From a virus (Duplodnaviria > Heunggongvirae > Uroviricota > Caudoviricetes): a stretch of 64,000 bases of DNA. How positions within the stretch are numbered: position 1 is the stretch's first letter; every line of letters starts with the position of its first letter. The stretch lies in the IMG/VR virus record IMGVR_UViG_2526164631_000023. The stretch is one strand, 5' to 3'. The notes under the pieces were generated by a model. It was not told the origin of the DNA, searched no databases, and saw only the letters and a list, made by a program, of their open reading frames with translations. Below, piece after piece: positions 1 through 64,000 of this stretch. The position numbers and the translations under genes were made by a program.

Positions 1-170
1 AGTAATCCTGGAAGCCTGCTATCGACTTCTCCCAGCGCAAGCCCTGCCAACAATGCAGTTCTTGCCATATCGCTATGTTTTTTTATCTTCTCGCTCGCCG
101 CCTTTTCATTGGCATAAGCCTCTGGGCGAAGATAAATCATCACTTTCTTACGTTCCTGAGACATGGACAT
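1..170 (-). CDS. parR: ParR-like centromere-binding protein, N-terminal part only (gene runs off the window start)
   Basis: Minus-strand ATG at 170-168 with GAGG 4 nt upstream; translation MSMSQERKKVMIYLRPEAYANEKAASEKIKKHSDMARTALLAGLALGEVDSRLPGLL; ARTALLAGLAL resembles R1 ParR; lies immediately downstream of parM. Confidence 0.55.
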   Translation of the reverse strand, partial: MSMSQERKKVMIYLRPEAYANEKAASEKIKKHSDMARTALLAGLALGEVDSRLPGL

Positions 171-176
171 ACCTCG

Positions 177-1157
177 TTAACCGATTGCTTTCAGGCCATG
201 AACAAGAGCAAGTTGCGGGTCATCCGCCACGAAGAAACGGTCATCACGAATATTAACTTGCTCGCGAATTGCATCTGCCACCAGCGGTGCGCCACCACCG
301 ATCACCATGACATGCGTATATCCTTTAAAGTCGCCAATCACATCAAGAACGCGGGTACGCAGACGGTCAATGCTTGCGGCAATGGCCTTTTTCACATCAC
401 CAATCGCTGATGGGTCATTGATATTGTCGTTCAGATAATCTTCATCGTGGCGGTTAATAATGAGCTGATCAACATTGTAATTTGACGTTTCGGTATTGGC
501 TCTGGCAAGTGCTTGCCTTACTTCCCTGGTAACCAGAGAGACGCCAAGATTCGAATCGCCAAAAACACGGGAAACTGCCGTCATTTGCCCGGCGACCATT
601 GAAACATCAAGGGTAGTTCCACCCAAATCGACGATAAGAACAGAATGGGCAGGGTTCAGATTGTCGCACAGGCCAATTCCTGCCGGAATAGACTCCGGGC
701 GTACCGTAACTTTCTTAATCGTGAACACATTGCCTTTATTCAGCGTGACGGGGCGCATAAGGCTGGCTTTCTTGCGCTCGATGTTATCGAGATTGTATTG
801 CGCGTCGTCGTCGTAAAACTCCGCCAGAGGCAGCGTGACCACAATTTCTACTTCCTGCGGCTCAATGCCACTTGTCAGCAGGGCATGGTGAACAGCCAGG
901 ACGTTAAGCGGGCTGTATTGCCATTCCACGTTATTCGTCGGCAGAACATCTGGCGAGATCAAATCATACGAATACTTTTCGTCGTCAATGACATAGTTAA
1001 ACGGCTTGCCAGCACAAAATGTTGCTGACCATCCGCGCTTAAAGCTGTTAGGGCTGATGTGAGTGCGAGTTTCCCCGTCGTGCTCCCACAGCATTTTGAT
1101 ATTGGTTGAACCATCATCGATAAAAATGCGCATCTTCTTGCTCCACTTCTGAGACAC
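177..1157 (-). CDS. parM: ParM/StbA actin-like plasmid segregation ATPase
   Basis: 326-aa ORF; N-terminus MRIFIDDGSTNIKMLWEHDG...ISPNSFKRGW...WQYS..AVHHALLTSG matches ParM (R1) signature motifs. Confidence 0.85.
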   Translation of the reverse strand: MSQKWSKKMRIFIDDGSTNIKMLWEHDGETRTHISPNSFKRGWSATFCAGKPFNYVIDDEKYSYDLISPDVLPTNNVEWQYSPLNVLAVHHALLTSGIEPQEVEIVVTLPLAEFYDDDAQYNLDNIERKKASLMRPVTLNKGNVFTIKKVTVRPESIPAGIGLCDNLNPAHSVLIVDLGGTTLDVSMVAGQMTAVSRVFGDSNLGVSLVTREVRQALARANTETSNYNVDQLIINRHDEDYLNDNINDPSAIGDVKKAIAASIDRLRTRVLDVIGDFKGYTHVMVIGGGAPLVADAIREQVNIRDDRFFVADDPQLALVHGLKAIG

Positions 1158-1158
1158 A

Positions 1159-1314
1159 TTTGAGAATCAAAATGCAATTTTAAAAGAGAAGCACCCAAAA
1201 ATCCACACCAAAAGAGATAAAAAAGAGTGATTATTGAGTTCATTTTGAGAATATCTTAATCACCCAATGAATGATGGTCTGACAGTGAGATTTATTTGAG
1301 AATGAATTGAGAAT
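1159..1314. repeat. parC-like centromere/promoter iterons (TTGAGAAT at least 4 copies)
   Basis: TTGAGAAT at about 1159, 1245, 1296 and 1307 in the region upstream of parM, divergent from the PAAR-like gene. Confidence 0.4.
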
Positions 1315-1399
1315 ACAAAAATATTCCGAAATTTAACTCTCAGTTTGAATGACGAAATAACAAAGTGATGACAATAGGAGGATAACCAGGAGGTGAAGA

Positions 1400-1684
1400 A
1401 TGAGCGCAATAGCCACCAGCGACACCCTTTGTTCTGGTCACGGAGGATTTCCGCCGCGACTGGTAGCTGAAACTGTTCCCTGGTTCACCGTTAACGGTAA
1501 GCCAATTGTTGTAGATGGTGCCATGTTTCCCAGTCACACTGACGGTAACAGTGCACATCCAGGGGCAGCTGTATCGACGCGAGTATGGTTTTCGATAGGT
1601 GGAAAGGGAGTTGTCTGTGTAGGCGATCCGCTTTCTTGTGGTTCTGTTATCGCCAACGGCGAGGATATTTTTCAGGTTGCATAA
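1400..1684 (+). CDS. PAAR-like (spike-tip) domain protein
   Basis: 94 aa; motifs CSGHGG, VNGKPIVVDG, GDPLSCGSVIANG resemble PAAR/DUF4150 repeats; RBS GGAGGTGAAG upstream. Confidence 0.45.
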   Translation: MSAIATSDTLCSGHGGFPPRLVAETVPWFTVNGKPIVVDGAMFPSHTDGNSAHPGAAVSTRVWFSIGGKGVVCVGDPLSCGSVIANGEDIFQVA

Positions 1685-2487
1685 TGCTTGATTCAATAGG
1701 TGAAGTTAAAGCCTTCAAAATTCTGTCAGATGCCGGTATCTCTACACCAGAATCTATAACCATAAGCCGGGCAGCGTCTGTAAAAGCCTCATCACTCGCC
1801 AGCGCCATACAGGGAATAGTTCACGCCGATAAAACCTATCCTGATTCTGTTTCGGCCTGGACTACTCAATTGCTTGGCTTTTCTGAACAGCTAAATGAGG
1901 CCAGCAAAGCGTCTTCATTACTGGCTGATTCTCTTTCCCCATACACCAAGCCATCAGAGCTGTTACAGATGAAGATTGGCTGGGAATGCTACGTAAAAGG
2001 TAACGAGCTGACCCCCATACCTGCTTTCGCCCTTGTTGAGGGGATGGGGAATGTTTCCATTCCGCAATCTCTAACGGACGCATTGACGGCGCTAAAACTT
2101 GATGCTCTGAAAACCGCCATGAACGCCATTAACGCAAAAATAGAAGCTGCTGGAAGTGCTGGTGGTGATAGCAATGGTGGACAGGGTGGTGCTGGGGGCG
2201 CTCAGGCTCCAGTCATTACTCAGGATGAAATTGAAGCTTTACGGGAAGCAGTGACAGCCGCCGAAGTTTTACTCTCCGAAATTAACTCAGCAAGTGAGAG
2301 TGTCGTAGCCCTTACAGGTCGCATTAAAACGTCAACCACTCAGGCAACCAAAGGTTTAGAGAACGCTGTCGCCATCACGTTAACTGGTTCTCTACTGGAT
2401 GATGCAGTAATGAGTCCGGCAATCAGTTTAATCATGCCACAAGGCGTTATCGATGCGCTCCAAAAGAACACCAAAAAGGAACCATAG
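1684..2487 (+). CDS. hypothetical protein (267 aa), start overlaps the PAAR-like stop (ATAATG)
   Basis: ORF track 1585..2487; in-frame ATG at 1684 coupled to the upstream stop; Ala/Ser/Gly-rich, no recognised motif. Confidence 0.4.
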   Translation: MLDSIGEVKAFKILSDAGISTPESITISRAASVKASSLASAIQGIVHADKTYPDSVSAWTTQLLGFSEQLNEASKASSLLADSLSPYTKPSELLQMKIGWECYVKGNELTPIPAFALVEGMGNVSIPQSLTDALTALKLDALKTAMNAINAKIEAAGSAGGDSNGGQGGAGGAQAPVITQDEIEALREAVTAAEVLLSEINSASESVVALTGRIKTSTTQATKGLENAVAITLTGSLLDDAVMSPAISLIMPQGVIDALQKNTKKEP

Positions 2488-2557
2488 CAACACCACTTAG
2501 GAACACAAAAGGATGCGAATTGGTACATGTTTAACACCAAAAATGAACCTGGAGAGG

Positions 2558-3016
2558 ATGGTTTTGAAAAAGATAATTTTGATTGTAATTGCGCTTTTAG
2601 CCATTTCTGGAATTTACCGAACAACGACGGCAGTTATCGAACACATCAGGTATGTCCGATCGCTTGAAGACTCAAAATCACAACTGGAAAGCACGAACAA
2701 CACGCTTTCTACCGCATTACAGTTAAGTGAGAACGCTCGCTCAGCCATGCTGACCGAAAACGAAAGAATTAAAGCACTGGAAAAGGAGTACCAGCGCAAA
2801 ACAGCAGAACTGAATGCCAACCTAATCAAACAACGAGAGGAAAGCCAGAATGAAATCACTCGCCTTGAAAATGCGTTGCGCCGTGCTGGGATTAACGATG
2901 TGCGTGTGCCTGATGACGTTATCAGGATGCAGCGGGAACGGGCAAAAGCCATCAACCAGCGTGCCAGTGAAAATTACCGTAGAAGCCACCAGCAAGCCGC
3001 AGGCAAATCTGATTGA
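2558..3016 (+). CDS. Rz-like i-spanin (N-terminal TM plus coiled coil)
   Basis: ORF 2513..3016; ATG 2558 follows GGAGAGG; MVLKKIILIVIALLAISGIY TM helix then Q/E/R-rich coiled coil. Confidence 0.5.
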   Translation: MVLKKIILIVIALLAISGIYRTTTAVIEHIRYVRSLEDSKSQLESTNNTLSTALQLSENARSAMLTENERIKALEKEYQRKTAELNANLIKQREESQNEITRLENALRRAGINDVRVPDDVIRMQRERAKAINQRASENYRRSHQQAAGKSD

Positions 3017-3182
3017 TTACTCCCCTTGTTTAGTGCCAGAAGACACGCCAGTGCTGTTAAACAAGTATCCGACATACGCTGAACAGTTATTCAGCACGAT
3101 CGACGAATGCAACCAACGAAACGCACTGAATAACCAAAGAAACAGGGAGATTTGGGAAGGGAAGGGGGATCAAGGCTCCTGA
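2850..3182 (+). CDS. Rz1-like o-spanin lipoprotein, out-of-frame overlap with Rz and extending 166 bp past the Rz stop (alternative start 2871)
   Basis: Signal peptide with lipobox LSGC (MRCAVLGLTMCVCLMTLSGCSG); Pro-rich mature part; overlapped spanin architecture. Confidence 0.45.
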   Translation: MKSLALKMRCAVLGLTMCVCLMTLSGCSGNGQKPSTSVPVKITVEATSKPQANLIDYSPCLVPEDTPVLLNKYPTYAEQLFSTIDECNQRNALNNQRNREIWEGKGDQGS

Positions 3183-3628
3183 AGCCAGATGTCCTGGCTG
3201 TCAGCTTCTTCGAAACCGTGACAGACGTTAAAGTCACTCAAACGATACTGACGCTGACGGCCCCTATTTCGCTCATGCCAATGCATATATCCACCAGCAA
3301 ATGCCAGCGGACAATCGCTATAGTCTATGTAACCAATACCATTCCCCAAACGTGCTTCGCGCGCACCAGCTTTCCAGGACAGTAGAAAAGAGTCACGATC
3401 CGCCAGCATAACAACAAAATCGTCCGGATCTCCGATACAGTGAAGAATACCTGCCTTACATAACTGCTTGAGCGCTTTTGACTGGCTCAGGATGTCTTCT
3501 CCGTAATACTGAAAACAATCATCAACAACAGCGGGATAGCCTGTCGGGGGATTCAGGCTGGTTGGTATAGCTGACGCGATCGCCAGCATTAAGCGATATT
3601 GTGTTTTTGATGGGTTGACGTGACTCAT
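3170..3628 (-). CDS. hypothetical protein (152 aa), second gene of a divergent two-gene operon
   Basis: ORF track; 16-bp gap to the upstream gene; convergent with and overlapping the Rz1 3' end. Confidence 0.4.
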   Translation of the reverse strand: MSHVNPSKTQYRLMLAIASAIPTSLNPPTGYPAVVDDCFQYYGEDILSQSKALKQLCKAGILHCIGDPDDFVVMLADRDSFLLSWKAGAREARLGNGIGYIDYSDCPLAFAGGYMHWHERNRGRQRQYRLSDFNVCHGFEEADSQDIWLQEP

Positions 3629-3644
3629 TTTGTCCCTTGTTTAC

Positions 3645-4037
3645 TCATTGTCGCCATGCATTTTTTAACTCAGGAATATCTGCCATTTCAATTAACTTGC
3701 GAAGTCCAGCACTGACTTTCCCATTGCCAACCATAGCAAGCCAATCTCTTACAGCTTTCGGCATGTAGAGCGTTGCAGTTACCGGCTCTTCAACCCTGGC
3801 AGGACATCCGCATACAGGCCATTTAATTGATTCCATAACTTCGGATGCCGGGGTGAGGGCGGGGACATTGAGTATATCTCTACCAGAAAACTGGATAACG
3901 ATCCGTTCAGCGAGCGAGAGTATCTCACTTTCGGCAAGAATTGATGCCAACTGCGCCTCAACAAGAAAGCGACTTGTTGTGTTCAGAGAGTGGCTCTTAG
4001 CGCCATTTTTATACGAAACAAAGATTCGATACGCCAT
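3645..4037 (-). CDS. hypothetical protein (130 aa)
   Basis: ORF track; TGTGTTAGAAA motif 14 bp upstream of its start codon. Confidence 0.4.
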   Translation of the reverse strand: MAYRIFVSYKNGAKSHSLNTTSRFLVEAQLASILAESEILSLAERIVIQFSGRDILNVPALTPASEVMESIKWPVCGCPARVEEPVTATLYMPKAVRDWLAMVGNGKVSAGLRKLIEMADIPELKNAWRQ

Positions 4038-4050
4038 AACTCTAATGATT

Positions 4051-4061
4051 TGTGTTAGAAA
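4051..4061 (+). promoter_or_regulatory. TGTGTTAGAAA regulatory motif copy followed by TAAAAT
   Basis: ATTTGTGTTAGAAAACTAAAATTAAATCACA between the divergent minus operon and the capsid-like gene. Confidence 0.4.
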
Positions 4062-4195
4062 ACTAAAATTAAATCACATAACAACATGAGTGTTAATATA
4101 TTTTATTTTACTAAACCTATTGACTAAATCACAAAGTAGGTATTGTTAGCCCGTCAAAAGAACCTTCACGCCGCGCCCGAATTTAGGGCTTAACC

Positions 4196-5893
4196 GTGAA
4201 TAAAAACATTCAGCCAGCTCGTGATCGCGAGCGCGAGATTATGAATCGGGCGGCAAGCGTCATGGCTATGACCGTCGATCCGACCACCGATGCAGCAGGC
4301 AACATGATTGCTGACCAGGCAGTAATGATGGAAAACCTGGATAAAGCAATCCAGAAAGTGCCTATGTTTGAAGGCGTAAATCCAGAGGTCGCTCGTCAGA
4401 TCACTGGTGGGTGGGCTATGTCTCTGCATGAGTATAAACGTCAACATGGTCATTACCCGGCAAGTGACATCCTGGCGAACGCACACATGGCTCTTGAGCG
4501 CCTGATGACTGAATGTGCCAGTGATACCCATGAAGGCACGGGTAAGGCAATGTTTGAGTCTGTCGCGCAATCAATGCGTAGCTCTGACGGCGTAATGAAA
4601 GTTGCTCAATATGCTGCTCTAATTCTGCCTGCCTCTCTGGGCGCTGCTACCAGTGATGCCTGTACTTTTGTTCCTTGTGATCGTGACGAGTCAAATATTT
4701 ATGAACTGGTCAACGTAGCAGGCACAAAATTCGGCACCTTCAACCAAGGTGACGAACTGAATATGCAGTCAGCTGGTGTTTATTCTCAAATGAAGCGCCT
4801 GTATGCCCTTTCCACTAAAGGGGATGGCAGCACCAAAACCTTCCAGTTCAACATCCAAAATTTTGAGGGACAATCCTGCCCGCTTCGCGCTGGTTATAAC
4901 AAACTGCTGATCAACCGCAAACCGTCCAAAGTTGACGACGGCGATGGCAACCTTTATTTCAATGCTAAAGACAGCAAAGGTAATGCTTTCTCAGCGACTG
5001 CCAAAGTTGCCTATGACACTGGTGTCATTGACATTACATTTACCCAGGCTCCGCCAGAAGGTACTGAAATTGCTGTTCAGGTCGAAATTAACATCGAGCG
5101 CAATCCAAGCCTGATTCCGGTGATCAACCAGGCTATGCGTAAGTACGAAGTTCGTCCGTCCCAGTACGTACTTGCTTCCGAACACACGGTAATGTCCGCA
5201 TCCGATTTAAGCCGTGAGCACGGCCTTGAATTAGCGGCACTTCAGTTCTCCGCGATGCGCAACTGGATCTCCCATGAAACCGACATCATGCGTCTGCGCA
5301 CCCTGGTATTCCATACCGTTTATGGTCGTGAATTTGATGTGGCTCTGCCGGAAGCTCAAAACTATGAGTCCTGGGTCGGTCTCCTGCGTCACGTAGTAAA
5401 CGCTCTGTCTCAAGAAATGGCAAATCGTACCCTGACAACGGGTATTCGTGGCGGCTTTGCTGGTAGTGACGCCGCGAACTTCCTGCGCTCTCTGCCTCCA
5501 CAGCACTTCCAGATCGCACCAGGTTACGTTCAGTCGCCGTATGTACAGTACATCGGCACCCTGTTTGGCACGATTCGTATTTACGAAGTGCCGCAACCTG
5601 TCTGTGAGCAATTCCAGGCACAGGGATATGACTTCGGGCTGGATGACATCTTCTTCTATGGGCGTGGCGAAGGCATCGGTAAAGCCGGTCTGATTGCTGG
5701 TGATGCAGTCCCAGCAATCCCTTACGTTCACGAAACCAATCCGTCTCTCGTTAACCGTACCACTCTCTGGGGCAGTGCCATCAACGAAGTACATCCTCGC
5801 AACGGTGAAAACTACTTCACCCGCCTGCGTCTGACTCGTGCCAAAGAAGGTGCTATCGACATGCTGACAGGCAAGGTTAACGAAAAAAAGTGA
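4196..5893 (+). CDS. large virion structural protein, possibly major head protein (P1 gp23-like size)
   Basis: 565 aa; position upstream of an Ig-like protein and tail sheath; assignment by size and context only. Confidence 0.35.
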   Translation: MNKNIQPARDREREIMNRAASVMAMTVDPTTDAAGNMIADQAVMMENLDKAIQKVPMFEGVNPEVARQITGGWAMSLHEYKRQHGHYPASDILANAHMALERLMTECASDTHEGTGKAMFESVAQSMRSSDGVMKVAQYAALILPASLGAATSDACTFVPCDRDESNIYELVNVAGTKFGTFNQGDELNMQSAGVYSQMKRLYALSTKGDGSTKTFQFNIQNFEGQSCPLRAGYNKLLINRKPSKVDDGDGNLYFNAKDSKGNAFSATAKVAYDTGVIDITFTQAPPEGTEIAVQVEINIERNPSLIPVINQAMRKYEVRPSQYVLASEHTVMSASDLSREHGLELAALQFSAMRNWISHETDIMRLRTLVFHTVYGREFDVALPEAQNYESWVGLLRHVVNALSQEMANRTLTTGIRGGFAGSDAANFLRSLPPQHFQIAPGYVQSPYVQYIGTLFGTIRIYEVPQPVCEQFQAQGYDFGLDDIFFYGRGEGIGKAGLIAGDAVPAIPYVHETNPSLVNRTTLWGSAINEVHPRNGENYFTRLRLTRAKEGAIDMLTGKVNEKK

Positions 5894-6005
5894 TGGTGGC
5901 GAACGTGTCGGTATCACCAACGTCACTTGACGTAGATGAAGGTGAAACTATCGCCGCGAACACTTCAAAGGCACAGAAAAAACAAAGCAGAAGTAAGGCA
6001 AAAAC

Positions 6006-6026
6006 ACGCCCCTGATTAAGGGGCGT
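6006..6026 (+). terminator. stem-loop terminator after the capsid-like gene
   Basis: ACGCCCCTGATTAAGGGGCGT hairpin. Confidence 0.4.
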
Positions 6027-6038
6027 TCAGGAGAAAAA

Positions 6039-6317
6039 ATGGCAAACATTCAAGTAACTATCACGCCATCTGACGCAACAGACAAATCTTTCACTGTTGA
6101 GTCAGATCACCCTGATATTGTCCGGGTTGATGGCACTACATGTACCGCTCTTAAGGTCGGGCAGGCAGTGCTGACAATCAAAACAAATGACGGCAATAAA
6201 ACCGCACAGTGCACAGTCACTGTTAGGGAGGCACATAAAAGCGTAAGCACCGTCAGTGTTGAACCAACTACGAAAGAAGTTACCGTAGGCGATAACTTCA
6301 CGGTAAGCCAATCCTGA
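6039..6317 (+). CDS. bacterial Ig-like (Big_2-type) domain protein
   Basis: 92 aa; pattern VTITPSDAT...VGQAVLTIKT...TVTV typical of Big_2 fold. Confidence 0.5.
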   Translation: MANIQVTITPSDATDKSFTVESDHPDIVRVDGTTCTALKVGQAVLTIKTNDGNKTAQCTVTVREAHKSVSTVSVEPTTKEVTVGDNFTVSQS

Positions 6318-6384
6318 TCAGAGGCTGCCCATTAACCGTGGGTAGCCTTGCCTCGTTCTCTCGCTTTAGAGGATAAGAACCAGC

Positions 6385-8043
6385 ATGAATAAGATTAGTT
6401 TTTCGGTAGGGCAGGCAGCTGGCGTTGCTGTAATGTCAGTAAATGCTGACGCTACCCTCACCAATACCAGCGGTGGCGCATCCGTCTTTGCTGGGCTTGT
6501 AATATCGCGTCGTGGCGCACCGGGTAAGGTACTGAAAGTTGACGATACGACTTATCAAAGCGTATTAGGTTCACCGATTCACCCTCGCCAGGGCGCGGCA
6601 TTTGAACCATATCGCCACGTGGAGCGTGCAGTAAAAGGCGGCTCTGGATATGTCGTTCGAGTTTGCGCTAAAGACATGAAGGTGCCGGGTATTTCTGTTT
6701 CCGTTGTGGGCAAAGCAAAAGCGGCAAAGGCGAGCAAAGAACTTTCCGTTGAACCTACTGAAACCACAGTAAATCCAGGTGACACATTAAGCGTTGGTGT
6801 TGCTTCAACTGCAACGACTCAATCAGTGACCTTCACACCCAAAGAGACGCCCCAGATTAAAGGTGGAGAGAAGGCATTATTCTTCATCAAAGATGGTGAT
6901 GCATCTCAAAATCGCACGTTATCACTAACTCGCGATGATGAAGAAAGCGAACTCTTTACGCTGACGCTGAAAGAAAAACAAACCGATGGGTCCATTGAGG
7001 TGCTGGAAAGCCACCAAGTGTCTTTCAATCCAGAAGGCACCAACGACATGGGCCAACCAGCATGGATTCCGACACTGCTTGAAAGCCAGTCCTCTCGCAT
7101 TGGTGCCGTACTGGCAGATAATGCAGAAGCATCCGCTGCTCAACTCATTTTTGAGGATGTAGCTTTTGAAGGTGGTACTGATGGAAATCTGTCCGAAATT
7201 AACGCTGCAGACTATCTGGAAGCATTAAAGGTTCTCGAAGCTTCAGAGGTTAATTACACCGCATTGCTGTCATTGGGTTGTTATGACGCATCCGCCTTAG
7301 CCGCAATCAAAAAGCTGGCTGAAGATGTTCGCGTAGACATGTTCTATGACCTGAAGGGCAACCAGACACCTGAAAACGCTATTTCAGAAGCGAAAAGCCA
7401 TAGTTTTGGCGGCTCACATCAACCAAGCCGTTACTACTTCCCGCTCTCCTGCCGAGATACCTTCACTGGGATGAATGTCGTCTATGGCATTAGTTGCGAC
7501 GCATTCGTAGCAAAAGCAAAAGGGGTAGCGCTGGTACCGGATGTTGGTGGTTGGCATTACGCACCGGCAGGTATATCACGCGCGATTATTGATCGACAGA
7601 ACATTGCCCGAATTCCAAATATCGGTGCAGTTGATCGTGAAGCGTTCGTTCTTGCGCGCATTAATCCGGTTTCAGTTGCTGCTGATGGGTCCGTTTACAT
7701 TGACGACTCTTTAACAACTTACAGCAAAAACAACTATCTGCGATTCCAGCATGTGTCTTCCTTGATGAACGCCATCGCCAGAGATTTCTATGAAGTAGCT
7801 CAGGCGATTAAGCACGAACCGGATGGCATTACCAAAGAAACGCTAATGAAAGCAATGACTGAATTGCTTGACCGTTACGTTGCAGCCGGTGCGCTGGTTA
7901 CTCCACGTGACAAGTCCCAGGGTGAAGATCCATACGTTGTTCAGGTTGTCCAAAAGGACATCGATCTGTGGGAAGTGTCCTGGTCTGTTTGTCCGACCGG
8001 TACAGCTCGCCGAATCGTCGGTAAGCCAATTCTGATGCGCTGA
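6385..8043 (+). CDS. contractile tail sheath protein with inserted Ig-like segment
   Basis: 552 aa; C-terminal region (GWHYAPAG...AFVLARINPVSVAADGSVYIDDS) resembles the P2 FI/T4 gp18 sheath family. Confidence 0.55.
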   Translation: MNKISFSVGQAAGVAVMSVNADATLTNTSGGASVFAGLVISRRGAPGKVLKVDDTTYQSVLGSPIHPRQGAAFEPYRHVERAVKGGSGYVVRVCAKDMKVPGISVSVVGKAKAAKASKELSVEPTETTVNPGDTLSVGVASTATTQSVTFTPKETPQIKGGEKALFFIKDGDASQNRTLSLTRDDEESELFTLTLKEKQTDGSIEVLESHQVSFNPEGTNDMGQPAWIPTLLESQSSRIGAVLADNAEASAAQLIFEDVAFEGGTDGNLSEINAADYLEALKVLEASEVNYTALLSLGCYDASALAAIKKLAEDVRVDMFYDLKGNQTPENAISEAKSHSFGGSHQPSRYYFPLSCRDTFTGMNVVYGISCDAFVAKAKGVALVPDVGGWHYAPAGISRAIIDRQNIARIPNIGAVDREAFVLARINPVSVAADGSVYIDDSLTTYSKNNYLRFQHVSSLMNAIARDFYEVAQAIKHEPDGITKETLMKAMTELLDRYVAAGALVTPRDKSQGEDPYVVQVVQKDIDLWEVSWSVCPTGTARRIVGKPILMR

Positions 8044-8080
8044 TTTATAACCCCCGCTAAATGATGCGGGGGAGAGAGGT

Positions 8081-8821
8081 TTGAATATGAAAAATTATAC
8101 TGCTGATCCTTTTATGCGTGCGATTTTCGGTTCTGGCTGCTTTGAAAGCGGTGATAAATCCACGCAGGACAATAATGATAACGCCATGCTGGAAAGCGCA
8201 GGACAGAAAGGAAAGGACACTCAACCAAAGCCCAAAGACGACATTGAAACCGCGATGATGGAAGCGGTTGAATCCCGTGCACAAGGTGATATGCGCAGCC
8301 TGGCAGCTTCCATGCTTGCTGGTTGGGTTGAAGATGGTGATCCGGAGGCTGACTCATTTGATGCATTAGCAATCACTATGGCTGGCCTGGCTGATATCGA
8401 TGAAGACACCGATTTCACCGATGAGCAAATCGATGCTTATAATGATGCACTCGCAGCTCTTGCTGATGCAGCTGTTGCGCTTGGCGCTGATCAGGATGAT
8501 GTAACCGAAATGATCGACGATGAAGATGACTCAGCTGCCGAACGTGTTTATGACGCTCTTTCCGAAAGCGACACCGACATGATGGAAACAGCTATTGCCA
8601 TTTACACCGTTGCTGGTGGTGATAGCGCAATGCTGGAAGCGGTACGTAAAAAAGTGGTTCGTGATGGCAAGGTAACCATCATCCGTAAACGCCCGCGTCC
8701 TCGCCGCATGACGTCATTGCAAAAACAGGCGCTGAAAAAAGCACGCCGCAAAGCACATACATCCGTAGCGAATATCAACCGCAAAAAATCAATGCGCATT
8801 CGCAAAAAACGCGGTTTGTAA
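8081..8821 (+). CDS. highly acidic protein with Arg/Lys-rich C-terminal tail
   Basis: 246 aa; D/E-rich body (DIDEDTDFTDEQIDAYNDALAALADAA...) then RKRPRPRRMTSLQKQALKKARRK. Confidence 0.4.
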   Translation: MNMKNYTADPFMRAIFGSGCFESGDKSTQDNNDNAMLESAGQKGKDTQPKPKDDIETAMMEAVESRAQGDMRSLAASMLAGWVEDGDPEADSFDALAITMAGLADIDEDTDFTDEQIDAYNDALAALADAAVALGADQDDVTEMIDDEDDSAAERVYDALSESDTDMMETAIAIYTVAGGDSAMLEAVRKKVVRDGKVTIIRKRPRPRRMTSLQKQALKKARRKAHTSVANINRKKSMRIRKKRGL

Positions 8822-8870
8822 GTGACATAGGCCGTCTGCAAAGGTGGCCTCTACCTGGGAGAAATAGCGT

Positions 8871-9461
8871 TTGATTTGCGGCGCGATAATGCCTGACGGA
8901 ATAAGTCCGTTAATGAAGGTTTATATCCTCTCTTCAGAGGATATGGTCGTCGGTTATATCGGTGAAGGATCTACCGCAGAACTGTCATCAATGTGGCAAT
9001 CACCATTTGAAAACCAGTCAGTAGGAGGTTTGCTTGGTGGTATTAGCGCTGCGGCTGGCTCTCTTGCAGATACGCTTCAGACCGCAACCGGCGTAACAAC
9101 AAAAACCCTCTTCAACTCAATGCTTGTTTGGGAAGGTCAGCAACCGCCTGAATTTAATCTGGTAATTGATTTCATGGCGACAACGAACGCGCAACTTGAA
9201 GTGAACGCAGCCATTACAGCATTGCTGAAGATGGAATCGCCGGAACTGAACAATGTAGCGCCATTCGGTCGTCGCCCGGAGACAGTAACGTTAAACATAG
9301 GTAGGAACATAGCCCTTACCGACGTTGTTATCAAAAGCGTGAGTTACCAACTGGACGCCCCACGCACACCGGAAGGCTATTTCACTCATAACACGGTAAC
9401 CCTGCAATGCAGCGGAAACACCTCGATTAACCGTAGCAACATATCATCTGTTTTTGTGTAG
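8871..9461 (+). CDS. tail-associated structural protein (start possibly at the internal ATG about 8913)
   Basis: ORF track; position between sheath and tube-like gene. Confidence 0.3.
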   Translation: MICGAIMPDGISPLMKVYILSSEDMVVGYIGEGSTAELSSMWQSPFENQSVGGLLGGISAAAGSLADTLQTATGVTTKTLFNSMLVWEGQQPPEFNLVIDFMATTNAQLEVNAAITALLKMESPELNNVAPFGRRPETVTLNIGRNIALTDVVIKSVSYQLDAPRTPEGYFTHNTVTLQCSGNTSINRSNISSVFV

Positions 9462-9469
9462 GAGTATTT

Positions 9470-9961
9470 ATGTCCGGTTTTGCAAATACAAAAGCCGATA
9501 TCGCTTTTCTGAAATCCCGGTTGAACAAAAACCTGGCAGCGGGCGAAAAACTTATTGGTTCAGAATTCTGGATGACTATTAAAGGTTACGAAAAACTATC
9601 TGTACTTGTTCGTACCACTCAGTTGCCGGAAATGACTCGCGAAGACGTGGAAGACTATGGTCCTGGCGGCATGAAGATCAACCAGCACGGGCCATTGCGT
9701 AACTCAGGTGAATTCCAGGTTACCTGCTCTGAAACCATCGAAGGGGATGTTCTGGCCGCCGTAAAACAAATGGTATATGGCAAAGAATATCTGGAAATTA
9801 CCTTACAGGCAGCGGCTGAATCCAATAGCGGTAACCATAAAGGTCTGATCCGCACATATTATCACTGCAAAGTGTATTCCGACGCAGTGGACTTCTCCAC
9901 CGAAGACGTAACAGCAGTCGTTAAGCCTTCCCTGCGTATTGTTTACAACTGGGTAGAGTGA
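9470..9961 (+). CDS. putative tail tube protein
   Basis: 163 aa; size and position after sheath; weak resemblance to myovirus tube proteins. Confidence 0.35.
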   Translation: MSGFANTKADIAFLKSRLNKNLAAGEKLIGSEFWMTIKGYEKLSVLVRTTQLPEMTREDVEDYGPGGMKINQHGPLRNSGEFQVTCSETIEGDVLAAVKQMVYGKEYLEITLQAAAESNSGNHKGLIRTYYHCKVYSDAVDFSTEDVTAVVKPSLRIVYNWVE

Positions 9962-10013
9962 TCTCTTTCCCGCCCTTGTGGCGGGAACTCCTTGTATTTG
10001 AGTTGTAGGTACG

Positions 10014-10565
10014 ATGACACCAACCGAATTATTAGAAAGCGTTAAAGCACGATTTAATCCACTGCTTGTGCGTGAAGAAGAAACGCTGAAAGCCTTCCTG
10101 ATCAAAGCTCTGACCACGTATCAGGACAGGGCAGGGGTAGTGAAAACGTTAAAACTTGAAAAAGCTGGTGGTACTGCAATCCCATTACCAGAAGATTATC
10201 TCTCTCTGGTTCATGTTACCGACAACAATGGCCTGTTGGTCTATTCGGATGAATTATCCGGATTTATTGAATTAGAGCTAACAGGTTCAGAGCGCTGGCC
10301 TTTTCGAATGCTGTATCTGGTTAATCTACACGACAGAAAGCTGGATGAATGGCAAGTGCCTCCTGCAATCATTGGAATGCTGGAGGAATATCTAGAGGCG
10401 CTTATCAATGTAAGAAATGTCGCCCGGCAGCGTAGAGCGTCCATCGACGGGAAATTTGACTACTCCGATCTGCCCGATGAAGCCACGCTATATGCCCGCG
10501 TGCAGGAGATTGAGGAAAAAATGTCCTCAAACCGGGCCATTATTCCGGGGGCTACCATTTTTTAA
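10014..10565 (+). CDS. hypothetical protein
   Basis: ORF track, 183 aa. Confidence 0.35.
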   Translation: MTPTELLESVKARFNPLLVREEETLKAFLIKALTTYQDRAGVVKTLKLEKAGGTAIPLPEDYLSLVHVTDNNGLLVYSDELSGFIELELTGSERWPFRMLYLVNLHDRKLDEWQVPPAIIGMLEEYLEALINVRNVARQRRASIDGKFDYSDLPDEATLYARVQEIEEKMSSNRAIIPGATIF

Positions 10566-10580
10566 CGCTGGAGGCGCAGA

Positions 10581-11288
10581 GTGAGTATTTTCAGCAGCGT
10601 TGGTAGAACGTTGACCACCGCATTGTCATTTAACACGAAATCATTCACCAGCAACCTCATTAGCGACATTCTTGATAAAGCCATATCAGGCGGCGGGGTA
10701 AGCGGGAATTACAGTAGCGATATTGCCTACGGGAAAAATATTGTTGCTGCCGCTATGCGTATCCGTTACGCCCAGGGGTGGCAGTGGACCGTTGAAGTGG
10801 ATGGCCTGAACGGCTTCGATATGTTCGTGAAGGATATCACCTACAGCAGTGGAAACATTGAGACAGAAAGCAAGGTGATCGGCAGCGTAGAATTCAGCAA
10901 GCCAACCTATGTTAGCGCCGGACCGGTCACTATGACCGTGAGGGATACCGAAGATGGCAAGATCATGGACTGGTTCAAAGAGCGTCGTTCTCGTGTAACA
11001 AATCCTGATGGAACAATAAACCTTCCTCCGGAATATCTGATGAAAATCCGTGTCTACCGGGTAACTCAGGACGGCGGAAAAGAACTGGAAGAAGAAATGC
11101 GCGTATTTCCTACACAACTTGGGGAAATCACTCGCTCACGTGATCAGGTGTCAGAGTTCTTGTCATACCCAATCACTTTCCAGAAATACACATCTGCAGG
11201 CTCAGGTGTTTCTGCTTTGGTCAACGGTGCCGCTGGCATGGCTACAAGTGCGTTAAAGGGGGCTATCAGTGGAGTGATCAAATTCTGA
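10581..11288 (+). CDS. hypothetical protein
   Basis: ORF track, 235 aa, RBS GGAGG upstream. Confidence 0.35.
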   Translation: MSIFSSVGRTLTTALSFNTKSFTSNLISDILDKAISGGGVSGNYSSDIAYGKNIVAAAMRIRYAQGWQWTVEVDGLNGFDMFVKDITYSSGNIETESKVIGSVEFSKPTYVSAGPVTMTVRDTEDGKIMDWFKERRSRVTNPDGTINLPPEYLMKIRVYRVTQDGGKELEEEMRVFPTQLGEITRSRDQVSEFLSYPITFQKYTSAGSGVSALVNGAAGMATSALKGAISGVIKF

Positions 11289-11300
11289 AATGCTTTAATT

Positions 11301-11522
11301 ATGTGTGCTGTAGGGAAAGGTTTACGTTAAATGTGTGCTGCCGGGAAACCCCATTGCTCAAGATGTGTTGTAGAGGGAATGGTAATGGCAACATGTGTGC
11401 TGGAGGGGAATTTCGCATGTAAAGAGCGTCATTTATCCCTCCAGCACACATCTGAAATAAGCAATCCTCTGAAATTCCCTCCACCACACATCCAGACATG
11501 AAACTATCCCTTCAGCACACAT
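11301..11522. repeat. incA-like RepA iteron array (about 7 copies, 4 direct and 3 inverted)
   Basis: 19-bp units ATGTGTGCTG(N)GGGAAA at about 11301, 11331, 11362, 11392 and CAGCACACAT-type inverted copies at about 11436, 11475, 11507; matches the P1 iteron consensus. Confidence 0.7.
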
Positions 11523-12386
11523 TTAATCTGTTGGTTTAAGTTTCGGATTCCGAGAGTGAACGATAATGAAGTTTTCACGACCTTGCTTTTCAATGGTGCA
11601 ATCGAGATAACCTATTGTTTTTAACTGGTCTATAGCTTTTTTTATCGTTCTGTTTTGCTCACTTACCGATGACATCAAGGCTAATCTTTCACGTATTCTG
11701 GCAAATGAAATAGGTATTGGACGTGCCGGGAGGCTTTCTATAAAGGTATATATGGCCTGGGCTGCTTCTTTTTTAGGTAAAGCGCGAAGTGCGTGTTGCT
11801 GTAGAAGCACCCGATAGTCTAGCTGGAAGATTTCCCATAACTTGGAATCAGCCTCCAGTTCAACGACATCTGTTTCAAAGTCAAAATATCCCGTTTTAAG
11901 CAGGCCAGTATTGTAGCTTCCACGAGCACTTTTCCCTCTTTTGAATGAGATGCCTTTGTTGCGTAACCGACCTAAAGAATCGTGGATCGTGTTTCTTAAT
12001 TTCCCATCAAGTCGCTTAGATGGAAATCCGCACGCCTTTGCAAATTCTTGAAAAGAAAGGCGAATTGTATTCGATGATAAGCCATACTTGCTAAATGAGT
12101 AGATTACCCCAATCCAGACTTTGAAATCAGTATCCATGTCCAAGCGAGGGCCAGTGATCTTGATGTTGTCGTAGCCTTCTGCTTGAGCTATTTCCAATTT
12201 GGAAAAAACAGATGATGCATCTATCTCGTTGTTTTCACCCTGTTTTTTAGTTGGTTTAGGGACGAAAACACCAAGCCGCATAAGTGCGACAGGTTGAACA
12301 GTATTGTTCGAATTAACTGTTAATTCTTTAGCCTTGCTTTCAATGTCAGCATAAAGAATATCAGAGATAAATGACTTATCCATCAA
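11523..12386 (-). CDS. repA: RepA replication initiator (P1 R-replicon type)
   Basis: 287 aa; MMDKSFISDILYADIESKAKELTVNSNNTVQPVALMRLGVFVPKP... recalled as near-identical to P1 RepA; flanked by iterons on both sides. Confidence 0.85.
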   Translation of the reverse strand: MMDKSFISDILYADIESKAKELTVNSNNTVQPVALMRLGVFVPKPTKKQGENNEIDASSVFSKLEIAQAEGYDNIKITGPRLDMDTDFKVWIGVIYSFSKYGLSSNTIRLSFQEFAKACGFPSKRLDGKLRNTIHDSLGRLRNKGISFKRGKSARGSYNTGLLKTGYFDFETDVVELEADSKLWEIFQLDYRVLLQQHALRALPKKEAAQAIYTFIESLPARPIPISFARIRERLALMSSVSEQNRTIKKAIDQLKTIGYLDCTIEKQGRENFIIVHSRNPKLKPTD

Positions 12387-12447
12387 TAAGTTACCGTCAT
12401 GTTGTGAATAAAGTTTACGACAGTGGATATCCGGCTTTTTTTCCCAT

Positions 12448-12652
12448 CAGCACACATCCTACATCCCGCCAGCACACATGTAAAACCCTCCAGCACACAT
12501 ATTTTTCCCGTCAGCACACATCGTTCTCCCTCCAGCACACATCTGAATAGTGGTTAAAGCCTTATGTGGCGCGGCCTGAAGAGCTACGGGATCTATTTGG
12601 TACTATATGGATCTAATCAGGATCTATATATTGGATCTATCCTGTGGATAAA
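12448..12652. promoter_or_regulatory. oriR/incC-like origin: 5 iterons, GATC cluster and DnaA box
   Basis: CAGCACACAT at about 12448, 12469, 12491, 12513, 12534; five GATC in 12588-12650; CCTGTGGATAAAA (DnaA box) at about 12641. Confidence 0.75.
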
Positions 12653-12737
12653 AAAGAAGAATTACAAAGCTCCACCCAATTTCACACACTACCTATCCTC
12701 CAACGAATAAACAGACATCTGCTTATCGGAGGAATAC

Positions 12738-13559
12738 TTGAACATTCCAAAATTCCCATTGCCTTCCCGTCCTGAGACAGAAATTCAGTTCCACGCCCCT
12801 ACCGTGAAGGATGCGCTGAAATATTCTGACCTGAACCCGGCAGAAGATGAGGCAACTACTACAGAGTACCTTAACTCTATGCAGGATGGTGAAATTAACG
12901 ACAGTGCTTACTGGACAGTCCAAGATCGCAGAACTGCCCTTTGGTGGATATTTGTTAATTCGCGCCCCGATGCAGTAATGACCTACTCCTATGAGTGCAG
13001 TCACTGCGGTAATACGCATCATGCAGATATTAACCTGAGCGACCTGGCCCAAACAGTAGAAATACTCACTGTACCTCCTTACGTGAAAACCAACGTACCA
13101 GTAAATGGAGTACCAACTGACTGGATACTTAAACCATTAACCGGGAAAGGTGTGGAACTCCTTGAACGAATGCGAGCGTCACTTCCTGATATGAAAAGTC
13201 CCGAATACAGTGCTGGCGTAGCACGGATGCGAATTGCTGAACTCGCTTTATGCACGGCGCTTGAAGACGATCCGGAGGACTTCACGCAGGCCGCTAACCG
13301 ACGCTTTGACATCATTGAAAGCATGGCGCTTGAAACCGAATTTACTCCGCTTGTGGCTCGCATACAGCTTATGCAAAAAGACCTACGCCACGGCCTGAAA
13401 ATGTCTATTGAGAGAGGCTCAAGCCGACTGATCCTGCCTCCGCAACATTGCAAAAACGCTAAGGAGGGTGCAGATGTGACAACCACACTGTACGTCCCCT
13501 TTCTCAATAGAGAGTTTATCCCATCAATTAGATCTGAATGGATGGCTAACCATTATTAA
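12738..13559 (+). CDS. hypothetical protein with CxxC...H motif
   Basis: 273 aa; YECSHCGNTHH. Confidence 0.35.
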   Translation: MNIPKFPLPSRPETEIQFHAPTVKDALKYSDLNPAEDEATTTEYLNSMQDGEINDSAYWTVQDRRTALWWIFVNSRPDAVMTYSYECSHCGNTHHADINLSDLAQTVEILTVPPYVKTNVPVNGVPTDWILKPLTGKGVELLERMRASLPDMKSPEYSAGVARMRIAELALCTALEDDPEDFTQAANRRFDIIESMALETEFTPLVARIQLMQKDLRHGLKMSIERGSSRLILPPQHCKNAKEGADVTTTLYVPFLNREFIPSIRSEWMANHY

Positions 13560-13573
13560 CAACCTGACTCTGT

Positions 13574-16500
13574 ATGGATATCAGCCCGTTAGTGACGTTG
13601 AACAATTGCCACAATGGCGAGCACTCCATATGTCAAAAGCCCTGGAAGAAAAATACAAAGCTCAAGCCGGGAAACGTTGTCGCCGCTGGTAAAAGAGAGG
13701 TTATTTTGAAAGAGAATAAAGACCGTATCGCAATAATTGACGCTATTCAGGGGGCGAGCACAAACGAACTTAAGGCTCTTGCTGAGATCAAAGACGCCAT
13801 TCTCTCTGGTAGAGGGTCTATAACTCAACTTGGTGAAAATCAAGGTAAAGTAAGTCAAAGACTATCCCGTAGACTCATAGCAAGCGAACCCTATGTCTCT
13901 GGTGATGCCAAGAATACCCAACCTAACCCATATATAAAACGCCTTCCGATGAAAAAAGGGAGGAAGCAGGTCAACAACGGAGAAGAACGTCTCATTGTTG
14001 CAACCAACACATCAGAGCGCGTTCATTTTGCGTCATCACTCCAGTCCGCCCAAAAGTTGAAAGGTTCTGTGCCAGTAGCCGCTAATTCTGCTCCTCTTGA
14101 ACCACAATCCCCCCAAAGCCAAAAAGGACCGCTTCGGGATAGTAATGGACGCTTTGTATCCCAGAAAAACAACGAAGATATAGCCAGAAAAAAAGAATGG
14201 CAGAACGCACGTAAGGCCGACGCCAAACTACAAGAAGGCTTCCTCCGGAAATTAGGCTCCATTATAGGGGTAGATGGCAATCAGTCTTCCAGTGAAGAGT
14301 CTTTAACAGATGCCGCAGGTATCGGCGCTGGTGGTCCGTTGTGGATAGCTGCTCGCGGCATGTACGACATTACTAAAGAGATCACAGGTAAAGCAGAATC
14401 TCTTAAAGAATGGATAGAAAAGGGGAAAGGTGAGGCTTCATCTTCGAAAGCGACATCACCAGCTATCACTTATCCGGCGGTGGTGAATACTCAAAAAGCA
14501 ACCTCTGCAACAGCATTTAATAATGCTGTTGAGACAAAATCAGCACAAGCAGTAGAAGAGCAAACAAAAATTCTTCAGACCAATGACAACAAAATAATTG
14601 ATGGTCTGGAAAATGTCTCCGACGAAGTAGTTAAGCTACGCAAATCAGTATCTTCTGGAAATAAGTTCGGCTTAAGTGATCTCTGGAGAAATCGAGCAAG
14701 CAGAAGAAATAAAATCAATATTGGCGATCAGGCTGGTAAAAATAAACGGAACAAACCGAAAAGGAAAGGTCGCAATCTGGGGAAAAAAGCCCTTTCTGTT
14801 GGTGAAAAAGCCGCTGCCGGAAGCGCTGCTGCTGGAGCTGGTGCCGGAGCTGCAAAGACTGTTAAAACAAAGGTTAGTAAAGCCAAAGACATCAGCACCA
14901 CAAGCGACGCATCTAAGGGTATTGCTAAAGAAACAAAAAACACAGCAAAGGCAGTTAAGCCAGCAGGTGTTGTTGCCGAAGAGGCCACAATTAAAACAGG
15001 TGAAACTGTTGCAAAGAAAAAAACCGAATCCGTAGCCCTCAAAAGTGCTGCAAAAATAGGTGTTAAATCAGCGGCTTCTACAGCTGCAAGAGCTATCCCG
15101 ATCATCGGATCGCTGGCTATGGCGGGATATGACGCTATAGATGGTTACACTGATACAGATGCGCAAAAGGCAGCCTTTGGATTAAGTGACGATGATGCTG
15201 TATCCGAACAGCAAAAAACGGCTTACGCAACAGCTAATGTGCTCGATATGGGGGGCTTGGTGTCGGGCACAACGAACTTGATAGGGAAAGGAATTTCTGC
15301 GCTAGGATTTGAAAGAGCAGGTGAAAAACTTCAGAATTTTGATACCGGAGATATTGCTCGTGGTGTTAACGGCGCGGTAGATATCAACAAATCTGTTTTT
15401 GGTAGCCTTAAGGATACATTTTTATCCACTGACGAAAACACGAAACAAGTAAAAAAAGCTGTTGAAGACGGCACCAAAAAAACTGTCGATGCGATTCATT
15501 CTCTTGGTGAACAATTACAAGGTGGGCGTAATGGCGAGGATGGAGTTGGTGAGCACGGGTATACTTCTCCAACTGAATTTAGTGCACCTGCCAACAACAC
15601 CATTGCAGCGGATCTGAATATTGGCGGCAGCAACGCTAAAAACCGCAATTACCGAAATAATAATCTCGGCAATCTTGTTTTTGCCAACCAGGAAGGGGCG
15701 ACGCTGGAATCGCCAAATGTAAAAGGTGAACAACGTTTTGCGCGATTTAACACACCTGAAGAAGGGATCAGGGCACTGGCAAACCAGGTTTCCAGCTATT
15801 ACAACGGCACCAGTGCCGCAGCGGGATATCAGAAGTTACAGACGGTATCCAGCATCATTTCAAAATGGGCACCGCCAAATGAGAACAATACTAACCAATA
15901 TATTGATAACGTCAGTAAATATCTTGGTGTATCGCCTAATGAAAAAATAGATGTCAGCAAACCAGAGGTTATGACGCAATTAGTTCGTGCAATTGCGACG
16001 AAAGAAGGCGGAAATCCGGCAGTTAATAATGAGTTCATTAAGAACGCACTTGGAGCATTTAACACAAACACTGGTCGATGGGAGGGACAATTCTCTGACG
16101 AAACATTGGCGCGGATTAATAAAATTCAGAAAGAAAATGGTGGTCAGCTAATTGCCCGCGATTCGCAATATAGTGTTGGTCGCAAGGTAAAATATGCTAA
16201 TGGAAAATCTCCAGCTCAACCAGTTTTGAATGCCGTTCCGACAGCAACACAACAGCCAATTGAGGTTGCACAACATGCCCAGGCAGTCAAAAAGCCACAA
16301 AAAACAGGTAACCAACCACAACCGATTAATCCAGAGAACGCTGATGTTAATACCGGCTCTCCATCGAGTTTGCTTGAGCGGTTAATCGCAATAAATGAAA
16401 GCGGAATCAGTGGTGCAAGTAATTTATTTGGCGGCGCGGCTACCAGCCTTGCTGGAACAAGTCTGGACCTGGTAAAGGATTTTGCGTTAGCTACTTCGTT

Positions 16501-17443
16501 TGGTTCTATATCTTCGCTTTCCGAAAAAGCGAAAGGAATGGATCAGGCTCTTACTGAAAAGATATCCGGCTTAACCGGTAAATCTTTTGGATTTAAAAAA
16601 GCTTCTCAAGTGGCTGATATCGCAACAGCCATACAACAAAAACGCGCTGTTAATCGTGATACAGAAATCATTGATCTACTTCCGGGAGATCAAGTATCCC
16701 CTTCTACTCCGAAAACTCCACAGCAGGAGCAGGCTCTAGCAATCAGCCAGGCTATAGAGGGAGCTGCGCCAGTAGTTGCCTCTGGAAAACGAACTATCAC
16801 GGCACCAAGTGATGTGCAGATTTATGACAACGGCTACAAGGTGGTTACAGGTGAGGATAAGAGCTTCTTTGGTTCGCTATTTGATTCCACGGTGTCAGGG
16901 ATTAAACAGACAGGAACCGCAGCAATTCCTGCCGTTGGCGATAACCTTTCACGACTTGTTGGGGGGATTGATAGTACAGGGATATTGAACGATCTTGTAA
17001 TGCAGTCTACTGGGCAGAATAGTGCGATTGCGCGAGCTATTAGCCCATTAACAAGAAATGTTGGAGACTGGCTGAATGGGGGGATTCAACAAACCGCTAA
17101 TAGCATTAGGGGAATAGCAACTGGTGCCAATAACGCCATATTTGGCTCTGCTTCAGCTGTGCAAGAACCTTTTCTTGCTATGCCGCCACAACTCCCTACT
17201 GTAACCGATCTCGCACGAAGCGGAATAAGACAACCATTAACTACTGACACTATAAATAACGATCCTGCTATGTTGAAGGCGCTGGATAACATCTGCTCTA
17301 TCCTGAACGATCTGCTGAATGTGAGCAAGAACAATACAAAAGGCGATCCGGATAATGTTGTCAAAACATCGCAGCCGCAGCCGCGACCACGTGCGAGCAC
17401 AACTATTAATGACCAGTCGCTGGATGCTCTGCTTGAGGATTAA
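13574..17443 (+). CDS. large virion protein, tape-measure/Sit-like with a possible muralytic region
   Basis: 1289 aa; Lys/Ala-rich central region; conserved-looking segment NNLGNLVFANQEGA...KWAPPNENNT; start codon uncertain. Confidence 0.4.
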   Translation: MDISPLVTLNNCHNGEHSICQKPWKKNTKLKPGNVVAAGKREVILKENKDRIAIIDAIQGASTNELKALAEIKDAILSGRGSITQLGENQGKVSQRLSRRLIASEPYVSGDAKNTQPNPYIKRLPMKKGRKQVNNGEERLIVATNTSERVHFASSLQSAQKLKGSVPVAANSAPLEPQSPQSQKGPLRDSNGRFVSQKNNEDIARKKEWQNARKADAKLQEGFLRKLGSIIGVDGNQSSSEESLTDAAGIGAGGPLWIAARGMYDITKEITGKAESLKEWIEKGKGEASSSKATSPAITYPAVVNTQKATSATAFNNAVETKSAQAVEEQTKILQTNDNKIIDGLENVSDEVVKLRKSVSSGNKFGLSDLWRNRASRRNKINIGDQAGKNKRNKPKRKGRNLGKKALSVGEKAAAGSAAAGAGAGAAKTVKTKVSKAKDISTTSDASKGIAKETKNTAKAVKPAGVVAEEATIKTGETVAKKKTESVALKSAAKIGVKSAASTAARAIPIIGSLAMAGYDAIDGYTDTDAQKAAFGLSDDDAVSEQQKTAYATANVLDMGGLVSGTTNLIGKGISALGFERAGEKLQNFDTGDIARGVNGAVDINKSVFGSLKDTFLSTDENTKQVKKAVEDGTKKTVDAIHSLGEQLQGGRNGEDGVGEHGYTSPTEFSAPANNTIAADLNIGGSNAKNRNYRNNNLGNLVFANQEGATLESPNVKGEQRFARFNTPEEGIRALANQVSSYYNGTSAAAGYQKLQTVSSIISKWAPPNENNTNQYIDNVSKYLGVSPNEKIDVSKPEVMTQLVRAIATKEGGNPAVNNEFIKNALGAFNTNTGRWEGQFSDETLARINKIQKENGGQLIARDSQYSVGRKVKYANGKSPAQPVLNAVPTATQQPIEVAQHAQAVKKPQKTGNQPQPINPENADVNTGSPSSLLERLIAINESGISGASNLFGGAATSLAGTSLDLVKDFALATSFGSISSLSEKAKGMDQALTEKISGLTGKSFGFKKASQVADIATAIQQKRAVNRDTEIIDLLPGDQVSPSTPKTPQQEQALAISQAIEGAAPVVASGKRTITAPSDVQIYDNGYKVVTGEDKSFFGSLFDSTVSGIKQTGTAAIPAVGDNLSRLVGGIDSTGILNDLVMQSTGQNSAIARAISPLTRNVGDWLNGGIQQTANSIRGIATGANNAIFGSASAVQEPFLAMPPQLPTVTDLARSGIRQPLTTDTINNDPAMLKALDNICSILNDLLNVSKNNTKGDPDNVVKTSQPQPRPRASTTINDQSLDALLED

Positions 17444-17448
17444 TACTG

Positions 17449-17823
17449 ATGCTTTACGAAATAGACGCAAGACTTCAAACGAATGAGAGCGGTGTCATTA
17501 TTGCAGAAGGAAGTACCGCAGCATGGATGGCCCGACTTGAGGAGTGGCTACGAACCCCTGAAGGGAGTGTTTATGGTTTACCCTCTTGGGGGAGTCCAAT
17601 GGAAGAATTTAAGCATGAACCATTCGGCTCTGAAACTTCGCACATAGTTGAAGTGGCTATTGAAGGGAGAATGATGAAAAAACTACGACAAGACTTGCCA
17701 GGTTTGGATGTGCAGGGGATTCGTTGCACATCAATTTCTGAAGATTCTTTATTAATTAGTTTTTATGCGAAAGGTGGGAGCATGGATATTGTTATGCAGA
17801 AATCAAGTGGGGTGGGCGCGTGA
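17449..17823 (+). CDS. baseplate wedge protein (gp25/W-like)
   Basis: 124 aa; size and motif pattern LRTPEGSVYGLPSWGSP. Confidence 0.4.
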   Translation: MLYEIDARLQTNESGVIIAEGSTAAWMARLEEWLRTPEGSVYGLPSWGSPMEEFKHEPFGSETSHIVEVAIEGRMMKKLRQDLPGLDVQGIRCTSISEDSLLISFYAKGGSMDIVMQKSSGVGA

Positions 17824-19250
17824 CGATTACAGAATTACTGGACAAATTTAACGCCAAGTTAAATGAAAACACATGGTGGTCACGATTTGTAAATAGTCAG
17901 TTTGTGCAGATGCACGCTATATTCGGATCGCAGCTTATTTATATTGCCCGTACATTTGCAAGCCGCGGCCTCACTGAGGGACTTATTTCAACGGCAACGC
18001 GTCGCTCAAGTATTTTAGCGGTTGCTGAAGACCGTAGCTACGTAGGGCGATTTGTTAGTGCTTCATACGGAACAACGTCTATAACCAATAAAACTGATCG
18101 GGATATTACGTTACCAGCCGGGGCTGAATTGCTTGCCAATGACCAAACACCTTTGGCAATTATTAACAGTGTTGTAATTCCTGCTGGAGGAACTGTTTCT
18201 GGCGTAGAAACTAAACAGCATGAAGCTGTTAGCATTACATTTGATATTGAGAAGGAAACTTTATTTCTGACATTGTTGCTTTCCAGAGAGTTAACAAAAG
18301 AAGTCTCTAGCCTGGATGTTTATGTTATTACAGATGGAGTAGAAGAAAAATGGACATATAACCCATTATTTAGAATGTCCAGAGACAAGAGTAAGCACTA
18401 TTCATTGGCATATAAACCTACAGAACAACTTGGAGTCAAGTTTGGTGATGGTTCTATGGGTATGATGCCTCCAGCAGGCTGTCAGGTTCGAATCGATGTT
18501 ATGGCTAGCCTTGGCGACTATACTTTGGCTGAAGGACAAAAGTTAGAACCGGCTGGAAATATCGCTCAATATGTGGAGTCACTAGAGTTTAAAACTGATT
18601 CGATCATTACCGGTGGTAGTGGTATGGAAACTACAGAAGAAACTCGAAATCGTGCTCAGTATTATGTTGCATACGATGAACAAGTGGTATGGGGCGGTGA
18701 TTATCGCCAATTCATTCAGAATGTTGTTCATGGAACTTCATGGTTGAACGTTTGGGGCGAAGCGTTGCAAGAGAAAATAACTGGGTTTGACGTTCGAAAC
18801 ATAAACAAGATTTTCTTTTGCGGACATAAGCCAGGTGTAAGCCAGGCTCAGCTAAAATCAGAAATACTGAAAGCTCTAGAGAATGTTCCAAATGAGTTGA
18901 ACAAGCGGTTTGAGTATGTAGATACAAATGAACAACCATTTACTATAAAATTTACAGGTATTGCACGTAAAAATGTTCTGATAGACGACGCTCAAAATGC
19001 TATTAAAGCAGCGTTGGAAGATAATTTTGGTCGTGATTCGTCATCATTCAGTTTATTACTACAGAGTGATGATGATTCTCAGCAATGTTATGCACAGGTA
19101 AAAGTTAAAGATATTTGGCGAGTAATAGAGTCGCTGGATATGTTTCTCTCTTATGACATAACAATACAAAATATGAAAGATGCAGTTTACTTTAATGACT
19201 TCATTTATCTTGACGTGAAATCTTCAACGTTCAGCATTTCTTACCCGTAA
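17820..19250 (+). CDS. baseplate J-like protein
   Basis: 476 aa; start overlaps the upstream stop; position in a baseplate cluster. Confidence 0.4.
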   Translation: MTITELLDKFNAKLNENTWWSRFVNSQFVQMHAIFGSQLIYIARTFASRGLTEGLISTATRRSSILAVAEDRSYVGRFVSASYGTTSITNKTDRDITLPAGAELLANDQTPLAIINSVVIPAGGTVSGVETKQHEAVSITFDIEKETLFLTLLLSRELTKEVSSLDVYVITDGVEEKWTYNPLFRMSRDKSKHYSLAYKPTEQLGVKFGDGSMGMMPPAGCQVRIDVMASLGDYTLAEGQKLEPAGNIAQYVESLEFKTDSIITGGSGMETTEETRNRAQYYVAYDEQVVWGGDYRQFIQNVVHGTSWLNVWGEALQEKITGFDVRNINKIFFCGHKPGVSQAQLKSEILKALENVPNELNKRFEYVDTNEQPFTIKFTGIARKNVLIDDAQNAIKAALEDNFGRDSSSFSLLLQSDDDSQQCYAQVKVKDIWRVIESLDMFLSYDITIQNMKDAVYFNDFIYLDVKSSTFSISYP

Positions 19251-19260
19251 TGAGGTTAGC

Positions 19261-20106
19261 ATGAAAGATAATTGGCTTAAGGAACGATTAACTAAAGTAA
19301 AACAGGATTCACATCTCTGGAGTGCATTTATAGACGCTTTACAGGATGTCTGGAATGAGGCAGTAGAACCAATATTAACAAGAATAAGTAACAGAAAATC
19401 CTTCTTCACTATGGACAGTGAGGACATGGATGCCCGCATTGCTGAATACGGGCGTTTTTTCGTTATCACTGAAAAAGATAAGGACCGTAGGCCAATGCTG
19501 CTGGCGCAACGTTTAGATGAAGTGCACTTTAAAGGCACTATCTTGCCTATTGAGCAGACATTCTGGCGTGAATTCGGTTGTATTCCTGTTAGTTGGGAAC
19601 CGCTGTATGCACCTGTAAATATAGAAAAACACCCCTATGGTTCATATTTTGCGACCGAAATAGAAATACCTACGGCACAGGCTCAATTCGGTGAGTTCTT
19701 CCTGACATCAAGGGGGCTGGTCGTTGTTGATCAGAACAAGCTATATCGCTCATATGGAGAGCAGGATAAAGAAGCCGCTGTGCAGAAATTGTTATCTGAC
19801 TTCGAAACAGTAATAGCCCCTTTGTTGCCATTGCATATTGTTTTTGATGGCGTCTCGTTTCGGCTTAGTGCTGTATTCCCTGAAGTGGCAGAAATACTAA
19901 ATTGCTTGTCTACGGATGTTTCGGTAATTGAAGGTGTTTATGTTACTGAGAGTATGGCTGATATGCTATCCCGTAGTGATACCTCCTGCCAGGTAAACAA
20001 TATTTCTCTTAACGCCATACCGAACAGAACGGCAGAAAAGCAATTACATCTTGATGTAACCCCACTCGATGCGTGGCCTTTGGATTACCACCTTCAACCT
20101 GTTTAA
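19261..20106 (+). CDS. baseplate/tail protein
   Basis: 281 aa; followed by a hairpin terminator at about 20110-20135. Confidence 0.3.
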   Translation: MKDNWLKERLTKVKQDSHLWSAFIDALQDVWNEAVEPILTRISNRKSFFTMDSEDMDARIAEYGRFFVITEKDKDRRPMLLAQRLDEVHFKGTILPIEQTFWREFGCIPVSWEPLYAPVNIEKHPYGSYFATEIEIPTAQAQFGEFFLTSRGLVVVDQNKLYRSYGEQDKEAAVQKLLSDFETVIAPLLPLHIVFDGVSFRLSAVFPEVAEILNCLSTDVSVIEGVYVTESMADMLSRSDTSCQVNNISLNAIPNRTAEKQLHLDVTPLDAWPLDYHLQPV

Positions 20107-20200
20107 TAATTCTTCCCCCAAATGCGGGGGAAGAACAACGGAAATCACAAACTGAGCATACTCTCCTTTGGTTCATTGCTTATGAAGGGGCTATGTTCGT

Positions 20201-20647
20201 ATGGCTGAAAATTTAAAGGCAAGAGATGGTAACCGCCTGTATAAGGCGCAATTGCTTTCCTACTATTATTCACGCCGCGCTGAGTCGGCGATCGGCAAAG
20301 GTGCGCGTTTTGTTATCTCTAAGGCGTATTGGTGCAAATCTAGTCTGGTAACTGCTAATGGTGCAGGAGGCTGGAATATAGCGGACATTCCACTCGATTT
20401 TAAATTGAGAAACGCTCAGCAGTTTGCTGTGTCCGATCTGATATTGTCCAGTGTGGATGGGATTATCACTATCAATGCAGCCTTCCCTCAAGAAAGAATG
20501 CCGGATAACACGCCTTACGACTTTAACACGCTTGTGCTTGTTGATGCTGAGGAACAGGCTTTTGCTGTGCTTTGCACCCAGCAAGACACCCTCTATAAAG
20601 GTAAACGTTACAGTATTCTCATGACAATCGAGCAAGTTGAGGGTTGA
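20201..20647 (+). CDS. tail-fibre-associated protein (P1 R-like position)
   Basis: 148 aa; stop overlaps the start of the fibre gene. Confidence 0.35.
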   Translation: MAENLKARDGNRLYKAQLLSYYYSRRAESAIGKGARFVISKAYWCKSSLVTANGAGGWNIADIPLDFKLRNAQQFAVSDLILSSVDGIITINAAFPQERMPDNTPYDFNTLVLVDAEEQAFAVLCTQQDTLYKGKRYSILMTIEQVEG

Positions 20648-23600
20648 TTATGGGTGCTGATAAAACGAACAACATAATGACACTATCCTCTGGTGTCTCA
20701 CAGCCGTTGCTTGCTGATGTTCAATATTTCGAACTCTATAGTAGTTCGGCTCTTAACAGAAAACTTAAAAATATTGTTTTGCCGGGCTTTTACTGTGGAT
20801 TTGAACCAGTTCCCGGCGCAGGGTTGAGAGTCCGTATAACTTCTGAAAACTCAGAAGGTAAAGGGGCTGCTTCAGTAGATGTAAATAATGTTCAGATATC
20901 CGTTCAGCAAATAGAAGATGTGACTGTCTCGGTAAAGGCTGGGGCTACCAACATTATTGTGCTAGAAGCCAATTTTGAACATGGTGTAAAAACGACACAG
21001 GTAGAGAGCGCATCTTCTGTCAGTGCTGCAAGAATTTACGCGCGTACGGACAATACTATTGGGCAGAATCAAATTGAATTATGTCGAGTTATCGTGCCTA
21101 ACGGCGCAACGGCTGTGACGAAAGAAATGATTGTGCTTAAATACCGGGTTAACCGTGCTGTTGGTGTCGAATTCTCTAATGAAATAAGCAGTACAGAAGA
21201 AAGAAAAGCGGCTACACCTCTGGCTGTCAAAACTCTCCATGATTTGGTTGATACAAAAGCTCCGCTCGATAGTCCACATCTGTCAGGTACGCCGACAGCA
21301 CCTACGGCCTCACAAGGCACAAATAGCACGCAGATTGCAAATACAGCCTTTGTTAAGGCAGCTATAACTGCACTTATCAACGGTGCACCTGGCACACTGG
21401 ATACGCTGAAAGAAATAGCGGCTGCGATCAATAACGACCCGAATTTCAGCACAACTATCAACAATGCCCTGGCTCTCAAAGCGCCTTTGGCAAGCCCGGC
21501 GTTCACAGGTACGCCGACAGCACCTACGGCCTCACAAGGCACAAATAGCACGCAGATTGCTACGACCGCTTATGTAAGAGCTGCCATATCCGCATTGGTT
21601 GGTTCATCACCAGAAGCTCTTGATACCCTGAATGAGCTTGCCGCAGCACTTGGTAATGACCCGAACTTTGCGACAACAATGACAAATGCGCTGGCAGGCA
21701 AACAGCCTCTGGATGCAACTTTAACCGCTCTTGCTTCCCTTGCGACTGGTGCAAACAAACTGCCTTATTTCACGGGTAAGGATACGGTAGCTCAGACTGA
21801 TTTAACGTCAGTCGGTCGCGATATTCTGGCTAAAACAAGCATACTGGCCGTTATCCAATACCTTGGTTTAAGAGAACTCGGTACCAGCGGTGAAAAGATC
21901 CCCCTGTTAAGCACAGCTAACACATGGAGTGCGCGCCAGACTTTCAACGGCGGGATCACCGGGGCGCTGACAGGGAACGCCGACACCGCGACGAAATTGA
22001 AAACCAAAAGGTCGCTTCAAGTTGACCTCCAAAGTGATAACGCCATCGACTTTGATGGTTCATCAAATGCTCTTCTGGGCATAAAAGGTATTTTACCAAT
22101 TACTCATGGGGGATTAGGTGCATCCAGCGTCTCTGGAGGGCGTACTAATCTTGGATTAGGTGTTGCGGACGTCCCCCAATTTAAGGGTATCAATCTTGTT
22201 AACTCAACAGACGCTGATTTAGCCGCGTCAGGGATTGTAAGTGGTTATCTGAATAATTCAGCTGGGGTACAGAGGAGTCGTTTCAGAATTTATTCAGAGA
22301 TAAGGAGTGGCAACCGCTCATGGCTGACGTTACATCTACAATCTGATACCAACACCAATAAATATGCCGGATTAGACATTGACGGTAACTTTCTGATTAC
22401 CGGAGATAGCAAATGCCGAGCATTAGAACCAACTGATGCAGCGTTAACAAGAAAAAATATTGATGTTTACAGCAAAGCCGAAGTAGACCTTAAAAAAGGG
22501 ATGAAATTCACCAGAGTCAATGCTCCTTCTGGAGCTGAAGAGGGTAAATTCTATCCTGTAGTCATCAAGAGATCTGCAACGAGCAATGGTGAACTTGCTT
22601 CTCGGGTTATTATTTCCACTGCGTCGCGCCAAGCTGCACATCGCATGAACAACTGCGAATTCAATGGTTTTGTGATGCCTGCTGGTTGGAGTGACAGAGG
22701 GCGGTACGCATACGGGATGTTCTGGCAATATCAGGATGCAGAACGGGCGATTCATTCTATTGCGATGAGCAATAAAGACGATGAAGTTAGCTCAGTTTTT
22801 TATATTGAAGGCGGAGCATTTCCAGTATGCGTTCTTGTGGAGGAGGGGCTTTCTGTTGTTGTCCCTACAACGGATTATATTGTTGGACAAACCACATACA
22901 AATGGGGGGCTACCAACCCTAAAGCTGAATGTATAGCTGCCGACATAATTATTGATTTTAGCAATGGTCGTGGTTTCTATAGCTCTGGAAACCTCAATGG
23001 TAATGCTGCAACAGCAACTAAATTACAGACCGCCAGAACAATCAACGGAGTAACCTTCGATGGCACTACTGATATTTCGTTGACACCAGAGAACATTGGC
23101 GCGCTGTCTCTATCCGGAGGCACATTATTAGGAGGTCTGACAGCTCCATTACTTACCACTAAAAGCGATCTTATTTTTAGTAGCCATACAAGCCGTCATA
23201 TCCGCTTTACATATACGAAAAATGACGGCACAACACTAACTGATGGGTACATATTTAAAGATGGCGTCGATAACCCTAACAGACGACCAGGCATCCGGAT
23301 AAATTGTGCTGCGCCGAATAAAGAAACCGGCAATGGTACTAATTCAGGTGATTGGATATTCGGTGAAGATGGCATTTTTACCATGCCGGGTGGCACTGTT
23401 CTTCGGGGAGGAATCAATAGCAATGGCGTGCCGCAAAGTGAGTATAAACATGACATGCTCACGTCAGTTGTTGACGATGCAAAAATGTATCTGCGACGTT
23501 TCCGCTCCAGCACAGGTGCAAGCATATGGCATGAAACAATAGAGAATAATGTTTATCGCTTATGCACAGGAACAACTGACGCTCAGGAAGAGTTAGTCTT

Positions 23601-24969
23601 GAGGACTGGTTCCTATGCGAAATTCGCTGGCGAGATTATTTCCAAATCGGCGAATGGTCTGCGCATTGTCTATGGCAACTATGGATTCTTTATCCGAAAC
23701 GATGGTTCAAGCACATACTTCATGTTGACCGATTCGGGTAACAGCCTAGGAACCTATAATAGGTTAAGGCCGCTTATCATTAACAATGCCAATGGTGCTG
23801 TTACGATCGGTAATGGACTCAATGTTACTGGCGGCATCAATGGTAGTTTGAACGGTAATGCTGCAACTGCAACAAAACTGCAAACAGCACGCACAATAGG
23901 CGGTGTGTCATTCGATGGCTCCGCCAATATCAACCTGCCGGGTGTAAACATTGCTGGTAACCAGAACACAACCGGTAATGCAGCGACAGCGACCAAGTTG
24001 CAGACAGCATGTACTATCAACGGCGTCTCGTTTGATGGTTCTAAAGATATTGAACTTAACCCACGGTCTATAGGCACGATCAACTCCACAACAATGTCTT
24101 TTAGTGGTGGTGCTGGATGGTTCAAGCTAGCAACTGTAACCATGCCACAGGCCAGTTCCGTGGTTTACATAAGCCTGATTGGTGGTGCAGGGTATAACGT
24201 TGGCTCCCCGCATCAAGCAGGCATCTCTGAGCTGGTTCTGCGTGCCGGAAATGGAAATCCAAAAGGTATTACTGGTGCATTATGGCGACGGACCTCGGTT
24301 GGATTTACTAATTTTGCATGGGTGAATACATCTGGTGATACCTATGATGTTTATGTTGAAATAGGTAATTACGCCACAGGTGTTAATATTCAGTGGGATT
24401 ATACCAGTAACGCCAGCGTAACGATTCATACATCACCAACTTATACAGCGAATAAACCAACAGGCCTGACAGATGGAACTGTATATGTAATTTACAGTTC
24501 GCACATTAAACCGACTGCTGCTGATGTTGGGGCGTTGTCATTATCTGGAGGTCAATTGAATGGTGCACTGGGCATCGGAACATCCAGTGCTCTTGGCGGT
24601 AACTCGATTGTTTTGGGTGATAATGACACGGGCTTTAAACAAAATGGCGACGGTAATCTGGACGTTTATGCTAATAACGTCCATGTTATGCGCTTTGTCT
24701 CCGGCAGCATTCAAAGTAATAAAACCATAAATATTACAGGGCGTGTTAACCCCTCGGATTACGGTAACTTTGATTCCCGTTATGTGAAAGATGTTCGCCT
24801 GGGTACGCGTGTTGTTCAATTGATGGCGCGTGGTGGTCGTTATGAAAAAGCCGGACACGCAATTACCGGATTAAGAATCATTGGTGAAGTAGATGGCGAT
24901 GATGAAGCCATCTTCAGACCAATACAAAAATACATCAATGGCACATGGTATAACGTCGCACAGGTGTAA
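20644..24969 (+). CDS. tail fibre protein (constant part Sc codons 1-407 fused to the currently expressed variable part Sv)
   Basis: 1441 aa; repeated fibre motifs NGNAATATKLQTARTINGV(S/T)FDG, ALSLSGG; C-terminus FRPIQKYINGTWYNVAQV parallels the Sv' C-terminus. Confidence 0.8.
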   Translation: MIMGADKTNNIMTLSSGVSQPLLADVQYFELYSSSALNRKLKNIVLPGFYCGFEPVPGAGLRVRITSENSEGKGAASVDVNNVQISVQQIEDVTVSVKAGATNIIVLEANFEHGVKTTQVESASSVSAARIYARTDNTIGQNQIELCRVIVPNGATAVTKEMIVLKYRVNRAVGVEFSNEISSTEERKAATPLAVKTLHDLVDTKAPLDSPHLSGTPTAPTASQGTNSTQIANTAFVKAAITALINGAPGTLDTLKEIAAAINNDPNFSTTINNALALKAPLASPAFTGTPTAPTASQGTNSTQIATTAYVRAAISALVGSSPEALDTLNELAAALGNDPNFATTMTNALAGKQPLDATLTALASLATGANKLPYFTGKDTVAQTDLTSVGRDILAKTSILAVIQYLGLRELGTSGEKIPLLSTANTWSARQTFNGGITGALTGNADTATKLKTKRSLQVDLQSDNAIDFDGSSNALLGIKGILPITHGGLGASSVSGGRTNLGLGVADVPQFKGINLVNSTDADLAASGIVSGYLNNSAGVQRSRFRIYSEIRSGNRSWLTLHLQSDTNTNKYAGLDIDGNFLITGDSKCRALEPTDAALTRKNIDVYSKAEVDLKKGMKFTRVNAPSGAEEGKFYPVVIKRSATSNGELASRVIISTASRQAAHRMNNCEFNGFVMPAGWSDRGRYAYGMFWQYQDAERAIHSIAMSNKDDEVSSVFYIEGGAFPVCVLVEEGLSVVVPTTDYIVGQTTYKWGATNPKAECIAADIIIDFSNGRGFYSSGNLNGNAATATKLQTARTINGVTFDGTTDISLTPENIGALSLSGGTLLGGLTAPLLTTKSDLIFSSHTSRHIRFTYTKNDGTTLTDGYIFKDGVDNPNRRPGIRINCAAPNKETGNGTNSGDWIFGEDGIFTMPGGTVLRGGINSNGVPQSEYKHDMLTSVVDDAKMYLRRFRSSTGASIWHETIENNVYRLCTGTTDAQEELVLRTGSYAKFAGEIISKSANGLRIVYGNYGFFIRNDGSSTYFMLTDSGNSLGTYNRLRPLIINNANGAVTIGNGLNVTGGINGSLNGNAATATKLQTARTIGGVSFDGSANINLPGVNIAGNQNTTGNAATATKLQTACTINGVSFDGSKDIELNPRSIGTINSTTMSFSGGAGWFKLATVTMPQASSVVYISLIGGAGYNVGSPHQAGISELVLRAGNGNPKGITGALWRRTSVGFTNFAWVNTSGDTYDVYVEIGNYATGVNIQWDYTSNASVTIHTSPTYTANKPTGLTDGTVYVIYSSHIKPTAADVGALSLSGGQLNGALGIGTSSALGGNSIVLGDNDTGFKQNGDGNLDVYANNVHVMRFVSGSIQSNKTINITGRVNPSDYGNFDSRYVKDVRLGTRVVQLMARGGRYEKAGHAITGLRIIGEVDGDDEAIFRPIQKYINGTWYNVAQV
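21851..21876 (+). promoter_or_regulatory. Hin/Gin/Cin-type crossover site 1 inside the fibre gene (core TT at 21863-21864)
   Basis: TTATCCAATACC TT GGTTTAAGAGAA versus gix/hix consensus TTATCNAAAACC NN GGTTTNNGATAA. Confidence 0.6.
23627..23865. repeat. left copy of an about 237-bp inverted repeat within the fibre distal modules
   Basis: Reverse complement of 26652-26890 with only about 2 mismatches; encodes EIISKSANGLRIVYGNYGFFIRNDGSSTYFMLTDSGNSLGTYNRLRPLIINNANGAVTIGNGLNVTGGINGSLNGN in both genes. Confidence 0.8.
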
Positions 24970-24972
24970 ATT

Positions 24973-25500
24973 ATGCAGCATTTAAAAAATATTAAGTCAG
25001 GAAATCCAAAAACAAAAGAGCAATATCAGCTAACAAAGAATTTTGATGTTATCTGGTTATATACAGAAGACGGTAAAAACTGGTATGAGGAAGTAAATAA
25101 CTTTCAGGACGACACCATAAAGATTGTTTACGATGAAAATAATATTATTGTCGCCATCACCAAAGATGCATCCACGCTTAACCCTGAAGGTTTTAGCGTC
25201 GTTGAGGTTCCCGATATTACAGCCAACCGCCGCGCTGATGATTCAGGAAAGTGGATGTTTAAGGATGGAGCTGTAGTTAAACGGATTTATACGGCAGACG
25301 AGCAACAACAACAGGCCGAATCACAAAAGGCCGCATTGCTTTCCGAAGCTGAATCAGTCATCCAACCGCTGGAACGCGCTGTCAGGCTGAATATGGCAAC
25401 AGACGAGGAACGCACACGACTGGAAGCATGGGAACGCTACAGTGTTCTGGTCAGCCGTGCGGATACGGCAAATCCTGAATGGCCACAAAAACCAGAGTAA
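24973..25500 (+). CDS. tail fibre assembly chaperone (U/Tfa)
   Basis: 175 aa; [24 protein letters not shown]; paralogous to the inverted copy 25529..26062. Confidence 0.75.
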
Positions 25501-25505
25501 AAATT

Positions 25506-25525
25506 AAGGCCCGATAGCGGGCCTT
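25506..25525. terminator. bidirectional hairpin between the convergent chaperone genes
   Basis: AAGGCCCGATAGCGGGCCTT. Confidence 0.5.
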
Positions 25526-25528
25526 CTC

Positions 25529-26062
25529 TCATTCTGGTTGTTCGGGAAACGTTACTGGCAGGCCGGAAGTGTCTGTAGATTCGACTTTCTGCGCATAGAG
25601 CATCCACTCGGTTAATTTTTGTTTATTCTCGTCGGAAATGATGCCCAGCCGTAGCTGTGAGTCCCATAGCTGGGTTTTATCCCTGACAAGTTGCAACAGG
25701 CTTTGCTTTTCATTTTCCGCTTGTTGCCTCTGCTCTTCCTCGGTATAAGTTCGCTTTATCACTACGCCATCTTTGAACATCCATTTCCCCGAAATATCAG
25801 CCCGGCGATTTGCTGTAATATCAGGTAATTCAACGACGCTTGCACCCTCTGGATTAATTGCTGAAACATCCTTTTCAATACAAATAATAACGCCGTTATG
25901 GTCATAGACCATTTTCAAAGTGTCTGGCTGGAAATTCTTTTGTTCCTCATACCAGTTTTTTCCATCATCTGAATAAAGCCATTTGATGTTAAATTGCTTT
26001 GTTAGCTGGTATTGCTCTTTTGTTTTAGGGTTGCCAGCAGTAATGTTTTTTAAGTGCATCAT
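25529..26062 (-). CDS. alternative tail fibre assembly chaperone (U')
   Basis: 177 aa; [24 protein letters not shown]. Confidence 0.75.
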   Translation of the reverse strand: MMHLKNITAGNPKTKEQYQLTKQFNIKWLYSDDGKNWYEEQKNFQPDTLKMVYDHNGVIICIEKDVSAINPEGASVVELPDITANRRADISGKWMFKDGVVIKRTYTEEEQRQQAENEKQSLLQLVRDKTQLWDSQLRLGIISDENKQKLTEWMLYAQKVESTDTSGLPVTFPEQPE

Positions 26063-26064
26063 CG

Positions 26065-27735
26065 TTAAATACTCCCCGCGTTATACCACGTCCCATTAAT
26101 GCAATACTGAATTGGCCTTGCCTGAGTTGTATCAATTAATTCATCACGGTTTCCGTTAACTGAACCCGTAACGACATAACCTGACCTGTCAGACCAGCCG
26201 GGACCATTCCATGTCTGAACAGATGACAGACCGCCAAGGCGAATACCTGTAATAAACCTTGAGTTACATTCTGCCTGCGTGTATGCACCAACATCTCCCG
26301 CAGAGGGTTTGCGGGTCGTGGTGTAAAACTCTGACCAGTCAGCCTCAAATCCATAACCATCACGCGCTGAACGATAAAAGATACCGCCGTTTTTATAATT
26401 CACGCGGAACTGTACAGCAGGGCAACTCCCCGCATTCATATTAAAGTGGAGGATTAATGTCGATGCGCCACCAATGTTTGCGTTATAGACCCCGCTATTC
26501 CAGTTCCAGCCAACAGCTTTATCATTTGCGACCCTGCTTCCTGTTTGCCCTAGAGCAAACGCACCTACATGACTTGCTTTTAATGTGATATCGGAGGAAC
26601 CATCAAAAGCCACGCCACTTATTTTTCTGGCAGTTTGTAACTTTGTAGCCGTAGATGCATTACCGTTCAAACTACCATTGATGCCGCCAGTAACATTGAG
26701 TCCATTACCGATCGTAACAGCACCATTGGCATTGTTAATGATAAGCGGCCTTAACCTATTATAGGTTCCTAGGCTGTTACCCGAATCGGTCAACATGAAG
26801 TATGTGCTTGAACCATCGTTTCGGATAAAGAATCCATAGTTGCCATAGACAATACGAAGACCATTCGCCGATTTGGAAATAATCTCGCCAGCAGCAGTTA
26901 ATCCGCCAGTTAACGCTCCTCCAGATAGTGGTAAAGCTCCGACATCAGCCGCAGTAGGCTTGTTTTTAGTGTTATACGCTCTGCGCCATCCTGGTGAATA
27001 ACTTGTGCCATTAGACACATAGATAAATTCAGCATTAGTGAGTGCGCCAGATACACTTGTCATCGTTGCCGTTGTTATTCGAATGGTGTAATTGTTGGTA
27101 TTATTGCTGAATACTTCTATCACAGCACCCGCCAGTGGAATAATGCCACAACCAGTTTCACTGTCTGGTATGGATGCACTATTTGCATACGCCCAAGCAC
27201 AACGAGCGAACCATGCTTTCGTATTGAATGCCCCGTTATTTTGCAACAAAGTAACTAACTGGGCTGTCGTTATTGACTCACCGTTATTACCTGTTGTTAA
27301 CCAACCAGTAGGAGATGCCGGGCAACCAATATTTGCTGGTGACAGTGAAATATTCGCAGAACCGTCAAATGAAACCCCATTAATGGTACGTGCTGTTTGT
27401 AATGTCGTGGCAGACGCCGCATTTCCTGTTGTGTTCTGGTTGCCCGTTGTATTTACGCCCGGTATGGAGTCTTTCGATGTATAGACCTGTGCCCACTCAG
27501 ACCATGCCGCACCTGTGTAATCTCTTCGGGAGCGAATGAAAACTGGCGCATGTGCACCGCTCGTACCACTCCAGCCAATAAGCAACTCGCCCTCACCAGC
27601 AGCACTCGCACCTTTCATGTGCAATACGTTGCCATACGTGGTCGGGTAGCTATTGTTGTACGCCTCGTACATTTGAATGCCAGCAGCGCCTTGAGTAGAG
27701 CCGCTTAACGCCGTAACTCGGCCACGAGATACCAA
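26065..27735 (-). CDS. alternative tail fibre distal segment Sv' (no ATG, preceded by in-frame TAA; silent in the present orientation)
   Basis: 556-aa ORF opening at TTG 27735-27733; C-terminus RPIQYCINGTWYNAGSI; fibre motifs; shares the 237-bp inverted repeat with the expressed fibre gene. Confidence 0.7.
   Translation of the reverse strand: MVSRGRVTALSGSTQGAAGIQMYEAYNNSYPTTYGNVLHMKGASAAGEGELLIGWSGTSGAHAPVFIRSRRDYTGAAWSEWAQVYTSKDSIPGVNTTGNQNTTGNAASATTLQTARTINGVSFDGSANISLSPANIGCPASPTGWLTTGNNGESITTAQLVTLLQNNGAFNTKAWFARCAWAYANSASIPDSETGCGIIPLAGAVIEVFSNNTNNYTIRITTATMTSVSGALTNAEFIYVSNGTSYSPGWRRAYNTKNKPTAADVGALPLSGGALTGGLTAAGEIISKSANGLRIVYGNYGFFIRNDGSSTYFMLTDSGNSLGTYNRLRPLIINNANGAVTIGNGLNVTGGINGSLNGNASTATKLQTARKISGVAFDGSSDITLKASHVGAFALGQTGSRVANDKAVGWNWNSGVYNANIGGASTLILHFNMNAGSCPAVQFRVNYKNGGIFYRSARDGYGFEADWSEFYTTTRKPSAGDVGAYTQAECNSRFITGIRLGGLSSVQTWNGPGWSDRSGYVVTGSVNGNRDELIDTTQARPIQYCINGTWYNAGSI
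26652..26890. repeat. right copy of the about 237-bp inverted repeat
   Basis: See 23627-23865. Confidence 0.8.
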
Positions 27736-27759
27736 TGTATTAATGTTGGTTTAAGAGAA
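27734..27759 (+). promoter_or_regulatory. crossover site A (core TT at 27746-27747), same orientation as site 1
   Basis: AATGTATTAATG TT GGTTTAAGAGAA; right half identical to site 1, left half degenerate. Confidence 0.5.
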
Positions 27760-28053
27760 CTCGGTACCAGCGGTGAAAAGATCCCCCTGTTGAGTACGGC
27801 TAACACATGGAGTGCACGCCAGACTTTCAACGGCGGGATCACCGGGGCGCTGACAGGGAATGCCGACACCGCGACGAAATTGAAAACAGCACGCACGATT
27901 GGCGGTGTGGTATTTGATGGCTCGGCCAATATCAACCTTCCAGGTGTAAATACAACAGGTAACCAGAACACCACCGGGAATGCTGCTACCGCGACAAAAC
28001 TTGCGACGGCAAGAAACATCAACGGTGTTAAGTTTGATGGCTCAGGCGATATC
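27748..28053 (+). other. 306-bp invertible mini-segment carrying 102 codons of the common Sv N-terminal region, currently facing away from Sv'
   Basis: 27748-27878 is about 95% identical to 21865-21995 of the fibre gene; exactly 102 codons in frame between the cores of sites A and B. Confidence 0.6.
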
Positions 28054-28067
28054 AAGGTTTAGGATTG
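28042..28067 (+). promoter_or_regulatory. crossover site B (core AA at 28054-28055), inverted relative to sites 1 and A; overlaps the invertase stop codon
   Basis: TCAGGCGATATC AA GGTTTAGGATTG; right half matches GGTTTNNGAT; the hybrid site predicted after A x B inversion (TTCTCTTAAACC AA GGTTTAGGATTG) resembles hixL. Confidence 0.5.
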
Positions 28068-28619
28068 AAATGATGACGCCGGAAACTTCTTATAAAGCGT
28101 GGAAACAGCCACATCATAGATGATTGCAACCTGCTTACGGGGGATGCCCTTCTCCAGCAATCGCCGCATTTGCTGCCATGTTTCTTCTTGGTATTTAGGC
28201 CGACGCCCACCTATACGACCTTCTGCGCGAGCTGCATCAAGTCCAGCGCGTGTACGTTCAACGATAAGCTCGCGTTCCATTTCTGCCAGCGCCCCCATTA
28301 CGTGAAAGAAAAAGCGCCCCATTGGTGTACTGGTGTCGATGGAGTCAGTGAGACTCCGGAAGTTAATGCCTTTGTCACGAAGCTCTTCCACCAGCACAAC
28401 CAAGTGACGCATGCTGCGCCCAAGACGATCTAACTTCCATACGACTAGGGTGTCACCTCTGGAAAGCATACGGAGAACCTTTTTTAACCCAGGGCGTTCA
28501 GCCTTTTTGCCGCTCGCCTTATCCTCAAAAATTAGCTCACATCCTGCGCTTTCAAGGGCGTTTCGTTGTAAAGCTGTGTTTTGGTCATTAGTTGATACGC
28601 GAATGTATCCAATAAGCAT
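28059..28619 (-). CDS. cin: serine DNA invertase of the Hin/Gin/Cin family
   Basis: MLIGYIRVSTNDQNTALQRNALESAGCELIFEDKASG...; 186 aa from ATG at 28619-28617 with GGGGG RBS; C-terminal HTH. Confidence 0.9.
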   Translation of the reverse strand: MLIGYIRVSTNDQNTALQRNALESAGCELIFEDKASGKKAERPGLKKVLRMLSRGDTLVVWKLDRLGRSMRHLVVLVEELRDKGINFRSLTDSIDTSTPMGRFFFHVMGALAEMERELIVERTRAGLDAARAEGRIGGRRPKYQEETWQQMRRLLEKGIPRKQVAIIYDVAVSTLYKKFPASSFQS

Positions 28620-28723
28620 ATGTCCCCCTTGTATGTTAAGGAGGGAGATTTTAGAAGATGTCCTGTAAGGAAATAACAAACTGACTAAGTTAGTGGCGCA
28701 TTAGATGTTATTTCTGGAGGGGT

Positions 28724-29050
28724 ATGTTTGCAGATTATGAAAATCTGGCTGTAGTAGTCATAACATCCCTACTAAGTGGAACCGGCGTATTCCTTCTCGG
28801 AGTTAGAGACGGGCGCATTTCTGCGTCCCTGCTCAATCTTGCGAGTGAATTGTTTACTGCGGTAACAGCCGGGCTTGCGGGGTATGGGGTGGCGGTTAGC
28901 CAAGAATGGCCTGAAGGTATCATTTTCTGCGTTGTTCTGATTGCCAGTAACAACGGTAGTGAAATTTTACAGGGCTTAAAGTCCAGAGCTAGTAACGTCT
29001 TGAATCTCTTAAGCGTAATAGCGAATGGGGGAAAAGGTGGAGAGAAATAA
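28724..29050 (+). CDS. holin-like small membrane protein (LydA-like position)
   Basis: 108 aa with about 3 hydrophobic helices; first gene after the invertase in a lysis/dar-type operon. Confidence 0.4.
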   Translation: MFADYENLAVVVITSLLSGTGVFLLGVRDGRISASLLNLASELFTAVTAGLAGYGVAVSQEWPEGIIFCVVLIASNNGSEILQGLKSRASNVLNLLSVIANGGKGGEK

Positions 29051-29496
29051 TGGGTAACTTTGGAAATTATTTCATTTTTATCATGGCATTTGTTGCCATC
29101 ATTGACCGTTTCATTTTTCGTCGCAAGAGTGTTGAGATTTTGAGTATTGGTGACGCTGTAGTGAAAGAATCCGCTATAGCATTTCCTGTTTCGCTACGTG
29201 TTAAGCGAAGCTGGGTCAGCAATGCTCAAATCGAATATTGGTTGCAAGACCTGAAAAATCCATCTGTGGTTATTTCAGGGAAAACGCGACCAGTTGACGC
29301 CTCAAAACGCGGTGAGAGAGAAGAGTATTTGCTCATCGATACGAAATATCTTGAGCCAACGAAGTGGGATCTGAAAGTCACATTGACTAACGGTAACTGT
29401 CGACTGAATCCGCTTTATCGCATTTTCCCTATCAATGACTGCATAGAGCGCCAGTTTACGATCGAAAAGCGTGAAGGAGACTGGGATGTCAAATAA
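29050..29496 (+). CDS. membrane-anchored protein (LydB-like position)
   Basis: 148 aa; N-terminal TM helix; start overlaps the upstream stop. Confidence 0.3.
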   Translation: MGNFGNYFIFIMAFVAIIDRFIFRRKSVEILSIGDAVVKESAIAFPVSLRVKRSWVSNAQIEYWLQDLKNPSVVISGKTRPVDASKRGEREEYLLIDTKYLEPTKWDLKVTLTNGNCRLNPLYRIFPINDCIERQFTIEKREGDWDVK

Positions 29497-30106
29497 GAAT
29501 AATTATGTTCTTCTTAATTATGATGAGTTAAACGAAAAGGGGCTGTCAAAACTCGTCAAAGAAATCAGCAAAGGTGGTTACAAGATAGCGAGGGTGATCC
29601 CTGCAAGTAATGGCAGGAAGAAAGATGGGATCATGACGCGCACGTTTACCCTTATTGGTATTGATGAACAGACAATGGAAGTTCAGGTTAACGATACCGG
29701 TGATATATCTGGGATCAAACTGAATGGTAAAACAGTACCGTTCAAGCCAGTAAAAACAATGTCGGCTTTGGGGCAATCTCTTGCGGCTTTATTTAATCGC
29801 GGAGCAACTTCTTTCCAGAAGTCATTAGCTCGAAAACTTGCTCGTGCAGCAAAAAATATTGATGACGGAAATAAGAAGCGGCAGGGAGTTAAATCTAACG
29901 CTCAGAAATTAGCTGAAGCGAAAGAATCACGTGATGCACTCCGTGAAGATATCGCTAATGCTAACGACAAACTGTCTAAACTCCAGAGCAAGTCAGACAA
30001 AGTAATGCAAGATACGGGTAATGTTAAAGCTGCCTTGTCTCAGGAAGTAGCTAAGACACGTGCTCTTAAAGAAGAAATCGCGCGCCTGGAGGATGAGCAT
30101 GATTAA
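29471..30106 (+). CDS. coiled-coil hypothetical protein
   Basis: ORF track; likely start MSNKNNYVLL at about 29486. Confidence 0.35.
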   Translation: MKETGMSNKNNYVLLNYDELNEKGLSKLVKEISKGGYKIARVIPASNGRKKDGIMTRTFTLIGIDEQTMEVQVNDTGDISGIKLNGKTVPFKPVKTMSALGQSLAALFNRGATSFQKSLARKLARAAKNIDDGNKKRQGVKSNAQKLAEAKESRDALREDIANANDKLSKLQSKSDKVMQDTGNVKAALSQEVAKTRALKEEIARLEDEHD

Positions 30107-32035
30107 CAATCCTTTACGAATTAATATTCAGTCTACTTTTGCTGATACGATCCCCGGCTATATGCCAAGTCGCTGGTCTTCAGAAGAATTAAGCGAAGAT
30201 GACCTGATTTTTGAGGCGGCGACCTTAGAAGATATTGAGCTTGCCTATATGGGCAATGAAATTCTGGTTGTGTCTGACGAAGCTATGTTTGAGTCCATAA
30301 CTACAACCAGAATTCGGTTAGCTCAAACAATGCGAGCTTTCGTCCGTGCGCTGAATCGTGGCCTGAATGGTACGAATATTATGGCAGGGACTGATGAAGC
30401 CGGGACCGATGAAAATGGACGTAATTGTATTGGTGGTGCGATTATCGGTCGTGTACGTCGGGTAGCTAATATCCCTGTTTTGACCGCGCAGATACCGCTT
30501 ACTGACGGGCAGAGTACAAGCATAATTTTCCACTCTCCAACAGCTGACGGGGCAAAAATAAAGAGTAACGACGAGCTTGTTGCATTTCAGTTTTTACTTA
30601 ATAAGCGTAACGTAACTCACGTTGTCGCCCCGATTGGTGGGAGAGATGTTTCTTTAAGCCAGGTATGCCAGGCGCTATCTAATTTGATTGAGCGTAACAG
30701 CGAAAAATTTAAGAAGGCAAAAGAGCGCCAGGACAAAATGAAGGCAGATATTGAGAGTTATCTCAATGAAGCAGATAAACTGGCAGAAGAACGGTCAATA
30801 ATGATTGATCAGGTGGACGTTGCGCAACGTGGGCTGACTGAAAAGCGTGCTGCTCTTACGGAGATGCAAAAAAACTTGATGCCCAGAAAGCCATCAACGA
30901 GGAATTACAAGCAAAACGCGATAAATTGTTGTCTGCTAAAGGTGAAAAAACGAAAGAACGAGCGTTTAGCGACCAGCTGCGACATGTAAAACATAATCTT
31001 GCCATTGACGGAAAAACAGTGCTGGATAATGGCGCTGAAGTTAATTATGTCACGTCCGGCAGTGACAATTTCGTTACGATAGTAGCACCTGAAGGTAAAT
31101 TCAGTATTGATGCCAGTGCTGTCAAAGGAGGCAGTTTGGCAGATGCTGCAACCAAATTACTTAAAGCCTACCGAGAGCATAACGCAGATAAATATAAAGT
31201 TGATGTGTTACCAGGCCAGCAGGAAGACCCCGAACCACCACAGACAGACCCCGAGACGAACCCAGTATCACAACCAGAGAGCCAGGATGTAGGTAAATAC
31301 CACTATGCACTTCAATCTCGCCCGGCTGGTGTTGGTGCTGTGCCGGATGGAAATAAAGCCGTGCTTGATCGTCCTGACCAGGCTGATCAGTATTACGAAT
31401 ATGCTCGTCACGGTATCATTACGTATGACCGTAAACTGACAGATGAAGAAGTCAGCCAGTACGAGTTGCTCTATCTTCCTGATGAAGATGAGCTGAAAGA
31501 TTTTGCAGGCCAATTGGTTGTGTCCAGCATGTCGAAACATATTGATGGCTATGTAGACCTGTTTGGCAGTGACCTGAAAACATTCAAGGCGCAAGTGAAA
31601 ATTCTTTTCCGCAAAGCGTTTCCAAACGTGGCGTATCCACTTGGTGATGGGGAGAACCTTTTCATTATGGACGTATATAACGCCCTTCAAAATCATTCAA
31701 ACGAAGTAACGCCAGAGCCTGAATTAGCACCTGTAGTTGAGCCAGAATCACACCCACAAACAGCACCAGAGCAACAGCCAACGCCGGAAGACGCTGAAGA
31801 AGCGGCAACTGAAGCTGATCAGGAAGCAGATAAAGCACTGGAGTACCTAAAATCCGTCCCGGTGCAGTTTACATCTCGCGATCTGACGGTAATCAGTGCC
31901 GAACTTGACCATGTGCAGGAAGCTGCAAACGCTCTTATCAGTGCTGGTCGATACGACGAGAACGAATCAACGGTTGGCGCAGCAGTTGACTACCTGATCA
32001 ACATTCTGGCTGAAATTCAGCAGGGAGGTGCTTAA
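30093..32035 (+). CDS. virion/anti-restriction-operon protein split by a -1 frame change at A_AAA_AAC (30869-30875); zero-frame product about 298 aa, shifted product about 647 aa
   Basis: ORFs 30060..30989 and 30926..32035 overlap; coherent coiled-coil sequence continues across the A7 run only in the -1 frame (…TEMQKK LDAQKAINEELQAKRDKLL…). Confidence 0.45.
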
Positions 32036-32409
32036 TGACTATCTCTGTTTTAGACCGTCTGAAATTGGGTAAAGAGCTATCAGATTTAATGCAGGCGCAG
32101 AAAACCGCGCCAGTATTACAACGCGTCGCCATTGGTAAGCAGATTGTTGATCTGATGCTTAAACTGGGGTTGGGTACTGCCGCTCAACCGATGTCGGAAC
32201 CGCAACCACAACCACAGTCTGATCCTGTTGCAGATGAAGTTCCTAAGATAGTGACTGACTTCCTGGGCGGCGTGTTCACAAAGTCCACACAAATGGAATT
32301 TATTGATGCGCTGCGTGGGATCTCAAACTATGTTGGCGAGTTCCTTACGTTGGAGCAGGCTAAAGAACAGACCATAAGCTGGGTGAAAGCCAACGGTTAT
32401 GCCGGGTAA
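32035..32409 (+). CDS. hypothetical protein
   Basis: 124 aa; ATGA start/stop overlap; hairpin terminator follows at about 32413-32435. Confidence 0.35.
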   Translation: MTISVLDRLKLGKELSDLMQAQKTAPVLQRVAIGKQIVDLMLKLGLGTAAQPMSEPQPQPQSDPVADEVPKIVTDFLGGVFTKSTQMEFIDALRGISNYVGEFLTLEQAKEQTISWVKANGYAG

Positions 32410-32491
32410 TCAAAAGGGGGCGAAATGCCCCTTTCACTTCTCTGTTCTCACATAAATCACACTCTTTTTACACTCACAGCTTTCTCTATAG

Positions 32492-33889
32492 TTGGAGTGT
32501 ATTTTGAACAAATCAGTTACTTCTGCGCTTTCCGAGGCCGCAGATATTAACAGCGTCATTGCTCTGGTTTCTTCATTAGAGAGGAAAGAAACACGCCTGG
32601 GGCGAAGTAGCTACGTAGTCACCAGCAAAGGTGCAGAGGTAAAGACGGCTTTTAAGGTCGTTGATGCCAGCAGTCTGATCATTTCGAACAACCTTGACGG
32701 TATGATTAACCCGGCCTTCCCGGAAGAACTCCAACCACGAGATCGTACCCGGCTATCCAGCAAACTCCAGGTTAACCGTATTGCCTCCAATTTACGCCCG
32801 GCACAATTAACGGATTCCGGTATGAGCAGCCACGGAGCGCCGATAGTTGGTCCGGACAACGTTGTTGAATCCGGCAACGGAAGGAGTATGGGTATCTGGC
32901 GTGCCTATGAGCAAGGACAGGCGGATGAGTATCGCCAGTACCTGATCGACCATGCGAAAGAGTTTGGTCTGAATCCTGACGAAATTTCGCAAATGTCTAT
33001 GCCCGTACTAGTGCGAGAAAGACTCACAGATGTAGACCGCGCTCAATTTGCCCGCGATTCAAACATTAGCGATCTGCAAGAGATGGCAGCAAGTGAAAAA
33101 GCGTATGCGGATGCGCAATTTCTCACTGAGAGCGTCATGGCGCTATTTAATCCTTCAGATGATGGAAATCTGCTGGCGCGGTCCAATGATGCGTTTATTC
33201 GTGCGTTTTTGCGCGAAATTGGCGATACAGCGACGGCAGGCTTGCTTACTGCCGATGGGCGTCCCACGAAACAGCTTATCGATCGCATCCAGAATGCAAT
33301 TTTTGCCAAAGCGTACAAGGATGAAAGGCTTGTTCGGCTAGTGTCGGAAGAGCCAGATCCGGAAATGCGTAATATCCTGACCGCATTAAATACGGCAGCC
33401 AGCGATTTTGCGCAAATGCAGTCGCTGTCTGGCGACGCTCACCATGACGCAGTAACAGGCTTAGTGGACGGTATAGAGCAGGTTAATGGCCTGGATACAC
33501 AGGCGATAGCAGCACTCCAGGAAGCAATTAATCTTGTACGTGAAGCCAAAGACAACGGTCAGGCCGTTGAAGAAGTGATCGCCCAAAGGGGGTTATTCGG
33601 CGACAGTACACCGGAAGCTGAGGCATTGGCGTTATTCATCGTAGCAAATAATCGCAGTGCGAAGCGTATGGGGGCAGCATTCAAAAAAATGGCGCAAAAA
33701 ATCAACGACGAGCTGACTCATAAACAACAGGCATTGGGCGATATGTTCGGCGGTGGCGATGTTGATCTGCGTCGTATTTTGTCTGCTGTATCTGATGAAA
33801 TTGAGGGTGAATTTGGCGAAGGGAAAGGTCTGAACTTTGCTATGTTTGAAAATTCTACAGATCTAAATAATTGCCGTACGGAAAACTAA
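32492..33889 (+). CDS. hypothetical protein with ParB/Srx-like N-terminal motif
   Basis: 465 aa; FPEELQPRDRTR resembles the ParB-like nuclease domain motif. Confidence 0.3.
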   Translation: MECILNKSVTSALSEAADINSVIALVSSLERKETRLGRSSYVVTSKGAEVKTAFKVVDASSLIISNNLDGMINPAFPEELQPRDRTRLSSKLQVNRIASNLRPAQLTDSGMSSHGAPIVGPDNVVESGNGRSMGIWRAYEQGQADEYRQYLIDHAKEFGLNPDEISQMSMPVLVRERLTDVDRAQFARDSNISDLQEMAASEKAYADAQFLTESVMALFNPSDDGNLLARSNDAFIRAFLREIGDTATAGLLTADGRPTKQLIDRIQNAIFAKAYKDERLVRLVSEEPDPEMRNILTALNTAASDFAQMQSLSGDAHHDAVTGLVDGIEQVNGLDTQAIAALQEAINLVREAKDNGQAVEEVIAQRGLFGDSTPEAEALALFIVANNRSAKRMGAAFKKMAQKINDELTHKQQALGDMFGGGDVDLRRILSAVSDEIEGEFGEGKGLNFAMFENSTDLNNCRTEN

Positions 33890-33953
33890 ACCAACCGCTG
33901 AAATCACATACTGATTATGCTGCCGCAAAACTGGAAACAATTTGCGGTGATTC

Positions 33954-35636
33954 ATGGCAACGAAAGACAAAAACAAAGGCTTTCTGTCAGCATTGAAGAA
34001 AGCCTTCAACGGTGGTGATGTTACGCCCGCCGATCCGGTCGTTTTTACGAGCGGACATAGTGTCGTTGCTCGTTCCGGCCTGTCTGCTTTACGTCCAGGC
34101 ATCCTGGGGAGCAATGGCGATGGCATTACGAGTGAAGCAGATTCAATTTCTTTATCCGCTGAACTGCCCGGCGAGCGCCTGCAAAAGTACAACATCCTGG
34201 AAACGATGGCTAAAAGCCCGACTATCTCGACGGCTTTAAACATTCACATTGCACATGCGCTTGCGCCTTCAAAAAAAACCGGACAAGCATTTATCCTTTC
34301 GCCAAAGGATGGTTCCGATGCCGAGGCAGTAAGTAGATGTGAAGAGTTAACCGCTGATTTGGGGGCGATGATTAATGACGGACTTCCTTCATGGGCCATG
34401 ATTATGGCGATCTTTGGGGTGTCTTATGTCCGACCTTATGCTGAACAGGGCAGGGGGATAACAGGCATTGAGTCCAGTTATTACACTCTGCCACACTTCG
34501 TCCAGGAGTTTTATCGTGGTAGCCAGCTGGTAGGTTTCAGTGGTGATTACATTCTGGATACGCATAGTTTGCGCAGAGTAATAACCGAACCGTGGAATCT
34601 GGTTTCCATGAAAAATCCCTATTGGACGCCACAGCATAAAGTTATTCCGGTTAGCTACGGCACAAAAGGGTACTCACTGTTAAGTGATCAGGCTGATAAG
34701 CCGTTAATGGAGACGCAGAATTACGGAACTTCATTCCTGGAATACAGCTATGAACCTTACCTTAATTTATGTGCTTCGCTCGCCGCGCTGAAATCAACGC
34801 GAAATAATGCAGCCAAAATTGACCGCCTGATTGCTCTTACGACGAACACACTGGACCCGGTTAATGCGGCGAACTATACGCGTGGCGTCAGCCAGGCATT
34901 GAAGCGTCATAGTGACCTGGTGGCGCAAAGGTCGATTAATGCCAACGCTATTCCGACTGTGCTTAACCATCTGATACCTGTTATGGGAGACGGGAAGAAC
35001 GGCATCACCATTGATACGCAATCCATACCCGCAGATATCAGTGGTATCGAAGACGTTATGTTTCACCTCCGGCAGCTTGCTGCAAGCCTCGGCATTGACG
35101 CAACAATGCTTGGCTGGGCTGATCAGATGAGCGGAGGGCTTGGAGAAGGCGGCTGGCAGCAAACTGCTATCCAGGCTGCATTGCGTGCGAACTGGATCAG
35201 ACAGGCCGCCCAGCGAACTATTTATCGGCTTCTGGACATTCACCTCGCTTATAAATACGGCAAGGTTTACACCGAAACAAACCGCCCTTATGACGTGCAA
35301 TTCAACTCAATGAACACAGCTATCCAGGAAGAGGAAAACCGAGAACTGGATGCACGCGCCAACTTTGTTGCTGTCATCTCCCAAATTATGGACCAGATCC
35401 AGAACAACCCGAAACTGGCTGGTAGCGACGCGTTTATGCGTTATCTGTTCACTGAGCAGTTGCACATCGACGATGACACTCTCAACACCATGATCAAAGA
35501 GTTTAAGGCGAATGAATCAGAGCAAAACAACGAGCATGGTATGTACGAATCCGCGCCGTTGTCGTCCGGTGACGATCCGGAAAACTGGACGCCAGAACAG
35601 TTAATAAACTTTGCAAAATTTGTGATGAGCAATTAA
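33954..35636 (+). CDS. putative portal protein
   Basis: 560 aa; size, acidic C-terminus and adjacency to a protease/scaffold-like gene; no motif proof. Confidence 0.3.
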   Translation: MATKDKNKGFLSALKKAFNGGDVTPADPVVFTSGHSVVARSGLSALRPGILGSNGDGITSEADSISLSAELPGERLQKYNILETMAKSPTISTALNIHIAHALAPSKKTGQAFILSPKDGSDAEAVSRCEELTADLGAMINDGLPSWAMIMAIFGVSYVRPYAEQGRGITGIESSYYTLPHFVQEFYRGSQLVGFSGDYILDTHSLRRVITEPWNLVSMKNPYWTPQHKVIPVSYGTKGYSLLSDQADKPLMETQNYGTSFLEYSYEPYLNLCASLAALKSTRNNAAKIDRLIALTTNTLDPVNAANYTRGVSQALKRHSDLVAQRSINANAIPTVLNHLIPVMGDGKNGITIDTQSIPADISGIEDVMFHLRQLAASLGIDATMLGWADQMSGGLGEGGWQQTAIQAALRANWIRQAAQRTIYRLLDIHLAYKYGKVYTETNRPYDVQFNSMNTAIQEEENRELDARANFVAVISQIMDQIQNNPKLAGSDAFMRYLFTEQLHIDDDTLNTMIKEFKANESEQNNEHGMYESAPLSSGDDPENWTPEQLINFAKFVMSN

Positions 35637-35649
35637 CCGGAGGGAAATA

Positions 35650-36648
35650 ATGCAATCACTGAATACTGTTACGGATCGCTTCTCCCTGGTAGAGAAAATC
35701 CGCAAACACACACCGCAGAACAACCGAAATTACGTCATTCAGTCGGTACGAGACACATTCAACTCGCCAGAAACAAAAGAGCGTATCGCGCTGGGTGAGA
35801 TGTATGGTTATTACGGTCATGGTCGCCGGGCGATGCACTATAACAAAACGAAAAGCCTGAACTTGCCGGAAGTCTCTGTTGTGATGGTAGATGGGAAGCC
35901 TGTTGTATTGGAGAACGTGCCGTCAAACAGGACTATCGACATTTCGATTGACGACAACGGCATTGTTACTCATACGCAGGAAATACTGAATACAGACACC
36001 GGGCATATTGTTCAGGGCATGATTAATTCTGGTGCTGGTGGTTGGTCGTGGGCTACATCTGGTCCAGATTCATCGGTATCCCTGGTAAAGTCTTTCCACG
36101 GCTTTGATTACGTAACTGTGCCTAACTATATCAGCCTCGACAAGAAAAGCCTGATGCTTGAATCAGCAGAAGAGCGCGATGCGGCTATTCATGCAGCACT
36201 TATCGAACAAGGTTTTACCGATAACGCTGCTACGGATCTGGTTCACCACTTTTCAGCAATGAAAAATCAGCAAGCCATGCTCGAATCTGCACATCGTGAA
36301 GCCCTGGAATCAGAATTGATGCTCCTTGAAGTGGAAAACATACAGCTTCGAGATAAGCTGCGCGCTCAAACAGCGATGATGGAAAGCCAGGGGGAAAATG
36401 CAAAGCAATGCCGCCGGATTTTGCGTGAAGCTATCCAGGAAATGCCTGTTTTTATCAGCGCAGAACAGCGCCGGGCGCTCTGCCGTATGCAGTCTGAAGA
36501 TGATGCCCGCATAGTGGCTGCGATGCTTGAATCTCTTGGGGCAAATGCTACTTATGGCTTACCGGTATCAGGCAAGAAAGAACCAGAGTTATCACCGAAG
36601 GAGAACAAAAACACTACCCCGTTACTCTTCGTTTCCAGAAGGGGGTAA
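35650..36648 (+). CDS. putative prohead protease/scaffold
   Basis: 332 aa; context only. Confidence 0.25.
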   Translation: MQSLNTVTDRFSLVEKIRKHTPQNNRNYVIQSVRDTFNSPETKERIALGEMYGYYGHGRRAMHYNKTKSLNLPEVSVVMVDGKPVVLENVPSNRTIDISIDDNGIVTHTQEILNTDTGHIVQGMINSGAGGWSWATSGPDSSVSLVKSFHGFDYVTVPNYISLDKKSLMLESAEERDAAIHAALIEQGFTDNAATDLVHHFSAMKNQQAMLESAHREALESELMLLEVENIQLRDKLRAQTAMMESQGENAKQCRRILREAIQEMPVFISAEQRRALCRMQSEDDARIVAAMLESLGANATYGLPVSGKKEPELSPKENKNTTPLLFVSRRG

Positions 36649-36666
36649 TCGCCTTGTTAAGTTAAA

Positions 36667-36675
36667 TTTCTAACA
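36667..36675 (-). promoter_or_regulatory. TGTTAGAAA motif copy (minus orientation)
   Basis: AAATTTCTAACATAG. Confidence 0.35.
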
Positions 36676-36761
36676 TAGTGTATTTATATACACTGTTGAT
36701 CCTGGTGGATGGGATCGAGTAGGATCGCGGTCACTGCTCCGGTAGCGACTGCCAAAAAAGC

Positions 36762-36788
36762 AAAAGCCGCTGAGAAGCGGCTTTTTGG
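36762..36788 (+). terminator. rho-independent terminator
   Basis: AAAAGCCGCTGAGAAGCGGCTTTTTGG. Confidence 0.6.
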
Positions 36789-36848
36789 GTGTATAAATCC
36801 ACTGCCATAGATTTATACGGTAGATAGATTTTTTCACGGAACTATCTG

Positions 36849-37337
36849 GTGAGTATTTTAAATTCAGTTTCAGTAACTTTCAACACTTCTGAGTATAAAA
36901 ACAACACTGAATACCACAAAAAAATCAAAGGTCATCAGTTGAGTTTTTTTGCTCGTCATAGCGGTCTTCTTTCCCCTTCACATAGCGCCATTATTGCCGA
37001 GTTCGCCAACCTGGCAGGGTCTACCGATGAATACATGATCCGTCGCTCATATGCTGATATGTCCGAGATTACAGGACGCAGTATTTCTACTGTGCGCCGG
37101 GCATTTGCTGAAGCGACGAAGTGCGGAATGCTTGTTAAGCAACATCAGGTAGCGAATAACAATGCCCAGGTGTGTAACGTATATCGGTTTACGACACAAT
37201 TTCTCCACTTCATTCATGTAGCAATGGAGATAGGGGGTAAGCAGGGCATCAAATTTGCCAACGCCACAAAACTGGTTAAGCAGTTGATTTCAAAGGTTCG
37301 TTATTTTTTGAAACTGGGACCCCCCTGTTCAAATTGA
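36849..37337 (+). CDS. HTH-domain protein (possible transcription regulator)
   Basis: 162 aa; MSEITGRSISTVRRAFAEA helix-turn-helix-like segment. Confidence 0.3.
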   Translation: MSILNSVSVTFNTSEYKNNTEYHKKIKGHQLSFFARHSGLLSPSHSAIIAEFANLAGSTDEYMIRRSYADMSEITGRSISTVRRAFAEATKCGMLVKQHQVANNNAQVCNVYRFTTQFLHFIHVAMEIGGKQGIKFANATKLVKQLISKVRYFLKLGPPCSN

Positions 37338-37810
37338 ACAAGTCCCCCCATGTTCAAAATGAACAGCCAATAGAAAATAAGAGTCACTCTATAGCCAAAA
37401 GAAGAGAAAGATCATGCGCGGTTCAGCCAAAGGCTTCACCAGCAGATAGTTCTCAAACGGCTAACGTGGTGCTGGATAAAAAACCAGTAATCAGGGAAGA
37501 ACATACCAACCACTGCCTGGCGGCGGCAAAAGCGAGAGCTGCAAAGCGTCGTTCAGACGAGGGGCACGCAAAACGGCAGGCTCTGTATCGTACCGCTGAA
37601 AAGCTGGCAAAAAAATTTGCATGGATACGTAGTGCCGCTACCGCAGTGAATAAGCCTAAACAATCCAGTGCCCTGGATTTCTCAATGGATTATTCTGGCT
37701 CCCAGGGGTGTGCAACCATTGGTGAAGCCTTTGACCTGATGAAACAGCGTGGCTATCGGTCTGAATTTGACCGTGAGGATTGGTCAATCCCGGCTGGCTT
37801 TAGGGGATGA
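37334..37810 (+). CDS. hypothetical basic protein
   Basis: 158 aa; ORF track. Confidence 0.3.
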   Translation: MNKSPHVQNEQPIENKSHSIAKRRERSCAVQPKASPADSSQTANVVLDKKPVIREEHTNHCLAAAKARAAKRRSDEGHAKRQALYRTAEKLAKKFAWIRSAATAVNKPKQSSALDFSMDYSGSQGCATIGEAFDLMKQRGYRSEFDREDWSIPAGFRG

Positions 37811-37862
37811 CCTGTGCGTCTACAAAACATCCCAATGATCGGAAAATGCTCGCTCAATAATT

Positions 37863-37873
37863 TGTGTTAGAAA
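37863..37873 (+). promoter_or_regulatory. TGTGTTAGAAA motif copy with partial inverted partner
   Basis: TTTGTGTTAGAAAATTAATTTGATGTTTCTAAATC. Confidence 0.4.
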
Positions 37874-37999
37874 ATTAATTTGATGTTTCTAAATCGGAAT
37901 GTATGATCTGCATCATCGACTGAAGTCATCCATTGCTGAAATTTTTAGTTGATCTTCCATGTTTTCAGGCTTATATTCATGTCGTCGTAGCAAATTCTG

Positions 38000-38200
38000 C
38001 GACCGGGTTTAGCAGCCTGAATACGAATGCGGACAACCGCAGATATCCGATATTGCGGTATTTTTGTGTCCGTAAAACCACGTTACGCCCGAATTATGGT
38101 GGGGCGTGATGGGGAGGCTTCGGCCTGCTGGTTTCATTCGTGCCAGTCTGCTAACCCCGTCACGTCCTGCCACCCGTTTAGCAGCGGGTGCGCAGGTTGT
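38000..38200 (+). ncRNA. candidate c4-like antisense RNA / structured leader
   Basis: GGGTTTAGCAGC (about 38004) and CGTTTAGCAGCGGG (about 38174) are both complementary to GTCTGCTAACCCC (about 38146); hairpin CACCCG-TTTAGCAG-CGGGTG. Confidence 0.2.
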
Positions 38201-38225
38201 TAAACCTACGAATGAGGCCGTAACT

Positions 38226-38450
38226 ATGGTTAATGCCAATCCTTGCTCGCGCCCGGAATTTATCTGGCGTTTCCACTCCCTGCAAAAACACTGCGATCAC
38301 TTCGCAATTGCCGCAACTGAAAAAGAAGCCCGTTCTCTGATCCCTGATCAACATGGCGTCCTGACTGGCCGTTTCTCTACTTCATCACAACCAAACACTA
38401 ATCCTTGGTATCGCAATATTACCAATCCCGGAATTGCGGAGGCACACTGA
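38226..38450 (+). CDS. small ORF translationally coupled to the antirepressor (P1 icd-like arrangement)
   Basis: 74 codons from ATG 38226 (GAGG RBS); stop TGA 38448-38450 overlaps the antirepressor ATG 38450 (TGATG). Confidence 0.3.
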   Translation: MVNANPCSRPEFIWRFHSLQKHCDHFAIAATEKEARSLIPDQHGVLTGRFSTSSQPNTNPWYRNITNPGIAEAH

Positions 38451-39157
38451 TGGATATCTGCATTCTTGAAAAGCCATCAATGACCAGCATTGAGATCGCG
38501 GAGCTGGTGGGAAAACGTCATGACAATGTGAAGCGTACCATTGAAACATTAGCCGAATCCGGCGTTATTGTTCGTCCTCAAATTGAGGATGAACCAAAAA
38601 TAGATGTAATGGGGCGTTCTCGATTAATTCAGGTGTTCCGATTTAGCGACGAGCAAGGCAAACGAGACAGTATCATTGTAGTCGCACAGCTTTGTCCTGA
38701 GTTTACTGCCCGGCTGGTGGACCGCTGGCGCGAACTGGAAGAACAAGCACGCCAGCCGTTGACCGAAATAGAGATGATCGCCGCAATGGCTGCAAATGCA
38801 GTTCAGCAGCAAAAGCGGCTTCATGTTGTTGAGTCAAAGGTTAGCCAGGTGGTAGAAACCGTCGAGCAAATCAAGAAGGGCAACATGCCGGAAGGTTACA
38901 TTGGCTACCGCCAGCTGGCGGCAAAATGCGGCCTGACCGAAGCCAAATGTCGCAACCTGGTTAACGCTTACCGGATTCCCACCGATACACATGAGTTTTT
39001 AACTCCAGAGGGGGTATTGTCGCGTCGTTCCATCGTGGCCTTATCTCCCTTCATGAATGCTTTTAACCGGATGATGTCGGAGGCTGAACACCGAGGAAAA
39101 CGCTGGTATCACCCCAAAATGGGGCAATTCCAGGTGATCGGTTGGGGAGGTGAGTGA
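38450..39157 (+). CDS. Rha-family antirepressor-like regulatory protein
   Basis: N-terminus MDICILEKPSMTSIEIAELVGKRHDNVKRTIETL matches the Rha domain; GGAGG RBS. Confidence 0.6.
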   Translation: MDICILEKPSMTSIEIAELVGKRHDNVKRTIETLAESGVIVRPQIEDEPKIDVMGRSRLIQVFRFSDEQGKRDSIIVVAQLCPEFTARLVDRWRELEEQARQPLTEIEMIAAMAANAVQQQKRLHVVESKVSQVVETVEQIKKGNMPEGYIGYRQLAAKCGLTEAKCRNLVNAYRIPTDTHEFLTPEGVLSRRSIVALSPFMNAFNRMMSEAEHRGKRWYHPKMGQFQVIGWGGE

Positions 39158-39354
39158 TGGACATCATGCAGGCGGTAAAAAAAATCAGGGAAGGACATGC
39201 TGAAGTGTGCCGCCGTAAAGCATGGAGTGTTGGTGTATGGGCCTGGCCTGATAATTACTCTACTACCGGATGGTTTTGTATTAATGGACTCCAGATCCGG
39301 GAAGTTGATTTATCGACGGCTGATATAGTCGGTAATGATTGGATCGTGACTTGA
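39154..39354 (+). CDS. DUF2829-like small protein (Tad2-like fold candidate)
   Basis: 66 aa; IMQAVKKIREGHAEVCRRKAW ... ADIVGNDWIV resembles the DUF2829 pattern (ALKALKEGKKVRRxGW ... DWEI). Confidence 0.4.
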   Translation: MMDIMQAVKKIREGHAEVCRRKAWSVGVWAWPDNYSTTGWFCINGLQIREVDLSTADIVGNDWIVT

Positions 39355-39363
39355 AGCGTGATG

Positions 39364-39387
39364 CCCCGGCCTGGCCGGGGCTTTTTT
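39364..39387. terminator. bidirectional rho-independent terminator
   Basis: CCCCGGCCTGGCCGGGGCTTTTTT. Confidence 0.6.
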
Positions 39388-39872
39388 CATGCCTCATTAG
39401 TTGAGGTTGCTGCGTCTCCGACTGGTAACAGAGCGGTATTGCGTGGTTCGCCAGCAGGCCAGCGATAGCCAGACACTCTTGATGTTGGGAATGCGCGAAT
39501 ATTAACCGCATCCCCCTGGTTCCCACCCAGGACAAGCAGATCGCCATTGGCGCGGCGTCCGACAACGAAGCCTACGTGCCCACCGCCTACGCGGGTAAAT
39601 ACAACGATACATCCGTATGCCGGTGTATCTAATTTCTCGCCCCAATCCAGATAGGATTTTGCCGACTCAAATCTTGTTGAGCGGATGCCTACACGTTCCA
39701 GCATTGCACCGACAAATGCTGCGCACCACGGCGTTTCATCGTCTTTAATTCCGCCGCGCTTGATGTCGCGCCAGAACTGAACGATTTCAGGGTTGTGTTT
39801 AGCGCCTTTTATTTCAGTCAGGCCAATGTGCTTACGGGCTTCAATTAGCCAGCGAGGTTCAATGTTTGCCAT
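39387..39872 (-). CDS. putative cell-wall peptidase (NlpC/P60- or CHAP-like)
   Basis: 161 aa; Cys...His arrangement (PWCAAFVGAM ... GGGHVGFVVG) typical of papain-like amidases. Confidence 0.4.
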   Translation of the reverse strand: MANIEPRWLIEARKHIGLTEIKGAKHNPEIVQFWRDIKRGGIKDDETPWCAAFVGAMLERVGIRSTRFESAKSYLDWGEKLDTPAYGCIVVFTRVGGGHVGFVVGRRANGDLLVLGGNQGDAVNIRAFPTSRVSGYRWPAGEPRNTALLPVGDAATSTNEA

Positions 39873-39947
39873 ATTTTTCTCCCGGTCATGGGTTAATAAG
39901 TAGGCAAACTATGGGGAGTATGTGATTTTGACGGTAGTATCGTCCCC

Positions 39948-42900
39948 GTGAAAATAACATTCTCCATACCCTCTCAACCGTACCGCATAGCGGAATTTTT
40001 ACGGTTTAGAGGGGGAAATCCTTTGGACAAACTACTTCATTCAATCAGTGAAGCCTCCAGCTTAGGCGAACTGATTGAAATTGTTAGTCGGTTGCATAAA
40101 TTACGAGCTGTTGCGACCTTTGGCGTCAGGAAAGCCGATGGCGTCAGTATTCAGAAAACACGCCGGGCAGCAAACAATGCCGCAGTAAATCTTCTTAATT
40201 CCCTTCCGCCCGGCTTCGATGGGGCGAAATTAACTGACGAACAACGTCAGATTCTTGCCGGGTATACCGGTGAAGGCGGCCTGACAGATGGTGAGGGCAG
40301 CCAATACGAATACTACACGCCACAGTTTATGGCTGAAGGTATATGGGATCTGTTTGCTGGCTACGGTATTGATGGCGGGCACGTACTGGAACCATCAGCG
40401 GGCACAGGTATTTTCCAGGAGACAAAACGACAGGGCATGATAATGACCAGCGCCGAACTGTCTCCGATTTCCGGTCGAATAAACCAGCTTTTGCACCCGG
40501 AAGACGATGTGAATATCGGGGCGTTTGAGGCGCTGGCGGCGAAAGACGCAATGTATGATCACGCTGTTGGTAACGTACCGTTTGGTGAAGGGCGTTCCGG
40601 TGTCGCCGGGCTTGATCCGGCATATGCAAACGAGAAGAACGTTGGCAATTACTTTGTGCTGCGCACGATCGACAAGGTTAAGCCTGGTGGGCTTATCGTA
40701 TTGGTGGTGCCGAATGGCATGACCGATGGTGCGAAATATAAAAAATTGCGCGATAAAGTCAGCCGTAAAGCGGAATTTTTGGGCGCGCATCGTATGCCTT
40801 CCGGTACGTTCAGTGAATCAGGTACAGATACCGTGGTGGACGTATGGGTATTGCGTAAACACCCGGAAGCCTTCCTGGAGATGATCCCCGATACGGATGA
40901 TTCGACGCTCAAATCGGCAAACGTCCTTTGGGATACCTTCCTCAAAGGAAAATGGTTTACAACCGAAGGGAAGCGATTTGTTTACGGCGACATGGAACGT
41001 ACCAGCTTCCGCAATACCCTGGTGGTGAAAAAAGACGGTCGTGTATCCAATGAGTCGATGAAAACCGCGCTATCTCGTCGCTTTGATAGTCGCATCAATT
41101 GGGATTTGCTCGGCGTAACTACTCAGGCATGGCAGGGCGCGAAAGTGGGCGATAAACGCCTTGTAGGCGGTATCTGGCATGAGTTTGATGGTCTGAAATG
41201 GGTTAAGGACACGACAACCAAATCCTCCGCGCTTGATGTAAGTCGATATGGTGTTTCGACGTTTGGCGATCTGCAGATCGCGTTTCAGTCAACAAATGGC
41301 ATTCTGGCTTTGTCATGGGACCAGATATCGGCGATCGCGTCTGACTATCCATCGGTTGTCAGTGATGAAGTGGCAGCAATGATTCGCTTTGCTGGCAAGC
41401 AGCGAGAAAAAGACAGGGAGCGCGTTATGCGCGGTGCACTGATAGGTCAGTTGATCAACAAGGCACTTGATTTGCGTAACCTGGGGGTGAACGTTGATGA
41501 CAAACTGGCAGATGCATCCCGCCTGGCGGCAGCAGAAGTTGCGAAGTATGGACCACCGCACGCGATTAAGCTGAATGGGCTTGCTGAAGCTGGCGCTAAA
41601 AACTGGATGACGTTCACTGGCAATGTGAAACAGGATGGTTCCACTTCTGACCTTCTGGCAGGGCGACTTGATGTAACGGATGGTGCTGCCGGTATTGACT
41701 TTACGCGTCCTGAACAAGTGATAGCACATCTTTTTAGTGATGTAGCCCTTAATCCTATAACGCTGGGCGACTTTCGTGAGGCGTTTGCTGGTGAACTGCC
41801 AGAGGACGACGACGCGGCCCTTGAATACCTGGCGAAATTTGATGATATCGCTATTGATGGGTATGGCTGTCTGCTGCCGATGGACCGCGCCACCAGCGGC
41901 GATGTTGCAACCAAAACAGCACTGCTGATGGGCTGGCGTGATGCGTCAACAGGTGAGCAGAAAGCGAACTTTGAGCGTCAGTTGGCGAAAATCGAAGAGA
42001 AACGTATTTTCACGCCACTAAATAAAGTCACCGTTAATCTGAATGCCCGCTGGCTGGATCGCCGCTTGATAAAAGAGTTCCTGGCAGAGCAGGGCTATGA
42101 CGAGTTTAAGTACACTGAACCTGATCTGAAGGTCGTCGATGGCATTCTGGTATCTCCGGACGATTACGAAGGTAAGGACGGGGTATTTACCGGCTATCAG
42201 CTACGAACCGTAAACGGCAAAAACGGGAATGAGTTCAAGAAGGCCAACAATAAAGACGGCTTCCTGAACCAGTTAGAAAACTACCTGAACGGTGTTAAAC
42301 CGCGTGGGCAGAACGCTAACGAGTACCTGGATAAAATTGCTCAACTGGAAGTTAGTTTTAACGACTGGTTACGCACTCACCCGCAGGCTGATCAGATAGC
42401 CCGCGAGTATAACGACGCATTCAATGGTTTCATTCCGTTCACGCATTCTGACGCACCGCTTGGCCTGGAAGGGCTTAGTGGAAAGCGCATTCCTCTTACT
42501 TATCAGAATGAAGAAGTTCGGCGCTTGTCAGAAGATGGGCGCGGCATCATGGGATTTGGTACCGGGCTGGGTAAAACCACGACCGCGCTTGCGCTTGAGG
42601 CGTATAACTTCGAAACAGGTCGCACTAAACGCACGTGTATTGTTGTTCCGAAGGCGGTTTATCAGAACTGGTATCACGAGGCACAGAGTTTCTACAGTGC
42701 TGATGCCTTCGCCAATATGATGTTTATCGGTTTGGATGAAGTTCGTGATGACAGCGGAAATATTCTGACCGCGCCGGTGCTTGATGAAAATGGCGAACCA
42801 CGCCTCGACAGTAACGGGCAGCCTCTTACCAGAAATGTTGTGAAAGAGTCCGCCAGCGCCGTTATCGTTCAGCGTATGAACATGATCCCGTCGTCAAATT

Positions 42901-45900
42901 GGCGAACGGTCATCATGACAAAAGAACAATTCGCGTCTATCCCGCTACGAGAAAAAACCATCGAGGAGAACTCACAGCAAGCTGTCTTTAATGCTGTGGA
43001 AATGGGGCGTCTTGACCTGGCGTCCGGTAAACACCGTGATGCGCAGAAGAAGAACAAGATTAAGGATCAGGCCGCGAATACCGGTACAACGAAGAAGCAG
43101 AATATCCCGTACTTTGAGGATATGAACTTCGATAGCGTGATTGCCGACGAGGGGCATAATTACCGCAACTCCTTTAATGCCGGGCGTGAAGCGGGACAAC
43201 TGGCATATTTGCCTAACCCGGCAGTATCCAAGATGGCCCGCGACATGGCTGTAAAAGCTGCGTACATGATGAAACGCAACAACGGGCGTGGTGTAGTCAT
43301 GCTGACGGCAACTCCGCTGGTGAACAGTCCGATTGATGCCTTCAACATGCTGTCTACTGTCATTCCGCAGGAAGAGTGGATGCGCATGGGTATTGTTACG
43401 CCGGATGATTTCGTTCGCGTGTTCGGCAAAACAGCCACAGTTCAGGTTCAGAAAATTTCCGGTGAGGTGGAAGAGAAGCAGGGGCTGGTGGGCTTCCAGA
43501 ACCTTGATGGTCTGCGTGGTATTTTCCACCGTTGGACCACTCTGAAGACTGCCGCAGATGTCGGAGCGACGGTTAAAATTCCCGATATCATCGAGAACAC
43601 CTTGCAGATCCCGATGACAGGGGAGCAGGAGGCTGCTTATGAAGAGCTTCGTAAGCGTGCTCAGGAGTTAAGTCGCAATGATGAGCTGACAGTCGATGAA
43701 AACGGGCATATCACTAACGACAAACCGGATGATTTCATCTTCTCCATCATCCGCGACATGGATAAGGTTGCTATAGATCCGGATCTGTATGCCAGTGCGA
43801 TTACATTCCAGTTCCCCGTTGAGCTTGCAGACAAGGTAAAAGCTATTGCTGATGCCCTGCCAAAAGTCGCAGGCGGTAAAGTGGCAGATGATGCAGACGA
43901 GGCCGAAGAAGACGGCGCTGGTGGACTGGTCAGTACGCGTACCAGCAAGGTAGTGAAGACCACCTTTAGTGAACATCCGGCGCATGTTGAAATACGCGCC
44001 AGCATTGAACTGGAAGCTGAAATACTGAAGGCCATTGCTGCCGCCGGGATTGATCTGCAGCAGGTATCACACCCCATCCCACCGAAGTATGCCGCGCTGA
44101 TCGAAAACCTTCGTGAAGGTCTGAAGAACGGTAAACAAATTGTCTTCATTGATGAAAAAGCCCAGCACCAGAAGCTGCGCCGTATTATCGCCAGTGCACT
44201 GCAAATGCCGGAGCAGGAGATAGGCATTATCAATGCGACGACCGTTAGCCAAGCTGGCGGCATCAAGCTGAAGAAGGTGAATAAACCGACTGAACCTACT
44301 CCGAATAAAAACGGTGAATACAAAGAAGGGGCATGGGAAACCTACTACAGCAAACTTGCCCAATATGAGGATTATCTCTCAGCTAAAAATGATGCTGGCC
44401 TTGAGGGCATGGAAGGTATTGCCGCCGACTATAACGAAGGTCGCACGCGCATCATAATCTGTAACAAGAAGGCTGAAGTAGGTATTAACCTGCACATCGG
44501 GACAACCGATATCCACCACCTGACACTACCCTGGACACCAGCCAGTATCGACCAACGAAATGGGCGCGGTGCGCGCGTAGGGTCACCGCAAGAGAAGGTC
44601 AATGTTCACTACTATTGTGGCAAAGGCACATTCGATGACTTCCGTCTGGATACGCTTAAACGTAAGAAAGACTGGATCAAGATGGTGATGACCTCCGACA
44701 TGTCAGAGATCGCCAATGGTGATGCGGATGATGCTGATGAACGCGCCATTATGCTGGCGGCAAACCCGGAAGAACGCCGCGCAATCATGGCTCGCCAGGC
44801 GCAAGAGCGTGAAGAACGTCTGAAACTGAAAGCACAGCGCGAGGCCAACAATGCTCTCGATATCTACCTGAAAGCGGCAAACGCCGCCGGAAAAGATATC
44901 GGCATGATGGAGACAGAACTGAAAAGCGCGATGGAACAGATAGAGTATTACCAGCGAAATCTTGACGACCTGATAAAAGCGGGTACGAACAGGAATGGGC
45001 AAAAATACGCGCTTGAGCAGTTGAGTAGCTACAGAAAACGTGCGCGGGTGCTGCGGTTTGCGATCACCAGGGCAAAAGACGCGGATACCATAATGAAACG
45101 CTCTCGTGGTGATGTGGAGCGCGCTATTAAGTCTGGTGTGCTGGATATCAGTATCGATGTTATTCAGAACCCACAGGAATATATGCGCACTGACAAGAAT
45201 ATCCTGTTGCATAAAGGTAGTTATTACCGTGCAGTCATTGATGATCGCGAAACAACAGCGATTGTCCGGGTGGAAAAAATTGACGGTGAAAAAGCACAAT
45301 ACCTCTGCCGTATCGCCTGGCTGGATAGAGCAAGTCGTTACGCTCGAGCACCGGGGTCAATCATTACATTGCCGTTTGACTCTGTGATTGAAGCGGTAAC
45401 TTTTGAAGAGGGGGTAGCTGAATCGCGCGCAACGGCTGCGCGAGGTGTTCAGTGCCACCAGCTATCAACAATACTTACTCGCGATCAGTTCTATGATGCT
45501 ATTCGCAATGGGGTAATGAATGTTATTGCTGGTAAACCTGGTAATGCATGGGGCGGTGGGTCAGCTATTAAATACTGGGCATATCGCACAGATGATGGTC
45601 AGATCGCGCTGTCATCGGCCTATGATGGCGTGATAGGCCAAAAAATCGGGCGAGCATCGGATATAGCACCTGAGCGATGGATATATCCTGATGGCAACGA
45701 CGAGGCGCTGAAGCGTGAAGTGGCAAAAATACAAGCCAGTGATAACCCGCTGAATATCGTGGACGGCGAGGGATTCCTCCAGGCATTGTATGGGTATGAT
45801 TACATCCAGGGAATGCAGGCATGGGGCGCACAGGCAACGATGGATGATGTTGCCCAGGAGTTCGAAAACTGGATGGCTGGGCGTGGTCTGTCAGGTCGTT

Positions 45901-46859
45901 CGCTTAATAAAGTCACTTCTGAAGATATTCTTAGCTTGTTCCGCAAACCGTCCGGAGAAGGTCTGGAATCATTCTGGAGGACCGTGCTGGCATACCGTTT
46001 ATTCCAGGGCAGGATGAAAGCCTTTAGCAATATCGATGATATTGAACGGATGTTTAATCAGGTCAAGATCGCGAAAATTAAGGCGAAGATCGAAAAAACA
46101 CGTTCTGCGCTGGTGGCCTGGCGCGATGCATTGTTTGAGCAATATAAATCACTCAGTGATGCAGATGGATGGGCGGCATTGGAACAGCTGGCGAATAATG
46201 GGGTAGATGGAGCGAAACTCGCCATTGTTCAGGCTGATAACCCCCTGGAATCACCGGCAGCACAGTGGATTAAGGTGGGGGCTGTCATCAATGCATTTGA
46301 TGAAAAACACATTAGTAAGGACGATTTTGCTGATGCTGTTTCTGTTAATCGCCTGGTAGAAATGGCTACCCGCCGCGCCCGTGAGTTGAAAGACGGCGAC
46401 TATGTGAATGAGTTGCCGGATACGCTCAAATCGGCAACGTGGCAGGACTATGTATCGCTGAAAAACGGCGGGGCCACTGAATCAGAGATCGCGGAAAGGC
46501 TTGAGCAGGCTGAAAGCAAAAGAGAAGAGCAGGCGGCAGTGGCTGAAGCCAGAGCTGATGAAGCGGCGAATGATGACTATATCATTGTGGTTAATGATAA
46601 GCCGATTCGCGCTAAGGCGCGTGTTCGCGGGCGCTGGTGGAGCGTCAGCGAGGACGTTGGCGCGGTTTATCTCATTGCCGACCAACCAGGTTCCTCGACA
46701 ATACGGAACGCCAAAGACGCGATTAAGAAGATTGGCGGGCGTTTCTGGAATTTTGAAGCAAACCCGGTTGCTGATGTGAACTTTGACCGTCCTGCATGGA
46801 TGGTATCTACGCGTTACTCGGTAGATGAACTGCGTAAAATAATCGCCGATGCGGCCTAA
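39948..46859 (+). CDS. DarB-like giant N6-adenine methyltransferase / SF2 helicase (anti-restriction type), GTG start uncertain
   Basis: 2303 aa; MTase motifs VLEPSAGTGIF and NVPF; helicase motifs GFGTGLGKTTTA, VIADEGHNYRN, LTATPLVNSP, QRNGRGARVG. Confidence 0.8.
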   Translation: MKITFSIPSQPYRIAEFLRFRGGNPLDKLLHSISEASSLGELIEIVSRLHKLRAVATFGVRKADGVSIQKTRRAANNAAVNLLNSLPPGFDGAKLTDEQRQILAGYTGEGGLTDGEGSQYEYYTPQFMAEGIWDLFAGYGIDGGHVLEPSAGTGIFQETKRQGMIMTSAELSPISGRINQLLHPEDDVNIGAFEALAAKDAMYDHAVGNVPFGEGRSGVAGLDPAYANEKNVGNYFVLRTIDKVKPGGLIVLVVPNGMTDGAKYKKLRDKVSRKAEFLGAHRMPSGTFSESGTDTVVDVWVLRKHPEAFLEMIPDTDDSTLKSANVLWDTFLKGKWFTTEGKRFVYGDMERTSFRNTLVVKKDGRVSNESMKTALSRRFDSRINWDLLGVTTQAWQGAKVGDKRLVGGIWHEFDGLKWVKDTTTKSSALDVSRYGVSTFGDLQIAFQSTNGILALSWDQISAIASDYPSVVSDEVAAMIRFAGKQREKDRERVMRGALIGQLINKALDLRNLGVNVDDKLADASRLAAAEVAKYGPPHAIKLNGLAEAGAKNWMTFTGNVKQDGSTSDLLAGRLDVTDGAAGIDFTRPEQVIAHLFSDVALNPITLGDFREAFAGELPEDDDAALEYLAKFDDIAIDGYGCLLPMDRATSGDVATKTALLMGWRDASTGEQKANFERQLAKIEEKRIFTPLNKVTVNLNARWLDRRLIKEFLAEQGYDEFKYTEPDLKVVDGILVSPDDYEGKDGVFTGYQLRTVNGKNGNEFKKANNKDGFLNQLENYLNGVKPRGQNANEYLDKIAQLEVSFNDWLRTHPQADQIAREYNDAFNGFIPFTHSDAPLGLEGLSGKRIPLTYQNEEVRRLSEDGRGIMGFGTGLGKTTTALALEAYNFETGRTKRTCIVVPKAVYQNWYHEAQSFYSADAFANMMFIGLDEVRDDSGNILTAPVLDENGEPRLDSNGQPLTRNVVKESASAVIVQRMNMIPSSNWRTVIMTKEQFASIPLREKTIEENSQQAVFNAVEMGRLDLASGKHRDAQKKNKIKDQAANTGTTKKQNIPYFEDMNFDSVIADEGHNYRNSFNAGREAGQLAYLPNPAVSKMARDMAVKAAYMMKRNNGRGVVMLTATPLVNSPIDAFNMLSTVIPQEEWMRMGIVTPDDFVRVFGKTATVQVQKISGEVEEKQGLVGFQNLDGLRGIFHRWTTLKTAADVGATVKIPDIIENTLQIPMTGEQEAAYEELRKRAQELSRNDELTVDENGHITNDKPDDFIFSIIRDMDKVAIDPDLYASAITFQFPVELADKVKAIADALPKVAGGKVADDADEAEEDGAGGLVSTRTSKVVKTTFSEHPAHVEIRASIELEAEILKAIAAAGIDLQQVSHPIPPKYAALIENLREGLKNGKQIVFIDEKAQHQKLRRIIASALQMPEQEIGIINATTVSQAGGIKLKKVNKPTEPTPNKNGEYKEGAWETYYSKLAQYEDYLSAKNDAGLEGMEGIAADYNEGRTRIIICNKKAEVGINLHIGTTDIHHLTLPWTPASIDQRNGRGARVGSPQEKVNVHYYCGKGTFDDFRLDTLKRKKDWIKMVMTSDMSEIANGDADDADERAIMLAANPEERRAIMARQAQEREERLKLKAQREANNALDIYLKAANAAGKDIGMMETELKSAMEQIEYYQRNLDDLIKAGTNRNGQKYALEQLSSYRKRARVLRFAITRAKDADTIMKRSRGDVERAIKSGVLDISIDVIQNPQEYMRTDKNILLHKGSYYRAVIDDRETTAIVRVEKIDGEKAQYLCRIAWLDRASRYARAPGSIITLPFDSVIEAVTFEEGVAESRATAARGVQCHQLSTILTRDQFYDAIRNGVMNVIAGKPGNAWGGGSAIKYWAYRTDDGQIALSSAYDGVIGQKIGRASDIAPERWIYPDGNDEALKREVAKIQASDNPLNIVDGEGFLQALYGYDYIQGMQAWGAQATMDDVAQEFENWMAGRGLSGRSLNKVTSEDILSLFRKPSGEGLESFWRTVLAYRLFQGRMKAFSNIDDIERMFNQVKIAKIKAKIEKTRSALVAWRDALFEQYKSLSDADGWAALEQLANNGVDGAKLAIVQADNPLESPAAQWIKVGAVINAFDEKHISKDDFADAVSVNRLVEMATRRARELKDGDYVNELPDTLKSATWQDYVSLKNGGATESEIAERLEQAESKREEQAAVAEARADEAANDDYIIVVNDKPIRAKARVRGRWWSVSEDVGAVYLIADQPGSSTIRNAKDAIKKIGGRFWNFEANPVADVNFDRPAWMVSTRYSVDELRKIIADAA

Positions 46860-46895
46860 CAGATAAGGAGCGGCCCCAACCGGGGCCGAATTTGA

Positions 46896-47330
46896 ATGAC
46901 GACATTAATTGACACTGTAAAACCGACGGAATCCTACCTTGATGACAATTTGCCGCAGGCGCTCAATGGCAGGAGTGAAGAGGCGTTTCTGGATGCATAT
47001 CTGAATGGCATGGTGGAAAGGCTGAAACGAGATCCACAGCTTTATCACCTTTATGGGCCGTGGTGGCCTGCGCTTAAAACGTTATTGCTGGAGCGCGGCG
47101 ACATATCATTTGGACAAGTTGTAGATAGTGATGTGGCAGAGATCTACAAAATGAGTCGCCCGGCGCTTACGGTTTTGGCTGGGCATCTGTATTCGAGCGA
47201 TCGCCTGGAAAATGACGCGGTATACAATCCTGTTCATGCTCTGGAAGTCGCACCTTATGCCGATGATACAGAGCCATACGTGTACACAAGTTACGACGAG
47301 TCTATAGAGAAATATCGAATCATGGGGTAG
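46896..47330 (+). CDS. hypothetical protein
   Basis: 144 aa, ORF track. Confidence 0.35.
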   Translation: MTTLIDTVKPTESYLDDNLPQALNGRSEEAFLDAYLNGMVERLKRDPQLYHLYGPWWPALKTLLLERGDISFGQVVDSDVAEIYKMSRPALTVLAGHLYSSDRLENDAVYNPVHALEVAPYADDTEPYVYTSYDESIEKYRIMG

Positions 47331-47332
47331 CC

Positions 47333-47593
47333 ATGCGAAAGAATCGTAGGTTTACGGTCGAAGACCTAAAGGAATATTCCATATCGAAGGGGTATATCCT
47401 TGAGTTCCACCGATACAAGAAGGTTTTTACGCTGCGAAAAGCAGAAAACCCTGCGAACTGGAGCTGGATATACTTTCCTCACACCGATGATAAGTTGGTA
47501 GAACTTGTTGATGATTTAACCTATGAAGGTTGGTTGATCGCAATCGACAAGACAATCAAAGAATTATCCGAACAGGATAAAATAACCCTTTAA
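47333..47593 (+). CDS. hypothetical protein
   Basis: 86 aa; hairpin GGGTAAATGCCATGCGATTTACCC follows. Confidence 0.3.
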   Translation: MRKNRRFTVEDLKEYSISKGYILEFHRYKKVFTLRKAENPANWSWIYFPHTDDKLVELVDDLTYEGWLIAIDKTIKELSEQDKITL

Positions 47594-47729
47594 AAATAAC
47601 AGGTTGGGTAAATGCCATGCGATTTACCCTCCTTGTTGATTAAGGTCACTCTTTACTCTAAAAGCAAATCCGACCTGTTGCATATAGACCATCCTTGAGT
47701 AGTATCTCTCTTGTTTTACAAATCTAACG

Positions 47730-48224
47730 TTGTTGTTATTATTTCGCATATTTACTATCAATGAGTGTGTTAGAAAAATAGCGCGAAAGAGAAGGCGTCG
47801 CAGTGAATATTCTGAAACATCCCCACATGCCGCAGCTCTTAGAGAACTGGAGAAAAACCCAGATCTAATCAAAAGGAACCATGAGCATTACGAGCAGGTT
47901 CGCGTCCTGGACTGGTTGTATCGCAATATGCGTTATGTGTATGAGCATACTCACGCCACTCCAAACGGTGGTCTGCGAGGCATAAGGACGGCAATAAAAA
48001 TGGTGGCAGAGGGCCAAAAGAAGGTATATCCCGATCTTTCTATAGACCTTGCTTGTGGGGGATACCACGGAATGCGCATTGAGATGAAACATGGGAGAAA
48101 TCGCCTGACTCCCGAACAACTCGTCTGGATGACTCGCCTCACTGAAGCCGGTTACTACTGCTTTGAGGCGCGCAGTGCCGCTGAAGCCATAAAAGCTATC
48201 ACGGAGTATGTTTGTCTTGATTAA
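47730..48224 (+). CDS. VRR-NUC domain nuclease (true start downstream of the motif, probably non-ATG)
   Basis: EQVRVLDWL ... GYHGMRIEMKHGRNRLTPEQ fits the VRR-NUC/PD-(D/E)xK pattern; no in-frame ATG between the motif and the domain. Confidence 0.45.
   Translation: MLLLFRIFTINECVRKIARKRRRRSEYSETSPHAAALRELEKNPDLIKRNHEHYEQVRVLDWLYRNMRYVYEHTHATPNGGLRGIRTAIKMVAEGQKKVYPDLSIDLACGGYHGMRIEMKHGRNRLTPEQLVWMTRLTEAGYYCFEARSAAEAIKAITEYVCLD
47766..47776 (+). promoter_or_regulatory. TGTGTTAGAAA motif copy
   Basis: TGAGTGTGTTAGAAAAATAG. Confidence 0.4.
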
Positions 48225-48238
48225 ACGGAGAAATCGTT

Positions 48239-48439
48239 TTGCGTTTACTTAACGTGGCAGAACTTATCCCTGCAGGAACTAATGCTATCGCTCGTCGTCG
48301 CTCATGGCAGCAGGCTCTATGTATTGAGATCTCGAAACGTATCAATGGAAGTTTTGAAGCTCGCAATATTGTTACTGGCGATAAGGTTCACATAACCCCG
48401 GAAAGTGCAAGCGCTGATGATTGGGAGTTTGTACATTGA
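48239..48439 (+). CDS. small hypothetical protein (TTG start)
   Basis: 66 aa ORF. Confidence 0.25.
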   Translation: MRLLNVAELIPAGTNAIARRRSWQQALCIEISKRINGSFEARNIVTGDKVHITPESASADDWEFVH

Positions 48440-48735
48440 GCAAAAAATATTATGTGAGTCTGGCGTTCGCTGACGATGCGGGGAGGACGCGGAGTATCAC
48501 GTTGAGCACACCGGTTAAGGCTGTGACAGCGCCGTTAATCCGTGAAGCTCTCAGAGAGCTGGAATTGGGGGAAAACTCGGCACTGTTGTCGGTTAGTTGG
48601 TTCGGGAAAATGTCAGAGAAACAATACGTGGATGGAGTTACCCCAATAACAGTAATGAGGCTACTTTCATTGCTGCAATGGGCCATCGTACCTGTATTTA
48701 TCGCGTATCTTATTTATCAGGCTGCAACACAGTAA
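48436..48735 (+). CDS. small protein with C-terminal TM helix (TTG start after GGAG)
   Basis: MSKKYYVSLAF...LLSLLQWAIVPVFIAYLIY. Confidence 0.3.
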   Translation: MSKKYYVSLAFADDAGRTRSITLSTPVKAVTAPLIREALRELELGENSALLSVSWFGKMSEKQYVDGVTPITVMRLLSLLQWAIVPVFIAYLIYQAATQ

Positions 48736-48742
48736 TTGCATA

Positions 48743-48769
48743 AAAACCCGCCAATTAGCGGGTTTTTTG
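48743..48769 (+). terminator. rho-independent terminator
   Basis: AAAAACCCGCCAATTAGCGGGTTTTTT. Confidence 0.7.
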
Positions 48770-48810
48770 TTTATTGCATCTTCCGATACCGTCATCAAAC
48801 TAATAAAATA

Positions 48811-48819
48811 TGTTAGAAA
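48811..48819 (+). promoter_or_regulatory. TGTTAGAAA motif copy
   Basis: AATATGTTAGAAAACTAATTT, about 15 bp before the RBS of the 48834 gene. Confidence 0.4.
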
Positions 48820-48833
48820 ACTAATTTAAAAAA

Positions 48834-50057
48834 GTGACGGGAACAGCAATGAGTCAACACACTGATACTTCTAATCTGGAAATTATCTCGACAGCAATTG
48901 AAACGCTGCGCACACAAATCGCTCTTATACAGAAACGGAATCCGGGTGATGACCTGTCAAAGCGACTGCACGAGAGTGTCATTGCCACTACAGATAACCT
49001 GGTGGCGGAAATCAACAAGCTGCTTGATGATGGGGCAGTTGATTACAATAAGCTGGTGGATCAGTTTGAGGAATACCAACAAGCAGTTAATGATGGCTTG
49101 ATCCGTTTTTCACAAGTCACAGGCGTATCAGCGACAGTTGAAAGCCTGGGTGATGCAGTTAATCAATTTGCCGCGAATATGCGTAATGAGATCGGCAATC
49201 TGGAAGCGCGTCTTGAACAGGCAAATACACTGCGTAAATCTGCCGAAGCCGATTTGAACCGTTACAAAAAAGACTATCCGCCAAGCCTGACAAAGCGGCT
49301 GGATGTTGCGGAGAAGGATAACCGCACGCTGAAAAGAGAGCGCCGGGAACTAAAAGAGCGTTTAACCAAGCTCAATCAGCAATGCATTGATTATCAAGGC
49401 GAAGGCGTCACACTGCGTAAAAAGTTGGCTACAGCGCAGAGCATTATCGAAACATTAAAGCGAGAGTGCTCACAGCTTGGTCACGATCTGAACCGTGCTT
49501 GTGGCATGGGACAAAGACCAGAGACATTTCCACTTATGTATGATGGAAGGGATGCCATTGCCTACATCCATGAGTATCCGCACGGCCTGGTTGCGGAAAC
49601 TGGGCAGCGTGGCGAAGCACTGCTGACGGCTAATTACCATCAACAAATCAGAACCAATCGCCTGTTAACGATGGATGTGATCCCATCGGTATGGGGAACG
49701 CCGCTTTACTATCGCCTGCCGGGCTTCGAAAAGGACTGGAATACCGACATAGACGAATGTCTCGCAGATAAAATTATGGCGTACCTGGAGACGGATTTTC
49801 CGCGCTTATATCGCCGGATTATGGACTCTAAGGATGCGCCAATCGATGAATTAAAAATGCGTCCGGAGACGCTGGAGGCAATCAAGCAGACGGAGTTTGA
49901 TACTGTATTCAGTGTGGCCTGCATTCCAAGCTGTTTCCATGAAAGCATCCCGTTCATGCAAGGAGATCGTCGTCAGGAAATCATTGACGCTTGCCGGGTA
50001 TGGGCGAACGAATGGGATAAGAAGAATGGGGGTGTAGAAGATCTTTATGGGAAATAA
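48834..50057 (+). CDS. hypothetical protein with N-terminal coiled coil
   Basis: 407 aa ORF. Confidence 0.4.
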   Translation: MTGTAMSQHTDTSNLEIISTAIETLRTQIALIQKRNPGDDLSKRLHESVIATTDNLVAEINKLLDDGAVDYNKLVDQFEEYQQAVNDGLIRFSQVTGVSATVESLGDAVNQFAANMRNEIGNLEARLEQANTLRKSAEADLNRYKKDYPPSLTKRLDVAEKDNRTLKRERRELKERLTKLNQQCIDYQGEGVTLRKKLATAQSIIETLKRECSQLGHDLNRACGMGQRPETFPLMYDGRDAIAYIHEYPHGLVAETGQRGEALLTANYHQQIRTNRLLTMDVIPSVWGTPLYYRLPGFEKDWNTDIDECLADKIMAYLETDFPRLYRRIMDSKDAPIDELKMRPETLEAIKQTEFDTVFSVACIPSCFHESIPFMQGDRRQEIIDACRVWANEWDKKNGGVEDLYGK

Positions 50058-50068
50058 TGTGTTAGAAA
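50058..50068 (+). promoter_or_regulatory. TGTGTTAGAAA motif copy followed by TAAAAT
   Basis: TAATGTGTTAGAAATCTAAAATCACA, near-identical extended element to the 4051 copy. Confidence 0.45.
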
Positions 50069-50214
50069 TCTAAAATCACAATTCGAATGTATTGATTGTG
50101 AAGATAACTTAACATAGAATTTTCCTTGCTGGTGGGCGGTACCCACGTTTCGCTTGCTGGGCTTGATAGTCACTTATTGGTTATTGTTCGCCCACCAGCA
50201 TTTAACAAATTAAA

Positions 50215-50224
50215 GTGTTAGAAA
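50215..50224 (+). promoter_or_regulatory. GTGTTAGAAA motif copy followed by TATAGT
   Basis: AAAGTGTTAGAAATGTATAGT. Confidence 0.4.
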
Positions 50225-51292
50225 TGTATAGTAATGCAAGAGCACGCTTTGGCACCGTGCAGGCCAAAGTTCAGCAGGTTTAGTGCGGAAAGTGGTTTCA
50301 GAGAGAGCACTTTGCGGAGTAAACGACAATACATGTTGAGCCACGGAAGGTCTTTTTAAGGTGTTCATTGATGATGGTCCGGCAGAGAGTAACGGTACAT
50401 GCTGCATCTAATCATCAATGCACATCTTCAACATTAAGGAGGCATAGGGATTTTTGTGGCGGTTACCTTTTGCCCTGAGTCTCCTTAATGTTGCGGTAAT
50501 GCACCTATGCGGATGTGGCCTTGCATTGTGTCTTGAAAGAATGGGGTAAGGCCGGGGATATCCCCAGGGGGAGGCACCCCCGCTGCAACGAACAGCCACA
50601 GACGGCAGTCGAGTGATGGAAACGTGTAAAGACTTTAAACCTCGTTACGGCTGGCGTGGCAAACGCGACAACCGAGACAGAGCGGTGACGGGCGGAGAGA
50701 GTGCCGCATCAAGAAAGAAGCCGACTTGTGATCCCTTTCAGCGGGCATTTGAAAGTGAATCCAGCTCAGGCAGTCGGCTTCTTTCTTGTGTGAGATGTAG
50801 CGTATTTGCCCATCTTCGGGTGGGCTTTTTTAGGGTTTTCGTCATGGTTAGCGACTTTGCGGCGGTTTAGAAACTGACCATTAAAGTAAATGCAAACGAT
50901 GATCTGATGATGGTAGCGGCCTAAGAAGCCAGACGCCACGGGGTATGAGTCGTCCCCCGTCAAAAAAATCGACCGCAGAGTGTCCCCGTCTGTGTATTAG
51001 GGAACGGGGAGGCATAACAGGCAAGGGCGCTGGTGTGATTAACCAGATGAATGAGAAGGGTCAGGTCTTTCTGGTCAGCGCCCTTACCTGTTGCGTCCTT
51101 CCCGCGTAACAGCCATTGCTTAATGGCATCCTGGGAGAACTTCTTGTAACGGGTATATCCCGTCATGCTGAAGGCGCTAATCACGCTGGAAGCCAGGGTT
51201 GTGCATCCCCTGTTACCGAATTGCAGCCAGGGCGCGGTGCGCCGAAAAGCATACGGAGGTGGAAGCCCTCGCCGGAGACGTACCCGGCAAGT

Positions 51293-51369
51293 GATGGTGT
51301 AGCTCAGTAGGATAGAGCAGCAGCCTTCTAAGCTGTCGGTAGGTGGTTCGAATCCACCCACCATCGCCA
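51293..51369 (+). tRNA. tRNA-Arg (anticodon TCT)
   Basis: Manual cloverleaf: acceptor GATGGTG/CACCATC, D-stem GCTC/GAGC, anticodon loop CTTCTAA, T-arm GGTGG-TTCGAAT-CCACC, CCA end. Confidence 0.7.
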
Positions 51370-51374
51370 ATTTA

Positions 51375-51461
51375 GGGGAGTTAGTCCGTAGGGGTAGCGG
51401 GGTAGACTGTAAATCTACTGTCATTGCGACTCGGGTGGTTCGACTCCATCACTCCCCACCA
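51375..51461 (+). tRNA. tRNA-Tyr (anticodon GTA), long variable arm
   Basis: Acceptor GGGGAGT/ACTCCCC, anticodon arm GTAGA-CTGTAAA-TCTAC, T-loop TTCGACT, CCA end. Confidence 0.65.
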
Positions 51462-51465
51462 AATT

Positions 51466-51541
51466 GCCGGTTTAGCTCAGTTGGTAGAGCAGTCGCTTTG
51501 TAAGCGAATGGTCAGCGGTTCGATCCCGTTAACCGGCACCA
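51466..51541 (+). tRNA. tRNA-Thr (anticodon TGT)
   Basis: GCCGGTTTAGCTCAGTTGGTAGAGC...TTTGTAA...GGTTCGATCC...AACCGGCACCA; close to E. coli tRNA-Thr as recalled. Confidence 0.7.
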
Positions 51542-51995
51542 ACACAACAGGTAAGAGCATTTGTAGAGTTCGACTCTCTACCGTGGGCTTTTTCCCGCGA
51601 TGCGAGCCATAAATGCTCTTACCGTTGTGATGAAGTGCAGCTCTTTGAAGCAACCAGAAGATAAGCATCTGGCTTCACAACATAAACCGCAGGAACGACC
51701 AATAAACGGTAGTCCGTATGGAGAACACCCCGTTGAGGAAGAGGTCTGGCCGGAACCGTAACCGGCACTACAACGTTGAGAACACTGGCGTAACGGGGTC
51801 ATATCCCAATCTACGAATAAATGTTGCGTTGCAGCGTGACAACCAGTGTTCTCAACATTGTGGTGAATGCGCAGGCTGATGCGCGAAAGACATTGCAGCT
51901 ATTGCGGAAAAGAGCTGTTCGGCGGGGCAATTAAACGCCCGTGAGAGTCTGAAATAACCGCAAGCCGGAGATCAGCACCGGTCGCCACAATAACG

Positions 51996-52082
51996 GGAGA
52001 GTAGGGAGCATGGTGCTCAAGCGGTCTTGAAAACCGTCCCATTGCGCAAGCGATGATGGTTCGATTCCATTACTCTCCGCCA
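51996..52082 (+). tRNA. tRNA-Ser (anticodon TGA), long variable arm
   Basis: Acceptor GGAGAGT/ACTCTCC, anticodon arm CGGTCTTGAAAACCG, T-loop TTCGATT, CCA end. Confidence 0.65.
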
Positions 52083-52373
52083 GTGCAACGTTAAGAGTAT
52101 TTGGCTAATTAAGCGAATGCCGGAAGCAGAACCGGATCACCAAATGCGTACAGGCGTCATCGCCGCCCAGCCAGCCAAGTGCTCTTACCATTGCGGTGAA
52201 TGCGGCTAAGCGCACGCGGAACAGTTAAAACAGTAAAGGTGGTCTTTTTACTGGCGTAACGAGAATCCATAAGTGATCCGGCGTTAATTGTTAACTGGTT
52301 AACGTCACCGGGAGGCACCCGGCACCGCAACCTAACAGCAATGGCGTTTTGTCTTAAAAGGTGGCTGCAAGTG

Positions 52374-52502
52374 ATGGATTTTTGGGCGTTTGCCGATAAA
52401 AACCCGGAGTGGACATTATTGTTTCTGCTGGTGGTTGCATACGGGGTAGAGCAAGCGGCAAAAGCCTTACGCGGTTCTGGCAAAAAGCGTAAGCGTAATT
52501 AA
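52374..52502 (+). CDS. small hydrophobic peptide (42 aa) inside the tRNA island
   Basis: AGGTGG RBS 10 nt before ATG; MDFWAFADKNPEWTLLFLLVVAYGVEQAAKALRGSGKKRKRN (one TM plus basic tail). Confidence 0.25.
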   Translation: MDFWAFADKNPEWTLLFLLVVAYGVEQAAKALRGSGKKRKRN

Positions 52503-52511
52503 CAGTAATCT

Positions 52512-52587
52512 GGCCCTTTAGCTCAGTGGTTAGAGCGGGCGACTCATAATCGCACGGTCACCGGTTCAAGTCCGGTAGGGGCCACCA
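52512..52587 (+). tRNA. tRNA with anticodon CAT, most like tRNA-Ile2 (lysidine type); elongator Met not excluded
   Basis: GGCCCTTTAGCTCAGTGGTTAGAGCGGGCGACTCATAATCGC...GGTTCAAGTCC...GGGGCCACCA, close to E. coli ileX-type tRNA as recalled. Confidence 0.65.
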
Positions 52588-53039
52588 CATTTGGTTGTAA
52601 CACGGCGTATGGCACATGCGTCGTTAGCGGTCTGGTGTAGCTGTTAGGTACCTTTTACTAACACTGCATGGGCACACCAGGTAGCCGGAATGTGCAAGCC
52701 CCGTTCATAGCGTCGGACTGCGGATTCACCATCCTGGCGATTCGGTGTGACAGCCGGAAGAGCACGGCGCACAACAGGAAAAGGCGTTTAATTAGCGTGA
52801 GCGCCGTTTCCGTTGTGGTAATTGCGGCTATGCGCTCGTGACGAAGCCATTTTCATTCACTACGTTCTGATAAGTGACGTCGCCAGGAGTGGCTAACCTG
52901 GCAGGTGGAGGCACCACCGCCACAACTCCTTTCAATTCATCATATAGCCGCTCAGGCTGTACCCCTTAATTAATACGAAGTTACGACATCACTACCGGTA
53001 CTTCCGGGGGATAGTCGCGCGTGTAAAAAAGGAGACGTT

Positions 53040-53615
53040 ATGTTAATGGCGAACGATAACGCATATGCAGAAGAAGATCTCATTTTGAGTGACTTCATAG
53101 GGAAGCGGGAACGCTGGACCAAAAAGCGAGAGGAACTTTACGCCTCATTAGTTCGCAAAGGCGTCAATATCGAAACCGCACAGAGCGGTGATATGACAGT
53201 GGTAAGCGTGGATTTGCACGGTGTAAGCGTGTCAGCAATCAATCATGAGCCATACGTTGCGTTATCCGAGTCAATGGTAAGGTTAGTTAAGTTCCTGAAG
53301 TACACAGAAGCGAATAATGTAATCATTGGCAAAAAGAATATCCCTTTTTCCTCGGCTTTTTACTGGATGATGAAAGGGCTTGATGCCCGGCGGACATCAT
53401 GGCCTAAAGGGAGCTATATATCGATGTTCCGTGGCAGCATTGGCAGCAAAGAAAAGCTCTTCGAATTCTTGCCGGAAGAGGCATTCGATATTGTGGAAGG
53501 GTGCGATGTGATGGTGATGCCTCGCCTGGTAATGATGAATGGTGATTTACAGGCGCAGACAGACTGGTTTGCAACTGGTGTGGATATTATCGCGACTGAC
53601 TGGGAGGCTTTCTGA
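53040..53615 (+). CDS. hypothetical protein
   Basis: 191 aa; first gene of an overlapping pair (ATGA). Confidence 0.35.
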   Translation: MLMANDNAYAEEDLILSDFIGKRERWTKKREELYASLVRKGVNIETAQSGDMTVVSVDLHGVSVSAINHEPYVALSESMVRLVKFLKYTEANNVIIGKKNIPFSSAFYWMMKGLDARRTSWPKGSYISMFRGSIGSKEKLFEFLPEEAFDIVEGCDVMVMPRLVMMNGDLQAQTDWFATGVDIIATDWEAF

Positions 53616-54007
53616 TGTACGGGACTACCAAATTAAGCACTCAACAGGCCACCAATATGGAGTGGTCTATCGCTAACTGTAAGATCGTGTCATGCAATGC
53701 CACGCGTACTGATGTGGGCCATAAAAGCACTATAACAGGCTATCTAGTAATGACCACCAGGGGGATGAGGGTTAGATTTCGCTGGAAAGCAGAGCAAGTA
53801 ACGCCATTCAGAGAGCCATCAATGCCGCTGCAGGTTGAGCAGGATTATCTATGTTTACCAGAAATAGATGGAGGAATGCTGGTGGAGTCTGATGGTAGTA
53901 AGGCTGATTTTGAAGCCAATTTGAAGCTGGCACAGGCCGTAATCAATAGTTATCGCGGACAGTGGATCGCAAAAGTGAAACATGTTGTTCGTTTGTCTCG
54001 CTGGTAG
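53615..54007 (+). CDS. hypothetical protein
   Basis: 130 aa. Confidence 0.35.
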   Translation: MYGTTKLSTQQATNMEWSIANCKIVSCNATRTDVGHKSTITGYLVMTTRGMRVRFRWKAEQVTPFREPSMPLQVEQDYLCLPEIDGGMLVESDGSKADFEANLKLAQAVINSYRGQWIAKVKHVVRLSRW

Positions 54008-54114
54008 TGTTAGGTATTTAATATTAATTTTCTAATATAATCATCTTTTTACCAGTCTATACAGTTTTAACATTCTCATTATCATCCCCTCGGTCATTTC
54101 CTGCCGGGGGATTA

Positions 54115-54507
54115 ATGGAACAAATCAGCAGCGCAGAAATTGCGGATATCATGATCAGGGCTGACTGCTATCTGACAGTCACTGAAATTACCACTCTCGC
54201 CAAAGAAAAATACCCTCATCTCCATGTTTCACGAGTAAGTGTAACTAACATCATTCGTCATTTTGTTCGTTCAAGCAGGGCAATCTGTGAGCTTGATGAT
54301 CGTGTTTACCCACGAAAATACTGGTTGCATGGCCTGAACGGATATCAGTTCAAGGTGCGTGGGCGAACCCCTGAATACGGCAGTTTACTGGTTAAAAACT
54401 GTAGCAGGAAATCAGTCGAACAGGCGCGAAAAGAGCAACGAGAGCTGGTGGACATGGCGAATAAGCTGTGGAATGCCGCCGTTAAAAAGCGTGGTGTTGC
54501 TTTATGA
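54115..54507 (+). CDS. hypothetical protein upstream of the terminase genes
   Basis: 130 aa; stop overlaps the start of the next gene. Confidence 0.3.
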   Translation: MEQISSAEIADIMIRADCYLTVTEITTLAKEKYPHLHVSRVSVTNIIRHFVRSSRAICELDDRVYPRKYWLHGLNGYQFKVRGRTPEYGSLLVKNCSRKSVEQARKEQRELVDMANKLWNAAVKKRGVAL

Positions 54508-55868
54508 GTCTGGTTAATTGGGAGGAGCACCGCGCCCGCTTTATAGCGTTGCGTGAAGAAAAAGGGATCACTGTAAAGGAATACTGTGAGGAGCATGGCC
54601 TTAGCTTCAATACAGCCAGAAAGCATCTCAATATGAAAAAAAATGAGGTGCGGTCGCAGGTAAAGACAACAAAAAAAAGCACCAAATCACCTGAAAAAAA
54701 ACGGGCAGGAAGAGCAACAAAAAAGCAGGAAGAGGGTGCAGAAAAAACAAAATTTACAGAAATTGACAATTCGCAGGGCGCAGGTTCTTTCCGAAGTATG
54801 CCGAGAAAGAAAACTTCGGATCATGAAAATAATTTAAATAATAACAATGAGATAAAAGAATCCGTCAGGAGATCATTGCGCGAAAAAATGGCGAAAATGA
54901 TCCCCGAAGAAGATAAAAGTGCCCCAAAAATTGAGGGATCTTCTGCAATGATCCCTGACGGTGCTGTGCAGCGTGCCACATTGCCAACTACGAATGTGGC
55001 TCGCGATATGATGAAGAACGGCGCAGAAGAACACCTGCGGTTAGCAATTCAAATGGCGCAAGAGCGCGCACTTCAGTATCAAAGCATTGTTGATCAGGAG
55101 GCCGAACGTCTACAGGCGGAAATAGACACCTTGGGCGATAAAGAGCCAGAAGGAATGCACCCTGGGCAGCGCCTTCTCGGTCTAATCAGTGACGCGGCCT
55201 ACTACATGAATGATTTTATCAGTAGGTTGGCAGCTATATATCAGTCCGAACAAAAGCTGCGACAGGGGGATGAAAAGCTTCGTCAGAGCGCTCGCCAGCA
55301 AGCATTCAAAGAGGCTGAGGCCAGAGAAAAACTCGAATTAGCACGCCTACAGGCCGAACAGCGTGGCAAAGAGATTGAATATCGCATTGGCGCTGACGCA
55401 CGCGCAGCCAGAGTTATCGCCGCCGCTATACGTATGCGTGAGCGCGAGGAACTGGATGATATCGGTGTTGCTGAATACATCGAGCGCCAGGGTGTCAGCG
55501 TCCCGGCTATCCTCGCGGCGCGCGCGGCGAAAGCTATCACTCTTCTCGAACCACCTGTTTCTGACGTCAATGATGTTGATGATGAACAGCTGGACAAAGA
55601 GGCAAGGGAGTTTGCAACGCTTCAGGCTAACCATCCGCTATGGCTGGCAGAGCGCCGGGCGGATGTGGCAACCATTGTTGAAGAATTGGGTTGCGGAGAT
55701 TACGACCGCAATGGCGAGCGTAAAGCTGGAGAATTCGAGGCCAACGACGAAGAGCTGGATATTGACCCTTCGGCAACGGCTGAAATTTACGGTGATTATG
55801 ATGCATCTGATGCAGGGTATGACGCCGGAGATGATGATATCGCGATAGAACCGCCGGAGGATGATTAA
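54504..55868 (+). CDS. terminase small subunit (PacA-like)
   Basis: 454 aa; basic N-terminal region, acidic C-terminus (DYDASDAGYDAGDDDIAIEPPEDD); stop overlaps the start of the large terminase (TAATG). Confidence 0.5.
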   Translation: MSLVNWEEHRARFIALREEKGITVKEYCEEHGLSFNTARKHLNMKKNEVRSQVKTTKKSTKSPEKKRAGRATKKQEEGAEKTKFTEIDNSQGAGSFRSMPRKKTSDHENNLNNNNEIKESVRRSLREKMAKMIPEEDKSAPKIEGSSAMIPDGAVQRATLPTTNVARDMMKNGAEEHLRLAIQMAQERALQYQSIVDQEAERLQAEIDTLGDKEPEGMHPGQRLLGLISDAAYYMNDFISRLAAIYQSEQKLRQGDEKLRQSARQQAFKEAEAREKLELARLQAEQRGKEIEYRIGADARAARVIAAAIRMREREELDDIGVAEYIERQGVSVPAILAARAAKAITLLEPPVSDVNDVDDEQLDKEAREFATLQANHPLWLAERRADVATIVEELGCGDYDRNGERKAGEFEANDEELDIDPSATAEIYGDYDASDAGYDAGDDDIAIEPPEDD

Positions 55869-57376
55869 TGGCTGGCGGGCGCAAGGTTAAATGCGTCACC
55901 AGAGATCCACGCTGGCGCGATATGGTAATCAAATACCGCTACAACTTTACCCAGGCTGTTGTCGATATTTTTGGGATGTTCCCCTCCCACCAGCAGCAGC
56001 AGATCATTCAGTCCGTACAGGAAACGGGGAGTAGGACTACCGTCACGTCCGGACACGGAACGGGGAAGTCGTCCCTTACCGCGATGTTGCTGTTGATTTT
56101 TATGATCCTGTTCCCCGATGCCCGTGTCATCATTGTTGCTAACAAGATAGGCCAGGTAAAAACAGGCGTATTCAAATACGTTAAACAGTATTGGGCGAAT
56201 GCAGTTAAGCGTCATGGGTGGTTGCAGACCTATTTTGTCCTCTCTGACACCATGTTTTATGAGCGCTCCCGTAAGGGGATTTGGGAAGTTCTCTGCAAAG
56301 GTTATCGACTCGGCAACGAAGAAGCGCTGGCGGGGGAACACGCGGCACATTTGCTTCTAATTCTGGATGAAGCATCTGGTATATCTGATAAGGCGATCGG
56401 CGTAATGACCGGTGCTCTTACTGAAGAAGATAACCGGATGTTGATGCTATCCCAGCCAACAAGGCCAAGTGGTTATTTCTACGATTCGCACCATTCTCGA
56501 GCAAAAACCCCAGGCAACCCGAAAGGGATCTGGACAGCAATTGTTCTTAACTCGGAAGAATCACCGTTCGTCACACCACAATTCATCAAGGAGAAGCTTC
56601 TGGAATATGGCGGGCGCGATTCTATTGAGTACATGGTCAAGGTGCTTGGTCAGTTCCCACGAGAAATTAACGGCTATTTGCTTGGTCGTGATGAATGCGA
56701 TCGCGCTGCTCGCCGCAAGGTGTTGTTGGAGAAAAACTGGGGATGGGTGGCAACGGCTGACGTTGGTAATGGGCGAGATAAGTCGGTCCTCAACATCTGC
56801 AAGGTATCAGGTCACAGGGATAAGCGGCGCGTTGTTAACTTTAAGGTAATGGAGATGCCTGGCACTATGGACCCATTGGCCTTTGCTGACTTCATATATA
56901 ACGAATGTACGCCGGAAAAATACCCGAATATAACAATCGCGGTTGATGCTGATGGTTTTGGTTCTGATACGTGTGCGCAGTTGGTGCGTCGTGGTGCGAA
57001 CCCGGTACGTATTCGGTGGGGAAAACCCATGTTTGCGAACAAAGACAGGGAGCGATTTGTTAATCAGCGTGCCTACGCAAATATTATGGCGCGTGATGCC
57101 ATAAAGTCAGGGCGTATGCGGATAGACAGTGACCCTAAAACGGCAGAGCAAGCGTCAAAAATCCCCTTTTTACTGAATGAAGAGGGGAAAATGGCGATGA
57201 TGCGCAAAGAGCACATGCGGCAAAAGCTAAACATCAAATCGCCTGACCGATGGGATACCTACTGCTTCACTATGCTGGTGGACTATGTGCCTGCTAATGA
57301 AGATATTGGTGCCGAAATGGCAACTTTCCGAGATCAGGTTCTGGCGGATATCGAAATGCCGGATCTGGATATATAA
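55868..57376 (+). CDS. terminase large subunit (PacB-like)
   Basis: 502 aa; Walker A VTSGHGTGKSS; Walker B-like LLLILDEASGI. Confidence 0.75.
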   Translation: MAGGRKVKCVTRDPRWRDMVIKYRYNFTQAVVDIFGMFPSHQQQQIIQSVQETGSRTTVTSGHGTGKSSLTAMLLLIFMILFPDARVIIVANKIGQVKTGVFKYVKQYWANAVKRHGWLQTYFVLSDTMFYERSRKGIWEVLCKGYRLGNEEALAGEHAAHLLLILDEASGISDKAIGVMTGALTEEDNRMLMLSQPTRPSGYFYDSHHSRAKTPGNPKGIWTAIVLNSEESPFVTPQFIKEKLLEYGGRDSIEYMVKVLGQFPREINGYLLGRDECDRAARRKVLLEKNWGWVATADVGNGRDKSVLNICKVSGHRDKRRVVNFKVMEMPGTMDPLAFADFIYNECTPEKYPNITIAVDADGFGSDTCAQLVRRGANPVRIRWGKPMFANKDRERFVNQRAYANIMARDAIKSGRMRIDSDPKTAEQASKIPFLLNEEGKMAMMRKEHMRQKLNIKSPDRWDTYCFTMLVDYVPANEDIGAEMATFRDQVLADIEMPDLDI

Positions 57377-57379
57377 AAG

Positions 57380-57396
57380 CCCCGCGGTGCGGGGCC
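57380..57396. terminator. bidirectional hairpin between convergent genes
   Basis: GCCCCGCGGTGCGGGGC. Confidence 0.5.
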
Positions 57397-57404
57397 GGTG
57401 GTGA

Positions 57405-58442
57405 TTACCAGAGCTTTGCGGCGTGCTGCGTTTGGGGGAATGTGTATCCGTAACGTTCTTCGATTGCTTTGCCGTATTTTTTACGCGCTTCATTCAGTTT
57501 GATGCCGGTCAGGTCGTCTCCAGAGGCCATCATTACGTCTAACAATTCCAGATCCATTTTATCCAGCCTTGCCATTGCTTCACGCGATGTACGAATCTTA
57601 CGTTCAATGATATGGCGAATGGCCGGATCGGCATCCTCCAGCATCTTAGCGGATTTCTGCTTAAGGTTTTCGTTGCGAATATCGATGTTCCTTAAGATGT
57701 ACGACTTCGCAACGTAGCTTGGCTGGTGTTTTTCCAGGTCACGAACACGATATAAGTTAAAATCGCCGAGAAGGCTGCAAGGTACCGATTCGACGCCAGA
57801 ATAAATTGTAATGCTCCGGCGTTCACCAACATTATTGACAACGGGGATCGTTGTCTTCGGTAGTCTTGCGAAAACCAATGCGCCATGTGCGCCAACTCTA
57901 AAGCGAGAAAGGGCATTGCTGCCTTCGATGTTTGTTGTCAGCACAACATCTGTATATGCCTCTTTACGCGCCCGGTAGATCTCGCCTTCAGGCTCAGCTT
58001 CAAAGAAGCGCTGTTCTTCTTCAAGAGCACCTACGATTTGAGAAAAAACCCTATTTTTCAGGCTTTTCTTTATGATTTTGTCGTATTTTTTGAGCAATTG
58101 CTCACGTGTAAATGTACGTGTTGTTGTAGCGCTTTGCACAACAACATGCGTGCTTTGATTGGTGTCCTCAATGATGAATGGGATCGGAGAATATACAGAC
58201 TCAACAATGTTCGACGCTTTGCCGTCGGCATCGCGACACATGTCAACGAAGGCTTTCCATTCAGCAAGACATTTTTCAGCTTCTTCTAATATGTTTTGGT
58301 CATGCGTTAATGCAACATGGCGGAATTCCTCGCCAGCATAACTGGTATCATGGAAAACAGAGTTTGCGACCACCAGCTCTTTCCACCGTTCAGCGGTTTG
58401 CAGGAACCGTTTGTACTCTTTCTCGATCGACTTCTTACTCAT
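57405..58442 (-). CDS. hypothetical protein at the position where P1 carries the c1 repressor (candidate regulator)
   Basis: 345 aa; between terminase and the lox-like site; TGTTAGAAA motif immediately upstream of its start. Confidence 0.3.
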   Translation of the reverse strand: MSKKSIEKEYKRFLQTAERWKELVVANSVFHDTSYAGEEFRHVALTHDQNILEEAEKCLAEWKAFVDMCRDADGKASNIVESVYSPIPFIIEDTNQSTHVVVQSATTTRTFTREQLLKKYDKIIKKSLKNRVFSQIVGALEEEQRFFEAEPEGEIYRARKEAYTDVVLTTNIEGSNALSRFRVGAHGALVFARLPKTTIPVVNNVGERRSITIYSGVESVPCSLLGDFNLYRVRDLEKHQPSYVAKSYILRNIDIRNENLKQKSAKMLEDADPAIRHIIERKIRTSREAMARLDKMDLELLDVMMASGDDLTGIKLNEARKKYGKAIEERYGYTFPQTQHAAKLW

Positions 58443-58461
58443 TATTCCTACTCGATTTAGT

Positions 58462-58470
58462 TTTCTAACA
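58462..58470 (-). promoter_or_regulatory. TGTTAGAAA motif copy (minus orientation)
   Basis: AGTTTTCTAACATAAAAT. Confidence 0.4.
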
Positions 58471-58650
58471 TAAAATTACTATGACAAATTTATGTCGAAT
58501 AACAGAGTGAGTAAAGGATAGAGCTGTGATTTTTTGTCATCAATTTTAGAAAACCAACTGTATAAACCACACTTCGCAAATTAAAGACCATGAAGGCAAC
58601 GTGTTACTGGTCAGAATCAATCTGTGATGGATTAAAAAAATCGCCATTTT

Positions 58651-58684
58651 ATAACTTTAAATAATTGGCATTATTTAAAGTTAG
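58651..58684. other. lox-like recombination site (13-bp inverted arms, 8-bp spacer)
   Basis: ATAACTTTAAATA ATTGGCAT TATTTAAAGTTAG; arms 12/13 complementary; compare loxP ATAACTTCGTATA GCATACAT TATACGAAGTTAT. Confidence 0.6.
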
Positions 58685-58835
58685 GCTATAATCATGTGTA
58701 GATGAACAGTGTTGACATCACTGAAAATACGTGCCTCGAATCAAAGGCTTGTATTTTGAAAATTAACTTATAGCTACCCTGTCATTTTTATATTTTTCGC
58801 GTAGCGTCATCTGTATATAGAGGTCAAATAGTTTC

Positions 58836-59864
58836 ATGAGTGAATTAATTATCTCTGGCAGTTCCGGTGGTTTTCTGCGCAACATTGGCAAAGAGTACCA
58901 GGAAGCCGCAGAAAACTTTATGCGGTTCATGAATGACCAGGGGGCTTATGCGCCGAATACTCTGCGCGACCTCCGGTTGGTGTTTCATTCCTGGGCGCGC
59001 TGGTGTCACGCTCGCCAGCTTGCCTGGTTTCCGATCTCACCAGAAATGGCCCGCGAGTATTTTCTTCAGCTGCATGATGCCGATCTGGCTTCGACCACCA
59101 TTGATAAGCACTACGCCATGCTGAACATGCTGCTTTCGCATTGTGGCCTTCCGCCACTTTCGGATGATAAAAGTGTTTCTCTGGCTATGCGGCGCATCCG
59201 GCGCGAAGCGGCAACTGAAAAAGGCGAACGAACAGGCCAGGCTATACCGCTTCGGTGGGACGATCTGAAACTGCTCGACGTCCTGTTGTCCAGGTCAGAA
59301 CGGCTGGTAGACCTGCGCAACCGGGCTTTTCTCTTTGTTGCATACAATACGCTGATGCGTATGTCGGAAATATCGCGTATTCGTGTAGGTGATCTGGACC
59401 AAACAGGTGACACTGTCACGCTACATATTTCACACACGAAGACAATAACGACCGCCGCCGGGCTTGATAAGGTGCTTTCCCGTCGCACTACTGCTGTGCT
59501 GAATGACTGGCTGGATGTTTCCGGGCTTCGTGAACATCCTGACGCGGTGCTGTTCCCGCCGATACACCGTAGCAATAAGGCCAGGATTACGACAACGCCC
59601 CTTACTGCACCTGCAATGGAGAAAATATTCAGCGACGCCTGGGTGTTGCTGAATAAAAGGGATGCCGCGCCAAACAAAGGGAGATACCGGACGTGGACCG
59701 GGCATAGTGCTCGTGTCGGGGCCGCTATCGATATGGCTGAAAAGCAGGTGTCTATGGTGGAGATCATGCAGGAAGGAACCTGGAAGAAACCGGAAACACT
59801 TATGCGGTATCTGCGCCGTGGCGGTGTGTCTGTGGGGGCTAATAGCCGCTTGATGGATTCGTAA
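58836..59864 (+). CDS. Cre-like tyrosine site-specific recombinase
   Basis: 342 aa; recalled Cre alignment: RNRAFLFVAYNTLMRMSEISRIRVGDL, WTGHSARVGAAIDMA, VSLAMRRIRRE. Confidence 0.85.
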   Translation: MSELIISGSSGGFLRNIGKEYQEAAENFMRFMNDQGAYAPNTLRDLRLVFHSWARWCHARQLAWFPISPEMAREYFLQLHDADLASTTIDKHYAMLNMLLSHCGLPPLSDDKSVSLAMRRIRREAATEKGERTGQAIPLRWDDLKLLDVLLSRSERLVDLRNRAFLFVAYNTLMRMSEISRIRVGDLDQTGDTVTLHISHTKTITTAAGLDKVLSRRTTAVLNDWLDVSGLREHPDAVLFPPIHRSNKARITTTPLTAPAMEKIFSDAWVLLNKRDAAPNKGRYRTWTGHSARVGAAIDMAEKQVSMVEIMQEGTWKKPETLMRYLRRGGVSVGANSRLMDS

Positions 59865-59875
59865 ATTAAATTTCT
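59865..59875 (-). promoter_or_regulatory. TGTGTTAGAAA motif copy (minus orientation) directly after the recombinase stop
   Basis: AAATTTCTAACACAT. Confidence 0.4.
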
Positions 59876-59925
59876 AACACATCTTTTTAGATTGATATCT
59901 TTGCTGTAAAGTACCCTCGCCTATT

Positions 59926-60282
59926 TTGGAGGGTGCTTTGCAGAGTCAAATCACGGAATCAAGACGCTTCACGGTGGATGGTTACACCGTAACCTTCGCC
60001 GCTGGTGTTAAGAACAGTCATGCTGTCGTTGTATTCGGCATCATGACCGGGCTTGAGGCCGTCACTGTGTTTACCCTCGAAAAAAACTGGCGAAATCTGG
60101 AGGAAGCAGAAAGCTACGTCCGGAAAGTAACCATCATTGCCGCCGAAAAACTCCTGGCCCACTATCAGGAAAATTATCGCACTATGGTCGAGAAGATTAA
60201 TCTCGCTTTCACTCGCCCCACTACCGGCTTTATTGCACCGGATACTAATGCAGGTCGCTATCCTGCAAGGGGGCGTCGGTGA
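59926..60282 (+). CDS. hypothetical protein
   Basis: 118 aa ORF; start uncertain. Confidence 0.3.
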   Translation: MEGALQSQITESRRFTVDGYTVTFAAGVKNSHAVVVFGIMTGLEAVTVFTLEKNWRNLEEAESYVRKVTIIAAEKLLAHYQENYRTMVEKINLAFTRPTTGFIAPDTNAGRYPARGRR

Positions 60283-60755
60283 AAACTTATTACACATCTC
60301 TGAATTGTTACCCGTCTTCCTATCCAGAATTGTCCGGGAAGCTGTTAGCTCTATTAGCTAAAGCACCTACGGAATGGTTTAAGCCAGTCATTATCAATCC
60401 ACACTTCCTGGATTACGGATCTGTTCGCACTCGTAACGAACTCAAAAACCTACTGGCGCATGGATTCATTCGACACCGTGCCGGGAAAGGCTATCAGTTA
60501 GCGATTGCGCCAGAAGAGGCCGTGCGGCTATTCGCATATCGTGACAGCCAGACAAAAGCTCGGGTAATAGCTCAAATACTTCATAACGGCAGCACCTATG
60601 CCCGCCAGTTTGGCGGCGATACGTCGCAGTTCTTGCGGGCGGTGCGATCGCTGGAGGAGCAAGGGGTTATTGAAAGTTCCTGTCTTCCTGTTCCTACCGT
60701 TCCACATATCAAACGTCGGGTTTACACCTTCACGCAGAGAGCTAAAAAACAATGA
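60279..60755 (+). CDS. hypothetical protein
   Basis: 158 aa ORF. Confidence 0.35.
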   Translation: MKTYYTSLNCYPSSYPELSGKLLALLAKAPTEWFKPVIINPHFLDYGSVRTRNELKNLLAHGFIRHRAGKGYQLAIAPEEAVRLFAYRDSQTKARVIAQILHNGSTYARQFGGDTSQFLRAVRSLEEQGVIESSCLPVPTVPHIKRRVYTFTQRAKKQ

Positions 60756-61246
60756 TTTACGTAAAAGTGAAACGCCTACATCCGGCAGCAAAACTTCCAG
60801 CTTATGCCACCTCCGGATCGGCGGCGATGGATTTTGAGGCTGTTGAAATAAAACCATGCGTCGATAGCAATGGTGCAATTTCCTCAAGCTGGTGGGTGTA
60901 TACCGGACTGGCTATGGAGATCCCGCCCGGCTGGTGTCTGAAACTCTATCCGCGATCCGGATTGGGCTGCAAAAAACATACTCGCCTGGCTAACTGCGTA
61001 GGAATTATCGACTCCGATTATCGCGGCGAAATCATGGCAAAACTGATTACTGATCCCGGCGGGGAAGGCGTTTGTCTCAAGCCTGGAATGGCTGTCATGC
61101 AAGGAATTTTTGAGCGTGTTGAACAAGTCTCACTAGTCGAGGTTGAGGAACTCAACGAAACGGAACGTGGTGCTGGTGGCTTTGGTAGCACATCGGAAGG
61201 CCACTTTGAAATTAAGCGTTCACCGCTTCAGTACGAAAAGTTATAA
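60752..61246 (+). CDS. dut: dUTP diphosphatase (trimeric dUTPase)
   Basis: SAAMDF, PRSGLG, GIIDSDYRGE, GGFGSTSEG dUTPase motifs. Confidence 0.8.
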   Translation: MIYVKVKRLHPAAKLPAYATSGSAAMDFEAVEIKPCVDSNGAISSSWWVYTGLAMEIPPGWCLKLYPRSGLGCKKHTRLANCVGIIDSDYRGEIMAKLITDPGGEGVCLKPGMAVMQGIFERVEQVSLVEVEELNETERGAGGFGSTSEGHFEIKRSPLQYEKL

Positions 61247-61260
61247 GCAGAGAAAAGACT

Positions 61261-63974
<2,714 letters not shown>

Positions 63975-64000
63975 ACATGTATTCCCGGTGAAAAAGACAA

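Follow-up and report, generated by a model that had tools for sequence, protein, structure and literature searches.

We analysed a 64,000-nucleotide stretch of viral DNA (IMG/VR record IMGVR_UViG_2526164631_000023, here called the window) and found that the region at its start is very probably the plasmid-maintenance region of a D6-like (P1g2 group) E. coli phage-plasmid, built as dispersed modules: a swappable P1-type replicon, a type II parMRC system and, past the window start, a probable type Ib partition cassette. As judged from sequence, from which we infer the biochemical activities, rep and par functions appear to be dispersed here, unlike in the contiguous rep-par block of P1. This layout is the norm in the D6-like family and is not new; the sole unusual feature of the window's element is a P1-like replicon at the site where D6 carries its own. 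The features are collected in Table 1.

Table 1. Maintenance features and neighbouring genes in the window
Feature	Position	Strand	Basis
parR, 5' part, codons 1-54 of 112	1-164	minus	tblastn with full ParR of NZ_CP066033.1
parM, actin-like partition ATPase, 318 aa	177-1133	minus	Pfam StbA_N 231 bits; ParM_N (ParM C-terminal domain) 187 bits
Predicted parC-like centromere/operator, ten 11-bp-phased repeats, WGAG core	1148-1316		phasing statistics
upfC homologue, PAAR-like small protein, 94 aa	1400-1684	plus	P1 UpfC homology
upfB homologue, next in virion/unknown-function operon	1684-2487	plus	D6 annotation 'similar to P1 gene upfB'
Tail tube gene tub	10581-11288	plus	D6 annotation 'major tail tube structural protein, similar to P1 tub'; ORF list
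incA-like control array, 7 iterons	11300-11523		aligns with P1 incA
Exchangeable replicon cassette, without similarity to phage D6	11316-12681		blastn of window against D6
repA, P1-type replication initiator, 286 aa	11523-12383	minus	P1/P7 RepA homology; Pfam Rep3_N 28.6 bits
DnaA box TTATTCACA, repA-proximal side of origin	12403-12411	minus	sequence match
Origin (incC-like) iterons, 5 x 19 bp, spacing 21-22 bp	12440-12543		motif search
GATC (Dam) cluster, 4 sites as GGATCTA repeats	12590-12637		aligns with P1 oriR GATC cluster
Consensus DnaA box TTATCCACA, outer end of origin	12643-12651	minus	sequence match, P1 alignment
pmgB homologue, right neighbour of replicon	12738-13559	plus	D6 annotation; ORF list

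The window carries a D6-like element

Window bases 1-13000 share 97.9% nucleotide identity with phage D6 across 89% of the stretch, and in PLSDB at least 80% of these bases are matched by 107 plasmids. The closed 97-kb plasmid NZ_CP066033.1 is 99.97% identical to, and colinear with, window bases 1-22004; by blastn, colinearity with D6 is limited to 1-11315 and 12682-16000. Gene order in phage D6 and the D6-like plasmid prophages (MF356679/NC_050154, pYU39_89, NZ_CP066033.1) is that of the window, and the order common to the window and D6 runs parR-parM, upfC-upfB ... 23-22-21-pmgG-bplB-pmgC-tub, replicon, pmgB-sit. The earlier note on this DNA had presented the combination of replicon and distant partition cassette as special to this element; it is instead standard in the D6-like (P1g2) family, the dispersed arrangement being already annotated in the D6 GenBank record and described for the D6-like plasmid pYU39_89 (PMC6799933). 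Relative to P1, the proposed mosaic arrangement was borne out: the rep-par block of P1 lies between gene 23 and upfA, whereas in the window repA sits between tub and pmgB, and parMR beyond upfC.

The far end of the window (61741-64000) holds a hybrid junction, at which IS100 links plasmid DNA to a chromosomal GTPase flank. Given this IS100 plasmid-chromosome join, the element may be integrated in the window's source and its maintenance genes dispensable there.

A P1-type replicon is probably exchanged as a cassette at the tub/pmgB site

RepA of the window is 83.7% identical to P1/P7 RepA across 283 aa, and the closest RepA found is that of Cronobacter phage JK004 (92.6% identity). The stretch from origin to repA (window ~11507-12651) is colinear with P1 at ~71% nucleotide identity, and the 14 annotated iterons of P1 give the same consensus, GATGTGTGCTGGAGGGAAA, as the iterons of the window. 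At no more than one mismatch, CAGCACACAT occurs 11 times in the replicon region and a single time outside it (one mismatch, at 20650), a total of 12 that was reached in 0 of 100 shuffles. In the incA-like array four iterons (11300-11410) point one way and three (11434-11523) the opposite way, the one at 11362-11380 being degenerate. The GATC cluster has four sites where the density of the window predicts ~0.2 per 60 bp. Furthermore, the origin iterons enclose the single sigma-70-like site on the repA strand (12484-12456), in a position that corresponds to that of P1 PrepA within P1 iterons 10-12. The P1-type oriR-repA-incA unit proposed earlier, with five upstream and about seven downstream iterons, GATC cluster and DnaA box, was thus recovered at or near the positions first given for it. 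Its left neighbour, tub, stops 12 nt short of the first iteron and therefore no parAB follows incA, in agreement with the claim that parAB(-parS) is missing beside this replicon; moreover, neither the window nor NZ_CP066033.1 gave a match to ParA or ParB of the P1 type (type Ia).

This module (11300-12651) is a P1/IncY-type theta replicon in which, by homology to P1, RepA monomers would bind the five origin iterons and DnaA the two flanking boxes, while Dam methylation of the GATC cluster would license origin opening. RepA would repress its own promoter inside the iterons, and the seven downstream iterons would limit copy number via titration and handcuffing. The element is predicted to be incompatible with P1 (IncY).

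Nine PLSDB records hold this cassette with 99% identity or more, the next class lying at 60-80%. Among the ~117 D6-like plasmids with common flanks, the P1-type replicon is in the minority, with 9 carriers. At the tub/pmgB site, where the window has the P1-type cassette, D6 and ~90% of the relatives instead encode a Rep_3 initiator (251 aa) unrelated to it, with TGAGGGCAA-type iterons, which in D6 read TGAGGGCAA..TTACAC. D6 retains two leftover P1-type iterons at the junction, directly after the tub stop codon. Two such remnants together with an unrelated Rep_3 at the same site argue for a cassette swap, the direction of which would be indicated by these two iterons only. The replicon module would then be a self-contained cassette that is exchanged as a unit at this site.

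A type II partition cassette is divergently joined to a virion gene

ParM of the window matches the R1 ParM structures 1mwk and 4a62 over its full length (E ~1e-110) and is ~53.6% identical to ParM/StbA as annotated on numerous plasmids of enterobacteria. Residues 1-54 of NZ_CP066033.1 ParR match window positions 164-3 at 100% (tblastn), the rest lying beyond the window start; at full length, this ParR has matches to Pfam Plasmid_stab_B and to structure 2jd3, the ParR of pB171 (E 1.6e-6). The parMR cassette that had been placed at 1-1314 is a genuine type II parMRC, 10.2 kb from repA, with the qualification that the window start cuts its parR short.

The parC-like repeats form clusters at 1150/1161, 1185, 1213-1246 and 1286-1308. 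The sequence TTGAGAAT is found in four of the copies, all within 1160-1314, and just once more in 64 kb. Six pairs of cores are spaced by exactly 11 bp, and the other distances between 5 and 21 bp gave no pair; six pairs were reached in 0 of 5000 dinucleotide shuffles (mean 0.12, maximum 3). In Proteus and Providencia, 70%-identical parM genes likewise have CTCW cores at 11-bp phase on their upstream side. A 266-bp spacer separates parM from the divergent PAAR-like gene, and the divergent pairing noted earlier holds, the gene being a homologue of P1 UpfC (56% identity, E 2e-42) that scores 26.4 bits against Pfam PAAR_motif (cut-off 27) and E 2.9e-8 against NCBIfam T6SS_PAAR_dom; a Pfam search with the upfB homologue gave no match. 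As for shared ParR control of the virion gene, which the earlier note raised as a possibility, the sole plus-strand sigma-70-like site uses an iteron as its -35 hexamer, and equally good matches are as frequent in shuffles.

This module (1-1316, continuing past the window start) would act as a type II parMRC system: ParR would bind the ten phased repeats upstream of parM, repress the par promoter and cap ParM filaments, which would push sister plasmids apart.

Near-identical plasmids carry a second, probable type Ib partition cassette

In NZ_CP066033.1 the gene of a ParF-like type Ib ATPase, overlapped by that of a small protein, follows ~290 bp downstream of parR, with a terminator after parR separating the type II and type Ib operons. 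This cassette lies outside the window, just past its start; we read it in near-identical plasmids and infer it for the window's source. It looks complete, in the order repeat array, ATPase, overlapping 94-aa protein, second repeat array; the parA stop overlaps the orf61 start, and phased GGTRY/GTRCC repeats flank both sides. The 210-aa ATPase matches NCBIfam ParA_partition over its full length at 165 bits (equivalog cut-off 180) and, also at full length, the TP228 ParF structure 4dzz (E 6.6e-19); it is ~45% identical to annotated plasmid ParA genes. The 94-aa protein had no Pfam or PDB sequence match, and similarity to ParG or other solved proteins was not detectable in its sequence. Its AF2 model (mean pLDDT 66) has a disordered N-terminus and a strand-helix-helix C-terminus, and the top Foldseek matches are all RHH proteins, including ParG, at non-significant E >0.7; from the model, the partner is a probable RHH protein. 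'cop, parA, stbB and parM' are listed for a D6-like plasmid (PMC6799933).

Alternative explanations of the partition setup

That ParMR-parC is the sole partition system, compensating in a one-off mosaic for the loss of parAB from a P1 replicon, is distinctly unlikely. The near-identical plasmid does lack any P1-type ParA or ParB, and parMRC is intact with a well-formed predicted centromere; against this stand the full-length ParF-like ATPase, small partner gene and flanking repeat arrays downstream of parR in the relatives, and the recurrence of the dispersed layout in phage D6 and more than 100 plasmids, already described (PMC6799933). Partition by the parMR cassette alone, as the earlier note had it, is thus probably not the case; the ParAB cassette elsewhere on the replicon that the note had named as contrary evidence is found in part, as the type Ib cassette of the near-identical plasmid, with no P1-type ParA/ParB there. 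Rather unlikely, too, is a setup in which only one par cassette is active, for example with the type Ib locus partitioning and parMRC a relic, or the reverse. Either arrangement is conceivable, and the two ParF-like allele classes among D6-like plasmids (at least 99% identity in 7 records, 80-90% in 110) suggest ongoing selection for specificity there. However, the ORFs of both cassettes are all intact, and 112 records have a parM of 95% identity or more. The window and D6 also have the parC repeats in common, their parC regions being 97% alike. In pB171, par1 is active as well as par2. Loss assays showed that the type Ib par2 locus of pB171 stabilises plasmids by itself (PMC4270457). Our preferred reading is that the element probably has a double partition locus like that of pB171.

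The TTGAGAAT repeats sit between parM and a virion gene, and one of them supplies the -35 hexamer of the weak plus-strand promoter-like site, as might be expected of operators at which a phage regulator (a C1-type repressor or late activator) controls the divergent virion operon. We consider it very unlikely that they serve this role rather than that of a ParR centromere: ten copies in strict 11-bp phase are the signature of R1-type parC, and the same repeat type accompanies the parM genes of Proteus and Providencia, upstream of which there is no divergent small gene but a 270-aa ORF in the same direction. Moreover, the window contains no P1 C1 operator at up to 3 mismatches and no P1-type late-promoter pattern, and TTGAGAAT is found just once elsewhere. 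An assembly chimera, with the parMR end derived from a different co-resident replicon than repA, is extremely improbable. The one hybrid junction of the window lies at its opposite end, the parM-to-repA interval is free of repeats and IS, and the colinearity with the closed plasmid and the complete D6 genome record spans or flanks the replicon; the other half of the note's contrary evidence, such a chimera, is countered by the D6 record and more than 100 closed plasmids, which have parMR and the structural genes on one molecule.

Comparison with known systems

The replicon resembles the oriR-repA-incA (IncY) unit of P1/P7 in its five origin iterons at 21-22 bp, identical 19-bp consensus, GATC cluster, DnaA boxes at both ends, promoter within the iterons and downstream control array with iterons in both orientations. 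The 'full P1 layout' claimed earlier holds in that all elements are present, and differs in number: four GATC sites compared with five in P1, seven incA-like iterons (4+3) compared with nine (6+3), and one outer DnaA box where P1 has two in tandem. Whereas the P1 replicon is followed by parA-parB-parS, that of the window lacks them and lies between the tail genes tub and pmgB. In Cronobacter phage JK004, which has the rep cassette alone in common with the window, repA in the P1 arrangement is followed by unannotated ORFs of 415 and 300 aa, which match P1 parA-parB in position and size, and then by gene 23.

The type II cassette resembles R1 parMRC and pB171 par1 in its order parC-parM-parR and the 11-bp-phased direct repeats upstream of parM, and the N-terminus of the window element's ParR matches the pB171 ParR structure. 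In the window, unlike in R1 and pB171 par1, a gene of the phage virion runs divergently from the cassette. R1 parC consists of two clusters of five repeats, whereas the window repeats are clustered 2+1+4+3 and their sequence, WTTGAGAAW, differs from that of R1. A type II cassette beside a small ParA (~210 aa) with a small partner recalls pB171 (par1 type II, par2 type Ib) and TP228 parFGH; as in these, the small ParA of the D6-like relatives has no N-terminal DNA-binding domain, and repeat arrays lie up- and downstream, as in pB171 parC1-parA-parB-parC2. Unlike in pB171, where the par loci are divergent and parC1 is common to both, the two par operons stand in tandem on one strand.

Architecture of the P1-type replicon

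We analyzed the oriR-repA-incA cassette between tub and pmgB, the features of which are listed together with those of the partition loci in the table. The repA product matched Pfam Rep3_N and was most similar to RepA of Cronobacter phage JK004 (92.6% identity), while SSU5-type initiators were ~49% and those of further P1-like phages (RCS47, SJ46) ~41% identical to it. The stretch comprising the origin and repA (~11507-12651) is colinear with P1 at ~71% nucleotide identity, the incA-like arrays of the window and P1 could be joined in a global alignment, and the consensus of the 12 window iterons, GATGTGTGCTGGAGGGAAA, is the same as that of the 14 annotated P1 iterons. The origin cluster holds four GATC sites as compared to a window-average density of ~0.2 per 60 bp. 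Furthermore, the repA strand has a single sigma-70-like site (12484-12456), which falls within the origin iterons at the same place as P1 PrepA. The full P1 layout described in an earlier note, with five iterons, GATC sites and a DnaA box upstream of repA and seven iterons downstream, is present. By homology with P1, RepA and DnaA would initiate replication at the origin, RepA would repress its own expression, and the downstream iterons would control copy number. Because the iteron consensus is identical to that of P1, the replicon is predicted to replicate autonomously and to confer IncY-type incompatibility.

P1 parAB-parS is absent beside incA, as had been claimed: the stop codon of the tail-tube gene tub at 11288 is 12 nt short of the first iteron, and ParA and ParB of P1 and JK004, used as tblastn queries, had no match (E <= 0.01) in the window or in the near-identical closed plasmid NZ_CP066033.1. 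On the other side of the cassette, pmgB starts at 12738.

Coordinates of replication and partition features (window positions unless another record is named)
Feature	Position	Strand	Description
parR	starts 164, runs past window start		codons 1-54 of 112 present; directly downstream of parM
parM	177-1133	minus	318 aa; Pfam StbA_N and ParM_N (ParM C-terminal domain)
WGAG cores (n=10)	1150, 1161, 1185, 1213, 1224, 1235, 1246, 1286, 1297, 1308		
upfC homologue	1400-1684	plus	divergent from parM; 56% identity to P1 UpfC
incA-like iterons (n=7)	11300-11523		four in one orientation, three opposite
repA	11523-12383	minus	286 aa; 83.7% identity to P1/P7 RepA over 283 aa
Second DnaA box	12403-12411		TTATTCACA
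Origin iterons (n=5)	12440-12543		19 bp; spacing 21-22 bp
GATC (Dam) sites (n=4)	12590-12637		within 48 bp, each in GGATCTA
Consensus DnaA box	12643-12651		TTATCCACA
Type Ib cassette	NZ_CP066033.1 76226-77696 (L002, the same plasmid, 1355-2825)		just upstream of window position 1
P1-type iteron pair in D6	D6 ~14308-14350		corresponds to window 11296-11318; between tub stop and Rep_3 replicon

An actin-type partition cassette with phased repeats

The type II parMRC cassette (1-1316) proposed in the earlier note was confirmed by structure and family matches of ParM, by the part of ParR present in the window, and by phased parC repeats. ParM aligned along its entire length with the R1 ParM structures (E ~1e-110) and is ~54% identical to annotated ParM/StbA genes of many enterobacterial plasmids. 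The parR codons in the window are identical to those of the 112-aa ParR of NZ_CP066033.1, and this full-length protein matched Pfam Plasmid_stab_B and the pB171 ParR structure 2jd3 (E 1.6e-6). Repeats of TTGAGAAT had been noted near parM; four copies do lie in 1160-1314, with one elsewhere in the window, and they form part of a larger pattern of ten phased WGAG cores. The spacing is exactly 11 bp for six pairs of cores, and no pair has any other spacing of 5-21 bp, a number of phased pairs that was reached in 0 of 5000 dinucleotide shuffles (mean 0.12, maximum 3). The parC region is 97% identical to that of Escherichia phage D6.

At 70% identity, parM relatives were found at three loci on Proteus and Providencia contigs, a sample sufficient for analyzing repeat phasing and too small for covariation. 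Upstream of these genes, CTCW cores occur at 11-bp phase (contig positions 3205-3500), with four to five phased pairs per locus that were equaled in 0 of 5000 shuffles. The upstream neighbor there is a co-directional 270-aa ORF, not a divergent small gene. Since the same repeats precede parM next to a different neighbor, they travel with parMR, and conservation of this type of parC thus reaches beyond the D6 family. The WGAG repeats are thus best read as parC, the predicted centromere bound by ParR. We also considered the TTGAGAAT repeats as C1 operators; this candidate was dropped, as the P1 C1 operator consensus had no match at <=3 mismatches.

The parC repeats occupy the 266-bp spacer between parM and the divergent upfC homologue, and 83 bp separate the end of the outermost repeat from the UpfC start codon. 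UpfC is annotated in the P1 record as PAAR-like and similar to T4 gp5.4; the window homologue scored 26.4 bits against Pfam PAAR_motif (cut-off 27), and its NCBIfam PAAR match (E 2.9e-8) scored far under the cut-off. We searched the spacer and its surroundings for expression signals. One weak promoter-like site on the plus strand has its -35 hexamer in a repeat (TTGAGA), but matches of this kind are equally common in shuffled sequences, and a sigma-70 scan of 1-1700 returned three sites where 2.5 were expected. A P1-type late promoter pattern derived from the annotated LPsit and LP23 had two off-target matches in the window and none upstream of the structural operons, and a k-mer comparison of upstream regions revealed no motif in common. 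The earlier note had raised the possibility that the divergent region serves both ParR autoregulation and the virion gene; on sequence grounds, such shared control is a hypothesis.

A second, probable type Ib partition cassette adjoins parR in relatives

In NZ_CP066033.1 and D6, a hairpin-T-run terminator lies behind parR and separates it from a gene for a 210-aa P-loop ATPase located ~290 bp past parR, and a 94-aa ORF has a GTG start that overlaps the ATPase stop codon. Against NF041546 (NCBIfam 'ParA family partition ATPase'), the ATPase scored 165 bits across all 203 model positions, relative to an equivalog cut-off of 180, and it matched the TP228 ParF structure 4dzz over its full length (E 6.6e-19). 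It has the size of the small Walker-type ParA proteins (~200 aa), is without an N-terminal DNA-binding domain, and shares ~45% identity with ParA genes annotated on numerous plasmids; alleles in PLSDB comprise 7 records at >=99% identity and 110 at 80-90%. Arrays of GGTRY/GTRCC motifs, many of them spaced at multiples of 11 bp, are present on both flanks of the operon, and pB171 par2 likewise has a repeat-flanked parC1-parA-parB-parC2 layout (PMC4270457).

The 94-aa protein had no sequence match in Pfam, NCBIfam or PDB and 11 close homologues among 5.8 billion proteins. Its AlphaFold2 model (mean pLDDT 66) has a disordered N-terminal part followed by a C-terminal strand or extended segment and two helices. 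The top Foldseek matches of this model were ribbon-helix-helix proteins, with ParG at rank 2 and none of the matches significant (E > 0.7). The 94-aa protein is a candidate ribbon-helix-helix partner of the ATPase.

The D6 record flags the ATPase as a possible ParA, and for the D6-like plasmid pYU39_89 the partition genes have been given as 'cop, parA, stbB and parM', in addition to repB with iterons, repL, cre/lox, phd-doc and higAB (PMC6799933). From the anatomy of the type Ib and type II cassettes and from this prior annotation, we consider a double par locus comparable to that of pB171 most likely for this element. Because the type Ib cassette precedes position 1, we can only infer the double locus for the window's own source. 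ParMR had been put forward as the provider of partition; the parMRC cassette is real, but it probably does not act alone given the type Ib ATPase in relatives. The earlier note had also held that its scheme would fail if a ParAB cassette existed elsewhere on the replicon: no ParA or ParB of the P1 type was found in the window or in NZ_CP066033.1, but relatives do carry the ParF-like type Ib cassette.

The layout is shared among D6-like elements

Comparison of bases 1-13000 with phage D6 (MF356679/NC_050154) gave 97.9% identity with 89% of the length covered. Identity was 97.9% over 1-11315 and 90% over 12682-16000, and gene order is the same. In PLSDB the same bases matched 127 plasmids, 107 of them with a coverage of >=80%. 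The top match was NZ_CP066033.1, a 97,453-bp circular E. coli plasmid that is 99.97% identical to bases 1-22004 and that, together with D6, is a P1g2 phage-plasmid representative according to Pfeifer and Rocha (PMC10879196). The observations of the earlier note on the elements of the replicon and the par cassette were accurate. Its view of the arrangement as a mosaic holds relative to P1, with the type II par locus at a distance, but the layout is a family trait of D6-like elements, fixed across the family and already known and annotated.

We rejected the interpretation that the window was simply cut from NZ_CP066033.1, since IS100 is placed differently, the tail-fiber segment has another orientation, and the sequences diverge at the chromosomal end of the window. 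In NZ_CP066033.1, IS100 interrupts a head-protein region at window 31502-31506 (5-bp alignment overlap), a site that is intact in the window, where IS100 instead lies at 61741-63693; the remaining 307 bp up to position 64000 belong to a chromosomal yfjP-like GTPase gene. The junction is identical to pDEC12A-1 (NZ_CP077480.1) on the plasmid side and, on the other, to the chromosome (NZ_CP077479.1) of the strain that harbors this plasmid, E. coli O111:H2 12A. With plasmid and chromosome flanking IS100, the source appears to be either a plasmid-chromosome cointegrate formed through IS100 or the product of a misassembly at this element.

The segment ~21853-28055, next to a small serine recombinase gene, is inverted and rearranged relative to NZ_CP066033.1, which fits a Cin-type invertible tail-fiber segment. 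A P1-type immunity I region, made up of the C4 antisense RNA and the a1/b1 element it targets, was identified at 37971-38177 (Rfam RF01695, 71.9 bits; RF03163, 52.2 bits). Five tRNA genes (Arg-TCT, Tyr-GTA, Thr-TGT, Ser-TGA, Met-CAT) are located at 51293-52587, and in relatives a glutaminyl-tRNA synthetase gene is found just outside the window.

The replicon behaves as an exchangeable cassette

Homology between D6 and the window stops at 11315 and resumes from 12682 with none in between; the D6-type Rep_3 initiator that serves as the 'repB' typing marker is accordingly not in the window, which has no D6 similarity over 11316-12681, and D6 was absent among the tblastn matches of the window RepA. 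At the tub|pmgB site D6 instead encodes an unrelated 251-aa Rep_3 initiator. The iterons that accompany it (TGAGGGCAA..TTACAC) number five on the upstream side, with several more downstream. Directly after the tub stop codon of D6, however, TATGTGTGCTGGAGGG is followed 7 nt on by TTTCCCGTCAGCACCCAC, and these are two P1-type iterons in inverted orientation. Based on these two repeats only, the pair is likely a remnant of a P1-type cassette that was replaced by the D6-type cassette, and it might still titrate P1 RepA.

Approximately 117 PLSDB plasmids share the cassette flanks. The replicon cassette of the window was found at >=99% identity in 9 PLSDB records, and the next class comprises 432 records at 60-80% identity, with an empty gap between the classes; among the matches listed, this class consists mostly of repA-annotated plasmids, consistent with P1/IncY-type replicons. 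JK004 carries its RepA in the P1 arrangement: repA is followed there by unannotated ORFs of 415 and 300 aa, with the positions and sizes of P1 parA-parB, and then by gene 23. The closest RepA thus sits beside ORFs that resemble parA-parB in position and size, and the rep cassette accordingly travels separately from the par genes.

A broader proposal joins two processes: P1- and D6-type replicon cassettes would be swapped through recombination at or inside the iteron arrays and, in addition, ParR-parC would set expression of the divergent UpfC/PAAR operon. We regard this combination as improbable. If it were true, iteron recombination would let a phage backbone move to another incompatibility group (IncY-like in this case), the backbone that switches its replicon would keep a separately placed, backbone-specific double partition locus, and ParR-parC control of the UpfC operon would tie plasmid segregation to the control of virion genes.

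Implications and comparison with P1

The locus represents a clean natural case of replication and partition modules that evolve independently in phage-plasmids, and it leaves the current understanding of how such modules work unchanged. What is added here is the IncY-like cassette in a D6 backbone (9 of ~117 plasmids), the likely P1-type iteron remnants in D6, the 11-bp phasing of the parC repeats, and the complete-looking anatomy of the type Ib neighbor. D6-like elements have been screened by their own repB marker (bioRxiv 10.1101/2025.09.12.675607). An IncY-related initiator, whose DNA sequence has ~71% identity to that of P1, is present in ~8% of PLSDB D6-like plasmids, and such copies could presumably escape both the D6 repB and the IncY markers. 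The IncY-like subgroup is predicted to be incompatible with P1, and the probable pairing of type II and type Ib par systems in one phage is open to testing.

The maintenance modules are of the same kinds in P1 and in the D6 family and are placed separately in the latter. In P1 the order is sit-pmgB-tub-pmgC ... bplB-pmgG-21-22-23 / parS-parB-parA-incA-repA-oriR / upfA-mlp-ppfA-upfB-upfC, whereas in the D6 family it is parR-parM / upfC-upfB ... 23-22-21-pmgG-bplB-pmgC-tub / incA-repA-oriR / pmgB-sit. Furthermore, incA of P1 has nine iterons (6+3) compared to seven (4+3) in the window.

Follow-up and report, generated by a model that had tools for sequence, protein, structure and literature searches.

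Orthologs of P1 upfC and upfB beside the partition locus of a D6-type phage-plasmid very probably encode the tail spike tip and its tripod

Why should a gene for a PAAR-like protein, of the kind expected at the tip of a contractile-tail spike, lie next to plasmid-partition genes rather than with the baseplate genes, and what is the protein encoded directly downstream of it? The question is raised by a stretch of 64,000 nucleotides (hereafter the window) from the virus record IMGVR_UViG_2526164631_000023, which is a D6-like Escherichia coli phage-plasmid. Over the segment studied here, it is 100% identical to the E. coli plasmid NZ_CP066033.1, whose annotation gives the first gene as coding for a PAAR domain-containing protein, and 98.2% identical to phage D6, where the two genes are annotated as 'similar to P1 upfC / upfB'. 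D6-type phage-plasmids occur widely in E. coli and Salmonella, and 123 plasmid records match the upfC/upfB segment. The features of the locus are as follows:

177..1157 (start at 1133 or 1157), minus strand: parM, StbA-type actin-like partition ATPase (PF06406, E 7e-69; PF21523, E 3.5e-55)
1150..1317, no strand assigned: parC-like iterons, (T/A)GAGA(A/C), spaced ~11 nt, repeat families D1 and D2, in the parM-upfC intergenic region
1355..1375, plus strand: putative late (Lpa-type) promoter, with the box AAATAACAAAG at 1355-1365, a 4-nt spacer and a -10-like GACAAT at 1370-1375
1388..1395, plus strand: strong Shine-Dalgarno sequence of upfC, AGGAGGTG, read directly from the sequence
1400..1684, plus strand: upfC ortholog (D6 orf57), ATG start, 94-aa PAAR-fold protein, very probably the tail spike tip
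1684..2487, plus strand: upfB ortholog (D6 orf56), ATG start, 267-aa protein predicted to be all-helical
2564..3016, plus strand: Rz-type i-spanin (D6 orf55), third gene of the array (PHROG 214/89 Rz-like spanin, E 4e-15)
2850..3182, plus strand: Rz1-type o-spanin lipoprotein (D6 orf54), overlapping the end of Rz in another frame

Both reading frames are present just as the first-pass annotation had described them, at 1400-1684 (94 aa) and 1684-2487 (267 aa) on the plus strand, and the ATAATG junction that it reported is correct because the upfC stop TAA (1682-1684) and the upfB ATG (1684-1686) have one base in common (TAATG). The GGAGG core of the upfC Shine-Dalgarno sequence ends 6 nt ahead of the ATG at 1400. 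With dN/dS values of 0.05 for upfC and 0.15-0.19 for upfB, the two are real coding genes under purifying selection. The third gene, D6 orf55, is syntenic with a P1 gene annotated as Rz. The fourth, D6 orf54, is annotated in D6 from 2961, the choice of start codon being inferred; a signal peptide and an LSGC lipobox can be recognized in its translation (MKSLALKMRCAVLGLTMCVCLMTLSGC...), and the syntenic P1 gene is annotated as Rz1.

That the 94-aa protein is PAAR-like, as had been proposed from the sequence, is established far beyond chance. In profile-level sequence comparison it matches the PDB chain 9vyi_A, 'UpfC', with E 1.8e-35, the PHROG 281 family ('PAAR motif') with E 1.3e-28, T4 gp5.4 (5iv5, 4ku0) with E ~1e-5 and the Vibrio cholerae PAAR protein 4jiv with E 0.02, and it is 56% identical to P1 UpfC over 94/94 residues. 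The Pfam model PF05488 (PAAR_motif) scores 26.4 bits (E 8.2e-6), 0.6 bits short of its curated cut-off of 27.0, and most 94-aa homologs carry a precomputed match to it. The other family named beforehand, DUF4150, gave no match at E<=1 in the Pfam scan. The AF2 model (pLDDT 95.6) has the conical all-beta PAAR fold, and in Foldseek searches it superimposes on the P1 baseplate chain (9vyi) with TM 0.96 and an rmsd of 0.8 A, on T4 gp5.4 (4ku0_D) with TM 0.93, and on the PAAR proteins 4jiv_D and 4jiw_D with TM 0.88 and 0.90, all four at probability 1.00. H14, H46, H53 and C80 are invariant across 29 homologs down to 32% identity and align with the His/His/His/Cys of T4 gp5.4. The protein has the ligand pattern of the predicted apical metal site, namely three histidines and one cysteine, which PMC10715212 describes as a zinc site of PAAR proteins and gp5.4.

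These results also bear on whether the reading frames might be chance or misannotated ones, with the PAAR resemblance a compositional artefact of a Gly/Val/Ser-rich peptide. The narrow shortfall against the PF05488 gathering score could be read that way, as could the name 'alanine racemase' given to UpfC homologs in some database entries, a name which rather tells us that database annotation of UpfC is unreliable. We take this idea to be refuted, its residual probability being negligible, by the match to a solved chain at E 1.8e-35 with a model TM of 0.96, by the dN/dS values of 0.05 and 0.15-0.19, by conservation in at least 41 loci and by the strong ribosome-binding site. The 'misassigned domain' that had been held open as an alternative falls with it, given the orthology to P1 UpfC (56% identity, model TM 0.96).

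The 267-aa protein is likewise an ortholog of a P1 protein. PHROG 1559 matches it with E 5.1e-111 over residues 1-264, hhalign against P1 UpfB gives a probability of 99.9% (E 2.5e-32, 258 columns), and tblastn aligns it to the UpfB of P1, P7 and SJ46 with 27-28% identity over 98% of its length. This family is found only on P1/D6-type phage-plasmids. The AF2 model is an all-helical monomer (pLDDT 82.6). Its Ala+Ser+Gly content is 33%; a Gly-rich linker is confined to residues ~153-175, with 160-172 disordered in the model, and the remainder is predicted with high confidence to be helical, so the earlier description of a generally low-complexity Ala/Ser/Gly-rich protein does not hold. No transmembrane segment or signal peptide was found (maximum Kyte-Doolittle 19-residue mean 1.39), and searches of Pfam, NCBIfam and the PDB (by sequence and by Foldseek) revealed no domain of a toxin or an enzyme. 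No UpfB chain was found in the PDB, and a fold search of it with the UpfB model returned only generic long-helix matches such as BAR domains and PilJ (E>0.03, TM<0.3). In BFVD the same model recovered DUF7217 proteins (Foldseek probability 1.0, E 6.5e-3 to 2e-2, TM 0.41-0.60); Pfam reported no DUF7217 match in the 267-aa protein or in ten distant family members. The predicted resemblance is weak and is offered as a lead only, helical bundles being prone to yield many spurious fold matches.

The first-pass annotation had suggested that the pair could be a spike tip with a tip-attached cargo. The tip and its attached partner stand, by orthology to UpfC and UpfB of P1. The word 'cargo' does not: an enzymatic or toxin domain is lacking, and the UpfB tripod of P1 has been described as a structural part of the tail rather than as an effector that is injected (PMC12810830; PMC13611949). 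The same evidence weighs on a version of the cargo idea in which the genes form a moron in the style of type VI secretion (T6SS), serving the T6SS of the host or carrying the 267-aa protein as a toxin, rather than making a structural tail part. Its attractions are that the category assigned to PHROG 281 is 'moron, auxiliary metabolic gene and host takeover', that the fold matches the T6SS PAAR proteins 4jiv and 4jiw at TM 0.88-0.90, that the T6SS PAAR model NF033420 matches with E 2.9e-8, and that plasmid-maintenance genes, not baseplate genes, surround the pair. The NF033420 match, however, reaches only 33.7 bits against a cut-off of 124, and the 94-aa protein is by far most closely related to P1 UpfC and T4 gp5.4, both of them virion proteins. 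Moreover, it is a minimal PAAR cone without an extension domain, its partner has none of the toxin or enzyme domains sought, and what follows downstream is not an immunity gene but Rz and Rz1. The neighbors of the pair are genes of phages and plasmids, with none of a T6SS among them; the pair itself occurs on no elements other than P1/D6-type phage-plasmids, where the spike gene 5 invariably precedes it, and it shares a late-promoter box with structural operons. We therefore consider a T6SS-style moron very improbable.

The genomic position, which had seemed anomalous, is in fact the normal one for this phage family, as is already on record in the literature. The baseplate genes at 17449-20106, ~16 kb from upfC, are indeed there, and they are wedge genes only (D6 pmgA/bplA/gene 16, 99.2% identity). 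The genes for hub (6) and spike (5) are located in D6 ~7.3 kb away on the far side of the partition locus, outside the window. Related loci with enough flanking sequence carry on one strand, in this order, gene 6 (hub), gene 5 (spike), hrdC, a variable insert, upfC, upfB and Rz; wherever the contig reaches them, genes 6 and 5 are on the same strand 4.7-8 kb upstream of upfC, with the identity of gp5 checked. The order upfC, upfB, Rz is kept in 41/41 loci, with upfB directly downstream of upfC, and the one-base stop/start overlap of the two in 39/41. Hence the tip gene is not misplaced with respect to a baseplate cluster: throughout the family it is found downstream of genes 6 and 5, separated from them by a variable insert. 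The divergent parM noted at the outset is confirmed on the minus strand (177-1133/1157, PF06406 E 7e-69), and its D6 counterpart, orf58, is annotated as StbA. Similar iterons occur only in relatives with ParM/StbB, whereas those with a ParA-type system have different repeats at this place. The insert site upstream of upfC is a hot spot for the exchange of partition modules (ParMR, ParA-type, or none), and the adjacency to parM is incidental, the parMR cassette being one of several interchangeable plasmid-maintenance inserts. The iterons and parM are context and lie outside the tip module.

The motif AAAT[CA]ACAAA[CG] occurs four times without mismatch in the window, where 0.36 occurrences are expected (none of 100 shuffles attains four), and all four are on the plus strand, 45-70 nt ahead of upfC, gene 23, R and lydA; a copy with one mismatch lies upstream of the portal gene. 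The late box that upfC shares with the operons for capsid, tail fibre and holin is retained ahead of upfC even in divergent relatives. It may function as an Lpa-type late promoter (lpa being orf4 in D6), and the transcription of upfC-upfB is probably late. The DNA upstream of upfC is not alignable with that of P1, and therefore the P1 promoter annotation cannot be transferred. A scan of 1000-3400 for generic sigma-70 promoters and terminators gave counts not above shuffled expectation. As a candidate Lpa site, the palindrome AACTCTCAGTT (1334-1344) was rejected, since its 20 matches at three mismatches, against 16 expected, are a chance outcome. No perfect inverted repeat of 7-9 nt with a TAnnnT behind it was found upstream of late genes; two palindromes from the inverted-repeat scan may be cix-like inversion sites. 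With a consensus for the P1 C1 operator, no match was found in the window at <=3 mismatches, and thus there is no evidence of P1-type C1 control here.

Taken together, the two genes are the D6-lineage orthologs of P1 upfC and upfB and very probably act in the same tip role, and by orthology their products would occupy P1-like positions in the virion. In P1, cryo-EM has shown that a monomeric UpfC caps the gp5 trimer like T4 gp5.4 and that three UpfB trimers form a tripod anchored on UpfC (PMC12810830; PMC13611949; PLoS Pathog 2026). Transferred to the D6 lineage, where an ortholog of the gene-5 spike is present in D6 and its relatives, one copy of UpfC would sit on the blunt end of the trimeric beta-helical gene-5 spike at the center of the contractile-tail baseplate and would sharpen it via a metal ion held by three histidines and one cysteine, like T4 gp5.4 on gp5. 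Three UpfB trimers would be anchored as a 'tripod' on the PAAR cone, as in P1; being at the very tip of the tail, UpfB would therefore be the first part of the virion to meet the cell envelope upon sheath contraction and may have a role in envelope contact or penetration. The two proteins would be translated as a coupled pair by way of the TAATG junction, followed by the Rz/Rz1 spanin genes, under the predicted late promoter upstream of upfC whose box recurs at the capsid, tail-fibre, holin and portal operons.

It is also conceivable that UpfC is the spike tip and that the 267-aa protein is a non-virion component in the D6 lineage, such as a chaperone for assembly of the tip or an accessory protein that works with the co-transcribed spanins at the envelope or in lysis. 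In favor of this, upfB is co-transcribed with Rz/Rz1 in every lineage, its product is only 28% identical to P1 UpfB, and by dN/dS it is less constrained than its structural neighbors; in P1, it is dispensable (PMC10695390), and the P1 density for it, of medium resolution, was interpreted by the fit of an AlphaFold3 model rather than built (PMC12810830). Against it stand the homology to P1 UpfB over the full length, including a Gly-rich linker at the corresponding position, and the coupling to upfC kept in 39/41 loci, as fits co-assembling proteins. The absence of a signal peptide or transmembrane segment likewise makes a periplasmic or spanin-like role unlikely, and the extra density on the tip in the P1 map is fitted by the trimer model (PMC12810830). 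On balance we regard a non-virion UpfB as unlikely, and a structural tripod remains the preferred reading.

UpfB is the fastest-evolving protein of the neighborhood, at a rate 3-4 times that of UpfC and the capsid protein (e.g. 60% identity where both of these show 88%), and is therefore a reasonable candidate for host-specificity testing. Its conserved islands are residues 1-20, 91-105, 141-150 and 221-255. A speculative extension, to which we give limited credence, is that UpfB may be a rapidly diversifying, host-envelope-specific adaptor at the tail tip, for secondary receptor recognition or for crossing the outer membrane and periplasm, with the variable helices ~25-90 and ~155-220 tuning penetration to different hosts. 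If true, this would make UpfB a conditionally essential, hidden host-range determinant of P1/D6-type phage-plasmids, and it would explain why UpfB is dispensable on laboratory E. coli yet under purifying selection, why it evolves so much faster than UpfC and the capsid protein, and why upfB is constantly co-transcribed with envelope-spanning spanins.

A spike tip with an attached partner is already known, and beyond correct annotation the significance is slight: the many records in which they appear as 'hypothetical', as 'alanine racemase' or as 'PAAR motif of membrane proteins (moron)' can be changed to tail spike tip (UpfC) and tip tripod (UpfB). There are three modest additions to the P1 structural paper, namely a backbone of 6, 5, ..., upfC, upfB, Rz split by a hot spot of partition-module exchange, a late-promoter box on upfC-upfB as on the capsid, tail-fibre and holin operons, and the rapid evolution of the tripod protein.

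Among known systems, the T6SS PAAR proteins (V. cholerae VCA0105, 4jiv; E. coli c1882, 4jiw) have the same fold as UpfC and the same zinc-site pattern; UpfC differs from them in that it would cap a phage spike and not VgrG, and has neither an effector extension nor a T6SS context. The DUF7217 proteins compared with UpfB, from Pectobacterium phage Wc4, Serratia phage vB_SmaA_3M and Escherichia phage FEC14, are without sequence-level support. T4 gp5.4 is a PAAR cone capping the gp5 beta-helix, with TM 0.93 and metal ligands that align with those of the D6-type UpfC. The two are only ~24% identical, T4 lacks a tripod of the P1 UpfB type, and P1 gp5 is without the lysozyme domain of T4 gp5 (PMC12810830). 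The closest parallel is P1 itself, where both upfB and upfC are non-essential by CRISPRi and in earlier work (PMC10695390). There, upfC starts with GTG, as opposed to the ATG with a strong Shine-Dalgarno sequence of the D6 type; upfB follows after an 8-nt spacer with its own Shine-Dalgarno sequence instead of an overlap; and the upstream neighbor in the P1 record used is hrdC with ~450 bp of unannotated DNA instead of a divergent parMR. The UpfB proteins are only 27-28% identical, yet they share full-length homology, an all-helical structure, a Gly/Ser-rich linker at the same place and the same gene order. P1 UpfC has the same length (94 aa) and the same invariant His/His/His/Cys as its D6-type counterpart, and the two loci have the same upfC-upfB-Rz-Rz1 array.

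The gene pair beside the partition locus comprises the orthologs of P1 upfC and upfB. The first-pass annotation had described a PAAR-like gene (1400-1684) joined to a 267-codon ORF (1684-2487) and divergent from parM (177-1157); this arrangement stands, as does the ATAATG junction, in which the A of the downstream ATG is the last base of the upstream TAA stop.

177-1157, divergent from upfC: ParM/StbA-type partition ATPase gene
1150-1317, parM-upfC intergenic region: iterons (T/A)GAGA(A/C) / TTGAGAAT, spaced in part by 11 nt
1400-1684, plus strand: upfC ortholog, 94 codons, ATG start preceded by AGGAGGTG
1684-2487, plus strand: upfB ortholog, 267 codons, ATG start
2564-3016 and 2850-3182, plus strand: overlapped Rz/Rz1 spanin pair, directly 3' of upfB
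3170-3628 and 3645-4037, minus strand: conserved homologs of D6 orf53 and orf52 (PHROG 8101, 7830), between the spanins and the capsid gene

Positions 1-4200 are 98.2% identical to Escherichia phage D6, a P1-related myovirus kept as a plasmid, in whose record orf57 and orf56 are 'similar to P1 gene upfC' and 'similar to P1 gene upfB', respectively. Plasmid records matching 1100-3200 number 123 (E. coli, Salmonella and Shigella), and E. coli plasmid NZ_CP066033.1 is 100% identical over this interval. RefSeq plasmids already label the 94-aa product 'PAAR domain-containing protein'. Elsewhere it is called 'alanine racemase' (homologs P0028, P0048, P0051 and P0056; plasmids CP057572.1 and CP099081.1), which appears to be a propagated misannotation.

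The PAAR-like assignment of the 94-aa protein is borne out by several lines of evidence. Its best PDB sequence match is 9vyi chain A, named UpfC (E 1.8e-35), followed in order by a Klebsiella phage baseplate chain, T4 gp5.4 (E ~1e-5) and the V. cholerae PAAR protein 4jiv; it also matches PHROG 281 ('PAAR motif', E 1.3e-28) and is 56% identical to P1 UpfC across 94/94 residues. Pfam PAAR_motif scores 26.4 bits (E 8.2e-6), 0.6 bits under the curated cut-off, and the suggested DUF4150 relationship found no match in the Pfam scan. An AlphaFold2 model built with 29 homologs (pLDDT 95.6) superimposes on the P1 baseplate entry with TM 0.96 and rmsd 0.8 A, on T4 gp5.4 with TM 0.93, and on the T6SS PAAR proteins 4jiv and 4jiw with TM 0.88-0.90. 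A T6SS component was considered as its identity and rejected: the NCBIfam T6SS PAAR equivalog, whose cut-off is 124 bits, gives only 33.7. Taken with the matches and superpositions, this makes it a phage-type PAAR tip. Residues H14, H46, H53 and C80, invariant in the family, align with the His, His, His and Cys of gp5.4, and would thereby reproduce the three-His/one-Cys zinc site that PMC10715212 reports for PAAR proteins and gp5.4.

The 267-aa protein has no sequence match in Pfam, NCBIfam or the PDB. It matches PHROG 1559 over its full length (E 5e-111), and tblastn recovers only D6 and P1, P7, SJ46 and similar phages, the UpfB proteins of the latter set being 27-28% identical at 98% coverage. 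A 15-homolog profile aligns with P1 UpfB over 258 columns (probability 99.9%, E 2.5e-32), and both share a Gly/Ser-rich linker at the equivalent position. Searched exhaustively with HMMER, 1.84 billion representatives yielded only 73 clusters, essentially all of single-domain proteins of 240-265 aa; as judged by these searches, the UpfB family is small and lineage-restricted. Its earlier description as an Ala/Ser/Gly-rich, low-complexity protein holds for composition (Ala+Ser+Gly 33%), but low complexity is limited to the Gly-rich linker at ~153-175, the remainder being confidently predicted helices. The AF2 model consists of helices (pLDDT 82.6) with a disordered linker at 160-172, and no transmembrane segment was found. 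A PDB fold search with it gave no significant match, and one of BFVD gave only weak matches to DUF7217 phage proteins, which Pfam does not confirm. These (A0A5P8D468, A0A385IRV1, A0A3G2YS51, A0A2H4PNY0) come from unrelated phages (Pectobacterium Wc4, Serratia 3M and Escherichia FEC14); were the likeness real, tip-associated helical proteins may extend beyond the P1/D6 group.

The PAAR gene had seemed misplaced relative to the baseplate cluster at 17449-20106. Three D6 homologs do lie there, those of pmgA, bplA and gene 16, whose products are the three wedge proteins in P1 (PMC12810830); however, the cluster likewise lacks genes 6 (central hub) and 5 (spike), and upfC occupies its place in a conserved gene order. 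In D6, genes 6 and 5 lie at 64162-65792, ~7.3 kb past the partition locus, in a part that the window does not include. We mapped marker proteins by tblastn on 36 IMG/VR loci, three Logan contigs, D6 and P1. Wherever the contig is long enough, the same-strand order is 6, 5, hrdC, a variable 2-6 kb, upfC, upfB and Rz (gp5 assignment checked directly, 63% identity), with orf52 and capsid gene 23 further downstream in most loci; P1 reads upfC-upfB-Rz-Rz1-upfA-repA-parA. The variable stretch carries methylases and one of three partition arrangements:

ParM/StbB: D6 group, L007, L030, L033/L034
ParA-type ATPase: L006, L028/29, L032, L035-37, L043
no recognised partition gene: L031, L038-42, L044

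In D6, StbAB and a truncated ParA-like orf60 occur together in this stretch. The hrdC/methylase-upfC site (window 1-1400) is an insertion/exchange hot spot for partition modules, and the divergent parM-upfC pairing is a lineage-specific accident of it. Iterons like those at 1150-1317 are confined to relatives with ParM/StbB, ParA-type loci having other repeats there; this tie to ParMR makes the parC centromere, with the parM promoter region, their probable identity rather than a part of the tip operon.

Downstream, the Rz1 ORF from 2850 (or 2871) encodes a full signal peptide and LSGC lipobox; the start in the D6 record, equivalent to 2961, lies only 10 residues ahead of the lipobox Cys, probably too short a segment. 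The orf53 homolog is under very strong constraint (dN/dS 0.02), and orf52 adjoins gene 23 in most lineages with that region covered (the P1 locus ends short of gene 23).

A box, AAAT(C/A)ACA(A/G)A, is common to upfC upstream regions in lineages down to 38% UpfB identity, and an identical or closely related box precedes gene 23 in the same comparison. In the window AAAT[CA]ACAAA[CG] has 4 exact copies, all on the plus strand, against 0.36 expected (4 reached by 0/100 shuffles). Downstream of them, at 45-70 nt, are upfC, gene 23, the tail-fibre gene R and an ORF whose length, 108 aa, matches that of the lydA holin. A 4-nt gap separates each box from a -10-like hexamer on its 3' side (GACAAT, TATTGT, CATACT, TAAGTT). 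A copy with one mismatch, of the same spacing to hexamer and gene, precedes a 560-aa portal-sized ORF.

4126-4136, 20142-20152, 28671-28681 and 33901-33911, plus strand: box copies AAAT(C/A)ACA(A/T)A(C/G) before gene 23, R, lydA and the portal gene

PMC10695390 gives 11 Lpa-dependent late promoters for the P1 late genes, and D6 encodes an Lpa homolog. From the motif distribution we infer a D6-type late promoter, a candidate for Lpa dependence, and a putative upfC-upfB-Rz-Rz1 late operon. Upstream of P1 upfC (L002 5903-5919), ATATTTATTAGAGCAAT, read as its reverse complement, matches the P1 C1 operator consensus, ATTGCTCTAATAAATTT, at 16/17 positions, a hint of possible C1 control of the P1 upfC operon as well. 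The window holds no site for this consensus at up to 3 mismatches.

In comparisons with five related loci, UpfB consistently ranks with the most diverged neighbourhood proteins, far beyond UpfC (in L024: UpfB 60%, UpfC 88%, Rz 86%, ParM 93%, capsid protein 88% identity). Purifying selection nonetheless acts on UpfB, whose dN/dS is 0.15-0.19 (UpfC 0.05, capsid protein 0.03-0.05). In a 52-sequence alignment, residues 1-20, 91-105 (PSxLxQxxIGW), 141-150 and 221-255 are conserved and 25-90 and 155-220 variable; one reasonable reading is that the islands would provide the UpfC contact or trimer core, and the variable helices would face the host envelope.

In P1, a 2026 cryo-EM study built UpfC as the tip, one monomer on the gp5 spike trimer, an arrangement 'strikingly similar' to that of T4 gp5/gp5.4, and medium-resolution density on that tip was assigned, by AlphaFold3 model fit, to three UpfB trimers forming a 'tripod' (PMC12810830). 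The proposed tip with attached partner therefore agrees with the published orthologs, but 'cargo' in the T6SS-effector sense is unsupported. Both genes score as non-essential for P1 plaque formation by genome-wide CRISPRi (PMC10695390), as in earlier work which that paper cites. The novelty here is incremental: a backbone synteny with a partition-module hot spot, a common late box and fast evolution of the tripod protein, whereas the tip and tripod pair is itself a regular component of P1/D6-type phages and has been described before.

Follow-up and report, generated by a model that had tools for sequence, protein, structure and literature searches.

A predicted early operon under C1 control in a conserved cargo slot beside the major capsid gene of a D6-type plasmid prophage

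The two opposite-strand genes between the spanin-like genes and the major capsid gene of a D6-type prophage probably constitute an early lytic operon controlled by the C1 repressor and located in a conserved cargo slot, of which the first gene, orf52, is conserved and the second, orf53, is portable. The window analyzed here, a stretch of 64,000 nucleotides, is a close variant of Escherichia phage D6, a plasmid prophage of the P1 family, and the two genes correspond to D6 orf52 and orf53, both labeled 'hypothetical protein' in the D6 record. A preliminary description of this DNA had depicted them as a moron-like pair of accessory genes without recognizable domains, transcribed against their neighbors and under a dispersed motif.

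The open reading frames and their flanks confirmed the arrangement of the gene pair (Table 1), including the convergent overlap of its 3' end with the outer spanin-like frame. The 16-nt spacer between orf52 and orf53 holds, past the orf52 stop codon, a Shine-Dalgarno sequence that fits an operon arrangement. The neighboring spanin-like frames encode a protein with an N-terminal transmembrane helix and an overlapping, out-of-frame lipoprotein with a lipobox, as expected for an Rz/Rz1-type pair, and the outer one matched the Pfam family O_Spanin_T7 with an E-value of 0.012, below the curated cut-off. In P1, mlp and ppfA stand where the window has this pair. No intrinsic terminator was predicted on either strand at the overlap of orf53 and the outer spanin-like frame, no structured RNA at the 3' end of orf53 (z = -0.18), and no Rfam family was found in the region.

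Table 1. Positions of the genes and predicted elements around orf52 and orf53 in the window
Feature	Position	Strand	Description
Inner spanin-like ORF	2513-3016	+	PHROG 'Rz-like spanin', E = 4.7e-16
Outer spanin-like ORF	2850-3182	+	LSGC lipobox; PHROG Rz-like, E = 2.8e-5
Convergent 3' overlap of orf53 and outer spanin-like ORF	3170..3182	both	13 nt
orf53	3170..3628	-	152 aa; gene 2 of the predicted operon; ORF and D6 match
Shine-Dalgarno sequence for orf53	3633..3638	-	AAGGGA, read directly from the sequence
orf52	3645..4037	-	130 aa; gene 1 of the predicted operon; ORF and D6 match
Copy of the dispersed 17-nt asymmetric motif	4050..4066		candidate D6-type C1 operator; plus strand TTGTGTTAGAAAACTAA, orf52 sense TTAGTTTTCTAACACAA
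Candidate early promoter P(orf52)	4068..4096	-	-35 TTAACA (4096..4091), 17-nt spacer, -10 TTTAAT (4073..4068)
Alternative sigma-70-like promoter	4105..4134	-	consensus scan: TTGTGA, 18 nt, TAAAAT
Late-promoter-like element of the capsid gene	4120..4146	+	TTGACTAAATCACAAAGTAGGTATTGT; recurring box, separate from the operator
Major capsid gene	4196-5893	+	ORF and D6 match

The regulatory reading starts from a 17-nt motif that is dispersed over the element. One copy precedes orf52, as had been described before, although its distance from the ATG at 4037 is 12-13 nt instead of 14 bp. When this copy itself was used as the search pattern, nine copies with at most three mismatches were counted in the window against 0.3 expected, and none of 100 shuffles reached that count. 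A repeat search yielded an additional copy at 50213; the remaining nine copies in the window differ from the one at orf52 at one to five of the 17 positions. The rest of D6, outside the window, contains seven more.

The positions of the copies follow the C1-controlled loci of the P1 type, namely c1, lpa, c4/icd/ant (immI), ref, and hrdC-dmt. The motif precedes c1 by 13 nt, lpa by about 80 bp, and the c4 targets and C4 RNA by about 100 nt. Copies also lie before ref and hrdC-dmt, the latter at a place where P1 has the annotated Odmt/Op68. The C1 repressor of P1 binds 22 dispersed, asymmetric operators of 17 bp and controls repL and lpa (PMC8546580). In the P1 regulon, operator copies are similarly scattered at c1, lpa, immI, ref, and dmt. 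Because the D6 motif occupies the places of the P1 operators, it is most likely the operator of a D6-type C1 repressor, as far as position and sequence can tell. The two operator sequences differ, TTAGTTTTCTAACACAA for the D6 type versus ATTGCTCTAATAAATTT for P1, and have the core TCTAA in common. What counts against this assignment is that copies of the motif also precede pmgS and pmgM, which are morphogenetic genes according to the D6 record.

The motif upstream of orf52 is conserved in three D6 lineages and in one Enterobacter relative. A distant Pantoea relative carries a different pattern, [AT]3-TCTAA[GA]GA, with only four occurrences in its 94 kb: at c1, at lpa, downstream of cre, and at the orf52 homologue. 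The sharing of this pattern across the sites was reproduced by none of 400 shuffles. The operator-like sequence at orf52 co-varies, in other words, with those at c1 and lpa.

We also considered the motif as a late (Lpa) promoter and rejected this possibility, since it is inverted relative to lpa and orf117 and present at c1 and c4. Furthermore, a different box, AAAT(A/C)ACAAA(G/C)T, marks four late operons in plus orientation, lying before upfC (1355), the capsid gene (4126), the R-S-U tail-fibre operon (20142), and lydAB (28671). P1 has its late promoter LP23 at the place equivalent to the box of the capsid gene.

The -10 hexamer of the candidate early promoter of orf52 ends one base before the candidate operator. 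Both hexamers and their spacing are conserved in the three D6 lineages, in all of which the motif abuts the -10 element, and the layout resembles the promoter and operator upstream of lpa. On the strength of these features, we propose it as the promoter in use. It was missed by the consensus scan because its -10 sequence does not have the critical A at position 2, a point against it. The scan itself returned no more matches in the region than expected by chance, among them the alternative sigma-70-like promoter farther upstream; if that promoter were used, the operator would lie inside the transcribed leader.

These elements suggest how the operon would be regulated. The slot between the major capsid gene and the late operon of the spanin-like genes, upfB, and upfC would hold the early operon of orf52 and orf53, whose sigma-70 promoter is directly followed by one asymmetric operator copy. 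In the lysogen, C1 bound to this operator would block RNA polymerase; upon induction or infection, its transcription would start along with that of lpa and of the early operon next to cre. The operon is hence predicted to be repressed in the lysogen and switched on early in the lytic cycle, whereas a classical moron would behave the other way round. The early operons of P1 under C1 control (Pdmt/Odmt, ref, lpa, and c4-icd-ant) likewise have a single 17-nt asymmetric operator at a sigma-70 promoter, and the pattern expected for them and for orf52 and orf53 alike is silence in the lysogen and expression early after derepression. Another parallel is the cre-proximal early operon of D6 and related P1-like elements (orf117, orf116/MarR-like, dut, and a Tad2-like gene), which has the same operator in the same sense orientation (59866 in the window). 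In D6, its genes are other than orf52 and orf53, and orf116 is not detectably homologous to orf53.

Both orf52 and orf53 are real genes under purifying selection. The dN/dS ratio of orf52 is 0.07-0.17 in two of the three lineage pairs, with dS saturated in the third, and that of orf53 is 0.02-0.04 across the three D6 lineages, between which its amino-acid identity is 95-98%. The absence of recognizable domains stated in the preliminary description held up. Neither protein had an informative match in Pfam, NCBIfam, PADLOC, or the PDB sequences, whether searched at full length, as C-terminal fragments, or as profiles, and the only matches were two PHROGs, both of unknown function. A literature look-up by their protein accessions gave no match either. 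The AlphaFold2 model of orf52 reached a pLDDT of 74; the model of orf53 (pLDDT 45) was not used.

The orf52 family comprises 42 clusters and is confined to P1-like plasmid prophages. The protein is predicted to consist of a small alpha/beta N-terminal domain and a helical C-terminal segment, residues 85-130, which is also its most conserved part. By eye, this segment is reminiscent of the ribbon-helix-helix proteins Arc, Mnt, and CopG, in that a short strand (TATLYMP) leads into a helix and a G-x-G-(K/S)-x-S turn into a second one. The monomer model has the two helices, at 94-103 and 108-118, but forms no strand at 86-92 and adds a third helix at 122-129. No profile or sequence match linked the C-terminus to ribbon-helix-helix families or solved structures, nor did fold searches with the whole model retrieve this fold. 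From the conserved strand, helix, G-x-G-(K/S)-x-S, and helix pattern, orf52 would most likely be a small nucleic-acid-binding or regulatory protein. Three proposed relatives were rejected: P1 upfA, which has 130 residues and sits in the corresponding slot, and D6 orf117 as a paralogue, both for want of similarity, and the gene upstream of the orf53 homologue in Vibrio phage douglas.

The orf53 family is tiny, with 23 representatives among 1.84 billion proteins in an exhaustive HMMER profile search, none of them annotated; a repetitive match of 1,256 residues, P0040, was judged spurious. The family is common to P1-like plasmid prophages of Enterobacterales and Vibrio and to one Vibrio phage, and its alignment has the invariant residues Y41, G88, G95, G113, and C136-H137-G138. 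A winged-helix hint was weak (BLASTP E = 0.011, hhalign probability 5.5%), and D6 orf116 was rejected as a paralogue at an hhalign probability of 5.5%. Homologues in other elements lie in other early operons beside cre, dut, ref, and RdgC, and those of Citrobacter and Pantoea are found in the cre-proximal operon directly after an orf117-like gene. Where it hosts orf53 homologues, this operon has dut and a Tad2-like gene. Sequence comparison therefore portrays orf53 as a portable and very strongly constrained early accessory gene, which would most likely act on DNA metabolism, host take-over, or counter-defence.

Any specific biochemical role for either protein can be named only tentatively. 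Two separate proposals, both of which we regard as doubtful, are that orf53 represents a new family of early phage proteins acting in counter-defence or host take-over, and that orf52 is a hitherto unrecognized lysis-lysogeny regulator of the D6 type. Since orf52 is, by prediction, the one gene that is always C1-controlled and always divergent from the late promoter of the capsid gene, it could work as a switch of the Coi or Cro kind or set the time of capsid expression. The D6 annotation contains no coi or lxc.

The comparison with relatives bears on how far the predicted early operon can also be regarded as cargo. In all relatives examined except P1, the gene that heads the unit divergent from the major capsid gene is an orf52 homologue (23-81% identity); these relatives cover elements from E. 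coli, Salmonella, Citrobacter, Pantoea, Enterobacter, Xenorhabdus, Hafnia, Yersinia, and Acinetobacter. P1 and P7 have no orf52 homologue, and at the corresponding map position P1 carries oriR-repA-parAB-parS and upfA, with no homologue of orf53 either. Behind orf52, the slot is variable and contains orf53, RelE/HTH toxin-antitoxin pairs, NinX, an icd-antirepressor cassette, or nothing. For instance, orf53 is missing from the E. coli plasmid pPEC399_3, where it is replaced, and orf52 also occurs without it in Pantoea, Enterobacter, Hafnia, Yersinia, and Xenorhabdus. Homologues of orf53, in turn, have unrelated upstream partners or none. Judged from these distributions, the two genes are not an obligate pair, and the earlier label of accessory cargo suits orf53 and does not suit orf52, which is conserved at its position.

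A classical moron, that is, an accessory cassette for exclusion, defence, or lysogenic conversion expressed from its own promoter in an otherwise silent prophage, would account for the opposite orientation with a separate promoter region, for the toxin-antitoxin pairs and icd-antirepressor cassette that relatives keep in the slot, and for the polymorphic presence and position of orf53. As in morons and phage hotspots, the slot is bounded by conserved genes, its content varies, and orf53 moves between loci. We nevertheless consider this explanation unlikely. In all lineages, the operator-like motif lies directly against the promoter, and it changes together with the c1 and lpa sites in the distant relative, and expression in the lysogen is not expected because the promoter carries the candidate operator of the repressor. 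At the head of the slot, orf52 is conserved throughout the clade and keeps its synteny, and the homologues of orf53 outside it reside in early lytic operons. Moreover, the GC content of the pair (0.47-0.49) does not deviate from that of the flanks (0.47-0.50), and a plausible promoter is accompanied by no predicted terminator. The constant position of its homologues as the first gene divergent from the capsid gene argues that orf52 is not a moron. Of the original proposal, the independently controlled unit survived with a candidate promoter and operator, and its moron-like nature is unlikely. Known defence systems gave the suggestion of defence cargo no support, as the PADLOC defence-system models matched neither protein even at E <= 10.

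A type II toxin-antitoxin or abortive-infection pair, with orf52 as the DNA-binding antitoxin and orf53 as the toxin, is very unlikely. Two small adjacent genes, the upstream one being the smaller, would be a typical appearance of such a pair, and the C-terminus of orf52 superficially resembles the DNA-binding modules of antitoxins. However, the genes are not co-inherited, neither matched a toxin or antitoxin family in Pfam, NCBIfam, or PADLOC, and some relatives have a complete RelE/HTH pair adjoining orf52.

A conserved function in virion assembly or another late process, such as a capsid chaperone encoded by the capsid gene's neighbor, is the least probable of all: orf52 does always adjoin the major capsid gene, but it runs divergently and has an operator-type motif instead of the box found before the four late operons. 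P1 and P7, whose virions are of the same kind, lack it, and it has no similarity to structural proteins. The preliminary description had named conserved assembly factors at the same position in all relatives as the outcome that would overturn its view; orf52 comes close to the positional part, and nothing suggests the assembly role.

If the operon is controlled by C1 as proposed, the opposite strand would here reflect early versus late timing and not expression in the lysogen, correcting the notion that opposite strand means moron. D6-like plasmid prophages were present in 101 of 5,426 complete E. coli genomes (about 2%), always on plasmids, and they also occur in clinically relevant lineages of Salmonella and Shigella, yet their regulation has so far been deduced almost entirely from P1. 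The analysis provides a candidate operator consensus and candidate regulon map for the D6 immunity type, together with a conserved cargo slot that adjoins the capsid gene and is anchored by orf52 throughout the clade. Within this slot, orf53 would be a reasonable candidate for screens of anti-defence or host take-over functions.

The minus-strand genes orf52 and orf53 (D6 gene names) occupy the slot between the major capsid gene and the spanin/upfB/upfC genes, where they are best understood as an early operon putatively repressed by C1; the slot itself is a conserved site for cargo. Escherichia phage D6 (MF356679), a plasmid prophage of the P1 family, matched window positions 2400-4800 at 99.1% identity and most of the window at ~98%; among the exceptions are the plasmid replication region (10796-12682), an insertion near 61.7 kb, and stretches within the tail-fibre and tRNA regions. 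The replication region differs from that of D6 and carries about eight iteron-like repeats (TCCC.CCAGCACACAT; 11433-12547), so that this variant would have another replicon or incompatibility type. The orf52-orf53 region was present in 101 of 5,426 complete E. coli genomes, each of which had one copy, located on a plasmid of roughly 76-97 kb; each gene occurred in ~140 PLSDB plasmids. The D6 record and the PGAP annotation of RefSeq plasmids label both genes "hypothetical protein".

The preliminary description of two minus-strand ORFs (130 and 152 aa) opposed to plus-strand flanks, without recognisable domains and overlapping an Rz1-like gene convergently, was confirmed. Each protein matched a single PHROG of unknown function and nothing in Pfam, NCBIfam, PADLOC or PDB sequences. 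With dN/dS of 0.07-0.17 for orf52 (in two of three D6 lineage pairs, dS being saturated in the third) and 0.02-0.04 for orf53 (between three D6 lineages), both are, judged by their substitution patterns, real genes on which purifying selection acts. On the spanin flank, upfC and upfB are followed by an overlapping spanin pair, the outer member of which shares 13 nt with orf53. No intrinsic terminator was predicted at this convergent junction, where early and late transcription probably continues into the opposing unit, in antisense. The signal peptide and lipobox of the outer spanin-like ORF need a start at 2850 or at an internal Met near 2871; the D6 record starts orf54 at the equivalent of about 2961, which would lose the lipobox and is probably a mis-annotation.

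Features of the orf52-orf53 region and placement of the promoter boxes and 17-nt motif copies
Feature	Position	Strand	Remark
orf52	3645-4037	-	ORF, 130 aa
orf53	3170-3628	-	ORF, 152 aa
AAGGGA ribosome-binding site	ahead of orf53, in 16-nt orf52/orf53 gap	-	sequence
Inner spanin-like ORF	2513-3016	+	PHROG Rz-like, E = 4.7e-16
Outer spanin-like ORF	2850-3182	+	LSGC lipobox; PHROG Rz-like, E = 2.8e-5
Major capsid gene	4196-5893	+	other flank of orf52-orf53
Capsid-gene element	4120-4146	+	core AAAT(A/C)ACAAA(G/C)T
AAAT(A/C)ACAAA(G/C)T box	1355-1366	+	5' of upfC-spanins
AAAT(A/C)ACAAA(G/C)T box	4126-4137	+	5' of capsid gene
AAAT(A/C)ACAAA(G/C)T box	20142-20153	+	5' of R-S-U tail-fibre operon
AAAT(A/C)ACAAA(G/C)T box	28671-28682	+	5' of lydAB
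Motif copy	13 nt 5' of c1 start codon		window element
Motif copy	~80 bp 5' of lpa		window element
Motif copy	~100 nt 5' of c4 target sites and C4 antisense RNA		window element
Motif copy	between cre and orf117-dut operon		window element
Motif copies	5' of ref; 5' of hrdC-dmt		rest of D6, outside window

The copy of the dispersed 17-nt motif adjoining orf52 reads TTGTGTTAGAAAACTAA (4050-4066). Nine copies with ≤3 mismatches were observed in the window against 0.3 expected; a further copy lies at 50213 and seven more in the rest of D6. The motif was read as a candidate C1 operator because its placement matches the known pattern of P1, in which 22 scattered, asymmetric operators of 17 bp are bound by C1, the repressor that controls repL and lpa (PMC8546580). 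At hrdC-dmt, where D6 has a motif copy, Odmt/Op68 is annotated in the P1 record. Rfam located the C4 antisense RNA at 37971-38177, and the nearby motif copy sits at the position of Op51 in P1. By this analogy, the motif is most likely the D6-type C1 operator.

An independent test came from a distant relative, Pantoea plasmid NZ_CP134741 (94 kb), in which the D6 motif is not used. Its own pattern, [AT]3-TCTAA[GA]GA, has exactly four occurrences: one each 5' of c1, lpa and the orf52 homologue, and one in the interval from cre to an orf117-like gene; 0 of 400 shuffles gave a 13-mer shared by these regions. The candidate operator thus changes together with the element that carries it, and the promoter of orf52 would therefore be a conserved member of the putative regulon.

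In the orf52 sense, the intergenic region 4038-4195 contains an arrangement conserved in three D6 lineages: a -35 TT(A/C)ACA, a 17-nt spacer, a -10 TTTAAT, one base, the operator, 12-13 nt and ATG. The same -35/-10/operator design precedes lpa. The predicted orf52 transcription start would fall inside the candidate operator, a classical repression layout. Two reservations attach to this promoter: its -10 has no A at position 2, and a consensus promoter scan gave a different candidate in its place (TTGTGA, 18 nt, TAAAAT; 4134-4105). The AAAT(A/C)ACAAA(G/C)T box stands in gene-sense orientation before four late operons and probably marks late, Lpa-dependent promoters of the D6 type, as the analogous -22 box does in P1; the P1 record annotates LP23 at the place equivalent to the capsid-gene box. 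Since the capsid gene has its own late-type box, the 17-mer would serve orf52 and not the capsid gene. A GCCC-N7-GGGC hairpin at 4160-4195 (+) directly adjoins the GTG start of the capsid gene on its 5' side and overlaps the probable ribosome-binding site; its stem, but not its loop, is shared by relatives in Citrobacter, Pantoea and Enterobacter, and the hairpin may act in translational control or mRNA stability.

Operator-like copies also lie directly 5' of pmgM and pmgS (47711-47781 and 48808-48824, +), labelled morphogenetic or scaffolding genes in the D6 record. The Pantoea protein at the map position of PmgS is annotated as containing an RNA polymerase alpha C-terminal domain, and pmgM and pmgS may be early regulatory rather than morphogenetic genes. 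Two copies (50057 and 50213) head 1.2 kb without an annotated D6 gene (50057-51292, +), with four tRNA genes downstream on the same strand (51293-52584), suggesting a candidate C1-controlled tRNA transcription unit. Rfam places these tRNAs on the window plus strand, whereas the strand in the D6 record would map to minus, which suggests an error in that record.

A profile search with orf52 returned 42 clusters from Enterobacterales and one Acinetobacter, none of them named informatively or assigned a Pfam domain. Of the clusters with a longest contig >25 kb, most were on 55-96 kb contigs; two clusters were also on contigs >200 kb, and for many others only short fragments are available. Homologues (23-81% identity) were the first gene divergent from the major capsid gene in every context examined: three D6 lineages (E. 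coli, Salmonella), Citrobacter, Pantoea, Enterobacter, Xenorhabdus, Hafnia, Yersinia and Acinetobacter. On this gene-order evidence, orf52 is a conserved anchor and not cargo. P1 and P7 have no orf52; P1 carries upfA, oriR-repA-parAB and parS at this slot, and upfA proved unrelated. An AlphaFold2 model of orf52 (pLDDT 74) consisted of a small alpha/beta domain at the N-terminus followed by a C-terminal stretch of helices, the best-conserved part of the protein. By eye, this segment is ribbon-helix-helix-like or helix-turn-helix-like; we keep this as only a lead because profile and fold searches gave no support.

The gene following orf52 varies. Only the D6 lineage has orf53 there; Hafnia and Xenorhabdus have a RelE/HTH pair, NinX and strings of small ORFs also occur, and Pantoea and Enterobacter have no annotated gene before the convergent far-side genes, which form the spanin-upfB-upfC block in most elements examined. 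E. coli plasmid pPEC399_3 retains orf52 with an icd and ORF6N antirepressor cassette at the place of orf53; this extra icd-like gene and cassette (pPEC399_3 2236-3449) constitute a third immI-like module, in the cargo slot.

Among 1.84 billion representative proteins, exhaustive scanning with HMMER found only 23 relatives of orf53; homologues at other loci were 27-34% identical. In Pantoea, the homologue directly follows cre and an orf117-like gene, ahead of a MarR-like gene and dut; in Citrobacter, it likewise comes directly after cre and a small gene that takes the place of orf117, and the genes beyond it are annotated hypothetical. It adjoins PadR and Ref on a Vibrio plasmid and lies near RdgC and oligoribonuclease in the early region of Vibrio phage douglas 12A4. 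At these other loci, orf53 is read as travelling in the company of genes for DNA metabolism and counter-defence. In D6 itself, the cre-proximal operon includes a Tad2-like gene as well as dut, and Tad2 is present in 93% of D6-like elements according to a 2025 preprint. In the window, the Tad2-like (anti-Thoeris) gene (61261-61797, +) keeps only the first 24 of 73 Pfam-domain positions; D6 homology ends at about 61740 and IS21-type istB fragments follow (61807-62588, -), so the gene appears IS-disrupted in this variant.

Between D6 lineages, protein identity was 95-98% for orf53, 87-90% for the capsid and 62-81% for orf52. The high identity of orf53 partly reflects mosaic exchange, since dS in one lineage pair was 0.22 against ~2 for its neighbours; its dN/dS nevertheless stayed at 0.02-0.04. 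Seven residues are invariant in the family alignment (Y41, G88, G95, G113 and C136-H137-G138). Structure prediction (pLDDT 45) gave no usable model, and a weak N-terminal resemblance to a winged-helix protein was not confirmed.

The pair had been taken for accessory, moron-like cargo. The slot is indeed a cargo slot and orf53 is cargo, but a classical moron, expressed from the prophage, is weakened by the candidate operator at the orf52 promoter, the conservation of orf52, a GC content equal to that of the flanks, the lack of a predicted terminator and the absence of a PADLOC defence-system match. The main implication was therefore probably wrong, as orf52 is conserved and a moron expressed from the prophage is unlikely here. 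A virion-assembly role would agree with the fixed position of orf52 but is unsupported. A toxin-antitoxin pair fails, as the two genes are not co-inherited, their homologues lying tens of kilobases apart in Citrobacter, Pantoea and Acinetobacter. The best-supported reading is thus an early operon under operator control in a P1-type phage, built from two uncharacterised protein families, in which the first gene is clade-wide and the second a portable early accessory gene.

Follow-up and report, generated by a model that had tools for sequence, protein, structure and literature searches.

Dispersed candidate operators of a diverged C1-family repressor in a D6-like, P1-related plasmid prophage

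A short asymmetric motif is scattered between the genes of a 64,000-nucleotide stretch of viral DNA (the window), and its copies are very probably, judging from sequence, the operators of a diverged C1-family prophage repressor encoded at 57405..58442 on the minus strand. The window is a D6-like plasmid prophage of the P1 family, 96-98% identical to phage D6, whose GenBank record carries no regulatory annotation. Most likely the copies make up the kind of element expected of such a prophage, the regulon of a C1 homologue, in a sequence unlike that of P1. The motif was not found in the literature searched; the D6 genome paper lies outside that search, and a prior description is possible.

Exact copies of TGTGTTAGAAA number five against 0.01 expected (4051, 37863, 47766 and 50058 on the plus strand and 59871 on the minus strand), and with up to one mismatch there are nine against 1.6 expected, a count reached in none of 100 shuffles. 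The nine dispersed copies of a preliminary description of this DNA are thus real and exceed chance frequency, though not in an AT-rich background as stated there, since the GC content of the window is 45-51%. Three of its nine coordinates are slightly off: 48811 becomes 48809, 50215 becomes 50214, and the minus-strand copy placed at 59865 does fall within the extended site 59863-59881 but has its 11-mer at 59871-59881. A position weight matrix, the kind of check proposed there, added a tenth copy, TATATTAGAAA at 54029-54039 on the minus strand, upstream of lpa, which the description had missed. The motif widens to an asymmetric 19-bp consensus, TRTGTTAGAAAWYTAANNT, derived from 48 distinct site sequences, with 13 matches in the window at up to three mismatches against 3.5 expected. 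It is without extended dyad symmetry, some copies having just a 4-bp TTAG/CTAA repeat. A TAnnnT hexamer follows 2 nt downstream in seven of nine copies, in keeping with the -10-like hexamer described earlier, and is part of the conserved site; the TAAnnT tail of the site, itself conserved, may represent a -10 hexamer, and about 6 nt upstream of the motif an 'AA' is weakly conserved.

Placement is far from random. A maximal ORF map is 91.6% coding and leaves about 8% of the window non-coding, and even under this map eight of the ten copies lie wholly in non-coding DNA (P about 1e-7). The claim that copies are always intergenic holds for at least these eight; the other two fall within ORFs of the map, one where pmgM is given an over-long TTG start and one in a 65-aa ORF that is unannotated in D6. 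In an unbiased count, TGTTAGAA and GTTAGAAA are the top 8-mers of the non-coding DNA. The sites are:

4051..4069, plus strand: candidate operator TGTGTTAGAAAACTAAAAT, between orf52 and gene 23
36659..36677, minus strand: candidate operator TATGTTAGAAATTTAACTT, between pro and the split repL; analogue of P1 OrepL
37863..37881, plus strand: candidate operator TGTGTTAGAAAATTAATTT, head of the c4-icd-ant immunity operon; analogue of P1 Oc4
47712..47730, plus strand: weak, uncertain candidate TGTTTTACAAATCTAACGT with 2 mismatches, overlapping the -35 of the predicted pmgM promoter
47766..47784, plus strand: candidate operator TGTGTTAGAAAAATAGCGC, upstream of pmgM
48809..48827, plus strand: candidate operator TATGTTAGAAAACTAATTT, upstream of pmgS; analogue of P1 OpmgR
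50058..50076, plus strand: candidate operator TGTGTTAGAAATCTAAAAT, head of the tRNA/tci operon leader; analogue of P1 Oban
50214..50232, plus strand: candidate operator AGTGTTAGAAATGTATAGT, second site in the tRNA/tci operon leader
54006..54024, plus strand: degenerate inverted partner AGTGTTAGGTATTTAATAT, forming with 54021-54039 a candidate paired (divalent) operator at lpa
54021..54039, minus strand: candidate operator TATATTAGAAAATTAATAT, upstream of lpa; analogue of P1 Olpa
58454..58472, minus strand: candidate operator TATGTTAGAAAACTAAATC, ending 11 nt before the c1 start; analogue of P1 Oc1
58543..58561, plus strand: weak inverted candidate ATTTTAGAAAACCAACTGT, about 85 bp upstream of c1
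59863..59881, minus strand: candidate operator TGTGTTAGAAATTTAATTT, between the cre-like gene and the orf117-dut operon

The genes and RNAs to which these sites are referred are:

3645..4037, minus strand: orf52, divergent from gene 23
4196..5893, plus strand: major capsid gene 23, divergent from orf52
36849..37337: N-terminal half of the split repL (lytic replication), earlier called an HTH gene
37971..38177, plus strand: C4 antisense RNA (38092-38177) and a1b1 targets (37971-38023), 3' of the candidate operator at 37863
38405..39157: Rha/winged-helix protein, anti-repressor-like, adjoining the c4 operon
54115..54507, plus strand: lpa, late-promoter activator gene
57405..58442, minus strand: C1-family prophage repressor gene of 345 aa, the proposed binder, in the c1 position between pacB and cre

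Several sites can be followed into D6 and other relatives. The 4051 site has a D6 orthologue at position 54209 of the D6 record, the 36659..36677 site is present in D6 with one more mismatch, and the 48809..48827 site is kept in three relatives. The 50058..50076 site starts directly 3' of the pmgS stop codon and is an inverted pair in relatives. With respect to predicted promoters, the 37863..37881 site abuts a -35 (TTGATG at 37880), as P1 Oc4 abuts its -35, and the 47766..47784 site lies at about +16 relative to the promoter at 47715-47742; predicted sigma-70 promoters overlap the sites convincingly at only some loci. Inverted pairs of the form TGTTAGAAA-N12-TTTCTAACA, 34 bp in length, occur in D6 and relatives, the loci in relatives being lpa, ref, ppp-pdcB, hrdC and the region after pmgS. 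The window holds one degenerate pair, at lpa (54006-54039), both arms of which match the TGTTAGAAA core in CP099330 and CP091837. Since an inverted orientation makes no sense for promoters, the paired sites are not promoters. Footprint comparison found the c1-upstream site, 58454..58472, a candidate for autoregulation, nearly invariant in five relatives and the paired lpa site retained, while the flanks diverge. No position varies within the aligned block at 58543..58561, and the 51% and 44% relatives have a match to the TGTTAGAAA core there.

The motif also varies with the type of repressor. Syntenic positions are held down to a repressor identity of 44%, and intact elements with repressors 44-100% identical carry 4-14 copies of TGTTAGAAA per locus. 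Elements whose repressor is about 30% identical have 0-1 copies and carry in the same region an intergenic CCTTAGA(A/T)T, including beside c1 and the cre-like gene; P1 has no copies. Co-variation does not separate C1 from proteins that diverge along with the whole element; Lpa likewise falls to 35-43% identity in the ~30% clade.

The product of 57405..58442, put forward in the preliminary description as a candidate binder, has gained from the comparison as a distant C1 homologue. BLASTP against P1 C1 gives 21% identity over 240 aa (E = 2e-8), PHROG 1678 is matched by both proteins at E = 1e-140 or better, and the precomputed Pfam assignment is PF27008, Phage_P7_repressor_C1. Against the NCBIfam equivalog NF041318 (cut-off 500 bits) the window repressor scores 25.3 bits and P1 C1 607 bits; by these profiles it is a distant C1 subfamily and not the P1 C1 equivalog. 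Homologues of Lxc and Coi were not found by tblastn and tblastx, and the lxc position after ulx holds an unrelated 86-aa ORF (47333..47593). The other binder then suggested, the HTH protein of 36849..37337, turned out to be the split repL half listed above and is no candidate binder. The repressor family is present in 149 PLSDB plasmids.

In P1, 22 dispersed asymmetric 17-bp operators have been described, with repL and lpa among the controlled genes (PMC8546580). The P1 record places operators at loci corresponding to those of the motif (Oc1, Olpa, Oc4, OrepL, Oban, OpmgR, O26, Oref and Odmt), the sites of the window and D6 lying at c1, lpa, c4-icd-ant, repL, the head of the tRNA/tci ("ban") operon, pmgS, pmgM, ref and hrdC-dmt, of which the ref and hrdC-dmt sites are from D6. 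Homologous repressors, asymmetric sites of 17-19 bp in at least ten copies across a plasmid prophage of about 90 kb, both orientations, and single as well as tail-to-tail paired sites are common to this system and P1/P7 C1, as are the targets c1, lpa, c4-ant, repL, a ban-type operon, pmgR/S, pmgL/M, ref and dmt. The sites themselves differ, at 19 bp here and 17 bp in P1, with paired sites of 34 bp here and 28 bp in P1 (Obanab), and the sites at 23/orf52 and cre/orf117 are without a P1 operator counterpart. The resemblance to the P1 C1 operator noted earlier thus holds for position and only loosely for sequence, with about 9-10 of 17 bases agreeing whichever orientation is compared: the P1 consensus ATTGCTCTAATAAATTT has no match in the window at up to three mismatches, and the P1 core GC[TA]CTAAT occurs twice in the window against 21 times in P1. 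Together with the inverted pairs, the shared positions bear out the earlier preference for an operator over a promoter element.

Mycobacteriophage L5/TipsytheTRex offers a second parallel, one immunity repressor acting at many asymmetric, scattered operators and 'stoperators' in promoters and short intergenic gaps (PMC9283540). Several copies here lie just 3' of stop codons or in 5' leaders, and a roadblock role is conceivable. The L5/TipsytheTRex repressor is an unrelated protein of 183 aa with a dual HTH and a 13-bp site (PMC9283540), and L5 sites are strictly co-oriented with transcription, whereas three of ten are reversed here and inverted pairs occur.

On the analogy of P1 C1, the repressor would bind the asymmetric site of about 19 bp as a monomer, singly or in tail-to-tail inverted pairs, at or just 3' of early and lytic promoters. 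The units repressed would be lpa, c4-icd-ant, repL, the tRNA/tci operon, pmgM, pmgS and the orf117-dut operon. The key target would be lpa, as its repression would silence all late operons, and the site of c1 itself would provide autoregulation. Sites occupied in the plasmid prophage would prevent initiation or serve as roadblocks until freed by anti-repressor action.

The preliminary description had left a late-activator box open. Read as an Lpa-dependent late-promoter box, the motif would lie at about -25 to -15 relative to TAnnnT, and the geometry fits: P1 Lpa promoters have a -22 box (AAGTnACTT), 4 nt and a -10, the motif here likewise stands at a fixed short distance upstream of its hexamer, and an Lpa homologue (PF25716) is encoded. 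Since this homologue shares only 31% identity with P1 Lpa, its box would be expected to have a new sequence, and no enrichment of the P1-type late box was seen. The late operons, however, are marked by a different and correctly oriented motif, AAATCACA-N7-YAnnnT, which precedes 23, R-S-U, lydA-dar, prt-pro, the hydrolase gene, mat and sit, and the late-activator alternative is rejected on this ground. The window has 10 matches to it against 3.4 expected. In D6 all ten matches are intergenic and nine are correctly oriented, at mat, prt, the hydrolase gene, lydA, R, pmgB/sit, 23, ddrB and darB; AAATCACA-N7-YAnnnT thus appears to be the D6-type late box. Copies at 4071 and 4126 come just after the 4051..4069 site, and the longer element that the 4051 and 50058 copies were said to share is real, its extra part being this second motif, AAATCACA. 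The dispersed motif, unlike P1 Lpa promoters, is missing from the upstream regions of R-S-U, lydA-dar, prt-pro, sit and mat but occurs in front of c1, lpa, c4-ant and repL; only two of 11 P1 late-promoter loci are shared with its sites. Three window copies face away from the adjacent downstream gene, and relatives have convergent inverted pairs, all of which makes an Lpa box very improbable. A shared core of sigma-70 early promoters (spacer plus -10) with no dedicated binding protein would account for the TAAnnT tail and the upstream 'AA', and is quite unlikely: sigma-70 promoters do not conserve the sequence of their spacer, upstream hexamers match -35 poorly, a promoter scan never picks the motif's own hexamer, reversed copies and inverted pairs would imply promoters that are antisense or convergent, and the motif switches with repressor clade while host range stays enterobacterial.

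There is a similarly small chance that the motif is bound by another phage regulator, such as the Rha/winged-helix protein (38405..39157) whose gene adjoins the c4 operon, or by a host factor such as Tus at Ter-like sites. The best copy does resemble TerB (TATGTT..CTAAA), yet the alignment requires a 2-nt insertion and the likeness averaged across copies is not significant (P = 0.135); a host-factor site would not change between related plasmids in the same hosts, and C1 is favoured by the match to the map of P1 C1 operators and by the presumed autoregulatory site before c1. Least probable of all is a non-regulatory repeat, be it a module boundary, a recombination sequence or a chance of composition. 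Copies do sit at junctions between gene modules, and some of these modules vary between relatives, but enrichment is well above that of shuffles, a site is nearly invariant within diverged intergenic DNA, the distance to the c1 start codon is constant and the inverted pairs have fixed spacing.

Tus is the replication terminator of E. coli and arrests replication forks. In structure models of the repressor, Tus was the only large-fold match, with low TM-scores of 0.29-0.32 (Tus PDB 1ECR, 4XR0-2). The candidate c1 operator and TerB have the string TATGTT...CTAAA in common, and the autoregulatory layout would be alike, the site ending 10-11 nt ahead of the start codon. No sequence similarity is detectable: PF05472 (Tus) had no match at E up to 10 among nine C1 homologues, and the C1 and Tus profiles, compared by hhalign, gave a probability of 1.1%. 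PF27008 repressors may have the two-domain alpha/beta fold of Tus, as single polypeptides that grip some 20 bp of asymmetric site in a cleft like that of Tus; C1-family repressors and Tus may be of common ancestry, and dispersed C1-operator complexes might act as polar blocks on transcription or replication. At least three operator dialects (P1, D6-type and CCTTAGAAT-type) would follow repressor clades at syntenic positions. Taken jointly, a Tus fold, kinship with Tus, a polar-barrier role and dialects marking immunity groups form a tentative proposal, rated somewhat below even. The tus gene is thought to have been domesticated from a 'plasmid gene' (PMC6549158); if the proposal is true, this source could be the immunity repressor of a phage-plasmid. 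A Tus-like fold, if real, would give a structural account of how C1 proteins read asymmetric sites, with implications for how the Tus-Ter fork trap arose.

E. coli, Salmonella and Shigella commonly carry D6-like phage-plasmids, for which the candidate operator, with the likely late-promoter box, would supply a regulatory map. Operator sequence would predict which elements are homo- or hetero-immune, and, if the dialects track repressor clades, immunity groups of P1-like phage-plasmids may be readable from sequence. The diverged repressor and its sites would also form a candidate orthogonal repressor-operator pair beside P1 C1.

The dispersed repeat, TGTGTTAGAAA with the core TGTTAGAAA, occurs five times exactly in the window against 0.01 expected, and nine times with at most one mismatch against 1.6 expected. 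The nine copies of the preliminary description are borne out as a repeat, with three of their coordinates 1-6 nt off; a weight matrix built from them, the search proposed there, finds a tenth, 54029-54039 (-), upstream of lpa. Site sequences from the window, Escherichia phage D6 and three relatives (48 distinct sequences, pooled) give the asymmetric consensus yAA-N5-T(G/A)TGTTAGAAA(A/T)(T/C)TAAnnT, and its 19-bp core pattern has 13 matches in the window against 3.5 expected. Eight of the ten copies are wholly non-coding (P ~1e-7) even under a deliberately greedy ORF map in which 91.6% of the window is coding, which upholds the intergenic placement first reported. One of the remaining two lies in an over-extended TTG start, the other in an ORF without D6 annotation. 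In an unbiased count of non-coding 8-mers the motif ranks first and AAATCACA second. The background had been called AT-rich; GC content is in fact 45-51%.

Phage D6, a P1-related plasmid prophage (MF356679.1), is 96-98% identical to the window by megablast, in reverse orientation. P1-homologous genes annotated in its record include c1, lpa, pacAB, cre, pmgS, 23, sit, S and darB, and no promoters or operators are annotated there. The whole D6 genome holds 14 copies of the motif with at most one mismatch. The repL gene, a single gene of 320 aa in D6, is represented in the window by two overlapping ORFs, 36849-37337 and 37334-37810 (+), owing either to a frameshift or to a sequencing error. The "HTH protein" 36849..37337, previously offered as a binder of the motif, is the N-terminal half of split repL and is rejected in that role. 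Elsewhere, a repA-like gene, 11523..12386 (-), is flanked by arrays (11289-11522 and 12387-12560) of repeats of ~11 bp, ATGTGTGCTG.. and the complement ..CAGCACACAT, which look like replication iterons. Five plus-strand tRNAs are called by ARAGORN in window 51293-52587 (Arg-tct, Tyr-gta, Thr-tgt, Ser-tga, Met-cat), whereas the D6 record has three (Ser, Thr, Asn), which would lie on the other strand; the discrepancy may come from the annotation of the record or reflect a real difference.

Sites of the motif, with the RNA features at c4
immediately upstream of c1, window and D6 copies
upstream of lpa, window and D6 copies
54006-54024, degenerate inverted partner at lpa, among the 13 core-pattern matches
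37863, head of the c4-icd-ant operon
37971-38023, a1b1 targets of C4 RNA (Rfam)
38092-38177, C4 RNA (Rfam)
upstream of repL, whose halves are the ORFs at 36849 and 37334
head of the tRNA/tci operon leader, two sites
before pmgS
before pmgM
over the -35 of the predicted pmgM promoter, weak copy, among the 13 core-pattern matches
before ref, in D6
before hrdC-dmt, inverted pair, in D6

A conserved, non-coding, asymmetric 19-bp element, single or paired, stands at C1-type target loci: the sites of D6 and the window fall at the loci that carry Oc1, Olpa, Oc4, OrepL, Obanab, OpmgR, O26, Oref and Odmt in the P1 record. In P1, C1 acts at 22 dispersed asymmetric 17-bp operators and controls repL and lpa (PMC8546580). 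The spacing at c4 is also similar, about 108 bp from the 37863 site to the a1b1 targets and about 115 bp from Oc4 to a1 in P1, and a predicted -35 adjoins the site as it does in P1. The distal part of the tRNA/tci leader shares homology with the stretch of the P1 ban-operon leader that follows Oban. The P1 operator consensus itself has no match in the window. Between pmgS and the tRNAs lies a stretch of ~1.2 kb without D6 annotation (50077-51290), with hairpins, one of them (50808-50825) terminator-like, and only dubious short ORFs; an Rfam search of the leader, 50000-51300, returned nothing meaningful. Beside the operator at 36659 are an inverted repeat, AGTGTATTTATATACACT, and a GATC cluster (TTGATCC..GGGATCG..GGATCG), at window 36679-36740, an arrangement reminiscent of the Dam-methylation sites in the P1 kilA-repL promoter region.

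An initial hypothesis took the motif for the D6 counterpart of the Lpa late-promoter box. In the P1 record a late promoter consists of AAGTnACTT, the "-22 box", followed by 4 nt and the -10. With a TAnnnT hexamer 2 nt downstream, the motif would occupy roughly -25 to -15, the position of that box, and among the genes of the element is one for an Lpa homolog (31% identity, Pfam PF25716). The window shows no enrichment of the P1 late-box pattern, with 14 matches where 16 are expected, and a different sequence is common to the intergenic DNA upstream of the genuine late operons. The D6 form, AAT[CA]ACA-N7-[TC]AnnnT, has 10 matches, all 10 intergenic in a 90%-coding genome and 9 of them correctly oriented, before mat, prt, the hydrolase gene, lydA, R, pmgB/sit, 23, ddrB and darB; these loci include the counterparts of P1 LPmat, LPpro, LPlyz, LPdar, LPs, LPsit and LP23. 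The window has 10 matches to AAATCACA-N7-YAnnnT with at most one mismatch, against 3.4 expected; copies in the correct orientation stand before 23, R, lydA, ddrB, prt, the hydrolase gene and darB.

Copies of AAATCACA-N7-YAnnnT in the window
4071 (+), weaker copy
4126-4146 (+)
20142-20162 (+)
28671-28691 (+)
32454-32474 (+)
33901-33921 (+)
39908-39928 (-)
39952-39972 (+)
50073-50093 (+)
58525 (-), weaker copy

This second motif probably represents the Lpa-dependent late promoter of D6-type elements, in place of the P1 AAGTnACTT box, so that a motif other than TGTGTTAGAAA explains the late promoters. Loci of TGTGTTAGAAA overlap with P1 late promoters only at 23 and pmgL/M. The longer element described at 4051 and 50058 is present, but as an operator followed by a late-box copy and not as one element. 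Together with the separate late-operon motif, reversed copies and inverted pairs speak against the late-box hypothesis, which is rejected, and favor operators, the reading preferred in the preliminary description, over the late-activator box that it had left open; as promoters, convergent pairs would be meaningless.

The proposed binder of these probable operators, the product of 57405..58442 (-), is a remote C1 homolog (21% identity to P1 C1, same PHROG, precomputed Pfam PF27008) and scores far below the NCBIfam equivalog cut-off. In plasmids whose repressors are 80%, 70% and 68% identical, nnTGTTAGAAA is retained in the orthologous intergenic gaps, frequently in the form of 34-bp inverted pairs, TGTTAGAAA-N12-TTTCTAACA, which parallel the tail-to-tail divalent operator Obanab of P1. 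In alignments the c1 site is nearly invariant and the lpa pair is kept while the surrounding DNA has diverged; pK91 (L008), a prophage remnant only, was left out of the conservation analysis. Contigs with repressors of 51% and 44% identity have TGTTAGAAA at c1 as a pair of inverted copies separated by roughly 85-95 bp, and the 51% contig has further copies at lpa, behind pmgS and beside cre. Elements with repressors of ~30% identity, from Leclercia (pE1_003, L007), Pantoea (pEuc3, L011) and Citrobacter (pCfr13-1, L012), carry neither TGTTAGAAA nor the GC[TA]CTAAT core of P1, which itself has 21 such cores and no TGTTAGAAA. In the same region they carry intergenic (G)CCTTAGA(A/T)T, some of it beside c1 and the cre-like gene, at 4-12 copies of CCTTAGA(A/T)T per 22-38 kb; this is a candidate third operator dialect, the CCTTAGAAT type. 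The motif thus switches among P1, D6-type and ~30% elements, so that site sequence tracks repressor clade. Since Lpa diverges in parallel, the motif is assigned to C1 on positional evidence and not on co-variation. Among viral contigs the inverted pair occurs in 24 stretches, and in the 15 of these that are D6-like it lies at the ref, ppp-pdcB, lpa or post-pmgS locus. Nine or ten IMG/VR contigs without DNA similarity to D6 also carry the TGTTAGAAA-N12-TTTCTAACA palindrome (L014, L016, L017, L024, L027, L029, L030, L033, L034, L036).

In structure models of the repressor, Tus, the E. coli replication terminator protein, is the only large fold matched, at low TM-scores (0.29-0.32), and a Tus-like fold may be a candidate. 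No Tus-C1 link was found in the searchable literature, sequence-level tests were negative, and the resemblance of Ter sites to the operators is statistically weak (best copy P ~0.015, mean over copies P = 0.135). Homolog searches found no Lxc or Coi. An 86-aa ORF, 47333-47593 (+), D6 orf13, follows ulx in the position of P1 lxc and has no detectable similarity to Lxc. The motif strings return unrelated primers only in the searchable literature; a prior description is possible.

Upstream of c1 the site follows conserved -35-like (TTTACT) and -10-like (TAAATT) blocks, and in our reading the c1 operator would then lie in the 5' leader. The reversed sites at cre/orf117 and pro/repL might, on a weak reading, fall in the promoter spacer. 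A consensus promoter scan supports operator-promoter overlap only partly. Copies directly after the stop codons of pmgS, orf5, cre and pro could be roadblocks, like the stoperators of L5 (PMC9283540), although their orientation is not uniform.

P1 C1 binds its operator as a monomer, and by analogy the C1 homolog would bind the 19-bp element in the same form. The proposed regulon resembles that of P1 in its way of working and in having a repressor of the C1 family, and differs in that its operators have another sequence and length and its pairs another geometry. On binding, lpa and with it every late operon would be repressed, as would the ant immunity operon, lytic replication and a number of early units, and c1 would be autoregulated.
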